This document shows, one piece after another, positions 1 to 49,667 of a stretch of 49,667 bases of DNA. Within the stretch, counting starts at the first letter, position 1; every line of letters begins with the position of its first letter. The DNA is taken from the NCBI GenBank assembly GCA_963541585.1, contig CAUTUR010000001.1, forward strand, positions 1-49,667, in the 5' to 3' direction. The DNA is from an uncultured bacterium. Its GTDB lineage: Bacteria > Patescibacteriota > Gracilibacteria > Absconditabacterales > Absconditicoccaceae. The position numbers were made by a program, and so were the translations under genes. The notes below the pieces were generated by a model. The model made no database searches and was not told the origin of the DNA. It was given only the letters and a program-made list of their open reading frames with translations.

Positions 1-502
1 CAATGAAATAGCTAATAAACTGATTAAAGCTGGTAAATGAGAATCCGTAGCTGAAAATCTTGATAAATTTGAATGACTTGATCACAATGAAATAGCTAAT
101 AAGCTGATTAAAGTTGGTAGATGAGAATCCGTAGCTAATAATCTTGATAAATTTGAATGACTTGATCACAATCAAATAGCCAATAAGCTGATTAAAGCTG
201 GAGAATGAAAAGCTGTAGCTGAGAATCTTGATAAATTTGAATGACTTGATCAGAAGACGGCGGAAATACTGATTAAAGCTAGCTATTGACGAGCTGTAGC
301 TAATAATCTTGATAAATTTAAAATTCTTAATTACAACAAGATAGCGAAAATGCTTATTGAAGCAAGAGATTCTGAATCTCTTGCTGAGAATCTTGATAAA
401 TTTAAAGATCTTGATCAAGAGATAGCGAAAATGCTTATTCAAATCGGATATGTTGAGGAAGTAAGAAAAAATATCAAGAGTTTTAAACAATCCGAGGTAT
501 AA
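1..502 (+). CDS. 3' part of a tandem-repeat protein (six 27-28 aa repeats, roughly xxIAxxLIKxGxGxxVAxNLDKFxxLD); 5' end lies outside the window
   Basis: Frame 2 is open from the window edge to TAA at 500-502 once TGA is read as Gly. The DNA has an 81-84 bp period (aatcttgataaatttgaatgacttgatcac recurs at about 56, 140 and 224). A terminator hairpin follows. Confidence 0.7.
2..499 (+). repeat. In-frame tandem coding repeats, 81-84 bp unit, about six copies
   Basis: Unit boundaries read directly at 2, 86, 170, 254, 335 and 419. TGA codons recur at equivalent positions in successive units. Confidence 0.75.
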
Positions 503-523
503 ATATTTTTTTTAACCTCAATC

Positions 524-548
524 AAACGCCACAAAAGGGCGTTTTTTC
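524..548 (+). terminator. Rho-independent terminator after the repeat-protein gene
   Basis: Stem aacgcc (525-530) pairs with ggcgtt (538-543) around loop acaaaag, running into a T-run at 542-547. It lies 22 nt after the TAA. Confidence 0.6.
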
Positions 549-823
549 TTTTATTTAAAATTGTGGGTATTATATTTTTCTAATTTTTACTCAAAAAGGT
601 TAAATGCGGAAAATATTATTATACAAATATTTTATAGATTAATTTCAAAATATTATTACTTATTTAAAAATGAAATAGGTATATAAAACTTCATTAAAAA
701 GGAAATGAATACAAATTTTGTTATACGAATCTTTTATATTGTAGAAGTTTTTTGAAAGCAATCTTTTCTTGCTTTCTGGGCACAGATAATTAGACTGGGA
801 CCAAGTTTATTCATTTCCCTGTC

Positions 824-1600
824 ATGAAAACTTCTCTCCTTGAAACCTATCTTCAAATTCCACTAGAACAGACAAAGAAATCTGATTTTTCTCCTTTTTT
901 GGAGCATCTTTTGGAGAGAATTAGAATGCATATTGCGAAACAAGGAAAAATTCTGCTCATTACTCTGACCAAAAAATCTTCTGAAGAAGTGACAAATTTT
1001 CTGATTGCGCAGGGATTTAAGGCATTTTATCTGCATAGTGAGATTGCAACGATTGATCGCCGAGAGATTATCAAGAAGTTGAAGAGTGGCGAGATTGATA
1101 TTATCGTGGGGGTAAATCTGCTCAGAGAGGGGATTGATCTGCCTGAAGTGACGCTGATTGCTGTGCTTGATGCGGATAAGGAGGGTTTTTTGAGGTCTAC
1201 GACTTCGTTGATTCAGATTATCGGTCGTGCCGCGAGAAATCCGCAAAGTGAAGTGATTCTCTATGCTGATGCCTTTACCGAATCTATGCTCAAGGCGCTT
1301 TGGGAAACCTATCGTCGTCGCTCTATTCAGGAGCAACATAATCAAAAACTCTGAATCGTTCCAGAGATTGCTTCTTCCAATGTGAAGTCTCTAGAAACAG
1401 TGAAAACTGATCTTAGTTTGGATCAGGATTTTGGATCTTTAACCAGAGGAAAGGTTAAGAAACTTAAAAGAGCAACTAAGGCAGAAAGAGAGATTATTTT
1501 GAAGGATCTTAAACTCCAGCTTGATGATGCGATTAAAGCTTGGGAATTTGAAAAAGCCGCGGTGATCCGCGACCAAATCAAAGAGATAGCAGGGGAGTAA
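824..1600 (+). CDS. uvrB: UvrB C-terminal fragment (helicase domain 2 plus UVR motif, 258 aa); the N-terminal ~400 residues of a normal UvrB are absent
   Basis: LTKKSSEEV...YLHSEI...NLLREGIDLPEVTLIAVLDADKEGFLRS..SLIQIIGRAARN are UvrB hallmark strings. TGA at 1352-1354 falls on the Gly of the conserved HN..HGI(T/V)P motif and joins track ORFs 824-1354 and 1382-1600 in one frame. The end carries the UVR motif EFEKAAVIRDQI. An in-frame TAG at 791-793 and AT-rich non-coding DNA lie upstream. Confidence 0.85.
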
Positions 1601-1629
1601 TCGTTGATTTTTTAAATATGTTTTTCTCT

Positions 1630-2127
1630 CTATAAAAATAAACTCATTAATCCTCTCAAGATAGCATAAGAAGCGATAATCACGATGATTCAGATAATGG
1701 CGTTTTTCATTGCTGCTTTTGCATCACTTGGACTTCCGTATCAAAAAATTGTTGTGGCATACTGATATCCAGCATAAAGCATCATGATCCCTCAAATAAG
1801 GAGCCCTAGCTGTGATAAAAATTTCATAATATAGACCACATACTGAATCAAAGTATTTCGTCCCATAATTCAGGTTTGCATGGCTTTTGCAATATCTCAT
1901 TTTTTTTCATAGTCTTTTGCTATGGTAGTATACCTTTCAATTGCTGTTCCTGAAATAGAGGGGTTTCCGACAGTTCTTACATCATTTGCAGCAGCAGTTC
2001 TTCCTTCTTCAGAGGAAATTTCTGGGATAATGTGGAGATTATTTGGTGTAGCAGAAGCCTGAGATCCTCAAAATAAAAAACTCAACATTACAAGAGAAAG
2101 GACCACAATAATAATTCTGATTTTCAT
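1630..2127 (-). CDS. Small membrane protein, TrbC/VirB2-like (type IV secretion pilin-like), 165 aa
   Basis: ATG at 2125-2127, TAG at 1630-1632, and every codon in this gene checked for TAA/TAG; 6 in-frame TGA. Signal peptide MKIRIIIVVLSLVMLSFLFGGSQASA. Two C-terminal hydrophobic helices flank a short loop (LLIGGIMMLYAGYQYATTIFGYGSPSDAKAAMKNAIIGIIVIIASYAIL), the layout of T4SS pilins. The family call is by resemblance only. Confidence 0.5.
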
Positions 2128-2148
2128 GATTTTTTTTAGGAAATAAAT

Positions 2149-3081
2149 TTAATTACATTGAGAGATAAGTTTTGGAATCATCCTCACAACTCCATGAAGA
2201 TTACTGATTGCACTTGTTAGATTTTCTAAAAGTTTTGTTGCTCTCGTATTGATAAGATAGTGATCTGCATATTGTTTCATTTCTTGCGACAAGAGTAAAT
2301 CAGATTTATGAATAATGAGATTTGATAGGAGATATACTTCCTTATCTATAGTTTGCTGAGTCATATTATCACAGGCTCTTTGTGCAAGAAGCATCTCTTC
2401 ACTCTGAAAATCAATAGGGAGGAGCGTCATAAGATAAATAGCACTTTGACAAAGGTTGCTATATCTGGTATTTAAGTTTCGCTCTCTATATTTTGAAAAA
2501 GGAAACCTAGTTTTTTCAATGTCTTCTATCGATTGTCTATATTCTTGGGGAGAAACTCAATTGTATGACGGAAGATGAAGAGAGGCTTGTCTCTCTCGAT
2601 TATCATGATATGTCCTTGATAGAGCAGGTGGTAAAGCTCACGCTCTTTGATGTCCTATTTGATTTGTTGTTTCCCTTCGCTCTTTAGCTTTTCCATCAAC
2701 AGGAATGTCATCATAGTTTCCATCTATATTTAATCTCCTCATCATCACATCAACTAAGTGATCAAAAAGAAAGGCTGATTCAGGGAAGTTGGTCCTATTT
2801 TTAATCAGGATACGGTCTTCTTCACAGGATTTTTTCATTATAGGATTATCATTGAGGAGATTTGAACTGCAACAGTGGCTTTTTAGGTTAATTAAAGCCC
2901 TATGAAGTCCTTCTTTTGTTAGGGGTTGTAAAGCGGGATTCCCCTTTGTTGTTGTATCAAAAAGCGTATTTTCAATCGCTTTAATTGAAGTTTCCGTAAA
3001 AAGCGCACAGTCATGGGCGGATACAAAGCTAAAGGTAATGCTTCATCAAACAAGAAATAAGAAGACAGATTTTTTTAGCAT
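2149..3081 (-). CDS. Secreted hypothetical protein, 310 aa, Cys-containing
   Basis: ATG at 3079-3081 and TAA at 2149-2151. Track ORFs 2149-2430 and 2638-2838 share this frame, and the gaps hold only TGA. N-terminus MLKKSVFLFLVGGSITFSFVSA looks like a signal peptide. Lies 67 nt downstream of the giant ORF. Confidence 0.7.
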
Positions 3082-3148
3082 TGAGTCGGCTTTAGAAGAA
3101 GAGAGTAAAGTAGAATAAGTATATCAGATTTTTATTTTTTTTCAAGTT

Positions 3149-6100
3149 TTATAAAGGTTTTACTTTAAATGTAATGGTAGCAAAGGATTCTTCAAAGGCA
3201 TTTTCTGAAAGAGAGTAGCTAACGGTTTTCTCTTTACTGTTAAATTGATAGCTTCATCGAAGTGGTTTGTTACTTCGAAGAGAACCATTCTTTGCAATAT
3301 AGAGTAGAGGTTCTTTATTCTTCAGGATCACTTCTCATCCATTGAAGCTACCGTAATGCTGTCCTTCTAAAGTATACAGTGTCCCTTGGGAAATCTCCTT
3401 GTTGATCAGAGCTTCTGATTGTAAGATGATTTCAAAGAGGATTTTTCAGTTTTGAATAACATTAATAACAGGATATCCTTTTGAGAAACTGACTTTTAAG
3501 TGTGTTGTTTTTTGGAAAGCAGGTTGTATTTTAATTTCTCCATTTTGTCCATTGACGGTAGCAATGAGCTTTTTGTTTTCTGTATAAAGTCCGATTAATT
3601 CTCCAAAATCATAATAAGCTCCTGTGATGGTAGTCTGATTGGTAGAAACAGGATAAGTCAGAATTTTCTTTCCATTTTGGGTAGCAGTCAAGCTTGAGTT
3701 TACACTACTTCTTTGTTTCTCAAAACTAACGTTTCCTTGATCAATATCTTTTTCTAATTCAGAAGTAATAAGCATTGGATTTTCTATACCTTCTTTCCAT
3801 CCAGAAACTTGCTGAATATGTTCGATGGTGATTTCAGGGATTTTAATACTGAGGCTTATATTTTCTACTTTTTCATTGCCTTCAGAATCTTTTGCTGAGA
3901 TCGTATAGTGTTTGGTTTGTTCTTTTGTGAAGAAGAGATCTTTTAGCCTAAGAGTTCCCTCGGAAGCATTGATCGCTTTTTTCATAATCTGTTTTTTGTT
4001 TTCTTGGATATAAGTTGTTGTTATTAAGGTATCATCAGTTCGTGTAATTTCTAGGTCATAATAGCTTCAGATATATCATTGCAGATCTAAACCTTCATCT
4101 TCTATTGCAGCTTTTCTTTTTCTAATAAGTTTTACTTTAGCGGTTGGTGGCTGATTATCTCATATAACTTGTCTTCCAGCAACGATTTGGTTCGATCGAG
4201 GAGCATTTTTTTGATATACGCGATTTTCATTTCTTAGGCTAGTGAGTTGGAGGTATTGCCATTTTCTTGGGGCTTCATGAAGACTAAATTGAAGTTTTTC
4301 TTCAGCAGGATTATAGTAAAATACTTCAGAAATCAGTTTTCAAATCTGATTTTTTACTTTAAAGGTAGATCTCTCAATTTGTAATTTTAAAGCGTTGATT
4401 TCTGTTCCCTTAGGGAGAAAGAGAAGATATTTGACTCATTCTTGATCATACTTTTCCAGCAGGCCATCTACCTTTTCTGAAATCTGCATCAGATATCCAG
4501 AAATCGCTTCATGATGATTATTCATCCAAGAAAAACTCAAACTATCAAAGCTTTGTCCCTCGAGTCTAAAGTTCTTCACTTCTGAATTCTGATCATAGAG
4601 CTTGATTTCATCACTATTCCCCCAAAGCCATCATCCTCAGAAACGTTCATATTTTTTCTCCTTATTTTTGAGCTGAGGAGTAATGACATAAAAATCTTTG
4701 AATTGTTGTCCTATTTTAGCTTCGACATCATTCGCATATTTTATATAGACATTGTGATCATCTCGAGTGATGAGTTCTGTTTTTTTATCATTATTGATAT
4801 CTTGTTGATAATACTTTGGAAATTTCTCATAATTGAGTTTTGAATGGACAACATTTACTAGATTATTCTCATGATTCTTGATAAGAACACCTTCGATATA
4901 ACTACTCATATCTGTAGTTGAGGTTTCATGGGTTGCTGGTTTTTTATTTCATATTTGAGTAAGAAGGGGTCTCTGTTCAGCATCTCCATTTTTAGTCAAA
5001 AGTGTTTGCTCTCCAGCATAGCTCTGTGTTTTTATACTATTCCATTGATTAAGTTTTGATTGAATTGATTGAAGATAGTTTTTTGAGTTTTTATAGGTTT
5101 TGTCTGACATATTTAACTCTGAAGCGCTATGAGTATTGAGAGCAAGCATATATCCATTGAGTCTTTTTGCTTCCGTAGAGATGAGTTCTTCAGTAGGATT
5201 TCTATTTATTATTGTTTTTTTAGCTTCAGTATTATCCTTCAGAAGATGAGTAGAAAAAGAAAGCTGAACTGGTTTATTTTTCGTTCATTTTTCTATGGTT
5301 TTTAAAAATTTTGTATAATCTGACTTGGCCAGTTGAGCTAGAGTACTAATCTCTTTTTGTTCATCTTTTAGGAGTCAAGAAACCTGATTTTTCATATTAA
5401 ATAATCCTGTTGTGTTTGCTGAAATTGTAGTATCTGTTCAAGCTAAAGATAAAAGTGGATCAATTTTCTTTTTTTCATAATCAGAAGAAAGAGCGTCTTG
5501 TAAAGAAGTCAGATTTCATTTTAATTTATCTTTATAGCCTACTTGAACATTAAGGTTAATAGGAGTATCTGTGGTAGTATTAAGTTTATCAGTTGTCTTA
5601 TCACTAAAATCATTTACGTTATTAGACAAAGATTCTGCTTGTGAGCTAAGATTGTAAGTACCTTGATTGATGCTATCAACCATACCCTTTAGGAGAGCGT
5701 AAAAAGCATCAAAGTTGTATTGGAGATTTACATAACTATCTACCTGAATATCTACTCATTGTAGAGGAGTTTGTTTAAAATAAGCAGTAAGATCCAAGTT
5801 GTCTACCCGAGGGACGTTATAAGTTCTTTGTGTCATTTGTTCAATTCTGGCTTTTACAGAACTTTCACCAACAAGTCCAATTCAAGATTTTATGATACAA
5901 TAAATCTTAGAAAGTTTTTTTGCAATACTTACCATACTAGTAATTTGATTTGGAAGTTCTGGAATTTTAGGAGCTGGAGGTAAAACAGGAAGCTGCATTT
6001 TTACCTGAGGAATAAAAGATGGAAGCTCAGGAAGTTCAGGTGGATTTGGTAAAAGTGGAATATCAGGAATATTGAAATCTATCTTAAAATTTACACCGAG

Positions 6101-9100
6101 TTGTGGTGGTTCTGGAAGATTTGGAAGTCTTGGTAATTCTACTGTCTCTGGAACAAAATTAAAACGAGGAAGAACAATATCCATTCCAAGATTGAGATGT
6201 GAGAGATCAATATAGAGACTTGGTATTTTTACACTAGGGATTGGAATAATCGGCAGATCTGGACAAAGGAAGCTTAATTTACAAGAATACTGATCGTAAG
6301 TATCATTCGTACATTTACCGCATTTTTTTCCTCGATCCACAAAAAGATCTACCATAACTTGATAGGTTTTTACAACGCCTAAAATAGTAATAATAGCATC
6401 TACATACTGAGTAAATCTATTCGCGTTTACTTCCATCCAATAGTTGATGTATCAGAAAAAATTAGAGAGTAAAGCTGAAATTTCTCATAAATACCTATCG
6501 GAAACATGCAGCCATTCGTAGATCTCGAGTGGGAACCTTTTATAAAGTTCCAAAACTTGAATATTTTGGTATATTTGTTCGCTTGTTTTATCAAACTTTG
6601 AAGCCATTTGAACAATCTGACTTTTTGCCTGTTCAATGAGTTTACATTCAGATTTTTTCTTTTCTTGAGTAGTTCCAGTTAGAGTAGTGAGTTCTTTTTT
6701 ACAGTTTCAAAGAGCAAGATCAATAATTGAATTCCATCCCTTTAAAGTTTCTTTGTTGCTTTCTTCCCAGGTTAGAAGGTAACTTTTGTAAGCTTCAATA
6801 TCTTCACTATAAATTCGTGGAATTTTGATATTGAGTGTCTGACTAGAAATATTAACAAGTTCTTTATCATTGAAAAAAGTCTGAAGTTTTTCAAAGGGAT
6901 TGTCTCAATTCGCAAGGTCAAGTGCTGTCAGATTCTCCTTTGAGTGAAGCTTTGTTAAGGTATTTTTTGCCAGCGTTTTGAGATTTTCTGATTTTTTAAA
7001 TTTAGAGGTAAGTTCGGAAACAGTAGTTTCTGTTTGTTTCGTTCATTCACTTGTTAGTTTTCAAAGTTCTTGAAAGTTAAAACTAGAAATCTGATTATTT
7101 AAATCGTCCATATCAGGGAGAATAACCTCTACACGGAATCTTAGGAGATTATTGATCCAATATTGCATTTGTCTATCAAATCGTCAAACAAGTTTTTTTT
7201 GTAGTCCTTGTTGCTTTCCTCAGAGAATCGCATTTTTAATATCCTTTACTCATTGAACCTTTACTCCATTGATTTCTAATCCATTTTGAGTAGCATCTAA
7301 CTGAGAAGTAATCGCATCGTAATCTATATTGATAGTTCAACCAAGATAGCTACCTTCAGCTAAACTATTTGGAATAGCATCATTCGTTAATGCTGAAGCA
7401 GTGATTTTAAATGGTGAATCACTTTGTTTGAGCTGACAGGTGTTCGTTTGACGATAATCTTCTGACCAAGGATGGTAGGTTGTACCTTCTTTATGAGAAG
7501 TAGTATCATTGGTAGTTCAGCTTTTCTTTTTTCCACAAGGCAAAGGCATTGAAGTTACAATACAATTTCCTCCAATATCTGAAAGAGGACTTGGCATGCT
7601 AATCCCTGCTGAATAAGGTCACATACAGATTGCTAATCATAATTGTGCTGTCAGTGTTGGAGCTGCATAAATCCTGATTTGAGAAGGATAAACTCCTCAT
7701 CAAGCCCAAAGGAAGCCATCTCCTGGTCATTTCAATCCCCAAGGAATAGGAATGCTTCAAACAGGAGTATACAAGGTTCCTGGAAAATGAAAAACAGGCA
7801 ATCCTTTTCCAAGAGTCCTTGTTAATGGCTCTAGTGGAATACATCCCATTAAATGATAGTTTCCAGGAGCGAGAAAGGCTTGATTGAAAGGAACTGGTAA
7901 TCCTTCACATGACTTAAGATTAGAAAAGGAAAAAGTGAATCCATTACACATTTTGTCTGCTGCATCTTGAATTGTATGTTCAATTTTTGTAAGTTCTTCA
8001 TCAAAAAGTTCTACCTTTATATTTCCAAGGTCAACATTTTCTCCGTTTTTGAGATCTGATCGCGCTCAAGAAAGAATATCTTTTACACTAAGAGTTTCCT
8101 GAACTTCATTGATTCCAGGCATATTATTTAGAGTATCGATACTCTTGGTTTCTTTTACTTTATTTTCTGCTTCTTGAGTTGCTTGTTTTTTATCATGATC
8201 AATCTCATTCATAACATTATCACTTAACTTTTGGAGATTAACAACCTTTTCTTCGTAAGTTCTTTTTTTCTTGAAGATTTCGTTCTTATTTATGAGCAAA
8301 GATTGTTGTTTATTACATCAGTCTTTGGCTGCTTGAACAATAATGTCAGGTAAGGTATCAACTCCTCCTAGTCACGATATGTTATAGTCTCTTGGATTTA
8401 TATCTTCAATTCTTATCTTAAAAAGTGGATCATCCATATGATAGGTGAGCGTATAGGTATACACAATTTGGTTATTAGCAGAGAACTGCATATTAGTTAA
8501 ATAATAGGCATAGACGTCAGTTTTTGGATTGATATCAGCTTTTCCTTCTTGAAATTGAATATCTTTTGGAGCTTGTGTTGTCTCATTTTGTTCGATAAAT
8601 CGAGGTCCTTGAATTTTATCAAAAAAAGCTGAACCAGATCCGAAAGTTCCATTTTTATTGATGATAAGAACTTCAACTTTTACTTTATCTCATTCTTCTA
8701 GGTTTCATCAGTTGATATCAGTATATCTTTTTGAAATATCTCTTACTTTGTCACTTAAAATTTTATCTGGAAGAGGAGTTTCTAGCTTATTAATAGGTAC
8801 GAAGGCCCAATTTTCCTGATCTGCAAATCATTCTAAATTTTCAAAAGGGTTTCTAACATATTTAGTAAAGATTCAAACTCCGCCCTGAGCAGTATCAACA
8901 ATATCAAAACTTTGTCCTGCATGAACAATTTCATTTTTACTGCTAGGATCTATACGTCCCTTTTCTTCAGCTCCATCTTTTACACAACTAGAAACAGAAG
9001 GAAGCCAACACATCCCATCTTCGTATGAAAGTTTTCCTTTGATTCTTTGATCATCAGTTTGACGATGTATTTCTCTATATTCTCTTGATCAGCAGAGCGG

Positions 9101-12100
9101 TCAGCTAGGATTTGGAACAGGACAAGATTTGCAACTATTATATCTTCGATATTTTTTACAAAATTGTTCTCAATAGCTGTTTCTTGAACACGAGTAATCT
9201 AGTGCTTGACAGGGAGCAATCAAATTTTCATTTTCTATTTTCCCCAAGAGAAGAGGATCGGTTTCAATTCATTTTTCTCTATTATTTTTTTGATTGAGTG
9301 CTTCTTGGAGCTCATGTTCAGTTGGGTAATTTAATCCATCTCGACGAATTAAACTTTCATCTCTGATCGCTTCTCAATTTAATTGAAGTCAGAATTTTTT
9401 GACAATTTTAGTTGAGGATTCTTGTCTAGAAGATCGATCCTTATCACAAGTATAGATATTTTTACTCAAATAAGAATGATTTTTTAAATTTCCCTTACCA
9501 TAGAAAATTTTGAGATATCATTTTTTGTCTAAAGTAATAATATCTATTTTTCCATCTGCATCCATATCTTTCACAAAAAGTTGATGAACCTTTGAGAGAT
9601 TCTCTGGAGTAGTTGTGATTTCTCAGAGTTTTGTATTAGTATTCAAACAGGCAATTTTCCCATCGACATCAAATACCCCATCTTGATTCGTATAAATTCT
9701 GATCTGATTTTTTGTATTATAAACAATAATATCTTCAAAGTTATTCCCGTCAATATCCCCAATAAAAACTTCCTTAATTGGTTCTGCACTGATCATAAGC
9801 GTTCCTATCGTTTTGAATTGTTTATCTTGATACTGTTTTTGAAGTCTAATCTCTCAATCTTTATAAACAATCAGAAGATCTCTTAATCCATCATTGTTAT
9901 AATCGATATCTATAGTTTTAAAGATTGGTTTCTCGCTATCACTATAGACGACCTTTCCTAGTCCTTGATTATAATCAGCTTTTTCTAGATTTTTATTTTC
10001 ATCAATTCTTTTGAGTGCAGGATCTCAAATATTAATTAAAAATTCTGATCCAAAAGCTAGCGTAGCTTCACCTACACTCTGTCCTCCTGCAAAAGAAGTG
10101 ATATTTTTAAAATTAGCTCTAAATCAGATTGCTTTTTCCATTTCATCACTATTCTGAATAGAGTCATAGCCTTGATAGTCTGTTTTTAAACGGTCAAGTG
10201 TAGAGAATACTGCTTTTACAGTACTTGTTGTTGAGCCATTTGAAAAAACTGATCAGAATTCATATTCTTTATTTTCGAGATCCAAAGTAGCATTACTAAA
10301 ATCAATCCCTGCAAAAATAGCTTTCCCTAAAATTTGTCCTTTCCCAATAATATTCCAAATAGGTTTTCCTACTATTTCTTCATCGGTCCATTGAAAAGTG
10401 ATACCATCATCAAGACTCGCAATGTTTATCCCTTCGTGATTTTTAAAGCTTCCATCGGTATAGGAAAAATTCTGATCAATATCATAGATATAGAGTGATT
10501 TTTCAGTTTCTTGTAGTAGCTTTTTTGGATTTAATAATTGTGTAGGAAAAATCTTTCTTTTGGTCCATAAATCATTTACAGTAAGCGTTCAGATTCCTCC
10601 TATTTGTAAAAGTAATTTTCAATCCTTTTTTCGCGCAAGAAGAGTATGTTGATCTATATTTTCAATTGTTCAATTATTTCAAAGGATTAAGCTTGTTCTT
10701 TTAATTTTATTCAAATCAACAAGCTGAGTTGTAACTGCAAGCGTTTTCTTTGATTTTGAAATAATAGTTTCAGAAATTTTCCTATTATCAGAATGATAGC
10801 CTCGTTGATTTCACCAGTCACTACCAAAAAGATTCAGATACATGACATTTATTCCATCTGCAATACTTGAGCTTAAAAAGAACTTTTTAGTAATTAGGTT
10901 CGTAGATCATTGAATTTTCTTTCCATTACTCTCTGCTTCTGCATAGATCTGAGTACGTCAACCTTGCTGATTTGATTTCAGTTGAAGTTTCTGCTCTCCA
11001 TTTACGATATTCATTGTTCCATAAGGAGAAACACTAATTGGACCATTTTTTCAGAGAAATACCTTTTGAGATCAGTTTATTTTATTTCACCAAGCATCAG
11101 TTAAGTTAATAACTGCAGTTGAGCTAGAGTTAGGATCTAATTTTTCTTTTGTGAGATTAAAATTGATTTTTTCTAAAGCTCATGGAGCAATATCTAGCGA
11201 TAACACTTGTTCTTTGAGACCAGGAATCACGAGAGAGATAAGATCTTTTCATGATACATATCATGGGACAAGATAAAGCCTAGCTTTCCCATCTTTCATG
11301 AGAAGTGAGTTTACAGGGGAGAGTGTCAGTTTTTTCTTTCATTTACCATCAAAGGATTCTTGTAAACTCATAACTTTTGCAAGATTATTTTTTGATCCTA
11401 GAATAATATTAGTTGTGATAGGAATAATCGCATTTGTAGAATCTCTCAAAACAAGATCAAGTGCGAGAGCCCTACGGATATTGAGTAGCATGTTGCCTTT
11501 TGAATCACTAGAAAAATATGGAAGATCAGTAATTTGATAACTCAAAGATTGACTAGGAGATCAATTTTGTTCTAAGCTAAGTTTTCAAGCGATAAGTTTT
11601 GCCGTATTGTTAGATAAGAGCTCTCACTTTTTATTTTTAACAGAAAACTTAACAATTCAGTTAGAATTTAAATCTCACCTATATAAAAGTTTTAAATTCT
11701 GAAAATCATTTACCTCCTGGTATTTTCTTTCTTGTCCTCAAACGACAAGTTTTCATTTATCTACCTCTATGATATACGATTCTAATGTCCTCTGAATCTC
11801 ATTTTTGTAAAGATCAAGCGCTTTTAGGGAGATAAGCGTATAGGCTCCTGCAAGAATTTTTTTATCTTGAGGAAGTCAGATTTCAAAGCTTTTAACAGGC
11901 CCAGGAACAGCAGAAAGTGAAACAGACTTCGTTCCACATGCTCAATTTCATCAGCAAAGTTCTAGTGTGGCTACAATAGTTCAAATACTGTTCTCCGCCA
12001 AGAGAAAATCAATACCAAATCCATTTTTGAAAGGATTTTTTGTTACCATTACTTTGGAAGTACAAGTATTTTGTCAATTAACAAGTAGGCAGTTATCTCC

Positions 12101-23309: not shown

Positions 23310-24158
23310 TTAGCTTTCCCTTTTTTTCATCTGCTTTCATGTCCAGAGCATCTTCCTCATCACAACCACAAGTATTGTGGATAAGGGATTTAAATTGAGT
23401 TTCGTAAACTTTTCAATCATAGTGTAATATTTGATAGGGGAGTCAGCTTTTTCTCTGAAAAAATAGAAGGTTTTCCCTCCAAAATTTTGCAATCCAAAAA
23501 TTTCGTAATAACTTATTTCATCCCAATTATGGACTAAAATCGGAGTTTCTCTCCGTGGTTGTTCTGGATATTCTCAGGTCTGATCAATGATTTCTTGAAT
23601 TTCTTCATCAGAATAGTTGTTGACTTTATGATACAAAAACCACCATCATTCTTCATTCACGAGGAAATTTTTCATCGGTTCGGTAAGGATAAAGTTCCTT
23701 GGTAGCTCTAAAATCTGTTTTCCATTTTTTTCTAAAATATAGTGATCTCCATAAGCCGTAATGAGATATTGATCATCTCAAAAATCCTTTTTCATTGTGA
23801 AAACAATCTCAGGATTTTCTGGATGCTCTGGCTCATATTGAGAATAGTCCACATTTTCCACAATCTGCTTGATCGCAATTGGAGCATCAATTTCATCATA
23901 AATATTTTCAATTTCTCTGATTCATTCCAAAAGCTTATCGCTCTTGGTTTCAAAAATTTTAGAAAAATGGATCTTTGAATTTACTTGGTTTTCAGTGACT
24001 ATGTTTTCTTCGTCTCAAGAAATAGGATTTTTTGATCAAAGCAAAGTACATCCTGTTAAAAGGATTAGCATCAGTCAGCAGAGGAGAAACCAGATTTTTT
24101 TTCATCTTGTTTTAAGAAAAATAAAAAATATCTTATTAAGAAATAAGATTATACTCAA
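23310..24158 (-). CDS. Hypothetical lipoprotein; start uncertain (in-frame TTG at 24156-24158, while the natural ATG at 24103-24105 is one base out of frame)
   Basis: Frame is open from 24158 to TAA at 23310-23312 (all codons checked). It encodes KKIWFLLCGLMLILLTGC (lipobox LTGC) followed by an acidic soluble domain. Confidence 0.6.
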
Positions 24159-24264
24159 TTAAATCAAGTCTTAATTAACAGGTAGTAGTTATTGAAAAAG
24201 TCTTGCTTTTTTTATAGAAGATCATATAGCTTAGAATATCTTTTTATTTTCTATTTTAATACCC

Positions 24265-25578
24265 ATGGCAGACAGTGTTAGTGTTACAAAAAGAACCTGA
24301 TATGGTTCGCGTGTTGGTAGTAGTTTTAAAAAAATCTTCTCAGGGATTCTCCTTGTGCTCCTATCAATTGCGTTACTTGCTTGGAATGAGAACAATTTTG
24401 TTGAGCAAAAAGCTGCGCTCAATGAAGGAAGCAAGGTTGTTGAGGAAACAAGTTCTGAAACTGTTAATCCAGCTCTAGATCAGAAATTGGTTCATCTTGA
24501 TGGAGTGACCTCTTCTCCTGATGAGCAGCTTCAGGATTCAATTTTTTGAGTAAAAACAGAGGATCTTAAACTGGCAAGGAATGTAGAAATGTATCAGTGG
24601 ACAGAATCTTCATCAGAAGAATGTCATGATAATGTCTGAGGAAGTGAAGATTGTACAACAACCTATGATTACAAAAAAAAATGGAAAAATGAAGTGATAG
24701 ACTCAAGTAGATTCTATGAAACGGCAGGACATAGCAATCCTACAGCTATGGAGTTTGAATCTGAACTGCAAGAAAAATCTCCAATTCAGATCGGTGCGTT
24801 TACTTTAGGAGAGGCTTTTGTTGATCAGCTTGATGATTATCAAACGCTTCCTTTACAAGATCAAAAGCTGACTTTCCCATGACAAGAATCCGTTTCACAA
24901 GTAAATGTTCCAGAACAAGAAATAACTACTTGATCCGGAGAGGTACTAGTTTCTTCATGAACCGAAGCATCGCTAAGCGGAGAAGATACTTCAATGGAAG
25001 CTAATGATCAAACATCTCAAAAAGTTGAAAGATTTCACCTTATGGGAAATACTATTTATGTTGGGGAAGACCCAGCTAATCCAAAAGTTGGTGATCTCAA
25101 GATTACTTTTTCCACAGTAAAGGCTTGAATGACAAGTATTATAGGAAAACAGAATGGAAACGAACTTTCTCCTTACAAGACCTCAAACAACAGAAGTATT
25201 GCTCTTTTGGAAAAAGGGAAAGTAAGTGCTGAAGAGATGTTTGCTAATGCTCATGCTGCAAATAGAATGATGACCTGGATACTGAGATTAGTTGGACTTT
25301 TCTTGATGTATCTTGGATTCTCAATGATGTTTGATTTTATTGTTACTTTAGCTAAAGTTCTTCCATTCTTGGCAAGTATTATTGGCGTTGGAACCTCTTT
25401 TGTAGCTTTTGGATTAACAATCATTTTGGGTCTTGGAACGATCGCTATTGCACGAATTGTAGTCAGACCAATCGTAGGAATTCCACTTCTTATTCTGGCA
25501 GTAGGTGGTGGTGTTGGTTTCTTTATGTGGAAGAAAAAAGATAAGAAAGAAGATGTAGCCCCTACAAATAATTCTTAA
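24265..25578 (+). CDS. TMEM43/DUF1625-family membrane protein, 437 aa
   Basis: YGSRVGSSFKKIFSGILLVLLSIALLAWNE, KLVHLDG, LQDSIFGV and LARNVEMYQW follow the DUF1625 pattern. The C-terminus has multiple TM helices. Track ORFs 24355, 24694 and 25129 share the frame of the ATG at 24265. Confidence 0.7.
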
Positions 25579-25602
25579 AAATCAATAATTTTTCCTAATA
25601 AG

Positions 25603-25636
25603 GCATTTTCCATTAAATCATGGGAAGTGCTTTTTT
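25603..25636 (+). terminator. Rho-independent terminator after the TMEM43-like gene
   Basis: gcattttcc (25603-25611) pairs with gggaagtgc (25622-25630), including two G-U wobbles, followed by TTTTTT. Confidence 0.5.
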
Positions 25637-25700
25637 ATAAAATCAGTTGCTTTCTGCTATTTGAAAAGTATACTGATTCAGATTTATTTTTAGCAAAAAA

Positions 25701-26609
25701 ATGCAATTTATTGGAAATAAAAAAGCAAGAGAGCAATTCAAAAATTATCTTGCTCACTACCAATCGACTTCTAAACCTGTTTTTTTTATTATTATTTGAC
25801 CAGAGTGAATAGGGAAAACACTTTTCCTCCGTTCTCTTGCCGAAGAGGTATTAGGGGAATTTCTGAAAACTGATTTTTTCTGGATGAGAGATTTAAGCTC
25901 TCAATTATGAAAAGCACATACCATTCAGATCGAAACGCCAACCAACTTAAAAACCATAGCTATTGAAGATGAAACAATCTACGAAAATAAAGGGGTAAGA
26001 GAAATCAATAGCCGATTACAGCAGTCATCTTTGAGTGGAAAAAAAATTCTTCTTATTGAAAATTTGCAGAGAATGACAAATGCTGCGATGAATGCATTTC
26101 TCAAAACTTGTGAAGAACCTCTAGCAAACAGATATCTTTTTGCGACAGCAGAGCATGAAAGCTGAATTTTGCCGACAATTCTTTCAAGAGCGATGGTTAT
26201 TAGATTTTCTCAGCTTTCAGAGACCGAAATAATGGCGTACCTTTCCGAAACTTTGCATTATACATGAGAAGTAACAGAACAAGAGCTTCTTGTTAAATTA
26301 TCGCTTGGGAAGCCATGAGTACTTCATCATCTCTTGAAACAAAAGGAAGAAAATCCTAACTTTTTTCATCAGATTTTATCACTTTTTGAATTAATGAAAG
26401 ATCAAGGGAATTGGACAAAAAAGTTAGAACTTCTCAAAAAAATGAATGAGTATGGAAGTTTGGATAATTTTATTACTATGATTATCAAACAGGATACTGA
26501 AAATGGAAATGGAACTTTAGCAGAGGAGTGGATAAAAATAAAACAACTTCTCGCCTCAAATATTACCCAAGAAAATGCGCTTCGATATTGAATTTTATCT
26601 CATGTCTAG
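25701..26609 (+). CDS. holB: DNA polymerase III delta-prime subunit, 302 aa
   Basis: FIIIGPEGIGKT P-loop-like motif with both leading Gly encoded by TGA (25797, 25806). NAFLKTCEEP and TILSRA motifs. TAG at 26607-26609. Confidence 0.85.
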
Positions 26610-26611
26610 TA

Positions 26612-27379
26612 ATGTCTACCTACCTCTGACAAAATTTCCTCAAAGATAGTTCTATCATTAGCTTTATTGCTGATGCTATTCAAAAGCTGTATCAAAGTTC
26701 TGAAGCAGAGGTTTTACTAGAAATTTGACCTTGAAAATGAGCAATTACAAAAAAAATTAAACAGATTTCTCCCTCTTTTTTTGTTATAGAAAAAGATACT
26801 ACGATGAAAGATCATTTGATGACTATTGGTTTAGAGGAATCGCAGATTATTTTTTGAGATGTATTGGAAACGGATATTACTTGATTTCTTCAGAATATTT
26901 GAAAAGTGGAAAATCAGGCTCTTGTCGTTTGAAATCTCCCTTATTATATCACTTCTCCGATCTTTAAACATCTTTTTTGGAAAGAGAATCCAGAATTGCT
27001 GGGAGGATTTTTTATGATTCAAGATGAAGTAGGACAAAAAATTAAATCTGATGCGAAGAAAAAATCATATCTTCGATGGCTTGTGAATAGAGCCTATCAG
27101 GTAGATTACGTAAAAATGGTCCCAGCAAAATGTTTTTCTCCAGCTCCAAAGGTAAAAAGTTGTTTGGTAAGATTTACAAAAAAGGAAAAGAAAGAAGCTA
27201 TAGATCCAAACAAACTAGAAGCATTTTTGAATCTCTTTTCTCCCTATAGCAGAAAAACACTATGAAAAATTAGCAAAATGAATGAAAAAAAATGAAAAAA
27301 CTGATTTTCAATCCCTTCTGAACTTCAAGGAAAAAGACTTGAAGAGCTAGATTGGGAAAGCCTGAAAATAATTTTATAG
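26612..27379 (+). CDS. rsmA: 16S rRNA (adenine1518/1519-N6)-dimethyltransferase RsmA/KsgA, 255 aa
   Basis: LGQNFL and EIGPGKGAIT (three Gly = TGA at 26726, 26732, 26738), VGNLPYYITSPI, FSPAPKVKS. TAG at 27377-27379. The start could instead be a slightly upstream TTG. Confidence 0.85.
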
Positions 27380-27397
27380 TCCAAAAAACTCTAAGAA

Positions 27398-28693
27398 CTA
27401 TTTGATTTCCACAGCAATTTCTCCAACAATACTTTTTTTAACCCAAAGTACTTTTATGGAAAGTGATTTTTCTTCACCTTCCTCTAAAGTATGGATTGGA
27501 AGCAAAATTTCTTCTCCAACCTGAGGATATCTCTCTAGATGACTGGTAATAAAATAACTAAGCGTTTCTGCCTCAAATTCATCATCAAGATTCAGCTCTT
27601 CAAATTGAATTCCCAATTCTGACAAAAGTTCATCCATTCTCACATAAGACTGACAGATATATCAATTTCAGTTTTCATTTTTTTGAATTGGAGGAAGCTC
27701 ATCATCACTTTCATCTTGAATTTCTCAGAAGACTTCTTCTATAATATCTTCTAGGCTTACAATTCCCTCAACTCCACCATATTCATCCATTACAACCGCA
27801 ATATGCTTATGCGTTTTTTGAAATTTCTCAAGCAGAGTATCAATCGGCTGACTACGAGGGATCTTGATAATTGGAGCGATTTGGATTGAAGCAAGTAAGC
27901 TCTCCGAATCATGTCTTTTAGTTAATCTCAATAACTCTTTGAGGGTAATGACTCTATCAATACTATCTATCGTTTCATGATACACTGGAATACGGGAATA
28001 ATGATATTCTGTTAAAATGTCTATTGCTTCTGCAATTGTATGTTCGTCACTAAGAGCCTTTATCTTGATCCTTGGCGTCATCACATCTTCCGCAGTTAAA
28101 TCATCAAGTGCGAGAAGTTTCTTTATTTTTAGATCTTGTCCATTATCAAAAATTCAAGCCTGCTTGGAAAGCTCTATAAAAGCTTCTAAATCTGATTCAC
28201 TAACCGTATGTTTTTTTTCTTTTTTCGTTAATCCTTTCATAAGTCGTTCAATTACCACAATAAGCGGATAGAAAATCTTGATCAGTCGTAGATAAAATGG
28301 CGCAATCCTAAGCGAAATTTTCTCAGCATGACTGGTTGCAAAAGTCTTAGGAAAAATCTCTCCAAAAAGCAAAACAAGAATCGTTACAATGATCGTTGAA
28401 AGGGTAATTACCGTAGCTTGTTCATAATGAATAAGTTCGGCAATCTGGATTGAAATAAGCGTAGCAAGAGATGCTGCAGCAATATTTACAATGTTGTTCC
28501 CTATGAGAATCGCTATAAGCATTCTTTCTGGTTCATGCTTGAGTTTAGAAAGTGCTCTTGATCAGGTTTTTTTCTCTCTTCTAAGGGAGCTTACTCTATG
28601 AAGAGGAAGTGCAGTAAATGCAGTTTCACTCCCAGAGAAAAACATAGATAAAAAAAGGAGAATAAGAAATAAGAATAACGATCGGGGATCCAT
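27398..28693 (-). CDS. CNNM/HlyC-CorC family transporter (DUF21 plus CBS pair plus CorC_HlyC), 431 aa
   Basis: N-terminus ...FFSGSETAFTAL (DUF21). CBS-pair region MTPRIKIKAL...IPVYHETIDSIDRVITLKELL. C-terminal CorC-like domain. Three track ORFs share one frame, joined by TGA; two of the three joins translated. Confidence 0.85.
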
Positions 28694-28756
28694 AATTTAT
28701 GATTAAATAAAACATCTCTATCTACTATAGAAAAGCAAAACCTGATTTCAAGTAAA

Positions 28757-28780
28757 AAAGACTGAACAAAATCAGTCTTT
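28757..28780 (-). terminator. Rho-independent terminator of the adhesin gene
   Basis: aaagactga (28757-28765) pairs with tcagtcttt (28772-28780) around loop acaaaa. A T-run follows on the minus strand. Lies 15 nt after TAA at 28795-28797. Confidence 0.6.
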
Positions 28781-28794
28781 CTTAGTGTCGTCTT

Positions 28795-31700
28795 TTACTT
28801 TTTGATAACATAGCCAATATCTTTGAGTTCATAACTATTATTTCTATAGACATCATAGATGACTTCTGCTACTGTTCCTCTCACTTCATCTACTAGGTGA
28901 GATTTTGGAGTGATTGAACTAATATACAGTTTATAGTTTCTCGCTCGATCACCTTTTACTTCTTCTAAGAGTTCATTTCTTACCAATCTTGTCATAATCG
29001 CGGAAAGTTCTCCTACGGTAATCAATTCTTTTGGTCTAAAGGTCGTCTTCTCTTTCTTCCCATCAGCATTCTTGTCTCCATTGAAGATCAGATATTCATA
29101 GGACTTTTTGATATACGGTAATAGCTCTGGATTTGCTTTCTCGAGATCAGTAAAGTGATCATTATAATTTCTACTTGCTTTTCTACAGAGAACATTTGTT
29201 GCAAATTCTGTCATGAATCTTGCAGCTTCTTCTCTGGTTAAGCTTCTCTCTGGAGCAAAGTCTTTCGTTCCTTGCCATTTAGTCAGTGAGTAACTGTAAA
29301 GCATCTGATGAGCTATTCTTAGAAGTTCACTCATTTTATTTCCTTGATCTATAGTCTCTTTATCAAGAGGATTGAAACATGTTGTTTTGATAGTGGGATT
29401 GAACACTTCTGTTTTTACTTGCTCGGTTTTTACTGGAGTTGAGGTATCTTTTTTTTCACAAGATCCATTTAAGCAAGAAGAATCTGGTTTCCTAGTTGAT
29501 CCTCCACCTCCTCCACTATAACCTCAAGAACTTGGTTGAGTAACAGTAATAGTAAAGATTTGACTTGTTTCGTTTCAAGCAGCATCTTTAACCTTTACTG
29601 TAACTGGATAGCTACCTATTGCAACTGCTAAAGTTCAGCTAATAGTTAATGTCGTTGCATCAAAACTTAATCATGTAGGTAAAGGAGAAACATCCCAACT
29701 AACAATTCAAACATTATCGGTTGCTGTAAGAATAATTGGAGTAATCGTCGAGTTAATATTATAAGTAACATCTGCAATAGTTCAAAGTTTTGGTGGGATT
29801 TCATCAATATCATTTAGAGTAATTGTATATGTTCCCGTAGCTGAAAGTCAGAATTTATCCTTTACCTCAACTACTAATGTATAACCACTCACTGTTTCAT
29901 AGTCTAATTTTCCATTAACTTTAAGTTTATTAGTATCAATAGTAAATACATTTCCTGTATTTCCTGAGATGATGGTATAGCTTAAAGTGTCTCCGTTATT
30001 TGAATCTACTCCATTAAGAGTAAAAACTTCCGTTCCAATTGGAGCATTTTCATCAAGCGTTGTAGAATCATTTCAGAGGGTTGGAACAACATTGATATTA
30101 ATAGGATCTGTAAGGTATCCAGTATGAGCATTTCCTACTTTATCTTTTGCAACAATACAGAGATATTTCCCATTCTGACTTGCATCAGTAAACTCAAAAT
30201 TTAAATTAAAAGATTCTGAAGATTGAGGATTTAAAGCTAAAATCATCTCATAATTCTGACAATTTTCGTCCTCTCAAACTCACCAAGTTATCGCTGAATC
30301 ATCATATTTTGGATCATTTTTTTCATTCTCTTTCCAAAGACCAGCTCCTCACTCATCCTTAACACTAAAGCTAACTGTCCACTTTTTTCACTGTTCTGAA
30401 TCTGTTTTTCTTATATTTGAAATGGTAGGTTTTATTTGATCTATAGTATATCCAGATTTCGTTAGGGAAGTAGTATTTCCTGCTTTATCTGTCGCCTTAA
30501 CAGTAATTTTTCAATCAACAATTGGTTTTTTCGCAGTGAATCTACATTGTACCCAAGTATTAGATTTTTGACTACAAGCAAAATCATCAAAATCTAAATT
30601 TGAATTATCACGATCAATCTCTACTGCTCACTGATCTATTCCATGATCATCTACTACATCTATTAGAAAAGGAATACTATCTTTTGTTAGGGAAGACAAA
30701 GGGGATAACGTAATATCAGGCTTTGAAGTATCATAAACTACTGCAAGACTATTCACTCATTCTGCTCCATTGTCATCTTTTGCAGAAATTTTTAGAATTC
30801 AAGTTTTATTAATTCATTTAAAGGTACAAACTACTTTATTTGTTGGACTATTATCAAAATCAACAGGATCTCCATATCCCAAATCCTGATTATTACAAAT
30901 GATTTTTTCTACTCCCGTATCTGAAGGATTTTCAATTTTAATATATTTGATTTTAAACGAACTTGGAGAGTAGATTGTAAATTTTCACTCTATAGTATGA
31001 TTACTAAGTGTAATGTTACTTGGATCAAACTCAATAATTGGCGGAAACTTAATTTCATTTTCTGAAACATTACCCACTTTATCAAAACATTTTATCTTAA
31101 CAGTATGTACCAATTCTCCTGCATTAAAACTAAGATTTTTAGAATCTCATACAACAAACGGAGAGATGGTTTGTGATATTCATCCAGCATCAGTATAAGA
31201 CAATTCACATTTATCAATACCTGCAGCACCAAAGTCTTCAGCACTTTTCAACGTCACACGTGGACTATGAATTCATGGTGTGGTATCAATCTCAACTTGT
31301 GCAGGTTTTGGAGCTTGAGTATCTATGAGATAACCTATTGCTTGTATAGATGCTGTAATCTCTCTTCCTCATTCAACTGTTTTCAAAAATTTAATTCAGA
31401 TTTTCCCATTTGGTCTTTCATGAGTAGAAGAGATTTTAATAGTACAATGGACTACTTTATCATCCGAAGGATCTAGAGTACAATTAAAATCTGAATATTC
31501 AACGGTAGTCTTCGCAGGATCTATAGACAGTACTCAATTATTTAGATCAGCGTTTGTTAGGGGATATAAATTCTTGAAAGTAAAAGTCGTATCCGTAATT
31601 TCTCTATTACTTTGCAGAGTTGGAGTATTGACAGAAAATTGAGCTTTACAGTCAAATTTGTCTTGTCATCGAATATTCAAGCCTTCAGAGATCAATCTAT

Positions 31701-33462
31701 CTCTCAAATCAGCAAAGGTACAATACGTAGACTGAACTCCAATATGTCTAAGCTTTGTAAAGTCCAAAATCCCTGCTTGATGTTTAGCATCTATAGCCTC
31801 CAAAAGCTTTTTATAATTTTCACTCGGATATCGATAGATACCTTTTACTTTTAATGCATCATCTTTAATAACGATACCTCAAAATTGACCATGATTAATT
31901 TGAGAGAAATCCCAATTTGAAATATCGTGAGTAAAACTTGAAGCTCTATTAAACATAAGCCACATACTAGTAACCTTGCTTGTATTCCAACTAGAAATAT
32001 CAGCATTAAATTTTATAGCATCTGAAAACACTCAACCCATATTAGTAACCTTACTTGTATCCCAATTCCCAATTGGTTGATCAAAGTTCTTGGCTCCTCA
32101 AAACATTCCTCACATATCAGTTACTTTAGAAGTAATCCAGCTTCCTATCGGTTGATTAAAGTTTGCAGCATTGTTAAACATTGCTTTCATGGTAGTCACA
32201 TTACTGGTATCCCAATTTCCAATTGGTTGATCAAATTTTGGCGCTCATTGAAACATAGCCTGCATGGTAGTTACGTTACTTGTATTCCAATTTCCTATTG
32301 GCTGATCAAATTTAGTAGCTCAATGAAACATCATAAGCATATTAGTCACATTACTTGTATTCCAATTTCCTATCGGTTGATTAAAGTTTATTGCCTGACG
32401 AAACATTGAATTCATCGTAGTAACCTTACTCGTATCCCAGTTTCCTATTGGTTGATTAAAATCCCTTGCAACATGAAACATAAAGGACATATCTGTTACA
32501 TTACTCGTATTCCAGTTCCCTATTGGTTGATTAAAAACTGTCGCTCAATGAAAAGTAGACTGCATATTGGTCACATTACTCGTATTCCAGTTCCCTATTG
32601 GTTGATTGAATTTATGAGCATAGTAAAACATTGAATTCATCGTAGTAACCTTACTTGTATCCCAATTCCCTATGGGTTGATTGAAATTCTTCGCACTCGA
32701 AAACATCGCTGCCATATTGGTTACTTTACTCGTATTCCAGTTGGAAAGATCTCCATCAAATTTTTCGGCTCAAGCAAACATTCCATACATATTTTCAACC
32801 TTTGAGACATCCCAATTAGTAAGATTCTGGTTAAAATTTTTCGCATTTCCAAACATCTGTCTTGTATCTTTTACCTTACTCGTATTCCGAGTTCCTATTG
32901 GCTGATTAAAGTTTATGGCTCAATAAAACATCGCCCCCATATTAGTTACCTTACTTGTATTCCAATGGGAAATATCAGCATTAAAACTGGTCGCTGTATG
33001 AAACGTTCACCCCATATTGGTTACATTACTTACATCCCAGTTTGAGATATCAGAGTTAAATTTCACAGCTCCTTGAAACATACTTGCCATTGAAAAAACA
33101 TTGCTCGTATATTGATTTGAAGGAAAAATAATCTGACTTTTAAAACTATGAAATAATCCATTTGCATTATCAGGGAACCAGACACCTTCCTTAAACTCCA
33201 CTTTATTAATTTCTTCAGTTTTAAGATTAAGTGTATTTACCATAGAATTCCATTTGGTCATTATAATTTGCCCTGTTCCAGAAGATGCTGGCTGAATTAT
33301 CAAAGTTTGATTCGTTTTATCCCAAACTCCATCCACATTCGTTCAAAGAGTAAAAGTCTGACTTGGCTCATTTACCTGAGCAAAGCTAAGCAAACTTCGC
33401 CCCCCCCCTAGGAAAACGAATCCTAGCAATGCGACTGCTAGCATCTTCCAGAAATTTTTCAT
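28795..33462 (-). CDS. Large surface adhesin-like protein, 1555 aa: signal peptide, about 15 DUF285/BspA-type 26-residue repeats, Ig-like modules, one cadherin-type repeat, SLH-like C-terminal domain
   Basis: Frame checked codon by codon from 29401 to 33462 with no TAA/TAG. Repeats of the form [23 protein letters not shown]. Cadherin-like [46 protein letters not shown]...LNDIDE. C-terminal [14 protein letters not shown] is SLH-like. ATG at 33460-33462. Confidence 0.8.
31900..33120 (-). repeat. About 15 tandem 78-bp coding repeats (DUF285 / surface protein 26-residue repeat)
   Basis: Strings such as ccaattggttgatcaaa and gtaaccttacttgtat recur every 78 bp. The plus-strand ORFs here (32077-32409, 32452-32634, 32681-32905) are their antisense shadows. 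Confidence 0.8.
33400..33408 (-). repeat. Homopolymeric G9 tract (C9 on the plus strand) inside the adhesin signal-peptide coding region
   Basis: Plus strand reads ttcg ccccccccc tagg. It encodes Gly-Gly-Gly at residues 19-21 of [29 protein letters not shown]. Confidence 0.9.
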
Positions 33463-33556
33463 TGTTATAATTTTTATATGTATAAAAAATAAGACATGAC
33501 CAAAATGTAAGGATTCTTTTTGATATTACAAGAAGAAATAACCTCCATAAAGTAGT

Positions 33557-35170
33557 TTACCATTTTAAAAATTTCATCTTTTCAGCTTGATTAGGAAGAA
33601 AAATATCAAGGTACTTATCAATAATAGCATAAACAAAATCAGAAAGATCAACAATACTTAGTTCTTGAGCAGAGATTCAAGGATATTTTCTTGCAAAAAC
33701 TTCTTTAACCTTATGTTGATTCTCATCAATAGAAAATCCTCTTAGGATCAGATTATTCTCTTTTATTATAGGTAAAAAGAGTTGTTTCGCTTTGCGATTC
33801 CAAAGAGAAGTTTTTGCTAATTGTCCTGCCTGATGATAAGAGAGGGTTTTTATTTTTTTGAGCTTTCATTCTTCTTCTTCAAAAAAAGAAAAGCTGATGT
33901 TCTCATCATTTTGATCTATTTCGAAGAAAGAGAAAGGAGTTTTATTGAGAAGAAATTTTTCTCATCACTCAAGACTAAGTTCAGGACTAGCAGGGGAGCT
34001 TCCTTTTCCTAGGTCTCTTGTTGCAAGGAGAGCTCCAGTTTCATGGGTAAAGAAAAGCATATCGCCAATCAATTCTGCTCCATCAAAAGTCAGATTTCCA
34101 CTTAATAATTCTTTACTTCCTACTTCAGAAAATTGAGCATCAAAATTAGTTACTTGATAACGATTAAATTTCCCACTAGATAAGGTCGTAATCATACTGC
34201 TTTTTGAGCCTCTTGGGAGAATACCATTATTGAGCAAAAATCCACTAAGAAGCGAAGATTTTTGATAATTGAGTTTCGGTTCAAGAGAAAATCTCTGAAT
34301 AAGCGTCTGATTTTCACTATTATGCTGACTGGTATAGAGAAAATCTTGAGAAAATACCAAATCTTCAAAATTTCAGAAGAGCGTATAATGCTCCCTTTCC
34401 TGGGTAGGAATATTCAGATCCACAACAAGAAAACTCCAAGCTTTAGGCAATTTATCATCAAAAAAATATTTTAATCCGCGACATACTTTTGATTTAGATC
34501 AAGTAAGCGGTAAGCCATAGGATAAACCTTGCTCTACCAGAGGGAAAAGCTCCGTTTCTGATACTTTATGTTTTACGACATTCTCAAGGGTTGTTTTAGG
34601 AATGTCATTAACTGAAATTAGATAAAATTTTTCGTTTTGTAAGTGAGTTTTAGCAATCTTCCCAGTTTGTTTGAAAAGGTGAACAGGAGCGAGTTTAGCA
34701 TTCGAAATTTCATAAATCAGAAGTAAACTCTCATCCTTATTATCTACCTTTTGTGAAGCACTAATCAACAAGAGCTTTTCTCAAAAAAATTGTACAGAAA
34801 CATCGTAAAAAGATTTTGGAAGTCTGATTTTTGCGATTTTTTTTACCGCATTAAAATTGATAAGAGAAGTACCGGACTCTTTAGGTCATTGAACAATCGT
34901 AAGAATCTGATTTTTTTTATCATAAAGAGGAATAAAAGCAGAGCTTGCACTATGAGCTTCTCACCTATTAAAAAATGGAGGATGAGTTTTTTTTACTTGA
35001 TAGAATTCTTGTTCAAGAGCTTCCTGTTTAAGAAGTTGCTTAATCTGTTTATTAAAATCCGCACAAGAACTGATTTCTTGTCGATCATGATTTTTTCAAG
35101 AGCTTGCAAAAGTAGCAAGTGGACTTATCCCAATAAGCATGGTCAGCAAGAAGAGGATTCCTTTATTCAT
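33557..35170 (-). CDS. Secreted hypothetical protein, 537 aa
   Basis: ATG at 35168-35170 with signal peptide MNKGILFLLTMLIGISPLATFASS; TAA at 33557-33559. Track ORFs 33965-34360 and 34499-34771 share this frame, and all gaps were checked. Lies directly upstream of the adhesin gene on the same strand. Confidence 0.7.
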
Positions 35171-35303
35171 CATCTCTTAGAAAAGATAAACGATACTGAT
35201 AGTAAGGTTCCATTTCTTTTTTTCAAGAAAGATTGCATTTTTCTTATCAAAAGGATTTTAACATAAAATTTTCTAAAAAGAGTCATAATTTTTTTTCAAT
35301 ATC

Positions 35304-35331
35304 TTGCTTTTTTAGAAAAAATTGATATAAT
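35304..35331 (+). promoter_or_regulatory. Candidate sigma70-type promoter for the ATPase gene
   Basis: TTGCTT (35304-35309), 16-nt spacer, then extended -10 TGATATAAT (35323-35331), 37 nt upstream of the ATG at 35368. Confidence 0.35.
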
Positions 35332-35367
35332 AAAAGTATCTTATTTCAAAAAACAAAAATCTGAGCA

Positions 35368-38268
35368 ATGCCACAAACACCATCATCAAAATACCTCTAC
35401 TTTCAGATCAAACCATTCAAGGACAACGAACTTTGAGTGGGGCATTGGGAAAAACTGATAAAAAACCTCGTTTCTCTTAAATCAAAAAAAATCACTTTTC
35501 TCATCTGCGGAAATCGTGATGATATTCAGCTGTTTGTGAGGTTGCCAAAAGATTTTCAAGCCTATTTTCAAAATACTTTTTATACGACGTTTACCACTTC
35601 TGACCTAGTAAAAAGTGATCGTATTTGCCTGGCAGGGGAGAGGGTGTATCTTGGATTGATCAAAGAATCCTTTTTCTCATGAAAGAAAGCTTCTGGAGTA
35701 CTAAAAACCAAGGAGGAATTCACCAAAGACGGTTCTTATCTTGATCCGATGACCGATATTTTCGCGGTTTTCCAAAATGTAGATAGAGATTCACAGCTCA
35801 AGATTGCATTTGAATACACTTTCAAGCTTGAGGAGGATGAATTGACCAAATTATTCAGCTTTTTTGGGAAAGTGTTTAGTTATCTTTGGCGAGGAGGTGC
35901 AAAAAAGAAAGAGGAAAATTCGGAAACTCCAGCTCTCGAGCAAGATTTATTGATGAGTATCTGGTACAGCATTCAGACCAAAGATGCCTATATGAAAGAG
36001 AGTATAAATGGACTTCTTAATTCAGTTTTTGCGCCTTTTTTGGCAAATGGCTCTTTCGTAAAAAAAGAAAAAGCTGAATGGATGCCGGTGAGTTTTGCTC
36101 AGGCGATCAATGTTTTCCATCTTCCTACCAAAATCAACTTCATTAAGGGACTGGATTATACCGTTTATAGAAAATTACCGTATCCAACTACGCTTCCTAC
36201 ACCGGATAATACCCCATCAAAGGAGCTTACCATACTTGGGGATACCGATTACAGAGGAGATAAGATCAGATTTTGAATCCGTGAAGAAGATAAATTTAGG
36301 CATATGTATATCGTAGGTAAGACCTGAACTGGAAAATCTACCTTCATCAACAATATGATCATCTCGGATATGAGGGCTGGAAATGGGCTTTGTCTGCTGG
36401 ATCCACACGGAGAACTCGTAGATGATTTGCTGGAATATATCCCTTCAAACCGCATCAATGATGTGATTCTTTTTGATGTTGGAGATGCGGAATATCCGAT
36501 CGGATTCAACCTTTTGCAAGCCGATAATGAAGATGAAAAAAACAGAATCGCTTCTGGGGTCGTTTCCACATTTCAGAAACTTTTTGACAATTCCCGAGGT
36601 CCAAGACTAGAATATATTTTGAGAAATGTCGTGCTGTCAGTAATTGACTATCCAAATGCAACTTTGATGCATATTTTGAGAGTCTTGACGGATAAAGAAT
36701 TTCGTGAAGAGGTGATTTCTCATATCAAAGATTCAGTATTATTAAAATTTTGGAATAACGAGTTTAATAAATGGCAGGATAAACAGAGAGAAGAAGCCGT
36801 AGGGCCGATTACCAATAAAGTCGGACAGTTCCTTTCTTCTCGTCTTGTGAGGAATATCTTTGGACAACCAAGAACGAAACTCAGCATCAGAAAGGCAATG
36901 GACGAGGGGAAAATCATTCTCGTAAACCTTTCAAAAGGAAAAATTGGTGAAGATAATGCGAATATGATTGGATCGCTCTTGGTAACCAAAATCCAGATTG
37001 ATGCGATGGGAAGAGCCGATATGGCGAAACATTTGAGAAAGCCGTTTTACCTTTATATTGATGAGTTTCAGAACTTTGCAACCAAGTCCTTCGCGACGAT
37101 TCTTTCAGAGGCGAGAAAGTATAAGCTCTCTCTGATTGTAGCCAACCAATATACCTCTCAGCTTGATGAAACGATCAAAGATGCGATTTTTGGAAATGTA
37201 GGAACGATCTTCTCTTTTACGCTTGGATATGATGATGCTTCCGTGATGACTTCACAGTTTAAGGAGATGGTCAGCACAAATGATCTGATTTCTTTGCCAA
37301 AGTTTACCGCTTATACGAGGCTGATGGTAGATGGAATCTCCTCAGATCCGTTTAGTATGAAGACTTTGCCGCCTTTTACTTCTGAAGGGGATATAGAACA
37401 TATTGAAAAAATCAGAAACCAATCTCGTCAGAGATACGCGATGGAGAGAGGTCAGCTTGAAACCTTGATGAATGCCCGAAGCAAAAAATCCTTTTCCGTG
37501 CAAGAAAAGATCGCAGAACAGGCAAGATATGAAGGACTTGGACTCTCTGCAAAAGAAGCAAAAAATCTGCAAGATTTCCAGGTTCAGCAAAATAGCAAAC
37601 GGTTTTCAGAAGTAAGGATCGGTGATCGCTCAGCTGATGCGATGATCGTAGATACCGAACAAGGAAATCACAAAATGATCCGATACGCCCAGCCACAAGG
37701 ACTGGAGAAAGTGGCTACTTTACAGGTTCAGAAAGGGAAAATCGTAAAACTTGATGAAAAGACTCAGCTTTCTTTTTTTGTGAGTATTTGGCAGCATACT
37801 ACCCTAACTTGTAGCAACAAAAAACCGCTTACCATCTGGATTGGAACGAAAAAAGAAGTAGAACAGCAACTTCAAGAAATCTACCAAAAAGCTGGTCTTG
37901 ATCCTGAAAGGACAGACTTCCTTAAATTCATCCCTAATGTTGAACTTTTAGAGGCTCAGCAAAAAAAAACTCCTTCTCAAAAAATTCAAAAAGCTGATCT
38001 TCCTCAAAGCCCGACTGACCAGAGCGGATTTACTGTCAATGACATTCAGCTTGGGAAGGAATATCTCGGCTATGTGAAGCTGATTTACAACTATGGAATG
38101 TTTATCACAGTTAAAGGAGTAGAAGGGCTACTTCACAAAAAGCAAATCGTCGTTCCTGAAGGTGTAGATTGGAAAAAGTACTACAATATCGGCGACAAAA
38201 TCAAAGTCAAAGCACATGATTTCAAAGATGTTGATGGAGAGAAAAGAGTGGTCTGGACTCAGATGTAA
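35368..38268 (+). CDS. TraD/VirD4/TraG-like (type IV coupling protein-like, FtsK/HerA-class) P-loop ATPase with a C-terminal S1 OB-fold domain, 966 aa
   Basis: Track ORFs 35437, 35749 and 36355 share the frame of the ATG at 35368. Walker A IVGKTGTGKST with the middle Gly = TGA at 36325-36327. LLDPHGELVDDLL, Walker B LYIDEFQNF, and ARKYKLSLIVANQY as in coupling proteins. The last ~70 aa (GKEYLGYVKLIYNYGMFITVKGVEGLLHKKQ...GDKIKVKAHDF, about 38053-38262) fit an S1 domain. No N-terminal TM helices seen. Confidence 0.75.
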
Positions 38269-38296
38269 TCTGAAAGTGTTTTCATTGGATAAGGAA

Positions 38297-38327
38297 TCCT
38301 TGAGTTACTCAGCTTGAGGATTTTTTT
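38297..38327 (+). terminator. Rho-independent terminator after the ATPase gene
   Basis: tccttgag (38297-38304) pairs with cttgagga (38313-38320), including two wobbles, around an 8-nt loop, followed by T7 (38321-38327). Confidence 0.5.
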
Positions 38328-38347
38328 GAATCAGATTTTTGCTTGAT

Positions 38348-38371
38348 AAAAAAACCTCTCACGAGGAGAGG
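38348..38371 (-). terminator. Rho-independent terminator after the 7-repeat protein gene
   Basis: The minus strand reads cctctc-ctcgt-gagagg followed by T7 (plus-strand A7 at 38348-38354). Lies 21 nt after the TAA at 38393-38395. Confidence 0.6.
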
Positions 38372-38392
38372 GAAAAAAGAAATATTTTATTG

Positions 38393-39856
38393 TTAAGATC
38401 CAAATACGAACTTATCTTCTATAGGCTTCATTGCTTGTCTATAAATTTCATCTACCTCTGGATAATCTCTAATAAAACTCATACTAACTTTAGCTTTTCG
38501 GGCTTTTACAAGACAGTTCTGAAATCTTTTAGTATACTTAGATACATCAATTCAATTTTCAACCATAGCTTGAAGATGTGATACATATCACTCAAGAAAT
38601 TCTCTGTTTTGAGGATATTTTTCTAGAGTTTTTAACTTTTCTTCCAGCTTTTTTAACTCTTCTTCACTATTTACTAAATAATAATTTTTATAAAATTCAC
38701 GAAGAAACTTTTCATATTTACTCACATCAATTCAATCCTCTTTTGATTCTTCAATATAGGTTTTAAATAAGCCCATTTTGAAATGATAGCTAGGATTTTC
38801 TTGAAAATATTTTAGGATATCTTCAAGAGTAGCTAAATAATGCTTTTTTGAAATTTCAGGAAAAAGTTTTTGATATTGATCCACATTGATTCAATTCTCT
38901 TGTGCTTTTTTAATATAGGTTTTACACGATTCAAATGCTTCCTTATTTAGAAGATCATTTTGAAGAATATTAAAATTATTTTTAAGCTTTGTTAAGTAAT
39001 ATTCTGCTGCCACATTATAGAAAATTTTTTCATATTTATCTACATTATTTCAAAATTTCTTTGCATCGTTTATAGCTTCTTTAAATAAAGAAATAGATCA
39101 GAAAAAAGTGAATGTTTGAAGATTTTTTAATCTTTTTTTAACTTCTATTAAAGAGCGTTTTTTGTTAATCTCATAGAAAATTTTTTCACATTCACCTACA
39201 TCAATTCAAAGTTCCTTTGCTCTTTTAATACGGATTGTGGCTAACATAAATGCTCCACTATCTAAAACATCTTTTTGAAGACGACTTAATTTATTTTCAA
39301 TATCTGTTATATAATACTTTTCACACATTTCATAGAAAATCTTTTCATATTGACTTACATCGGCTCAATCTTCCTTTGCTTTAAACAAATACCTTTGAAA
39401 TGAAAAAAATAAGTTTATATCTTGAGGATTTTTTAAAAGATTATTTAAAGTTTCTTCTATCATTACCAAATAATATTTTCCACGAGCTTCATCGAAATTT
39501 TTTCGATATCTAGTTATAATTATATCAGCTCATTTTTTTTCTGCATTTAAAAGAGTATCTTTAAGCCTCGCCAATAATCAAACATCCCCAGGCTGTCTTG
39601 AAAGATCATTTAAGTATCTTTCAATTTTCTTTTCTTCCGCTGAAAGAGGATACTTTTCAGGATTTTTTCTTTTATCTAAAAGTGCAACTTCTCCTTTTTT
39701 CACCGTTGCTATATTCCCTTGATACTTTCCATTTCCCTGGAAAACAATTTCAAGCTGATTTTGAGTCTCATTAATAACTTTTGCCTTTCTTCCTCCAGAA
39801 ATTACAATTTTACCAAGATAATTCATGATTTCTTGATTCTTATTGTGAGTATTCAT
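38393..39856 (-). CDS. Hypothetical repeat protein, 487 aa: about 90-aa N-terminal domain plus seven 52-60 aa repeats
   Basis: Track ORF 39578-39856 continues through TGA; the frame was checked from 38393 to 39580 with no TAA/TAG. Each repeat carries a motif such as KEDGIDVSKYEKFL or QENGINVDQYQKLF, whose Gly is TGA in all seven copies (38552, 38732, 38891, 39050, 39206, 39365, 39530). Confidence 0.75.
38480..39560 (-). repeat. Seven tandem coding repeats, 156-180 bp period
   Basis: acatcaattcaa-like strings recur at the positions listed for the repeat protein. Confidence 0.7.
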
Positions 39857-40102
39857 GATAAATAGAGATATAAGATAATAATTTCGTGTAAAGATATATA
39901 TTTCTTCAAGAAAGTCAAATAATTAAAAAATAAAAAAACACTTTCACATGTTTTCATTATTACGAAAATTATCTGAATAAAAGATACATTCTTTCTCTTA
40001 ATTCCTCTAAAAAATATTAGGATTCCTTTTTTATTCTTTCCTTGCAATCTTCTTTGACTTTACTATAAGGAAGTGTTTTATTTCGCGCAGAACCACTTAA
40101 AT

Positions 40103-41998
40103 ATGACCAAGAAAAAAAATCTGATCCTAAGCTATAAATGGCGGATTTACGGACTTCTTTTTATTGTCCTGATCTCTGTTGGACTAAGACTGCTCCAAAA
40201 TAATAGTCTAATTTCCACTTTTTGAGTCAATACCGGAACGGTTCAGGTTATTGAGGACAATGAAGAACTTTCCCTCAACCAATGGTTAGAGCAGTATCAT
40301 AAAGGAACTTTTCAGAAGATTTCGCTTACCAATGATGAAGAATTAAAAGGTTTTGAACTGATAAAAAAAGGCAAAGAAAGCTTCTTTACCAAGGAATACG
40401 AAACCGAAACCTACAAAAGCTACGAAACCAAGAAATCTCCTTCTCTGAGCTTGATTGATCTTGGGGTGGCTTTGACCTGAGATATTGAGCTTGCGATCGT
40501 GCATGAGGAGCCTTCACTGTGGACGAAACTCTTTGAGCAGGTGGGCTATCTGATTTTTTTCCTAATTATTCTGGTGATTGGGATGAAATTTATTATGCCA
40601 AAGGGCGGAGCTGGAGGGATGCTCGGAATTAAAGTAGGAAAAGAAAGCAAAAAATCTGAATCAAAAACCAGATTTACCGACATTGCAGGGATGGACGAGG
40701 TCAAGAACGAACTGATTGAAATCGTAGATTACCTCAAAGAGCCTGAAAAATATCAAAAAATCGGTGCCAGACCACCAAAGGGAGTCTTGCTCTATGGGGC
40801 TCCAGGATCAGGGAAGACCTTGCTTGCGAGAGCGGTAGCAGGGGAGGCTGGAGTCGCTTTTTTTTCAGCTTCTGGATCTGAATTTATGGAAATGCTCGTT
40901 GGAATGGGAGCTGCGAAGGTGAGAAAACTCTTTGAACAAGCCAAATCCGCTGGGAAAGCGATCATTTTTATTGATGAGATTGATGCGATCGGGAAAAAGA
41001 GAGGATCGGGCTATACCGGAGGGCATCAGGAGCAGGAACAAACGCTCAACCAAATTCTGACAGAAATGGATGGTTTTGATAAAAATACGAATATCATCGT
41101 GATGGCTGCGACCAATAGGCCTGATACCTTGGATCCTGCCTTACTCAGAGCCGGAAGATTTGATAGAAAGGTCTTTGTTTCCGTGCCAACTTTGGAGGAA
41201 AGAATTCAGATTTTTGAATATTACCTTAAATCCAAAAAAGTCGATGAAAAGGTCAATCTTGAATCGCTTGCGAAAAGAACGAGCGGTTTGGTTGGTGCAG
41301 ATATTGAAAATGTCGTGAATGAGGCTGCTTTACAAGTTGCAAAATCCAATAGAGAAGTGCTAGAAGCGAAAGATTTTGAATACGCACTTGAGAAAGTAAT
41401 TATGGGACCTGAGAAAAAAGTAAAATCTATGAAAGAAAAAGAGAAAAAGCTCGTTGCCTACCACGAACTTGGACATGCCGTGACCGGACATCTCTTGGAA
41501 AACGCAGATCCGATTGAGAAAATCTCGATTGTTCGTAGAGGGCATGCTTTAGGAGTGACCTGGACGACTCCAGAAGAGGACAAAAACCTCTATTCCAAGG
41601 CAAAATTCCTTGATGAAGTGGTAACTTTGCTCGGAGGAAGAGCAGCAGAGGAGTTGTTTTTTGGGAAAGAGGAGATCACCACTGGTGCTTCTAATGATTT
41701 TGAAAGAGCGACCACTATTATCAAAAATATGATTCTCAAATATGGTATGGATGAAGATTTTGGACCAATCAACTACCTCAAAGAAGGCGAGGATCAGCCT
41801 TTTATCAATCCTTATAGCGAACAGACCGCACAGCTCGTAGATGAAAAGATCAAAAACTATCTTGCTAATGCTTACAAAAAAGCAAAAAAAATTCTGAAAG
41901 ATCACGAAGTTCTGATTCATCAAATGGCAGGAGTCCTTTTAGAGAAAGAATATCTTTCTAGCGAGGAATTCTCTGAAATGATGAAAGAATCTTCATAA
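40103..41998 (+). CDS. ftsH: ATP-dependent zinc metalloprotease FtsH, 631 aa
   Basis: GVLLYGAPGSGKTLLARAVAGEAGV, IIFIDEIDA and the HEXXH motif YHELGHAV. Two TM segments lie upstream of track ORF 40499-41998, joined through 2 TGA to the ATG at 40103. Confidence 0.95.
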
Positions 41999-42050
41999 AA
42001 TAGAAAATAAATCTTCCGATTTTTTAGTTGTTGATTATTTATTACTTATT

Positions 42051-42881
42051 ATGACCATCGTATTAGATTATTTCTTCAATAAAAACCTCAAAATCCTTAA
42101 TATCCCTGATGAGATAAGTAAAGACTTAAAACATGGAGATAAAATTTCATATTTTTTGGAAGAAAAATGAACAGAAAAAGAATCAATTGGAACCGTACTT
42201 TGATATACTATACCAATCGAAGAGAGGACTGCTCAATTTTCCAAAAAATTAAATCCTGAAGAAAATAGTGATTTTCTCAAACAACAGGAATTTGCACTCA
42301 AGCTTTTTCCTTTATTTAAAAAAAAATTCAAGGCTGCATTCCCTGGATCTAAACCTATTACAGCAAGATATAACCCTTTAATGGATCAGCTTTATTTTTA
42401 TTTCTATTCTGAAGAAAGATATGTTTTTAGTGATTTCGTAAGGGAACTTAAACAAGAAATCGGAAAAAATATTTTTCTTTTCCAGGTCGGAGCAAGAGAT
42501 ATGATGAGGCTAGACCCTAACTCAAAAGCGTATGCTGTAGGTGCTGATTGTGGAATGGAATTTGCATGCCAAGGGCTCGGTCCTTTGCCAAGTGTAGAGG
42601 TTGAATCCATTGCCATGCAAGGACTTGAAGGAAGAGATATTGAAAGATTAAAGTGAAGATGTGGAAAATTAAAATGTAGCTTGCTCTATGAATTGGAAAT
42701 TTATATGAAAGAATACAAGGATTTCCCACAAAAAGGATCAAAAATTCAATGTCCATGATCAAATCAAAAATGAGTTGTAAGTTCATATAATATCATTACA
42801 AAAGAAGTTGTTATCAGAACAGAGGAGTGATGAGTACTCAGAGTTCCTCTTGCTCTTCTCAAAGAAGAAAAAGAAAGATAA
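42051..42881 (+). CDS. PSP1 domain protein (YaaT/RicT-like), 276 aa
   Basis: LYFYFYSEERYVFSDFVRELKQEIGKNIFLFQVGARD...GRCGKLKCSLLYE follows the PSP1 C-terminal pattern (the CGRL.CCL.YE equivalent). Same frame as track ORF 42381-42656. TAA at 42879-42881. Confidence 0.75.
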
Positions 42882-42888
42882 AAAATTG

Positions 42889-43845
42889 ATGCTTTTATTT
42901 ATTATGACGATTTGTATGTGAACTAAAGTTTTGATTTATTTTCGAATGGCCCTCAGCATTGCACTTGTTGTAATTCCTTGCGGAATTGTTTTTTACTGGT
43001 TGTGAAAGAAAATTTCTACTTATTTTAGACAAAAGGCTCAGCTCATAAAAGAAAATAAAGAGCTTAAACATATAAAAACTGAACTCCAAGAACAAAAAGA
43101 AGAGTTTATCACCAATAGTGAATACGGACCTTTTGTTGCATCACAGGAAACAGAAAATAAAATCCTAGATGAGCAATCTTCTTGAGATGAGGAAACAAGC
43201 TCTTGATCAAAAGATACTGATGAGCTAGTTCCAGAACTTCTAAAACAATCTGAAGAACATCAAAATATCGCAGAAAAAGAGAAAAAAAGACTTGATACCC
43301 TCTTACTTGAAGCTGAACTATTGAAAAATGAGGGGAAAGTAGAACAATATGAAAAAAAACTGATTGAAGCAACTACGATTGATGATATGGAGCTGAGAGT
43401 TTTAAAGCCCCTTGCAGATCTTTATTTTACGCTTGGAAACTACAAAAAATCACTTCCATTGCTCAAGAAAATTTCTGAACAAGATCCTACTGATCACAAA
43501 GTGATTTGGCAGATTGCAGAGATCTATTTTGTTACGGGAGATATTCAGACTGCCGAACTGTTAGTAGAAAAAGCAATCAATCTGAAAAATGATAATCCAA
43601 AATACTATCTTACCATGGTGGAAATCTATTATAATACGGATAGAAATTCGGAAGCTCTCGCTTATATGGAAAAAGTTATTAAACTCAGACCGACTAATCC
43701 GAAATACCTACTTGCGACTGCCGAACTTTATGAACAATCAGGAGATTTAGACAATGCTAAGAAATACTATTTCAATGTCCTAGAATACGAACAAAATAAC
43801 GAAAAAGCTAAGGCAAAAATCAGAGAGTTTACAAGAGAACTATAA
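42889..43845 (+). CDS. Membrane-anchored TPR-repeat protein, 318 aa
   Basis: N-terminal hydrophobic segments, an acidic linker, then TPR-like repeats (LADLYFTLGNYKKSLPLLKKISEQDP, IAEIYFVTGDIQTAELLVEKAINL, and others). Same frame as track ORF 43321-43845. Confidence 0.7.
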
Positions 43846-43885
43846 TTGAAATACCTTTTGCTTATATGATTTATAAAAAATAATT

Positions 43886-44350
43886 ATGCTAATCACGAAT
43901 AGAAACAAGCCCCTATTAGCTATAAATGATATTGTATGTTTTAAGGTAATGGTGAAACGGGAAAATGCTTATTTTATTTGTCCTCCAGCTTTTCAGTATT
44001 TTTTAGCCAATAAAATTAAACTAGAGCCCTATTATTTAAATAAAACGTATGAAACAGAATTAACAAATCCTAATGCTGATTATAGAATTGATGGAGTGAT
44101 TTGAAAATGATTTTATCATACTTTTTGTGACATAACTTCAGCACAAAAATTTGTTAATTATTTGACAAATAAAATTAATAATCCTGATTTAGAATTATAT
44201 CAGATTCCTTTTGATGCTGAACTTGTAATTTTAGAAGCCCTTATTCCAAAATTTGCACTTTATTATCAATGAAGATACAAAGAATTAGAAGGGATGAAAA
44301 CGTATGCTTCAAATAAAGTTCTTTATTCTGCTGTATCCCTCTGATCTTAA
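43886..44350 (+). CDS. Hypothetical protein, 154 aa
   Basis: Track ORF 43886-44104 continues through 4 in-frame TGA to TAA at 44348-44350. No family recognised. Confidence 0.55.
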
Positions 44351-44379
44351 AAAACACTTTTATCCGTAAAAAATAAGTA

Positions 44380-45273
44380 ATGAAACTAACCCTCGTAATC
44401 CTCGCCGCAGGAATGGGAAGCCGTTATGGAGGCTTGAAACAGCTTGATATCTTTGGAGCAGGGGAGCATGCCTTGATGGAATACTCCGTTTTTGATGCGA
44501 AAAAAGCTGGATTTGAAAAGGTCGTTTTTGTGATTAGAAAAGACTTTGAAACAGAATTTAAAAGCAGAATCGGTTCAAGGATTGAACAGGAAATAGAGGT
44601 CAGCTATGCCTTCCAAGATATGCATGAACTTCCAGCAGGTTTCATCTGCCCATCGACGAGAGAAAAACCTTGGGGAACCGGACATGCCGTCCTTGCTGCC
44701 AAAGATCTGATTGATGGACCTTTTGCCGTGATCAATGCTGATGATTTTTATGGAAGGGAAAGTTATCAGGGCTTGGCTGACTTTTTGAAGACTCATGAGC
44801 AAAACTGTATCGTCGGCTACCAACTTTCAGAGGTGCTTTCAGACTTTGGAACGGTGTCTAGAGGAATGTGCGAGCTTGATGAAAATAATAATCTCAAAGC
44901 GATCCATGAAACTAAAAAAATCTTCAAATCAGAAGGAAAAATCCTTGCTGAAAACCCTGATGGAACGACTTATGAACTCAATCCTCAGGACCTCTGTTCT
45001 ATGAATATGATGGGATTTACCAAAGCAAGTCTTGAATTTTACGAAAAATACTTCATTGATTTTTTAGAAAAGAATCTCAACGAACCAAAAACTGAATTTT
45101 ATATGCCAGAAGTTATCACGAGACTGATTAACGAGGAAGGACAATCTGTTCCTGTTTTACCGACTACTGCGAAATGGTTTGGAGTGACTTACCAGGAAGA
45201 TAAAGAAGCAACAAGTAAAAATATTGATGCTTTGATTGCAGATGGAAAGTATCCAAAACACTTACGAAACTAG
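44380..45273 (+). CDS. Sugar-phosphate nucleotidyltransferase family protein, 297 aa
   Basis: Intact track ORF. N-terminal LVILAAGMGSRYGGLKQLD is the NTP-transferase G-loop. Confidence 0.8.
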   Translation: MKLTLVILAAGMGSRYGGLKQLDIFGAGEHALMEYSVFDAKKAGFEKVVFVIRKDFETEFKSRIGSRIEQEIEVSYAFQDMHELPAGFICPSTREKPWGTGHAVLAAKDLIDGPFAVINADDFYGRESYQGLADFLKTHEQNCIVGYQLSEVLSDFGTVSRGMCELDENNNLKAIHETKKIFKSEGKILAENPDGTTYELNPQDLCSMNMMGFTKASLEFYEKYFIDFLEKNLNEPKTEFYMPEVITRLINEEGQSVPVLPTTAKWFGVTYQEDKEATSKNIDALIADGKYPKHLRN

Positions 45274-45322
45274 AAAGTTAATGCATAAGAATATTTATTT
45301 CTACAAATAGCAAATCTAAGAA

Positions 45323-46636
45323 ATGAAAAAAATCTGATTTTTACTGTTACTTTTGCTTCTTCCTTCTTCAACTTTTGCTTTTGTGCTAGGGCTAAAATCC
45401 ACAGATAATACCGTGGAAAATATTGTAAAAATTGAAAAAGACTATAATCTTTATCTCCCTTTAATCGGGTTTATTTATGATCCCCGAGAGAGACAAAATG
45501 TTATTCAAGAGTTGGAAAATATGCATCAAAAACTCTGAAATAAGAGAATTTACCATATTTCAGTTTCTCCAAATCAGTTTTCTGCTCAAGAAGTTGCTGA
45601 TGGAGCTTTTGATAGAGAGTATACTCTTTTTTTTCAAACGATAAAAAGGCTTAAACTCAAGGTTATTTTCAGGACAATGCATGAAATGAATGGTGGTTGG
45701 TATCCACGAGGATCAAATCCTGAAAATTTCAAAAAAGCCTGGATTCATGTATGGAATCTTTCACGTTCTCTTGGATTAGATCAAAAGGATATTCTTTTTG
45801 ATTTTTCTGTGAATCACCGGGATATGCCAACTCTCTGAAAACCTTCTCAACAAGCAAAACTCATTCAGTGTAAACCTGATAAAAAATGTCATCATTTTGA
45901 GGACTATTTTCCAGGAGAAGCCTATGTAGATATTATAGGAGTAACCTTTTATAACCGATGAAAAGCTACAAGTAATAGACTTTGGAAAAATCCATGACAA
46001 ATTTTGAATGATCCTGAATGGAAAACCTTAGAGAGATTAAAATCCCTTTGAAAACCTTTATTTATTGACGAAGTTTGAACAACAGCAGTCTGGTATGATG
46101 AGAAATATTCTTCAAAAACCTCAAGAGCATCTTTCCTTACTCCTGAATCTGATACGAGAAAAAATCAATGGTTAAAAGAACTTAGTGCATTATTAAAAGT
46201 AAATCATTTTCTAGGAGCGGTATATTTCAATGTAGATTATACGAATGGATTAACGCTTCCTTCAGTTTGAGAGGCAGATCGAGCAATTATCAATACGACA
46301 ATTGATAAATTTTACGATGGTTTTTGGGATCTTTATAGTAGTTCAAAATCAGATTTTTCTTCCTTATTAGCTTTATTTTGACTAAAAATGGTTGAAGTTA
46401 ATGGAGATGAAAGATTTGTATCTCAAAAAGCAGCAAAAGATTTAAAATTCATTGAAACCCTTGTGAACGAAAAAATTACTGATCCAAAAGAAAAATCAGA
46501 TCTTTATAAGAAATTATGAACTACTCCAAGCGGAAAGAAAAGTTTTGATGAGGCAATTCAAGTTCTAAAAGAAGAGTATACTTTTTCTCCAGTGCAAACA
46601 GGATGAACAATCACTGGAGCTTCTATTGGTGTCTAA
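45323..46636 (+). CDS. Secreted glycoside hydrolase, GH26-like, 437 aa
   Basis: Signal peptide MKKIGFLLLLLLLPSSTFA. FRTMHEMNGGWYPRG resembles the GH26 catalytic-acid region (HE.NG.W). Many in-frame TGA. Same frame as track ORF 45353-45538. TAA at 46634-46636. Confidence 0.6.
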
Positions 46637-46642
46637 ATCTCC

Positions 46643-47950
46643 TTATTTCTTTTCGATATCTCTGAGTAAAGCTTGTTTTTCTATCTCAAGCTTATTGATT
46701 TTTTTCTCGAGTTGAAGGACCTCTTCTGGCATCGTATCAAGACTCATTTTTACATTAGCAGATGCTTCATCTAGTAAATCAATCGCCTTATCAGGAAGTT
46801 TACGATCTGAGAGATATCTTCTTGAAAGATCTACCGCAGCAATAACAGCATCATCAGTGATTTTTACACCATGATGAGTCTCATAAGCTTTTTTGATTCC
46901 ACGAAGAATTGAAAGTGCATCTTCTCTACTAGGTTCATTAACCATAACCGGTTGAAACCTTCTTTCTAATGCTCAATCTTTTTCAATATAAAGGCGATAT
47001 TCATTCAATGTCGTAGCTCCAATAATTCTTACTTGTCCCCTAGCAAGTGCAGGTTTGAGCATATTTCCCATATCCATAGATCCTTCTGTTTTTCCAGCTC
47101 AAACGACCGTATGGAGTTCATCAATAAATAAGATGATTTGCCCTTCAGATTTTTCTACTTCTTTAAGAATAGCTTTCAATCTCTCTTCAAAATCTCATCT
47201 ATACTTACTTCATGCCATCAGAGCGCCCATATCAAGCTCAATAATTTTTTTATCCTTCAAAAGATCAGGAACTTCTCATTTAATAATTTGCTGAGCAAGG
47301 AGTTCAATAATCGCAGTCTTTCATACCCCAGGTTCTCATACAAGAACTGGATTGTTTTTTGTCCTACGAGAAAGAATCTGCAAAACCCTTCTCAATTCTT
47401 CATCTCTTCCAATTACAGGATCGAGTTTCCCTTTTTCAGCGAGAAGCGTAATATCTTTCCCATATTTAGATAAAACTTCAAGACTGACCTCAGGATCATT
47501 GGTTTCAACTTTTTCTCCATTTCTGATTTGAAGAATAGTATTTTTTGCCATAGTATAATCAATATCAAACTTTTCAAGAAGTTTTTTTACCGTATTTTCT
47601 ATTTTTACAAGTGCAAGGAAAAAATGCTCAGTCGTAATGTACAGATCTCCCAAATCCTTCATTTCTTGTTCACTTTGCTCCAAAATAGCATTAAGATCTG
47701 AACCAATTCCAATTTGGTTTGCTCACTGAATTTTAGGAAGTTGATCCAAGAGAAGAATAGTTTCAGCTTTCAACTGCTCCAAATTTTTTCAGAGTTTTTT
47801 GATAATTACAGGGAGATAACCGTCAGTTTGTTCGATCATTGCAAAGAACAAATGTTCAGGTAAAATCTGACTATTCCCTCTATTTGAACACAGACTATTG
47901 GCTTCCTGAATCGCCTCGCTTGCTTTAATGGTAAGTTTATTAAAGTTCAT
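46643..47950 (-). CDS. clpB: ClpB/ClpC-type chaperone truncated after NBD1 and the first part of the M-domain, 435 aa; NBD2 absent
   Basis: Clp N-domain repeats. Walker A VGEPGVGKTAI with both Gly = TGA (47336, 47321). [19 protein letters not shown] and ERRFQPV. It ends at a genuine TAA (46643-46645) inside the coiled-coil ([22 protein letters not shown]). Frame checked across the gaps between and upstream of track ORFs 46643-46945 and 47336-47683, up to the ATG at 47948-47950. Confidence 0.85.
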
Positions 47951-47972
47951 TTTTTCTTGTCTTAGAAAATAA

Positions 47973-47999
47973 ATAGCACTTAATTATATACAGTGCTAT
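47973..47999. promoter_or_regulatory. CIRCE-like inverted repeat (candidate HrcA operator) upstream of clpB
   Basis: ATAGCACTT-N9-CAGTGCTAT against the consensus TTAGCACTC-N9-GAGTGCTAA (7 of 9 per arm, exact 9-nt spacer). Lies 23-49 nt upstream of the clpB ATG. Confidence 0.55.
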
Positions 48000-48342
48000 G
48001 ATAAAGAAAAAAATCTGAATTTCAAGATCATTTTCTTAATTAAATCAGTTTTTACTTAAGCCATTCCTTCAAAAAAAACAATGTTAAAAACTTGTTAAAA
48101 AGTTAAAAGAAAAACCAATTCTGAACTGAATTTTCTCTTGCATTTGGTTCAGAGTTTTTTATTATCTTTCCTAGAAAAATCCTGCTTTGTAATAAAGGAG
48201 GTATTCAATCAAGTTGTCATTCTGAATGAAATGAAGAATCTAAATTATCTCCTTCGCTCAGGAAGACATTTGAAGGGTATTTCTCCTTTTTTAACAGAAG
48301 GAATTATTCTCTTGAAAAGCTTTATTTTATCTTTTTCAATCC

Positions 48343-49667
48343 ATGGCTATAGAAAATATCAATCTTCCTCCTCATAATATTGAAGCAGAAAAGGGCGTAA
48401 TTAGCTGAGTTTTACTAGATAATGAAACGATGTGGATTTATGACAGTGATAAACTGGGATACAAGGATTTTTATCAAAAGGAGCATGGATTCATTTACGA
48501 GGCGATTCAGCAGCTTTGGACTGCAAGAAAGACGATAGATGTCGTTACCGTTTCTGATCAGCTTTCAAAAAATGGAAATCTGGATGTAATCGGAGGAACG
48601 GACTATCTTTACGAGCTTTCTACCTTCCTTTTCTCTACTCAGCCTTGCTGAGAATATAGCAAAATCGTGAGAGAAAAATCGCTCTTGAGGCAGGTTTTGA
48701 AAGTCTGTCAGGGAATCTCAGGTGAAGTCTATGAACAAAAAGACACAATTCAGATTTTTGATGCTATTGAAAAGAAAATCTTTGACCTTACGCAAAACCA
48801 AGTCGGAGACAGCATTATTTCTATTGGAGATATTCTGAAAGGGAGAATAGAGGAGTATATGGAAATCGTGGACAACCCTGAGAAATTCAACGAAAAGAAG
48901 GTAATGTCCGGCTATAAGGGGATTGATGGGATGCTGACGGGATTTAAGCCGTGAGAACTGATTATTCTCGCTGCAAGGCCTTCCATGGGTAAGACTTCTT
49001 TTGCCCTCAATGTGCTGACCGATATTGCTCTCAAACAAAAAAAATCTGCCGTGATGATTTCGCTGGAGATGAGCTCAGAATCTATCGTTGATAGGATTGT
49101 GTCGGAGGTTTCTAGCGTTCCGATGTATAAAATCACCAAAGGCGACCTAGATAATGAGGACTTTGCGAAAATGGGGGAGGCGATGGAAGTCCTTGGAGAA
49201 GCTCAGATTTATATTGATGATAAGGGGGCTTTGACCGTTCCAGAACTCAAATCTAAACTCAGAAAATTAAAAATAGAAAAAGGCTGACTAGATATTGTGA
49301 TCATTGATTACCTCCAACTGATGCATGGAACGGTCTTCGTTGGGAATAGAGTCCAAGAGATTTCCGAGATCTCAAGAGGGCTTAAAGAGCTTGCAAGGGA
49401 GCTTGAAGTGCCAATTATCGCACTTTCTCAGCTCTCTCGTGCGGTAGAGCAGAGGGTAGACAAGAAGCCACAACTTTCCGACCTGAGAGAATCAGGAGCG
49501 ATTGAGCAAGATGCTGATGCGGTTTTGATGCTCCATAGAGAAGACTACTACGATCCTGACACGGATAAAAAAGGTGCAACCGATGTCTGCATCAGAAAAA
49601 ACAGAAACTGAGCGGTAGGGGAGGTTGAGCTGCATTTTGAGAAAGAAATTATGAGATTCACCGAAAG
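48343..49667 (+). CDS. dnaB: Replicative DNA helicase DnaB; 3' end lies outside the window
   Basis: [13 protein letters not shown] at the N-terminus. Walker [22 protein letters not shown] with the first Gly = TGA at 48952-48954. [14 protein letters not shown] and [14 protein letters not shown]. Track ORFs 48430, 48667, 48985 and 49297 share the frame of the ATG at 48343. Confidence 0.95.

What the first reader, a model, noticed from the sequence alone, without database searches (positions are those of the whole stretch)
1..49667. TGA is a sense codon for glycine across the whole window (genetic code 25)
Under the standard code nearly every gene is shattered. Under TGA = Gly the pieces join in frame, and every gene ends in TAA or TAG.

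TGA lands on invariant glycines:
- ClpB Walker A V-G-EPGV-G-KT (47336, 47321).
- Dna[17 protein letters not shown] (48952).
- Coupling-protein-like Walker A GKT-G-TGKST (36325).
- HolB II-G-PE-G-IGKT (25797, 25806).
- RsmA EI-G-P-G-K-G (26726, 26732, 26738).
- UvrB HNxx-G-I (1352).

Trp at conserved positions (NWD in the DUF285 repeats, VEMYQW) is still TGG, so this is not the Mollicutes code 4. This places the source in a Gracilibacteria/Absconditabacteria-like lineage, and any annotation made with table 11 will be badly wrong.
Basis: partly seen in the sequence, partly recalled or inferred. Interest (0 to 1): 0.6.

Follow-up and report, generated by a model that had tools for sequence, protein, structure and literature searches.

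The report
UGA-glycine code, plus CGA/CGG-tryptophan

Summary
With TGA read as sense, 27 genes cover 95.6% of the window. They hold 296 in-frame TGA and no in-frame TAA or TAG, and all 26 complete genes end in TAA or TAG.

TGA means glycine, not tryptophan:
- Against solved structures, 20 of 34 aligned TGA sit on Gly and 1 on Trp.
- Against a standard-code genome of the same class, 51 of 85 sit on Gly and none on Trp.
- Against SR1 HOT-345, 225 of 304 changed sites are GGN.

The genome has a tRNA(UCA) with the full glycine identity set. It has RF1 only. None of the 17 genomes of the genus has RF2.

They exchange with TGG and never with other arginine codons. They sit on invariant Trp in GH26 and in the DUF285 repeats. 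tRNA(UCG) and tRNA(CCG) carry Trp-type features. So table 25 also mistranslates this window.

Both changes are already published (Campbell 2013; Rinke 2013; Shulgina and Eddy 2021). This scan has reported the same on at least 46 other genomes. The result is ordinary but useful for annotation.

In passing: clpB and uvrB are each split into two distant genes across the genus.

The parts
2..502 (+). 5'-truncated gene for a 28-aa-repeat protein; 7 TGA, 1 CGA
   Evidence: TGA recurs at the same two repeat positions (K-x-ES and FE-x-LD) in successive repeats.
824..1600 (+). uvrB C-terminal part (258 aa); 1 TGA (1352), 1 CGA (1061)
   Evidence: Pfam Helicase_C, UvrB and UVR. TGA 1352 aligns to the G of KHGIVP in Bacillus caldotenax UvrB, and the CGA aligns to Ile. 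The N-terminal part is encoded on contig C6.
1630..2127 (-). pilin-like gene, 165 aa; 6 TGA, 1 CGA
2149..3081 (-). hypothetical gene, 310 aa; 4 TGA, 3 CGA
3149..16243 (-). giant gene, 4364 aa; 111 TGA, 27 CGA/CGG, no TAA or TAG
   Evidence: At four CGA/CGG sites with orthologues, relatives have TGG or the same codon.
16512..17474 (-). RhuM-family gene; 5 TGA, 1 CGG
17501..20065 (-). type III restriction res gene; 4 TGA
   Evidence: No DNA match in the 16 other genomes of the genus.
20078..21982 (-). DNA methylase (mod) gene; 4 TGA
22068..22484 (-). hypothetical gene, 138 aa; 4 TGA, 1 CGA
22468..23151 (-). HTH + Panacea (SocA-like) gene; 5 TGA, 3 CGA
23310..24158 (-). hypothetical gene, 282 aa; 9 TGA, 1 CGG
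24265..25578 (+). TMEM43-family gene; 7 TGA, 1 CGA inside a hydrophobic stretch (25453)
   Evidence: A relative has TGG at the CGA site. The W of VEMYQW is TGG.
25647..26609 (+). holB (DNA polymerase III delta'); 9 TGA, 2 CGA
   Evidence: TGA 25797 and 25806 align to the two G of the P-loop GPPGVGKT in RFC, and 'gkpx' aligns to GSPG in E. coli delta'. Relatives have GGN or TGA there. Both CGA sites are TGG, CGA or CGG in relatives.
26528..27379 (+). rsmA/ksgA; 11 TGA, 1 CGA
   Evidence: TGA aligns to the G of GQNFL and to the three G of EIGPGIGALT in B. subtilis KsgA. Relatives have GGN or TGA. The CGA site (27074) is TGG in 8 of 10 relatives.
27398..28693 (-). CNNM/CorC-family transporter gene; 5 TGA, 3 CGA
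   Evidence: Two TGA align to G in the 7m1u chain. The CGA codons align to F and to R. In relatives they are TGG, CGA, CGG or hydrophobic codons, never Arg codons.
28795..33462 (-). DUF285-repeat surface protein gene, 1555 aa; 36 TGA, 5 CGA/CGG
   Evidence: In the 25-aa repeats the invariant Trp is TGG 13 times and CGG once (32887). The MF-x-G-A position alternates TGA and GGN.
33557..35173 (-). beta-propeller-like gene, 538 aa; 10 TGA, 1 CGA
35233..38268 (+). HerA/FtsK/coupling-protein-like ATPase gene with S1 domain; 6 TGA, 5 CGA/CGG
   Evidence: The Walker A TGA (36325) is TGA in 8, GGT in 4 and GGA in 1 relative. Four of the five CGA/CGG sites show TGG in relatives.
38393..39856 (-). hypothetical gene, 487 aa; 10 TGA, 2 CGA
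40073..41998 (+). ftsH; 2 TGA, 1 CGG
   Evidence: All 80 FtsH orthologues carry in-frame TGA, and 78 of them were aligned. 77% of the weight opposite TGA falls on Gly. In the same alignment CGA/CGG align to W, L and F, not to R or K.
42051..42881 (+). PSP1-like gene; 7 TGA
42808..43845 (+). TPR gene; 4 TGA, 1 CGA
   Evidence: The CGA site is TGG in 7 of 8 relatives.
43886..44350 (+). hypothetical gene, 154 aa; 4 TGA, 1 CGG
44380..45273 (+). nucleotidyl-transferase gene; the only gene with no TGA; 1 CGA
   Evidence: Its orthologues in six genomes of the genus carry 1 to 17 in-frame TGA, so it is not a standard-code island. Its CGA is TGG in relatives.
45323..46636 (+). GH26-like gene; 11 TGA, 5 CGA/CGG
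   Evidence: HEMNGGWYP[CGA]G aligns to HEANGDWYPWA, and YN[CGA][TGA] aligns to YNWG, in C. thermocellum Lic26A.
46643..47950 (-). clpB N-terminal half (N-domain, NBD1, start of M-domain); 9 TGA
   Evidence: 8 of the 9 TGA align to Gly in M. tuberculosis and E. coli ClpB, including both G of the Walker A GEPGVGKT. One aligns to Ala. The other half of clpB is on contig C5.
48343..49665 (+). dnaB (3' end runs off the window); 5 TGA
   Evidence: The TGA align to A, E, S, a gap and G in Geobacillus DnaB.

Best explanation
The window belongs to a genome of about 0.93 Mb and 33% G+C. It is an Absconditabacteria (SR1) bacterium of the same genus as SR1 bacterium human oral taxon HOT-345. Its genetic code differs from the standard one at three codons.

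(1) UGA is glycine. A dedicated tRNA(UCA) that carries the bacterial glycine identity set is presumably charged by GlyRS and reads UGA. Release factor 2, which would stop at UGA, is absent. RF1 ends every gene at UAA or UAG.

(2) CGA and CGG are tryptophan. tRNA(UCG) and tRNA(CCG) have lost the arginine determinant A20. They carry the Trp-type discriminator G73 and an A/G1:U72 pair. tRNA(UCG) lies 20 nt downstream of tRNA-Trp(CCA). Arginine is left to AGA, AGG, CGU and CGC.

Shown here by computation: the codon-to-residue correspondence, the tRNA genes and their identity features, and the release-factor inventory. Inferred: the actual charging of these tRNAs and the residue inserted in vivo.
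For: Frames:
- 27 genes cover 95.6% of the window with 296 in-frame TGA and 0 in-frame TAA or TAG.

TGA = Gly:
- Solved structures, TGA masked as X: 20 of 34 aligned TGA fall on Gly and 1 on Trp.
- G014, a same-class genome with the standard code (1 TGA in 15,239 aligned codons): 51 of 85 on Gly and 0 on Trp, against a Gly background of 6.7%.
- G007 = HOT-345, 65,331 aligned codons: 623 TGA pair with TGA 319 times, GGN 225 times and TGG 5 times.
- Window sites: among 90 TGA sites where relatives differ, GGN is the commonest alternative at 53 and TGG at 0.
- Clade: 1292 TGA in 78 FtsH orthologues, with 77% of the weight on Gly.
- tRNA(UCA) at C49:2574-2647 has G1:C72, C2:G71, G3:C70 and U73. 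These are the criteria of PMC8629427. It matches Rfam tRNA, not tRNA-Sec.
- The prfB model scores below cut-off in 0 of 17 genus genomes and only hits the RF1 gene. That RF1 has PDT and GGQ motifs and itself holds a TGA in ES-x-VHRVQR.

CGA/CGG = Trp:
- Against G007, 240 CGA pair with CGA 148 times, TGG 56, CGG 9 and Arg codons 0. The 40 CGG pair with CGG 15 times, TGG 13, CGA 5 and Arg codons 0. The 472 TGG pair with CGA 73 times and CGG 26.
- Against G014, 20 of 45 CGA fall on Trp and 0 on Arg, against a Trp background of 1.0%.
- All other 59 sense codons give their standard residue.
- Window sites: TGG is the commonest alternative at 16 of 23 variable CGA/CGG sites, and Arg codons at 0.
- Two GH26 CGA codons sit on invariant Trp.
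- The Trp position of the DUF285 repeat is TGG 13 times and CGG once.
- tRNA(UCG) and tRNA(CCG) have G73, U20 and G1:U72 or A1:U72. tRNA GCG, UCU and CCU have A20 and A73.
Against: - There is no protein-level evidence, so charging and decoding are inferred.
- The genome is 90% complete, so the absence of RF2 in this one assembly is not proof. The 16 other genomes of the genus support it.
- 14 of 34 structure-aligned TGA are not on Gly. They are on A, S, Q, E, L, F, N or W, mostly at variable positions.
- Against distant structures, five of seven aligned CGA fall on I, F, S, K or R. At three of those sites (HolB 123, RsmA 183, CorC 150) relatives have TGG.
- CGG counts are small: 11 in the window and 4 aligned to G014.
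- Relatives are not independent of each other, so pair counts overstate the number of events.
Confidence: 0.93

Rival explanations
1. Plain NCBI table 25: UGA is Gly, but CGA and CGG are still arginine. Their pairing with TGG would then reflect real Arg/Trp replacements.
For: Against distant structures a few CGA align to K or R (HolB residue 123; CorC residue 150). ARAGORN labels the two tRNAs 'Arg' from their anticodons.
Against: None of 280 G000 CGA/CGG codons pairs with AGA, AGG, CGT or CGC in HOT-345, while 69 pair with TGG. Against the standard-code genome the score is 0 Arg to 20 Trp. The tRNAs lack A20 and have G73. CGA and CGG occupy invariant Trp in GH26 and DUF285.
Confidence: 0.05
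2. UGA is tryptophan, as in Mycoplasma (table 4).
For: Table 4 also opens the frames. One TGA in a weakly aligned GH26 stretch falls on Trp.
Against: 0 of 85 TGA fall on Trp against G014. 5 of 623 pair with TGG against HOT-345. The tRNA(UCA) has U73 and G1:C72, whereas the genome's tRNA-Trp has G73 and A1:U72.
Confidence: 0.01
3. The in-frame TGA are not ordinary sense codons. They would be selenocysteine sites, programmed read-through, sequencing errors or pseudogenes.
For: ARAGORN names the tRNA(UCA) 'SeC' because of its anticodon.
Against: - There are 296 TGA in 26 of 27 genes, at the frequency expected for an unavoided codon.
- The tRNA is 74 nt with a normal 7/5 cloverleaf and a short variable arm, and it matches Rfam tRNA.
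- TGA aligns to Gly, not to Cys or Sec.
- The same sites are TGA or GGN in 16 other genomes.
Confidence: 0.01

Closest known systems
NCBI translation table 25 (candidate division SR1 and Gracilibacteria code). Campbell et al. 2013 PNAS and Rinke et al. 2013 Nature, as cited in PMC8629427, PMC4032931 and PMC13695967.
   Same: UGA is read as Gly. There is a tRNA-Gly(UCA) with G1:C72, C2:G71, G3:C70 and U73. RF2 is absent, the genome is small and G+C is low. The lineage is the same: the genus of SR1 HOT-345.
   Different: Table 25 keeps CGA and CGG as Arg, and this genome does not. Table 25 would therefore put Arg at 68 window positions that are most likely Trp.
Absconditabacteria code predicted by Codetta (Shulgina and Eddy 2021, eLife 10:e71402, PMC8629427): UGA to Gly plus CGA and CGG to Trp.
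   Same: - The same three codons are affected.
- tRNA(UCG) and tRNA(CCG) have G73 and lack A20. tRNA(GCG) keeps arginine identity.
- Codon use is within the reported range. In conserved genes CGA is about 37, CGG about 6 and TGG about 72 per 10,000 codons.
   Different: Nothing of substance. The evidence here comes from other methods: codon exchange between orthologues, a standard-code relative, solved structures and internal repeats. The paper used Pfam column inference. No NCBI table number exists for this code, to my knowledge.
NCBI table 4 (Mycoplasma/Spiroplasma: UGA = Trp).
   Same: UGA is a sense codon, RF2 is lost, and the genome is AT-rich and reduced.
   Different: The residue is Gly, not Trp. 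The tRNA(UCA) derives from and resembles tRNA-Gly, not tRNA-Trp.

Membership tests
Code 25 (UGA = Gly) | Abundant in-frame TGA, with genes restored when TGA is read as sense and ended by TAA or TAG only | tested here: met
   296 TGA and 0 TAA or TAG in 15,806 codons. Stops are 19 TAA and 7 TAG.
Code 25 (UGA = Gly) | TGA aligns to glycine in homologues from standard-code organisms | tested here: met
   20 of 34 against solved structures. 51 of 85 against G014, with a Gly background of 6.7%.
Code 25 (UGA = Gly) | tRNA with anticodon UCA carrying G1:C72, C2:G71, G3:C70 and U73 | tested here: met
   Found at C49:2574-2647. The criteria are those of PMC8629427.
Code 25 (UGA = Gly) | RF2 (prfB) absent and RF1 present | tested here: met
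   The prfB model hits only the prfA gene: 200+68 bits against 324+121 bits for the prfA model. 0 of 17 genus genomes pass the prfB cut-off. The RF1 has PDT and GGQ motifs. The genome is 90% complete.
Code 25 (UGA = Gly) | Glycine is actually inserted at UGA (proteomics or aminoacylation) | not testable with these tools
Campbell et al. 2013 is not held in the library.
Absconditabacteria CGA/CGG = Trp (Shulgina and Eddy 2021) | CGA and CGG align to Trp, not Arg | tested here: met
   Against G014: 20 of 45 CGA on Trp and 0 on Arg. Against HOT-345: 69 TGG and 0 Arg codons. GH26 and DUF285 show invariant Trp at these codons. The CGG counts are small.
Absconditabacteria CGA/CGG = Trp (Shulgina and Eddy 2021) | tRNA(UCG) and tRNA(CCG) with G73 and without A20 | tested here: met
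   Both have G73, U20 and G1:U72 or A1:U72. tRNA GCG, UCU and CCU have A20 and A73 (read by hand from the sequences).
Absconditabacteria CGA/CGG = Trp (Shulgina and Eddy 2021) | Tryptophan is inserted in vivo | not testable with these tools
   The source paper also states that only experiment can establish this.
Code 4 (UGA = Trp) | TGA aligns to Trp, and the tRNA(UCA) is of Trp type | tested here: not met
   0 of 85 on Trp. The tRNA(UCA) has U73 and G1:C72.
Selenocysteine recoding | tRNA-Sec architecture (long variable arm, 8/5 or 9/4 acceptor/T stems), with rare TGA at Cys/Sec positions | tested here: not met
   The tRNA is 74 nt with a 7/5 cloverleaf. It scores 62.7 bits on Rfam RF00005, and the clan competition kept tRNA, not tRNA-Sec. 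TGA occurs at 18.7 per 1000 codons.

The most novel reading that the evidence does not exclude
The organism's working code has three changes (UGA = Gly; CGA and CGG = Trp). To my knowledge this code has no NCBI table, and only computation supports the CGA/CGG part. In this genome CGA and CGG supply about 37% of Trp codons in conserved genes. The genus lives in the mammalian mouth, so metaproteomics of plaque samples could give the first direct proof. TGA use also varies strongly between genes, from 0% to 69% of Gly codons. That may reflect expression-linked avoidance of a slow or error-prone tRNA-Gly(UCA) that can wobble onto UGG.
Probability: 0.3. Interest if true: 0.35.

Novelty: already known. 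Interest (0 to 1): 0.15.

Why it matters
The value is practical. Any annotation of this contig with table 11 breaks 26 of its 27 genes. Table 4 puts Trp at 296 glycine positions. Even table 25 puts Arg at 68 positions that are most likely Trp, including catalytic-site and repeat-motif tryptophans. Downstream work on this window (the giant surface protein, the adhesin, the ATPase, the split clpB) should use TGA=G, CGA=W and CGG=W.

Scientifically, the result adds an independent, non-Pfam confirmation of the Codetta prediction in one more genus. It does not open a new question.

Tried and rejected
- Code 4, selenocysteine and read-through were rejected (see the rival explanations).
- The only TGA-free gene (44380-45273) could have been a 'standard-code' island, as earlier notes of this scan describe in other genomes. 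It is not. Its orthologues in six genomes of the genus carry 1 to 17 TGA, and its CGA is TGG in relatives.
- CGA might be preferred at the most conserved Trp positions, to escape misreading of UGG by tRNA-Gly(UCA). This is not supported. Against G014, 44% of CGA sites are Trp, compared with 58% of TGG sites.
- A scan of all 64 codons for further reassignments found none beyond TGA, CGA and CGG.
- Solved structures alone are weak for CGA: 2 W, 1 F, 1 I, 1 S, 1 K and 1 R.
- Campbell et al. 2013 (PMC3619370) is not held and is cited only through other papers.
- My first regular expression for the DUF285 repeat found nothing. It was redone.

Full report
**Observation**

Under table 11 the window has only 3 ORFs of 300 aa or more, the longest 646 aa. 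With TGA read as sense it has 21, including a 4364-aa gene. A set of 27 non-redundant genes covers 95.6% of the window. Their 15,806 codons hold 296 in-frame TGA, about the 292 expected if the codon is not avoided. They hold no TAA or TAG, where about 880 would be expected. The 26 complete genes end in TAA (19) or TAG (7).

**Which residue**

I masked TGA as X and aligned window proteins to solved structures from standard-code organisms.

| Protein | Residues opposite TGA |
|---|---|
| ClpB-N | 8 Gly (both G of the Walker A GEPGVGKT) and 1 Ala |
| RsmA | G of GQNFL, three G of EIGPGIGALT, then Q, S, F, A, L |
| HolB | two P-loop G, one further G, two variable sites |
| UvrB | G of KHGIVP |
| CorC | G, G |
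| GH26 | G, W, N, A (weak alignment) |
| DnaB | G, A, E, S and a gap |

The total is 20 Gly of 34 aligned, with 1 Trp. Relatives have TGA or GCN there.

**Evidence at DNA level**

The whole assembly (926 kb, 67 contigs, 90% complete) was laid in the Python box. The nearest named relative is SR1 bacterium human oral taxon HOT-345, phylum Candidatus Absconditibacteriota. Its FtsH is 89% identical. Handle G007 is that genome: its contig of 863,952 bases matches MPSQ01000001.

Over 189 orthologous stretches (65,331 codons, 81% amino-acid identity), the 623 TGA of this genome pair with TGA 319 times, GGN 225 times and TGG 5 times.

G014 is a genome the tool places in the same class. It has 46% G+C and only one in-frame TGA in 15,239 aligned codons, so it uses the standard code. 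Against it, 51 of 85 TGA fall on Gly and none on Trp, with a Gly background of 6.7%.

Within the window, 128 TGA sites in 15 genes have aligned orthologue codons. Where relatives differ, GGN is the commonest alternative at 53 sites and TGG at none. All 80 FtsH orthologues of the clade carry in-frame TGA. In the 78 that were aligned, 77% of the weight opposite TGA falls on Gly.

**Machinery**

- ARAGORN finds one tRNA with anticodon UCA (C49:2574-2647). It labels it 'SeC' only because of the anticodon.
- That tRNA is a 74-nt standard cloverleaf with G1:C72, C2:G71, G3:C70 and U73. This is the glycine set used by Shulgina and Eddy (PMC8629427). It shares the set with the genome's tRNA-Gly(UCC). 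Rfam scores it as tRNA, not tRNA-Sec.
- The prfB model hits only one gene, which the prfA model scores higher. That gene is cut by a contig break: C54 and C18 overlap by 17 identical residues.
- This RF1 has PDT and GGQ motifs. It holds a TGA at the Gly of ES-G-VHRVQR.
- None of the 17 genomes of the genus has a prfB match over the cut-off.

PMC8629427 predicts that Absconditabacteria also read CGA and CGG as Trp. I tested this in the present genome.

- *Against HOT-345.* The 240 CGA pair with CGA 148 times, TGG 56 times, CGG 9 times and never with AGA, AGG, CGT or CGC. The 40 CGG pair with CGG 15 times, TGG 13 times and CGA 5 times, and never with those Arg codons. The 472 TGG pair with CGA 73 times and CGG 26 times.
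- *Against standard-code G014.* 20 of 45 CGA fall on Trp and none on Arg, with a Trp background of 1.0%. In G014 itself, CGA and CGG pair with this genome's AGA and AGG.
- *All-codon table.* Only TGA, CGA and CGG depart from the standard residue.
- *Window sites.* The window holds 57 CGA and 11 CGG in frame. Of 23 sites where relatives differ, TGG is the commonest alternative at 16 and an Arg codon at none.
- *Conserved positions.* HEMNGGWYP[CGA]G aligns to HEANGDWYPWA, and YN[CGA][TGA] aligns to YNWG, in C. thermocellum Lic26A. The invariant Trp of the DUF285 repeat is TGG 13 times and CGG once, at 32887.
- *tRNAs.* tRNA(UCG) lies at C5:4978-5049, 20 nt after tRNA-Trp(CCA). tRNA(CCG) lies at C2:8730-8800. 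Both have G73, U20 and G1:U72 or A1:U72. tRNA GCG, UCU and CCU keep A20 and A73.

**Is the whole window recoded?**

One gene (44380-45273) has no TGA. Its orthologues in six genomes of the genus have 1 to 17 TGA, and its single CGA is TGG in relatives. So it is an ordinary recoded gene. TGA supplies 31% of Gly codons in the window but 15% in conserved genes genome-wide. The share per gene runs from 0% to 69%.

**Comparison and verdict**

UGA = Gly in SR1 and Gracilibacteria has been known since 2013 and is NCBI table 25 (PMC8629427, PMC4032931, PMC13695967). CGA/CGG = Trp was predicted in 2021 and, as that paper says, still awaits experiment. Codon frequencies here lie within the reported range. 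This scan has reported the same on at least 46 other genomes. The finding is correct, useful for annotation and not new.

**In passing**

clpB and uvrB are each encoded as two genes far apart. This holds in this genome and in HOT-345, G001 and G004. clpB is whole in G014 and G019. uvrB is whole in G019, while in G014 it appears as two abutting matches at one locus.

Noticed in passing
window 46643-47950 (-), with G000 contig C5:16237-17520: clpB is split into two genes at distant loci. The window encodes model positions 1-429 (N-domain, NBD1, first part of the M-domain) and ends at a real TAA. Positions 431-853 are on contig C5. The same split is seen in HOT-345 (the halves lie 230 kb apart on one contig), G001 and G004. 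G014 and G019 have an intact clpB. So it is a conserved split gene, not a truncation or a misassembly.
   Followed up: partly
window 824-1600 (+), with G000 contig C6:19442-20941: uvrB is split likewise. The window encodes only positions 418-657 (helicase domain 3 and the UVR domain). Positions 2-383 and a small piece (381-441) are on contig C6. The arrangement is the same in HOT-345 (the parts lie about 375 kb apart), G001 and G004. The gene is intact in G019.
   Followed up: partly
G000 contig C5:4886-5049 (outside the window): tRNA-Trp(CCA) is followed after 20 nt by the Trp-like tRNA(UCG). This suggests that the CGA-reading tRNA arose by tandem duplication of tRNA-Trp.
   Followed up: partly
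window 17501-21982 (-): The type III res and mod genes have no DNA match in any of the 16 other genomes of the genus. They use TGA for only about 12% of Gly codons. They look like a strain-specific, probably recently acquired, defence module.
   Followed up: no
window 44380-45273 (+): The nucleotidyl-transferase gene is 93% identical in DNA to its HOT-345 orthologue, while its neighbours are 72-85% identical. It has 40% G+C against 33% for the window, and no TGA in this genome.
   Followed up: partly
window 2-502 (+): A 5'-truncated gene encodes 28-residue repeats (NEIANKLIKAGxGESVAENLDKFEGLDH). TGA sits at the same two positions of successive repeats. No Pfam family matches.
   Followed up: no
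G000 contigs C54:3-800 and C18:18494-18808: The prfA (RF1) gene is cut by an assembly break. The two contig ends overlap by 17 identical residues (PSGLIVNIGDSKSQMQN) and could be joined.
   Followed up: yes
G014 and G019 (same class, other families): These genomes, which the tool places in the same class, show no in-frame TGA in clpB, clpC or uvrB. G014 reads CGA and CGG as Arg. Standard-code and recoded lineages therefore sit side by side at class level in this taxonomy.
   Followed up: partly

Follow-up and report, generated by a model that had tools for sequence, protein, structure and literature searches.

A run of nine G residues, lying in the codons of the predicted signal peptide of a 1555-aa surface protein from an oral SR1 bacterium, is probably a switch for phase variation by slipped-strand mispairing, acting on translation of what appears to be an adhesin. 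We put the probability of this reading, which rests on sequence comparison, at about 0.7. An earlier note on the same DNA had proposed such a contingency locus, and three lines of evidence now support it: the tract varies in length between strains, alleles with ten G retain an intact gene body, and similar tracts recur throughout the genus. Bacteria of the SR1/Absconditabacteria group inhabit the human mouth and are ultrasmall; most have never been grown in culture, and their presumed way of life is attachment to other bacteria.

Organism and genetic code

The window, that is the whole stretch of 49,667 nt analysed here (contig C1), belongs to a genome of 926 kb in 67 contigs which is 90% complete and has a G+C content of 35.5%, a figure that now replaces the looser description "AT-rich". 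Under translation table 11 the region is broken into short ORFs, and with TGA as a sense codon it resolves into whole genes. The adhesin ORF (28795-33462, minus strand) exists solely in the latter case. In the motif MF-x-G-A of its DUF285 repeats, the first repeat carries an ordinary Gly codon and five others carry TGA at that place; TGA also occupies Gly-like positions in the cadherin and Ig modules. TGA at Gly positions of the repeats indicates that the genetic code is code 25 (TGA = Gly) and not the Mycoplasma code. Assignment to Mycoplasma with code 4 (TGA = Trp) was rejected for this reason and because the relatives are SR1 bacteria. The closest named relative of the FtsH protein encoded in the window is that of SR1 bacterium human oral taxon HOT-345 (MPSQ01; 89% identity), whose contig (G007:C1) is from the same genus as the window genome. 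FtsH matches further off are from Absconditabacteria, and the strain records of the adhesin locus come from human oral metagenomes. The hint at Mycoplasma as the organism was therefore wrong.

The putative adhesin gene and its neighbourhood

The features of the locus are collected in Table 1.

Table 1. Features of the adhesin locus, in window coordinates
Feature	Position	Strand	Remarks
C-terminal domain	28798..29475	-	About residues 1330-1555; SLH-like match sub-threshold
Surface protein gene, 1555 aa	28795..33462	-	36 TGA = Gly; Pfam
Cadherin and He_PIG Ig-like modules	29539..30093	-	Residues 1124-1308
About 15 DUF285 (PARCEL-type) repeats, 25-26 residues each	31903..33135	-	Residues about 110-520
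ATG and predicted signal peptide, residues 1-29	33376..33462	-	n-region MKNFWK, then h- and c-region
G9 homopolymer (C9 on the plus strand)	33400..33408	-	Codons 19-21, Gly-Gly-Gly; proposed slipped-strand switch
94-nt leader, upstream gene to adhesin ATG	33463..33556	-	
Upstream co-oriented beta-propeller protein, 538 aa	33557..35173	-	PF09826, 1.5e-8

Pfam searches with the 1555-aa protein returned DUF285 (PF03382) at 1.8e-203 and 663.9 bits against a cut-off of 25, so that its repeats qualify as PARCEL repeats, together with Big_13 (7.5e-9), Cadherin (1e-16, residues 1134-1216) and He_PIG (1.3e-14, residues 1228-1308). A weak SLH-like match (E = 0.0077, residues 1400-1414) fell below the cut-off. 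At the DNA level the DUF285 repeats have a periodicity of 75/150/225 nt at 32005-32742. The last ~230 residues (query about 1310-1550) match many proteins of the genus at 25-35% identity, and this shared C-terminal domain is likely to be a cell-surface anchor. The layout of the N-terminus into n-, h- and c-regions suggests a Sec signal peptide, likely cut at SFA|Q. Taken together, the predicted signal peptide, the fifteen DUF285 repeats, the cadherin/Ig modules and the anchor-like C-terminus indicate a product that is surface-exposed or secreted, for which a role as an adhesin would be in keeping.

A search of the 94-nt leader before the adhesin for a strict sigma-70 consensus found none, and the adhesin may therefore be co-transcribed with the upstream beta-propeller gene. 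Terminator-like or hairpin matches near the tract were disregarded since they represent the tract pairing with its own flank. No paralog with the same 5′ cassette was found in the organism's own genome.

The G9 tract and its expectation by chance

On the plus strand the tract reads ...CTTCG CCCCCCCCC TAGG..., the nine C residues occupying 33400-33408. Counted from the adhesin ATG at 33462, exactly 54 nt precede the tract, as the earlier note had stated. Translation also bears out the N-terminus given there and the assembled in-frame (ON) state: the codons CTA GGG GGG GGG CGA place Gly19-21 inside the predicted signal peptide, between its hydrophobic core and the SFA|Q cut site. The tract has the form expected of a translational contingency locus, which is a G/C homopolymer of at least about 7-8 nt, located 5′ and in frame. 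It is, as claimed, the sole tract of its kind in the window: no other G/C run of at least 7 nt occurs in these 49.7 kb.

How unusual such a tract is depends on the null. From base counts, the window should hold about 0.014 G/C runs of at least 9 nt and the 926-kb genome, where two are observed, about 0.27; for runs of at least 8 nt the genome holds six against about 0.9-1.5 expected. Up to a length of 6-7, each further base reduces the number of runs roughly 6-fold (30 runs of 6, 3 of 7); past 7 the spectrum climbs again, with 4 runs of 8, 1 of 9 and 1 of 10. Because the Gly3 motif is conserved, codon use is a fairer null than base composition. Of the Gly codons in this genome 45% are GGA, 22% TGA and 13% GGG, and for the 100 Gly3 windows in long ORFs 0.23 occurrences of GGG-GGG-GGG are expected, against one observed. 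Under codon use the claim that the tract is very unlikely by chance is weakened. Within the single genome the tract is unusual though not overwhelmingly so, and the statistics are suggestive only, the in-frame GGG GGG GGG not being significantly unexpected. The evidential weight lies in the comparisons with other strains and species.

The value of 0.23 is not far from one, and this favours the principal alternative, namely that the run is an incidental series of GGG codons on a Gly3 conserved for the function of the signal peptide. The tract would then be a passive mutational hot spot free of selected switching, and its G10 and G6 variants would reflect effectively irreversible decay of a dispensable, fast-evolving adhesin.

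Length variation among strains

Strain evidence was taken from assembled records. Scanning metagenome contigs with the pattern TTCGTTTTCCTA-N(6-13)-CGAAGTTTG gave eight records of the type found in G014, a sister species; seven of the eight carry G9 and one (L092) carries G10. A Bacteroidetes hit from a scan of genomes (L093) is a chance match to the pattern. Additional strains were recovered by using the upstream beta-propeller protein as a syntenic anchor. With the window and the G014 genome included, the 18 assemblies comprise 15 records with G9 (the window, L175, L176, L179, L188 and L189 and, of the G014 type, L085-L091, L084/L094 and L196), two lineages with G10, and a single G6 record (L192). 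Length polymorphism among close strains, on whose absence the proposal was to fall, is therefore present between assemblies. In the first G10 lineage the allele lies on a scaffold of 529,822 nt (L177) and recurs in a Logan assembly (L178) that is 100% identical to it over 4017 nt; since both may derive from one sample, they were counted once. The other G10 record, L092, belongs to the other allele lineage and has 2.7x coverage, at which an assembly error is possible.

These natural alleles show what a one-base gain would do. In a G10 allele, translation from the ATG ends at codon 26. The +1 frame runs through the adhesin body with no stop for at least 350 codons, as far as the locus extends: truncation is combined with an intact remainder. 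The gene call in L177 is 1192 aa long, begins just past the tract and lacks the signal peptide. The prediction that a single extra base would shut the adhesin off is matched by this arrangement, as far as translation in silico can tell.

Comparison of near-identical strains indicates which kinds of change are involved. Over 3100 nt, L177 and L179 differ by one mismatch and two indels, one being the tract and the other a 5-nt AATAT duplication, ~300 nt downstream of the tract, by which L176 and L179 are put out of frame. With one mismatch against two such indels, slippage-type changes dominate between these strains. In L092 the tract is the sole indel relative to its relatives within the compared gene sequences; the few other indels all lie upstream, in runs rich in A/T or in pyrimidines. 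No other G/C run of at least 7 nt is present in 134 kb of strain DNA from this locus.

Variability of the locus beyond the tract

The locus also varies in other ways. Two tract-less alleles were found, TTT CTA GGA TGA GGA TGA (L180-184, L194, L195) and GGA GTT GGA TGA (L187, L190, L191). All are intact at the tract position, and L180 has a CAA-to-TAA nonsense mutation at codon 52. In L185 a deletion of window positions 28965-33555 leaves only the last ~57 adhesin codons, and L186 and L193 have the same deletion junction sequence. An identical leader and signal-peptide cassette with G9 extends as far as VNVASK and is then followed by two unrelated adhesin bodies (L085/L091 as opposed to L086-L090, from different metagenomes). 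The G003 paralogs C58 and C45 likewise have a common 5′ cassette.

Part of this variability is what an incidental, decaying run would lead one to expect: the locus has been irreversibly inactivated in some strains, by a deletion, by a nonsense mutation or by the 5-nt duplication, so that G10 could be one more pseudogenising change at a mutational hot spot, and 15 of the 18 records do not depart from G9. On the other side, G10 arose in two allele lineages, in each of which the gene body is open as far as it could be read.

Homologs and tracts across the genus

The Gly3 motif, F(F/L/V/I)GGG(K/R/S), is kept in 12 of 14 homologous N-termini from the same genus, and its spelling differs from genome to genome. 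G004, G010, G001 and G006 use GGA GGA GGG or GGA GGA GGA, G002 and G015:C4 use GGA TGA GGG, and G007 has GGT GGA ATA TGA / GGT GGG AGG TGG. Homopolymeric spellings are CTA GGG GGG GGG CGA in the sister species G014 (G9 in identical context), GTG GGG GGG GGT in the G003 paralogs C58 and C45 (G9 in another codon phase) and ATA GGG GGG GGC in G015:C7 (G8). As Gly3 is constant while its codons differ, the protein motif is kept for its own sake, and this conservation whatever the codons speaks for an incidental run. Homopolymeric spelling of Gly3 recurs in several lineages against codon preference. Absence of the tract from all orthologs, the second finding that was to count against a switch, is thus not what is seen: the G014 ortholog has G9, and paralogs in G003 and G015 have G8-G9 at the same signal-peptide position.

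A G8 pattern search of 17 genomes of the genus yielded 54 distinct G/C tracts of 8-11 nt, all of which were read. One set lies in 5′ coding sequence, 40-233 nt past the ATG of genes for signal-peptide proteins; it includes the adhesins, G012:C3 (G10), G016:C31 (G11 and G9) and G015:C1 (G10). A 5′ coding G9 is also present in a gene for an HlyD-like protein (G014:C7). A pilin-like gene with a GFTLIE prepilin motif in G004 has G10, is in frame and reads MMRNVGSKAQKNLRGGGFTLIEV...; its G008 ortholog, with near-identical flanks, has G9 and reads ...NLRGGDLLL*, the pilin body lying in another frame without a start codon. In G005, hsdS is split at a G9: the assembled frame encodes 234 aa, and an additional G would extend it to 409 aa.

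A second set appears to occupy promoter spacers. The hexamer TTGAC[AT] ends at most 10 nt upstream, on the G strand, of 9 of the 54 tracts, the corresponding frequency for all positions in these loci being 0.7%, and seven of these nine also have a -10-like hexamer at 15-17-nt spacing. The pairs of hexamers would be consistent with -35 and -10 promoter elements. The window genome has one such tract (C21:15980-15989, TTGACAaa-G10), whose G014 ortholog reads TTGACAaaa-G8. The repeats downstream of the C21 tract (G000:C21) were considered as a CRISPR and rejected, being ~4 copies of a ~45-nt tandem repeat before an ORF. Several candidates for OFF alleles from a frame simulation (L043, L070) were reclassified as promoter-spacer tracts, their start codon and signal peptide lying downstream of the tract. 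At a conserved intergenic site five species have G8, G10, G8, G9 and G8, and an Rfam search of this site (L034, L039) returned no family. Mid-gene Gly runs in housekeeping genes (FtsZ-like, RecA-like, CCA-enzyme-like) look like plain codon runs; G8 tracts of housekeeping genes lie at G000:C16:17680 (RecA-like) and at G000:C46:6307. Overall, the distribution of tracts in the genus is that of classical contingency loci.

Weighing the explanations

The spelling of orthologs and paralogs, together with the genus-wide tracts, weakens the view of the tract as an incidental hot spot. Distant paralogs carry G8-G9 at the corresponding place in the signal peptide, and in another codon phase; the genus has an excess of tracts of at least 8 nt, which cluster in promoter spacers and at 5′ ends; and the tract has remained uninterrupted despite a codon usage that prefers GGA and TGA. 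We regard that explanation as unlikely, though it is the most serious competitor of the switch.

A second possibility is slippage at the RNA level or ribosomal frameshifting, by which G9 and G10 alleles would both yield a mixture of full-length and truncated product, the effect being leaky and non-heritable. G10 alleles with an intact body would be compatible with partial rescue of this kind, and long homopolymers are sites of RNA polymerase slippage, as at A/T runs in endosymbionts and in Thermus dnaX. Such slippage is documented chiefly for A/T runs, however, and not for G runs; heritable differences in DNA length are seen directly, and no frameshift-stimulating element was identified near the tract, the hairpin there being formed by the tract with its own flank. 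This makes the RNA-level explanation improbable. An artefact of sequencing or assembly, in the tract itself or in its length differences, is less probable still: homopolymers are error-prone and the coverage of L092 is low, but the tract is found between the same flanks in 18 independent records, which stem from several studies and several assemblers, the G10 of the 529-kb L177 scaffold is reproduced by the Logan assembly, and gene callers independently shifted the start downstream in G10 records.

A model for the proposed switch

In the phase-variation model, replication slippage would cause the run to gain or lose one G. A G9 run would keep the ATG, the signal peptide and the 1555-aa body in a single frame, giving the ON state. 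With G10 or G8 a stop would be met 4-12 codons past the tract and no exported adhesin would be made, giving the OFF state; the gene body would remain intact, and a later slip could restore the frame. Alleles spelt GGG GGG GGG would thereby be switchable, and those spelt GGA TGA GGA fixed.

Contingency loci elsewhere switch reversibly and at high frequency, about 1e-2 to 1e-5 per division, and comparably rapid, reversible switching would be expected here, the origin of G10 in two allele lineages being no more than an indirect pointer to it. The genome contains MutS_V (PF00488) and MutL-type (PF01119) domains. PF00488, an ATPase domain, is also carried by MutS2, and the matches therefore suggest, and do not establish, mismatch repair in this organism. 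They give no sign of a repair deficiency that raises slippage, as in Campylobacter, but this is not decisive against a switch: Neisseria and Haemophilus are repair-proficient and yet phase-vary. If mismatch repair is present, switching would resemble that of Neisseria and Haemophilus more than that of Campylobacter. The benefit might lie, for example, in bet-hedging in attachment to a bacterial host, or in escape from phage or host immunity.

If the adhesin switch is reversible and heritable, a population would always be mixed in its attachment repertoires, and the tracts in a pilin-like gene, in a gene for restriction-modification specificity and in several promoters point the same way. A broader proposal, about as likely as not, is that oral SR1 bacteria of the HOT-345 genus possess a genus-wide poly-G phasome, with G8-G11 tracts in signal peptides of interchangeable adhesins, in a pilin-like gene, in hsdS and in promoter spacers, and a portable 5′ cassette with G9 that is recombined onto different adhesin bodies. 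If true, the Candidate Phyla Radiation (CPR) would have its first recognised contingency-locus system, and in these episymbionts attachment to bacterial hosts and restriction specificity would be under stochastic control. There would be practical consequences for cultivation attempts, in which the ON state may be needed for host binding, and for the gene content of metagenome-assembled genomes, in which "pseudogenes" at G tracts could be genes in the OFF phase. Transmission studies that track strains, and antibody capture of SR1 cells via predicted surface proteins, would also be affected.

Comparison with known systems

Poly-G/C contingency loci in 5′ coding sequence are known from surface-structure genes of Campylobacter jejuni, from pilC and lgtA/C/D of Neisseria and from outer-membrane protein genes of Helicobacter pylori. 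The SR1 locus shares with them a G/C tract of 8-11 nt, free of interruptions and close to the start of a gene for a surface protein, truncation by a one-base frameshift, length polymorphism between strains and the presence of several loci per genome. It differs in that the organism belongs to the CPR/Patescibacteria and reads TGA as Gly, and in that the tract lies inside the predicted signal peptide and encodes a conserved Gly3. Campylobacter, moreover, lacks mismatch repair, whereas the SR1 genome has the MutS_V and MutL-type domain matches.

Homopolymers also act as switches in promoter spacers, as in porA, opc and fetA of Neisseria meningitidis, fim of Bordetella and, as poly-A, vlp of Mycoplasma hyorhinis. 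The G8-G10 tracts of the genus between TTGAC[AT] and a -10-like hexamer, located before genes for secreted proteins and varying in length between species, resemble these. They are however other loci of the genus, the adhesin tract itself being of the translational type.

The Mycoplasma lipoprotein families vlp, vsa and vsp offer a parallel to the joining of a conserved leader and signal-peptide cassette to different bodies, as in the SR1 strain records and in the G003 paralogs C58 and C45, and in both groups the genomes are small and the bacteria host-dependent. The SR1 bacteria differ in phylum and in genetic code (code 25, TGA = Gly, against code 4, TGA = Trp). Their locus has no lipobox, invertible elements were not seen, and a coding poly-G tract takes the place of promoter poly-A or site-specific inversion.

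A further parallel is a hypervariable gene of a Gracilibacterium with an in-frame 9-mer (PTD) repeat, for which slipped-strand mispairing has been discussed (Sieber et al. 2019, PMC6851277). In both cases a code-25 CPR bacterium carries a repeat-bearing surface gene. The 9-nt unit of the PTD gene alters the length and sequence of the protein, and no homopolymeric ON/OFF switch was described for it. In the full-text literature searched we found no paper on phase variation by simple sequence repeats in Absconditabacteria or Patescibacteria. The mechanism proposed here is classical and the lineage is new, and the adhesin tract probably represents a kind of switch not yet described for these ultrasmall bacteria.

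Adhesin locus

An identical leader and signal-peptide cassette bearing the G9 tract precedes two unrelated adhesin bodies in records from different metagenomes (L085 and L091 versus L086-L090), and two paralogs in another genome of the genus, G003 (L062 versus L083), likewise share one cassette in front of unrelated bodies. These arrangements suggest that adhesin bodies are swapped by recombination behind a single switch cassette.

In some oral strains (L185, L186 and L193) the adhesin gene is absent save for its final ~57 codons; the breakpoints of this deletion were mapped in L185, and in the deletion strains what is left of the adhesin gene (its 3' end), together with the CorC/CNNM gene, lies directly next to the beta-propeller gene. 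Further records carry a nonsense codon at adhesin codon 52 (L180), an AATAT duplication which breaks the frame (L176 and L179) or an additional frameshift near codon 133-190 (L192). Base pairing is possible between the adhesin G tract and the flank upstream of it (11 pairs including G-U; TTCGTTTTCC / GGGGGGGGCGAA). A terminator scan picked up this pairing, which probably arises incidentally from the sequence.

Homopolymer tracts in other genes

A pilin-like gene with the prepilin motif G|FTLIE carries poly-G 40 nt 3' of its ATG, and the tract flanks are near-identical in the two species concerned, G004 and G008. In G005, a type I restriction-modification specificity gene (HsdS, PF01420) is interrupted at a G tract in mid-gene; one additional G would convert its 234 aa product into a two-domain HsdS of 409 aa, and the gene is a candidate for phase-variable restriction specificity. 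Elsewhere in the window's own genome, G000, a C8 tract lies 49 nt 3' of an ATG. One additional C would lengthen a 55-aa ORF to 246 aa, the product being Ser/Thr-rich and then Glu/Lys-rich. This tract is possibly a second OFF-state locus of the genome; alternatively, the true start codon may lie 3' of it.

Intergenic and promoter-like tracts

An intergenic stretch, ...TTTACAAGCCGATTTTTT..CTATA-Gn-TAAATGTGGCTTTA..., is highly conserved across five species, with n = 8 in G008 (L033), G002 (L035) and G001 (L079), 9 in G006 (L039) and 10 in G004 (L034). An Rfam search of this stretch matched no family. Outside the window, G000 also includes a promoter-like site with poly-G in its spacer, followed downstream by about four tandem repeats of 45 nt and an ORF with a start near C21:16300. 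Comparison with the ortholog in the sister species, G014, shows that the two spacers differ by one net base.

Coordinates of the features described
Feature	Locus	Position	Strand	Tract or state
Adhesin deletion	L185, L186, L193	window 28965-33555
Adhesin tract/flank pairing		window 33396-33420	-
Pilin-like gene	L075	G004:C3:125499-125508		G10, in frame
Pilin-like gene	L047	G008:C9:22717-22725		G9, out of frame; stop after ...NLRGGDLLL
HsdS gene	L040	G005:C10:14772-14780		G9
C8 tract		G000:C4:11337-11344	+	C8
Promoter-like site		G000:C21:15971-15997		TTGACAaa-G10-attgaTAAGCT
Promoter-like site, ortholog		G014:C8:45778-45803		TTGACAaaa-G8

Follow-up and report, generated by a model that had tools for sequence, protein, structure and literature searches.

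The gene at positions 35368 to 38268 of the window (the whole 49.7-kb stretch of DNA analysed) encodes a soluble member of the very large Patescibacteria DUF8128-T4CP ATPase family, a protein that combines the core of type IV coupling proteins (T4CPs) with a C-terminal S1 domain and lacks a transmembrane (TM) anchor. The role favoured here, with a probability of about 45 %, is that of a soluble, cytoplasmic ring motor that would catch single-stranded DNA (ssDNA) or RNA through its tethered S1 domain and would act independently of a type IV secretion system (T4SS).

Reading frame and genetic code

The earlier note had placed an open reading frame (ORF) here; it is present on the + strand, provided that code 25 is applied, and all the motifs quoted from its translation were found (GKTGTGKST, LLDPHGE, YIDEFQNF, ARKYKLSLIVANQY and GYVKLIYNYGMFITVKGVEGLLHKKQ). 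The ORF runs through without a break only if TGA counts as sense, and table 11 splits it into pieces of 81, 175 and 637 aa. Straight translation meets four in-frame TGA codons (Table 1), two of which stand on invariant Gly columns of the homologues, standard-code 'Peribacteria' proteins included. Code 25 likewise joins the adjoining giant ORFs, one of 4364 aa with 111 TGA codons and the other of 1555 aa with 36. The start (MPQTPSSKY) agrees with the starts of homologues in the alignment. The stretch is thus confirmed as a single genuine 966-aa gene under code 25. A tRNA-Gly(UCA), which would be direct proof of this code, was looked for in the window, which holds no tRNA gene; promoter and terminator scans gave chance level only, and no tandem repeats were found. 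Most public-database entries show the protein either cut down to a table-11 fragment or mistranslated by code 4, with a Trp placed in Walker A, and both forms conceal the domain architecture.

Table 1. Features of the gene and its product, with positions in the window (NBD, nucleotide-binding domain)
Feature	Position	Strand	Codons or residues	Description
Whole gene	35368..38268	+	966 codons + stop	Code 25 (TGA = Gly); ATG 35368, stop 38266-38268
In-frame TGA no. 1	35434..35436	+	codon 23	From straight translation
In-frame TGA no. 2	35680..35682	+	codon 105	From straight translation
In-frame TGA no. 3	36274..36276	+	codon 303	Column is Gly in standard-code relatives
In-frame TGA no. 4	36325..36327	+	codon 320	Middle Gly of Walker A (GKT-TGA-TGKST)
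N-terminal domain	35368..36177	+	aa 1-270	Two ferredoxin-like alpha/beta units, no TM helix; divergent DUF8128-like
Pre-NBD strands and first NBD half	36178..36528	+	aa 271-387	Walker A GKTGTGKST at nt 36316-36342
All-alpha domain inserted in NBD	36529..36903	+	aa ~388-512	T4CP hallmark; eight AF2 helices, TrwB_AAD_bind
Second NBD half	36904..37497	+	aa 513-710	Walker B FYLYIDEFQNF at nt 37045-37077; ARKYKLSLIVANQYTSQL motif; TraG-D_C, invariant columns
Middle domain	37498..37965	+	aa ~711-866	Helical bundle and beta-rich unit, lineage-specific; pLDDT mostly 86-97
Variable disordered linker	37966..38028	+	aa ~867-887	pLDDT < 50; length varies
S1 (OB-fold) domain	38029..38265	+	aa 888-966	HMM, PDB and Foldseek matches; putative nucleic-acid binding

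Domain architecture and family

The core is a VirD4/TrwB-type ATPase, built of an NBD with an inserted all-alpha domain and with Walker A and B intact. The likeness to type IV coupling proteins proposed in the earlier note is borne out by Pfam profiles (DUF87, 4.8e-8; TraG-D_C, 5.3e-6; TrwB_AAD_bind, 1.2e-5), of which TrwB_AAD_bind (24.9 bits; cut-off, 20.5) and TraG-D_C both exceed their cut-offs. PF02534 (T4SS-DNA_transf) finds no match in the window's protein, while relatives in the wider family reach 2.5e-13. Across 28 homologues, neither GKTGTGKST nor FYLYIDEFQNF varies. Among known structures, TrwB is the best full-domain match (TM-score 0.63-0.67, rmsd ~5.5 Å over ~455 columns), with lower scores for Cag-beta (0.54-0.57) and DotL (0.55) and poorer fits for HerA (0.36-0.52) and VirB4 (0.26-0.32); at the sequence level the similarity to TrwB is marginal (E = 2e-4) and confined to the P-loop region.

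With TrwB, VirD4 and TraD the protein has in common the P-loop NBD carrying the all-alpha insertion and both Walker motifs, the 'RK...Q..QL' motif following Walker B, and a C-terminal extension at the position of the T4CP substrate receptor. In classical T4CPs this extension is the substrate receptor, as reflected in the Pfam name of PF12696. The differences concern the remaining parts: the N-terminal TM domain of TrwB, VirD4 and TraD is replaced by a 270-aa alpha/beta domain, an extra middle domain is present, the protein ends in S1, and the gene is highly conserved and chromosomal, without the linkage to virB4, relaxase or mobile elements seen for T4CPs. HerA and FtsK translocases and the archaeal CedB and CedD share the P-loop superfamily, seen here in the DUF87 match, but not the all-alpha insertion; in addition, the window's protein has neither the HAS-barrel of HerA (its N-terminus being alpha/beta) nor a NurA or Sir2 partner, and the gamma domain and TM segments of FtsK are absent. 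Identity with the DNA-import ATPase CedD was rejected, the NCBIfam model NF053655 matching residues 290-362 only (4e-10; 38.9 bits, far under the cut-off of 600). The architecture of CedD comprises a TM region and a VirB4-like N-terminal domain (bioRxiv 10.1101/2024.09.27.615246).

The structure was modelled with AF2, as a monomer, on a correctly translated homologue that is 78 % identical (P0006) and served as a proxy for the window's protein. The alignment was enlarged by 107 wider-family sequences, since with 27 low-diversity sequences alone the ATPase core stayed at pLDDT 25-50; the resulting model has an overall pLDDT of 88.3 and a pTM of 0.71. The absence of a TM anchor, noticed earlier, holds: the highest 19-residue Kyte-Doolittle mean in the protein is 1.15, and the model shows a soluble N-terminus of alpha/beta fold, at pLDDT 83-96 for the most part and ~51-75 in one loop. 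The first ~320 aa had been described as free of hydrophobic helices and of any recognisable family; the former stands, the latter does not, as the region begins with a folded pair of alpha/beta units, the first of which appears homologous to the DUF8128-type N-terminus (hhalign against the PF26449-bearing N-terminus of the family: probability 94.5 %, E = 8e-8, over 81 columns only). PF26449 is not listed for close homologues in precomputed annotation, and the literature search returned nothing on DUF8128 or PF26449. For the middle domain, which just 8 of 150 family representatives possess, the PDB gave no sequence match and Pfam nothing above noise.

The C-terminal S1/OB fold claimed in the earlier note is recovered by several routes. 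NCBIfam rpsA models match the region down to 2.7e-9, the last 86 aa alone find ribosomal protein S1 in the PDB (E = 6e-14), and Foldseek aligns the five-stranded modelled domain with the S1 protein 2k52 (TM-score 0.77); Pfam S1 (PF00575) scores 20.5 bits, slightly under its 22-bit cut-off, and is annotated on close homologues in the precomputed table. The best match is the mRNA-binding domain 3 of ribosomal protein S1. The motif GYVKLxYNYGMFxTVKGVEGLLHK is nearly invariant among homologues, and Y909, F912, H923, D943 and K944, aligned to the 'YGAFV...GLLH' signature of bS1 domain 3, are invariant; these residues presumably correspond to the binding residues of the PNPase S1 domain. Direct binding of single-stranded nucleic acid through S1, as the earlier note proposed, is a reasonable, if putative, property of the protein. 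Mean pairwise identity across the clade is ~80 % in the NBD and all-alpha domain, 75 % in S1 and 17 % in the linker, a pattern that fits a functional domain on a flexible tether.

An assembly or fusion artefact, which the earlier note had kept in view, was rejected. The junction between ATPase and S1 is independent of the recoding, as both already lie within the 637-aa ORF of table 11. Of the 130 species genomes that matched, the best 80 retain the fusion at full length, and it also occurs in ~120 database clusters. The informatively named genomes among these best 80 all belong to SR1/Absconditabacteria, Gracilibacteria or 'Peribacteria'. The literature search found nothing linking S1 to coupling proteins, and the gene is unmentioned in the papers on Vampirococcus and groundwater Gracilibacteria.

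Relatives in the DUF8128-T4CP family have the same ATPase core (31-39 % overall identity, 500-675 bits) and are annotated as 'type IV secretory system conjugative DNA transfer family protein' or 'DUF87 domain-containing protein'. Many of the nearer members carry a hydrophobic N-terminal anchor (P0137, for example, has an N-terminal hydropathy of 2-3), and many have an N-terminal region longer (330-400 aa) than that of the window's protein; the anchored relatives likewise stand alone among housekeeping genes. The majority are without S1 and nearly all without the middle domain, while P0137, P0275, P0276 and P0156 end in S1 as well. More remote relatives occur in Bacillus phages, namely the phrog_5156 proteins gp156 of phage G, the 'MsbA-like' protein of JL/CP-51 and ORF201 of 0305phi8-36. 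In these, the N-terminal domain and ATPase align over 800-890 columns (Foldseek E = 2e-45 to 2e-33) at 21-27 % identity, without S1 and the middle domain, and the phrog_5156 HMM matches the window's protein with E = 4e-70.

Candidate role and rival explanations

By analogy with its relatives, we infer that the window's protein forms a ring, binds DNA or RNA and hydrolyses ATP. Under the preferred reading, the DUF8128-T4CP family would descend from type IV secretion coupling proteins, and the window's protein would have been co-opted for a core nucleic-acid task, most likely working alone in the cytoplasm. The ring would be a hexamer, as in TrwB, FtsK and HerA, with ATP driving movement along the nucleic acid, and six flexibly tethered S1 domains would seize a single-stranded substrate and pass it to the motor, standing in for the C-terminal substrate-receptor tails of classical T4CPs so that no relaxase would be needed. 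A cytoplasmic and autonomous action is the most likely one because there is neither an anchor nor a link to T4SS genes. The pairing of N-terminal domain and ATPase is shared by the Bacillus phages, in which an envelope-spanning T4SS does not exist, and this is counted in favour of a T4SS-independent role. As to the substrate, S1 is overwhelmingly an RNA-binding module, whereas the motor family is known for DNA; a rough split assigns about 50 % to ssDNA (for example, DNA taken up via a competence or pilus route, or repair intermediates), about 35 % to RNA and about 15 % to neither.

The gene stands alone among housekeeping genes, flanked by genes for a beta-propeller protein and a repeat protein, and the window contains no virB4, no relaxase and no second family member or ATPase of this kind. 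In the window and 84 related loci (6-10 kb), no virB4, virB6, relaxase or competence gene forms an operon with it, and there is no conserved operon partner, the commonest neighbours being found in at most 31 of the 84 loci and on the opposite strand. The minimal uptake or transfer device hinted at in the earlier note is not supported, given this stand-alone position. The same applies to its link with the pilin-like gene at 1630-2127, which lies 33 kb away, is not a conserved neighbour and matches a VirB2-like T4SS pilin below threshold (22.5 bits against a cut-off of 26.6). Frequent neighbours at related loci include a type IV pilus cluster (PilC, pseudopilins), absent from the window; such a neighbourhood is a weak hint at most.

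The main alternative, essentially that of the earlier note, is a true Patescibacteria T4SS coupling protein that would dock through a partner on a VirB4/VirB6-type channel and whose S1 domain would directly recruit the ssDNA or RNA to be sent to or received from the host cell, no relaxase being involved. We hold it to be rather unlikely. The T4CP fold with its all-alpha domain and the C-terminal extension in the place of a substrate receptor argue for it, as do the anchor kept by many nearer relatives and the phage G homologue, which, unlike the window's gene, adjoins a VirB4-like gene. The missing anchor speaks against it, but anchor loss is compatible with coupling, because some classical T4CPs that lack a TM domain are reported to attach to a membrane partner instead. 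A partner T4SS may also exist, since VirB4 occurs in 18 of 20 Patescibacteria classes surveyed, where T4SS clusters are mostly without relaxases (PMC12102498), and the window holds the weak VirB2-like pilin gene. Against this stand the lack of any T4SS gene up to 10 kb away, both in the window and at the 84 related loci, and the finding that only 148 of 5,713 T4CP homologues in 2,918 Patescibacteria genomes lie near virB4; S. epibionticum, moreover, can do without the homologue but not without the T4SS, with exaptation 'not ruled out' (PMC12102498). The core is also ~80 % identical across deep lineages. In our experience, coupling proteins of mobile elements rarely reach such identity.

An RNA-directed motor, i.e. 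a Rho-like or helicase-like hexamer that would use S1 to engage transcripts or rRNA precursors in remodelling, decay or termination, appears distinctly unlikely. It would account for the RNA preference of S1 domains, for the best match being an mRNA-binding domain and for the conservation and housekeeping-type neighbours. It also has a functional analogue in Rho, in which an OB-fold binding single strands is joined to a hexameric ATP-driven motor. In Rho, however, the OB-fold is N-terminal rather than C-terminal on a tether and the ATPase lineage is RecA/F1-like rather than FtsK/HerA-like; the parallel is functional only, and no homology is claimed. To our knowledge, every characterised member of the FtsK/HerA/T4CP superfamily works on DNA, the phage relatives come from dsDNA phages, and the conserved neighbours include no RNA-processing gene, all of which weigh against an RNA substrate for the motor.

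A role in anti-phage defence, as an ATPase of HerA or MADS (mad8) type, is very improbable. PADLOC does report mad8 at 6.5e-18, on the ATPase core only, and several HerA models down to 7e-9, and a gene pair resembling type III restriction-modification lies elsewhere in the window. However, no adjacent mad1-7, Sir2, NurA, DUF4297 or other effector occurs in the window or the related loci, the fold is nearer to TrwB than to HerA, and, unlike the typically patchy and variable genes of defence systems, this gene occurs with high conservation in all the related genomes that were found. The mad8 identity was rejected, the flanking genes forming no eight-gene mad1-mad8 operon. Finally, a prophage or mobile-element remnant without host function, suggested by the phrog_5156 match, is scarcely credible given the low identity to the phage proteins, the housekeeping neighbours, the absence of integrase and phage structural genes, full-length retention across the clade and a GC content equal to that of ftsH and other conserved host genes.

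Implications for Patescibacteria

Patescibacteria possess about two orphan coupling-protein homologues per genome, for which the dispensability cited above is the only genetic datum, and the 2025 survey that tallied these orphans did so without describing the S1 fusion (PMC12102498). The Gracilibacteria/SR1 form is the most informative member of the family because it has lost the anchor and gained a conserved S1 domain. Its S1 points to a candidate substrate, ssDNA or RNA, so that a single purified protein would suffice to put the question to the test.

In a wider and more doubtful, although possible, interpretation, Gracilibacteria and Absconditabacteria would have turned a T4CP-derived ring ATPase into a core cytoplasmic translocase of single-stranded nucleic acid, loaded through S1. 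It would either supply these predatory, nucleotide-auxotrophic cells with the missing motor that pulls in or processes the host DNA they take up, or be the first of the FtsK/HerA/T4CP superfamily to act on RNA. Should it handle imported DNA, it would bear on how epibiotic and predatory bacteria feed on the nucleic acids of their hosts; should it handle RNA, it would broaden the range of a superfamily of DNA translocases.

Reading frame and reality of the fusion

Genetic code 25, in which TGA is read as Gly, operates throughout the window (1-49667), where long genes are rich in in-frame TGA. The gene of the coupling protein-like ATPase with a C-terminal S1 domain (T4CP-S1; T4CP, type IV coupling protein) splits under table 11, the standard bacterial code, into three ORFs of 81, 175 and 637 aa because straight translation meets four in-frame TGA codons (nt 35434, 35680, 36274 and 36325). 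The fourth falls midway through a Walker A motif that is perfect apart from it (GKT-TGA-TGKST), and the third and fourth occupy Gly columns of an alignment of 28 homologues, including 'Peribacteria'-labelled proteins whose gene is translatable with the standard code. Code 25 also merges other ORFs of the window into sensible genes, for example of 4364 aa (111 TGA) and 1555 aa (36 TGA), which points to a genome of the Gracilibacteria/SR1 type as the source. The single 966-codon ORF proposed in the earlier note is correct, all the motifs quoted there are found in its translation, and its start Met is the same Met as in the aligned homologues. Several orthologues (P0058, P0071, P0074, P0082, P0095, P0102 and others) carry an N-terminal extension of 20-50 aa starting 'MLKHAEKLGKMLA...' (columns 1-60 of homologue alignment A1), which the window's protein lacks and which might be an amphipathic, membrane-associating helix. 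In public databases this protein is found only as the 637-aa table-11 fragment (P0039-P0046, 99 % identical), which lacks Walker A, or in code-4 translation, Trp standing in for Gly (e.g. 'GKTWTWKST' in P0001).

An assembly error as the source of the S1 fusion, a possibility raised in the earlier note, is ruled out by three lines of evidence that agree. The ATPase-S1 junction is independent of recoding, since the 637-aa table-11 ORF spans both domains. A search with the window's protein gave 4,677 matches; the best ~120 clusters bear names of SR1, Absconditabacterales, Gracilibacteria or Peribacteria proteins, and most of them match over the full length, with identities of 57-91 %. Finally, relatives are encoded in 130 genomes (scanned at one genome per species), and in the best 80 of these the match reaches residue ~966 where the contig permits.

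Positions of the T4CP-S1 gene, its domains and other genes of the window (identities are pairwise means across the clade; NBD, nucleotide-binding domain)
Feature	Position	Strand	Description
Small protein	1630..2127	-	two TM segments
Secreted Cys-rich protein	2149..3081	-	310 aa, no Pfam match; adjoins the 1630..2127 gene
Giant protein	3149..16243	-	4364 aa; FG-GAP-like repeat is the sole Pfam match; in the same neighbourhood as the two preceding genes
Apparent defence or mobile island	16512..23151	-	from translations: type III restriction-like helicase (854 aa), DNA methyltransferase ('IDPPF' motif, 634 aa), a 320-aa protein upstream, small HTH/antitoxin-like pair
TMEM43 homologue	24265..25578	+	strong bacterial homologue of the eukaryotic protein (PF07787, E = 1e-78)
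Secreted repeat protein	28795..33462	-	1555 aa; ~20 tandem repeats '...F..A..FNQPIG', then Ig-like regions; probably a host-adhesion surface protein
Beta-propeller protein	33557..35173		divergent flank of the T4CP-S1 gene
T4CP-S1 gene	35368..38268	+	966 aa
Repeat protein	38393..39856	-	convergent flank; 487 aa, about seven repeats of ~55 aa, each closing 'G(I/A)DVSKYEK.F'; no Pfam match
ftsH			further downstream in the window
N-terminal domain	aa 1-270		two ferredoxin-like alpha/beta units, confident fold, no hydrophobic helix; identity 47 %
ATPase	aa 271-710		NBD split at ~388-512 by an all-alpha domain of eight helices; identity 80-82 %
Middle domain	aa ~711-866		helical bundle plus beta-rich unit; matchless in PDB sequences and Pfam; identity 45 %
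Linker	aa ~867-887		disordered, length varies; identity 17 %
S1 domain	aa 888-966		five-stranded OB-fold; identity 75 %

Domain architecture and family

Residues are numbered as in the window's protein, and the structure was modelled on a correctly translated proxy, P0006 (78 % identical). A model from 27 close sequences had a poor ATPase core; that from a 134-sequence alignment reached a pLDDT of 88.3 and a pTM of 0.71. The assignment to TraD/VirD4-like ATPases is borne out by Pfam families DUF87, TraG-D_C and TrwB_AAD_bind, each above cut-off. The all-alpha insertion in the NBD is a hallmark of coupling proteins. The best full-domain Foldseek match is TrwB (TM 0.63-0.67, rmsd ~5.5 Å, ~455 columns), the alignment with the P0006 model taking in essentially all of TrwB-deltaN70; Cag-beta gives a TM of 0.54-0.57 and DotL 0.55, while HerA (0.36-0.52) and VirB4 (0.26-0.32) fit worse than TrwB. 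A defence ATPase of the HerA or MADS type is unlikely.

The proposed C-terminal S1/OB fold also holds. Its Pfam score is slightly below cut-off (20.5 versus 22 bits), but NCBIfam rpsA models match with E down to 2.7e-9, the isolated 86 residues match ribosomal protein S1 (E = 6e-14, best to mRNA-binding domain 3) and Foldseek gives a TM of up to 0.77 to S1 proteins. From the per-domain identities, S1 is strongly constrained on a free tether.

There is no TM anchor, the hydropathy maximum being 1.15 over 19 residues. Of the earlier description of the first ~320 aa, the lack of hydrophobic helices stands but the lack of a recognisable family does not: hhalign relates the first alpha/beta unit to the post-anchor region of proteins bearing PF26449, the family named DUF8128 (probability 94.5 %, E = 8e-8), so that by profile comparison the N-terminus appears to be a divergent DUF8128-type domain.

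Searching 1.84 billion cluster representatives with a profile returned 23,090 clusters with E <= 1e-3, 7,363 of them with E <= 1e-30. When four region-specific HMMs were run on the best 150 representatives, the N-terminal domain was found in 41, S1 in 20 and the middle domain in 8; the others share the ATPase core alone, behind an N-terminal region of their own of 330-400 aa. Strongly hydrophobic segments, most of them at the extreme N-terminus, occur in 40/150 and are absent from the nearest S1-bearing clusters (P0122-P0136). A second search, with the anchored, S1-bearing P0137, recovered a wider family uniformly carrying PF26449, from Patescibacteria, with source names 'type IV secretory system conjugative DNA transfer family protein' or 'DUF87 domain-containing protein'. 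The window's protein is an anchor-less, S1-bearing branch of this very large Patescibacteria family.

The clearest relatives outside Patescibacteria are in Bacillus phages (phrog_5156, E = 4e-70). Proteins of phage G (gp156), JL/CP-51 and 0305phi8-36 are 21-27 % identical to the window's protein and align over 800-890 columns in Foldseek, N-terminal domain included; gp156 shares the architecture of N-terminal domain and T4CP-like ATPase. A prophage origin of the T4CP-S1 gene is unlikely. In jumbo phage G (L086, NC_023719.1 89194-93336), gp156 directly follows the VirB4-like gp155, the pair forming a two-ATPase module.

Genomic setting

The window holds no other member of the family and no VirB4-like gene. 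The domain calls of the earlier note are right, but its proposal of a minimal DNA or RNA transfer device involving the pilin-like gene at 1630-2127 is unsupported: the match to the VirB2-like pilin family of type IV secretion systems (T4SSs; PF18895) is sub-threshold (22.5 bits, cut-off 26.6) and the gene lies 33 kb away. Neighbours are housekeeping genes that differ among the complete SR1 genome RAAC1, a Gracilibacteria MAG and a 'Peribacteria' contig, and clustering the flanking ORFs of 84 related loci revealed no universal neighbour. The commonest, on the opposite strand, occur in 22-31 of the 84 and include a PilC homologue (T2SSF, 7e-46) along with two small membrane proteins, to which the T4CP-S1 gene is divergent (L004-L083, e.g. 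L020 2224-3384, L029 424-1074, L032 805-1377). Directly upstream, 31/84 loci have a gene for a 251-aa protein, and pseudopilin genes with the N-terminal methylation motif lie nearby in 5-9 loci each. This PilC/pseudopilin cluster does not occur in the window. Anchored relatives likewise stand alone, one beside ruvX and rplI, another beside sigma-factor, DUF4012, murA-like and mreB genes.

Possible function

The protein joins an ATPase of T4CP fold, its catalytic motifs intact, to a conserved, tethered S1 domain; it is not anchored, and it is encoded by a stand-alone chromosomal gene whose full-length architecture is kept across the clade: a coupling-protein-derived ATPase that has lost its anchor and gained S1. 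By analogy with the TrwB, FtsK and HerA superfamily, a hexameric ring would hydrolyse ATP and drive nucleic acid through its pore. Classical coupling proteins receive their substrates through the C-terminal tail. Judging from the architecture, S1, a predicted binder of single-stranded nucleic acid, would take the place of this tail, so that the motor could grip its substrate directly, without relaxase or adaptor.

Since anchor and T4SS linkage are both missing, a cytoplasmic, T4SS-independent role is favoured (probability about 0.45). True T4SS coupling, less favoured on the same two counts, is doubtful. Membership of the motor family argues for DNA as substrate and the S1 domain for RNA. In these nucleotide-scavenging bacteria, ssDNA arriving by a pilus/ComEC route is an attractive candidate, toward which the occasional pilus-cluster synteny faintly hints.

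The parent family had been counted but not characterised: among 2,918 Patescibacteria genomes, 5,713 VirD4-type T4CP homologues were reported, no more than 148 of them near virB4, with VirB4 in 18/20 classes and relaxases rare; in S. epibionticum the T4CP homologue is non-essential and the T4SS essential, and exaptation 'cannot be ruled out' (Quinonero-Coronel et al. 2025, PMC12102498). The S1 fusion and anchor loss are the new part, described neither there nor in a 2025 review (PMC12857230); literature searches on DUF8128/PF26449 and on S1 with coupling proteins returned nothing relevant. This real, conserved and suggestive architecture brings the question of the orphan Patescibacteria coupling proteins within reach of a one-protein experiment.
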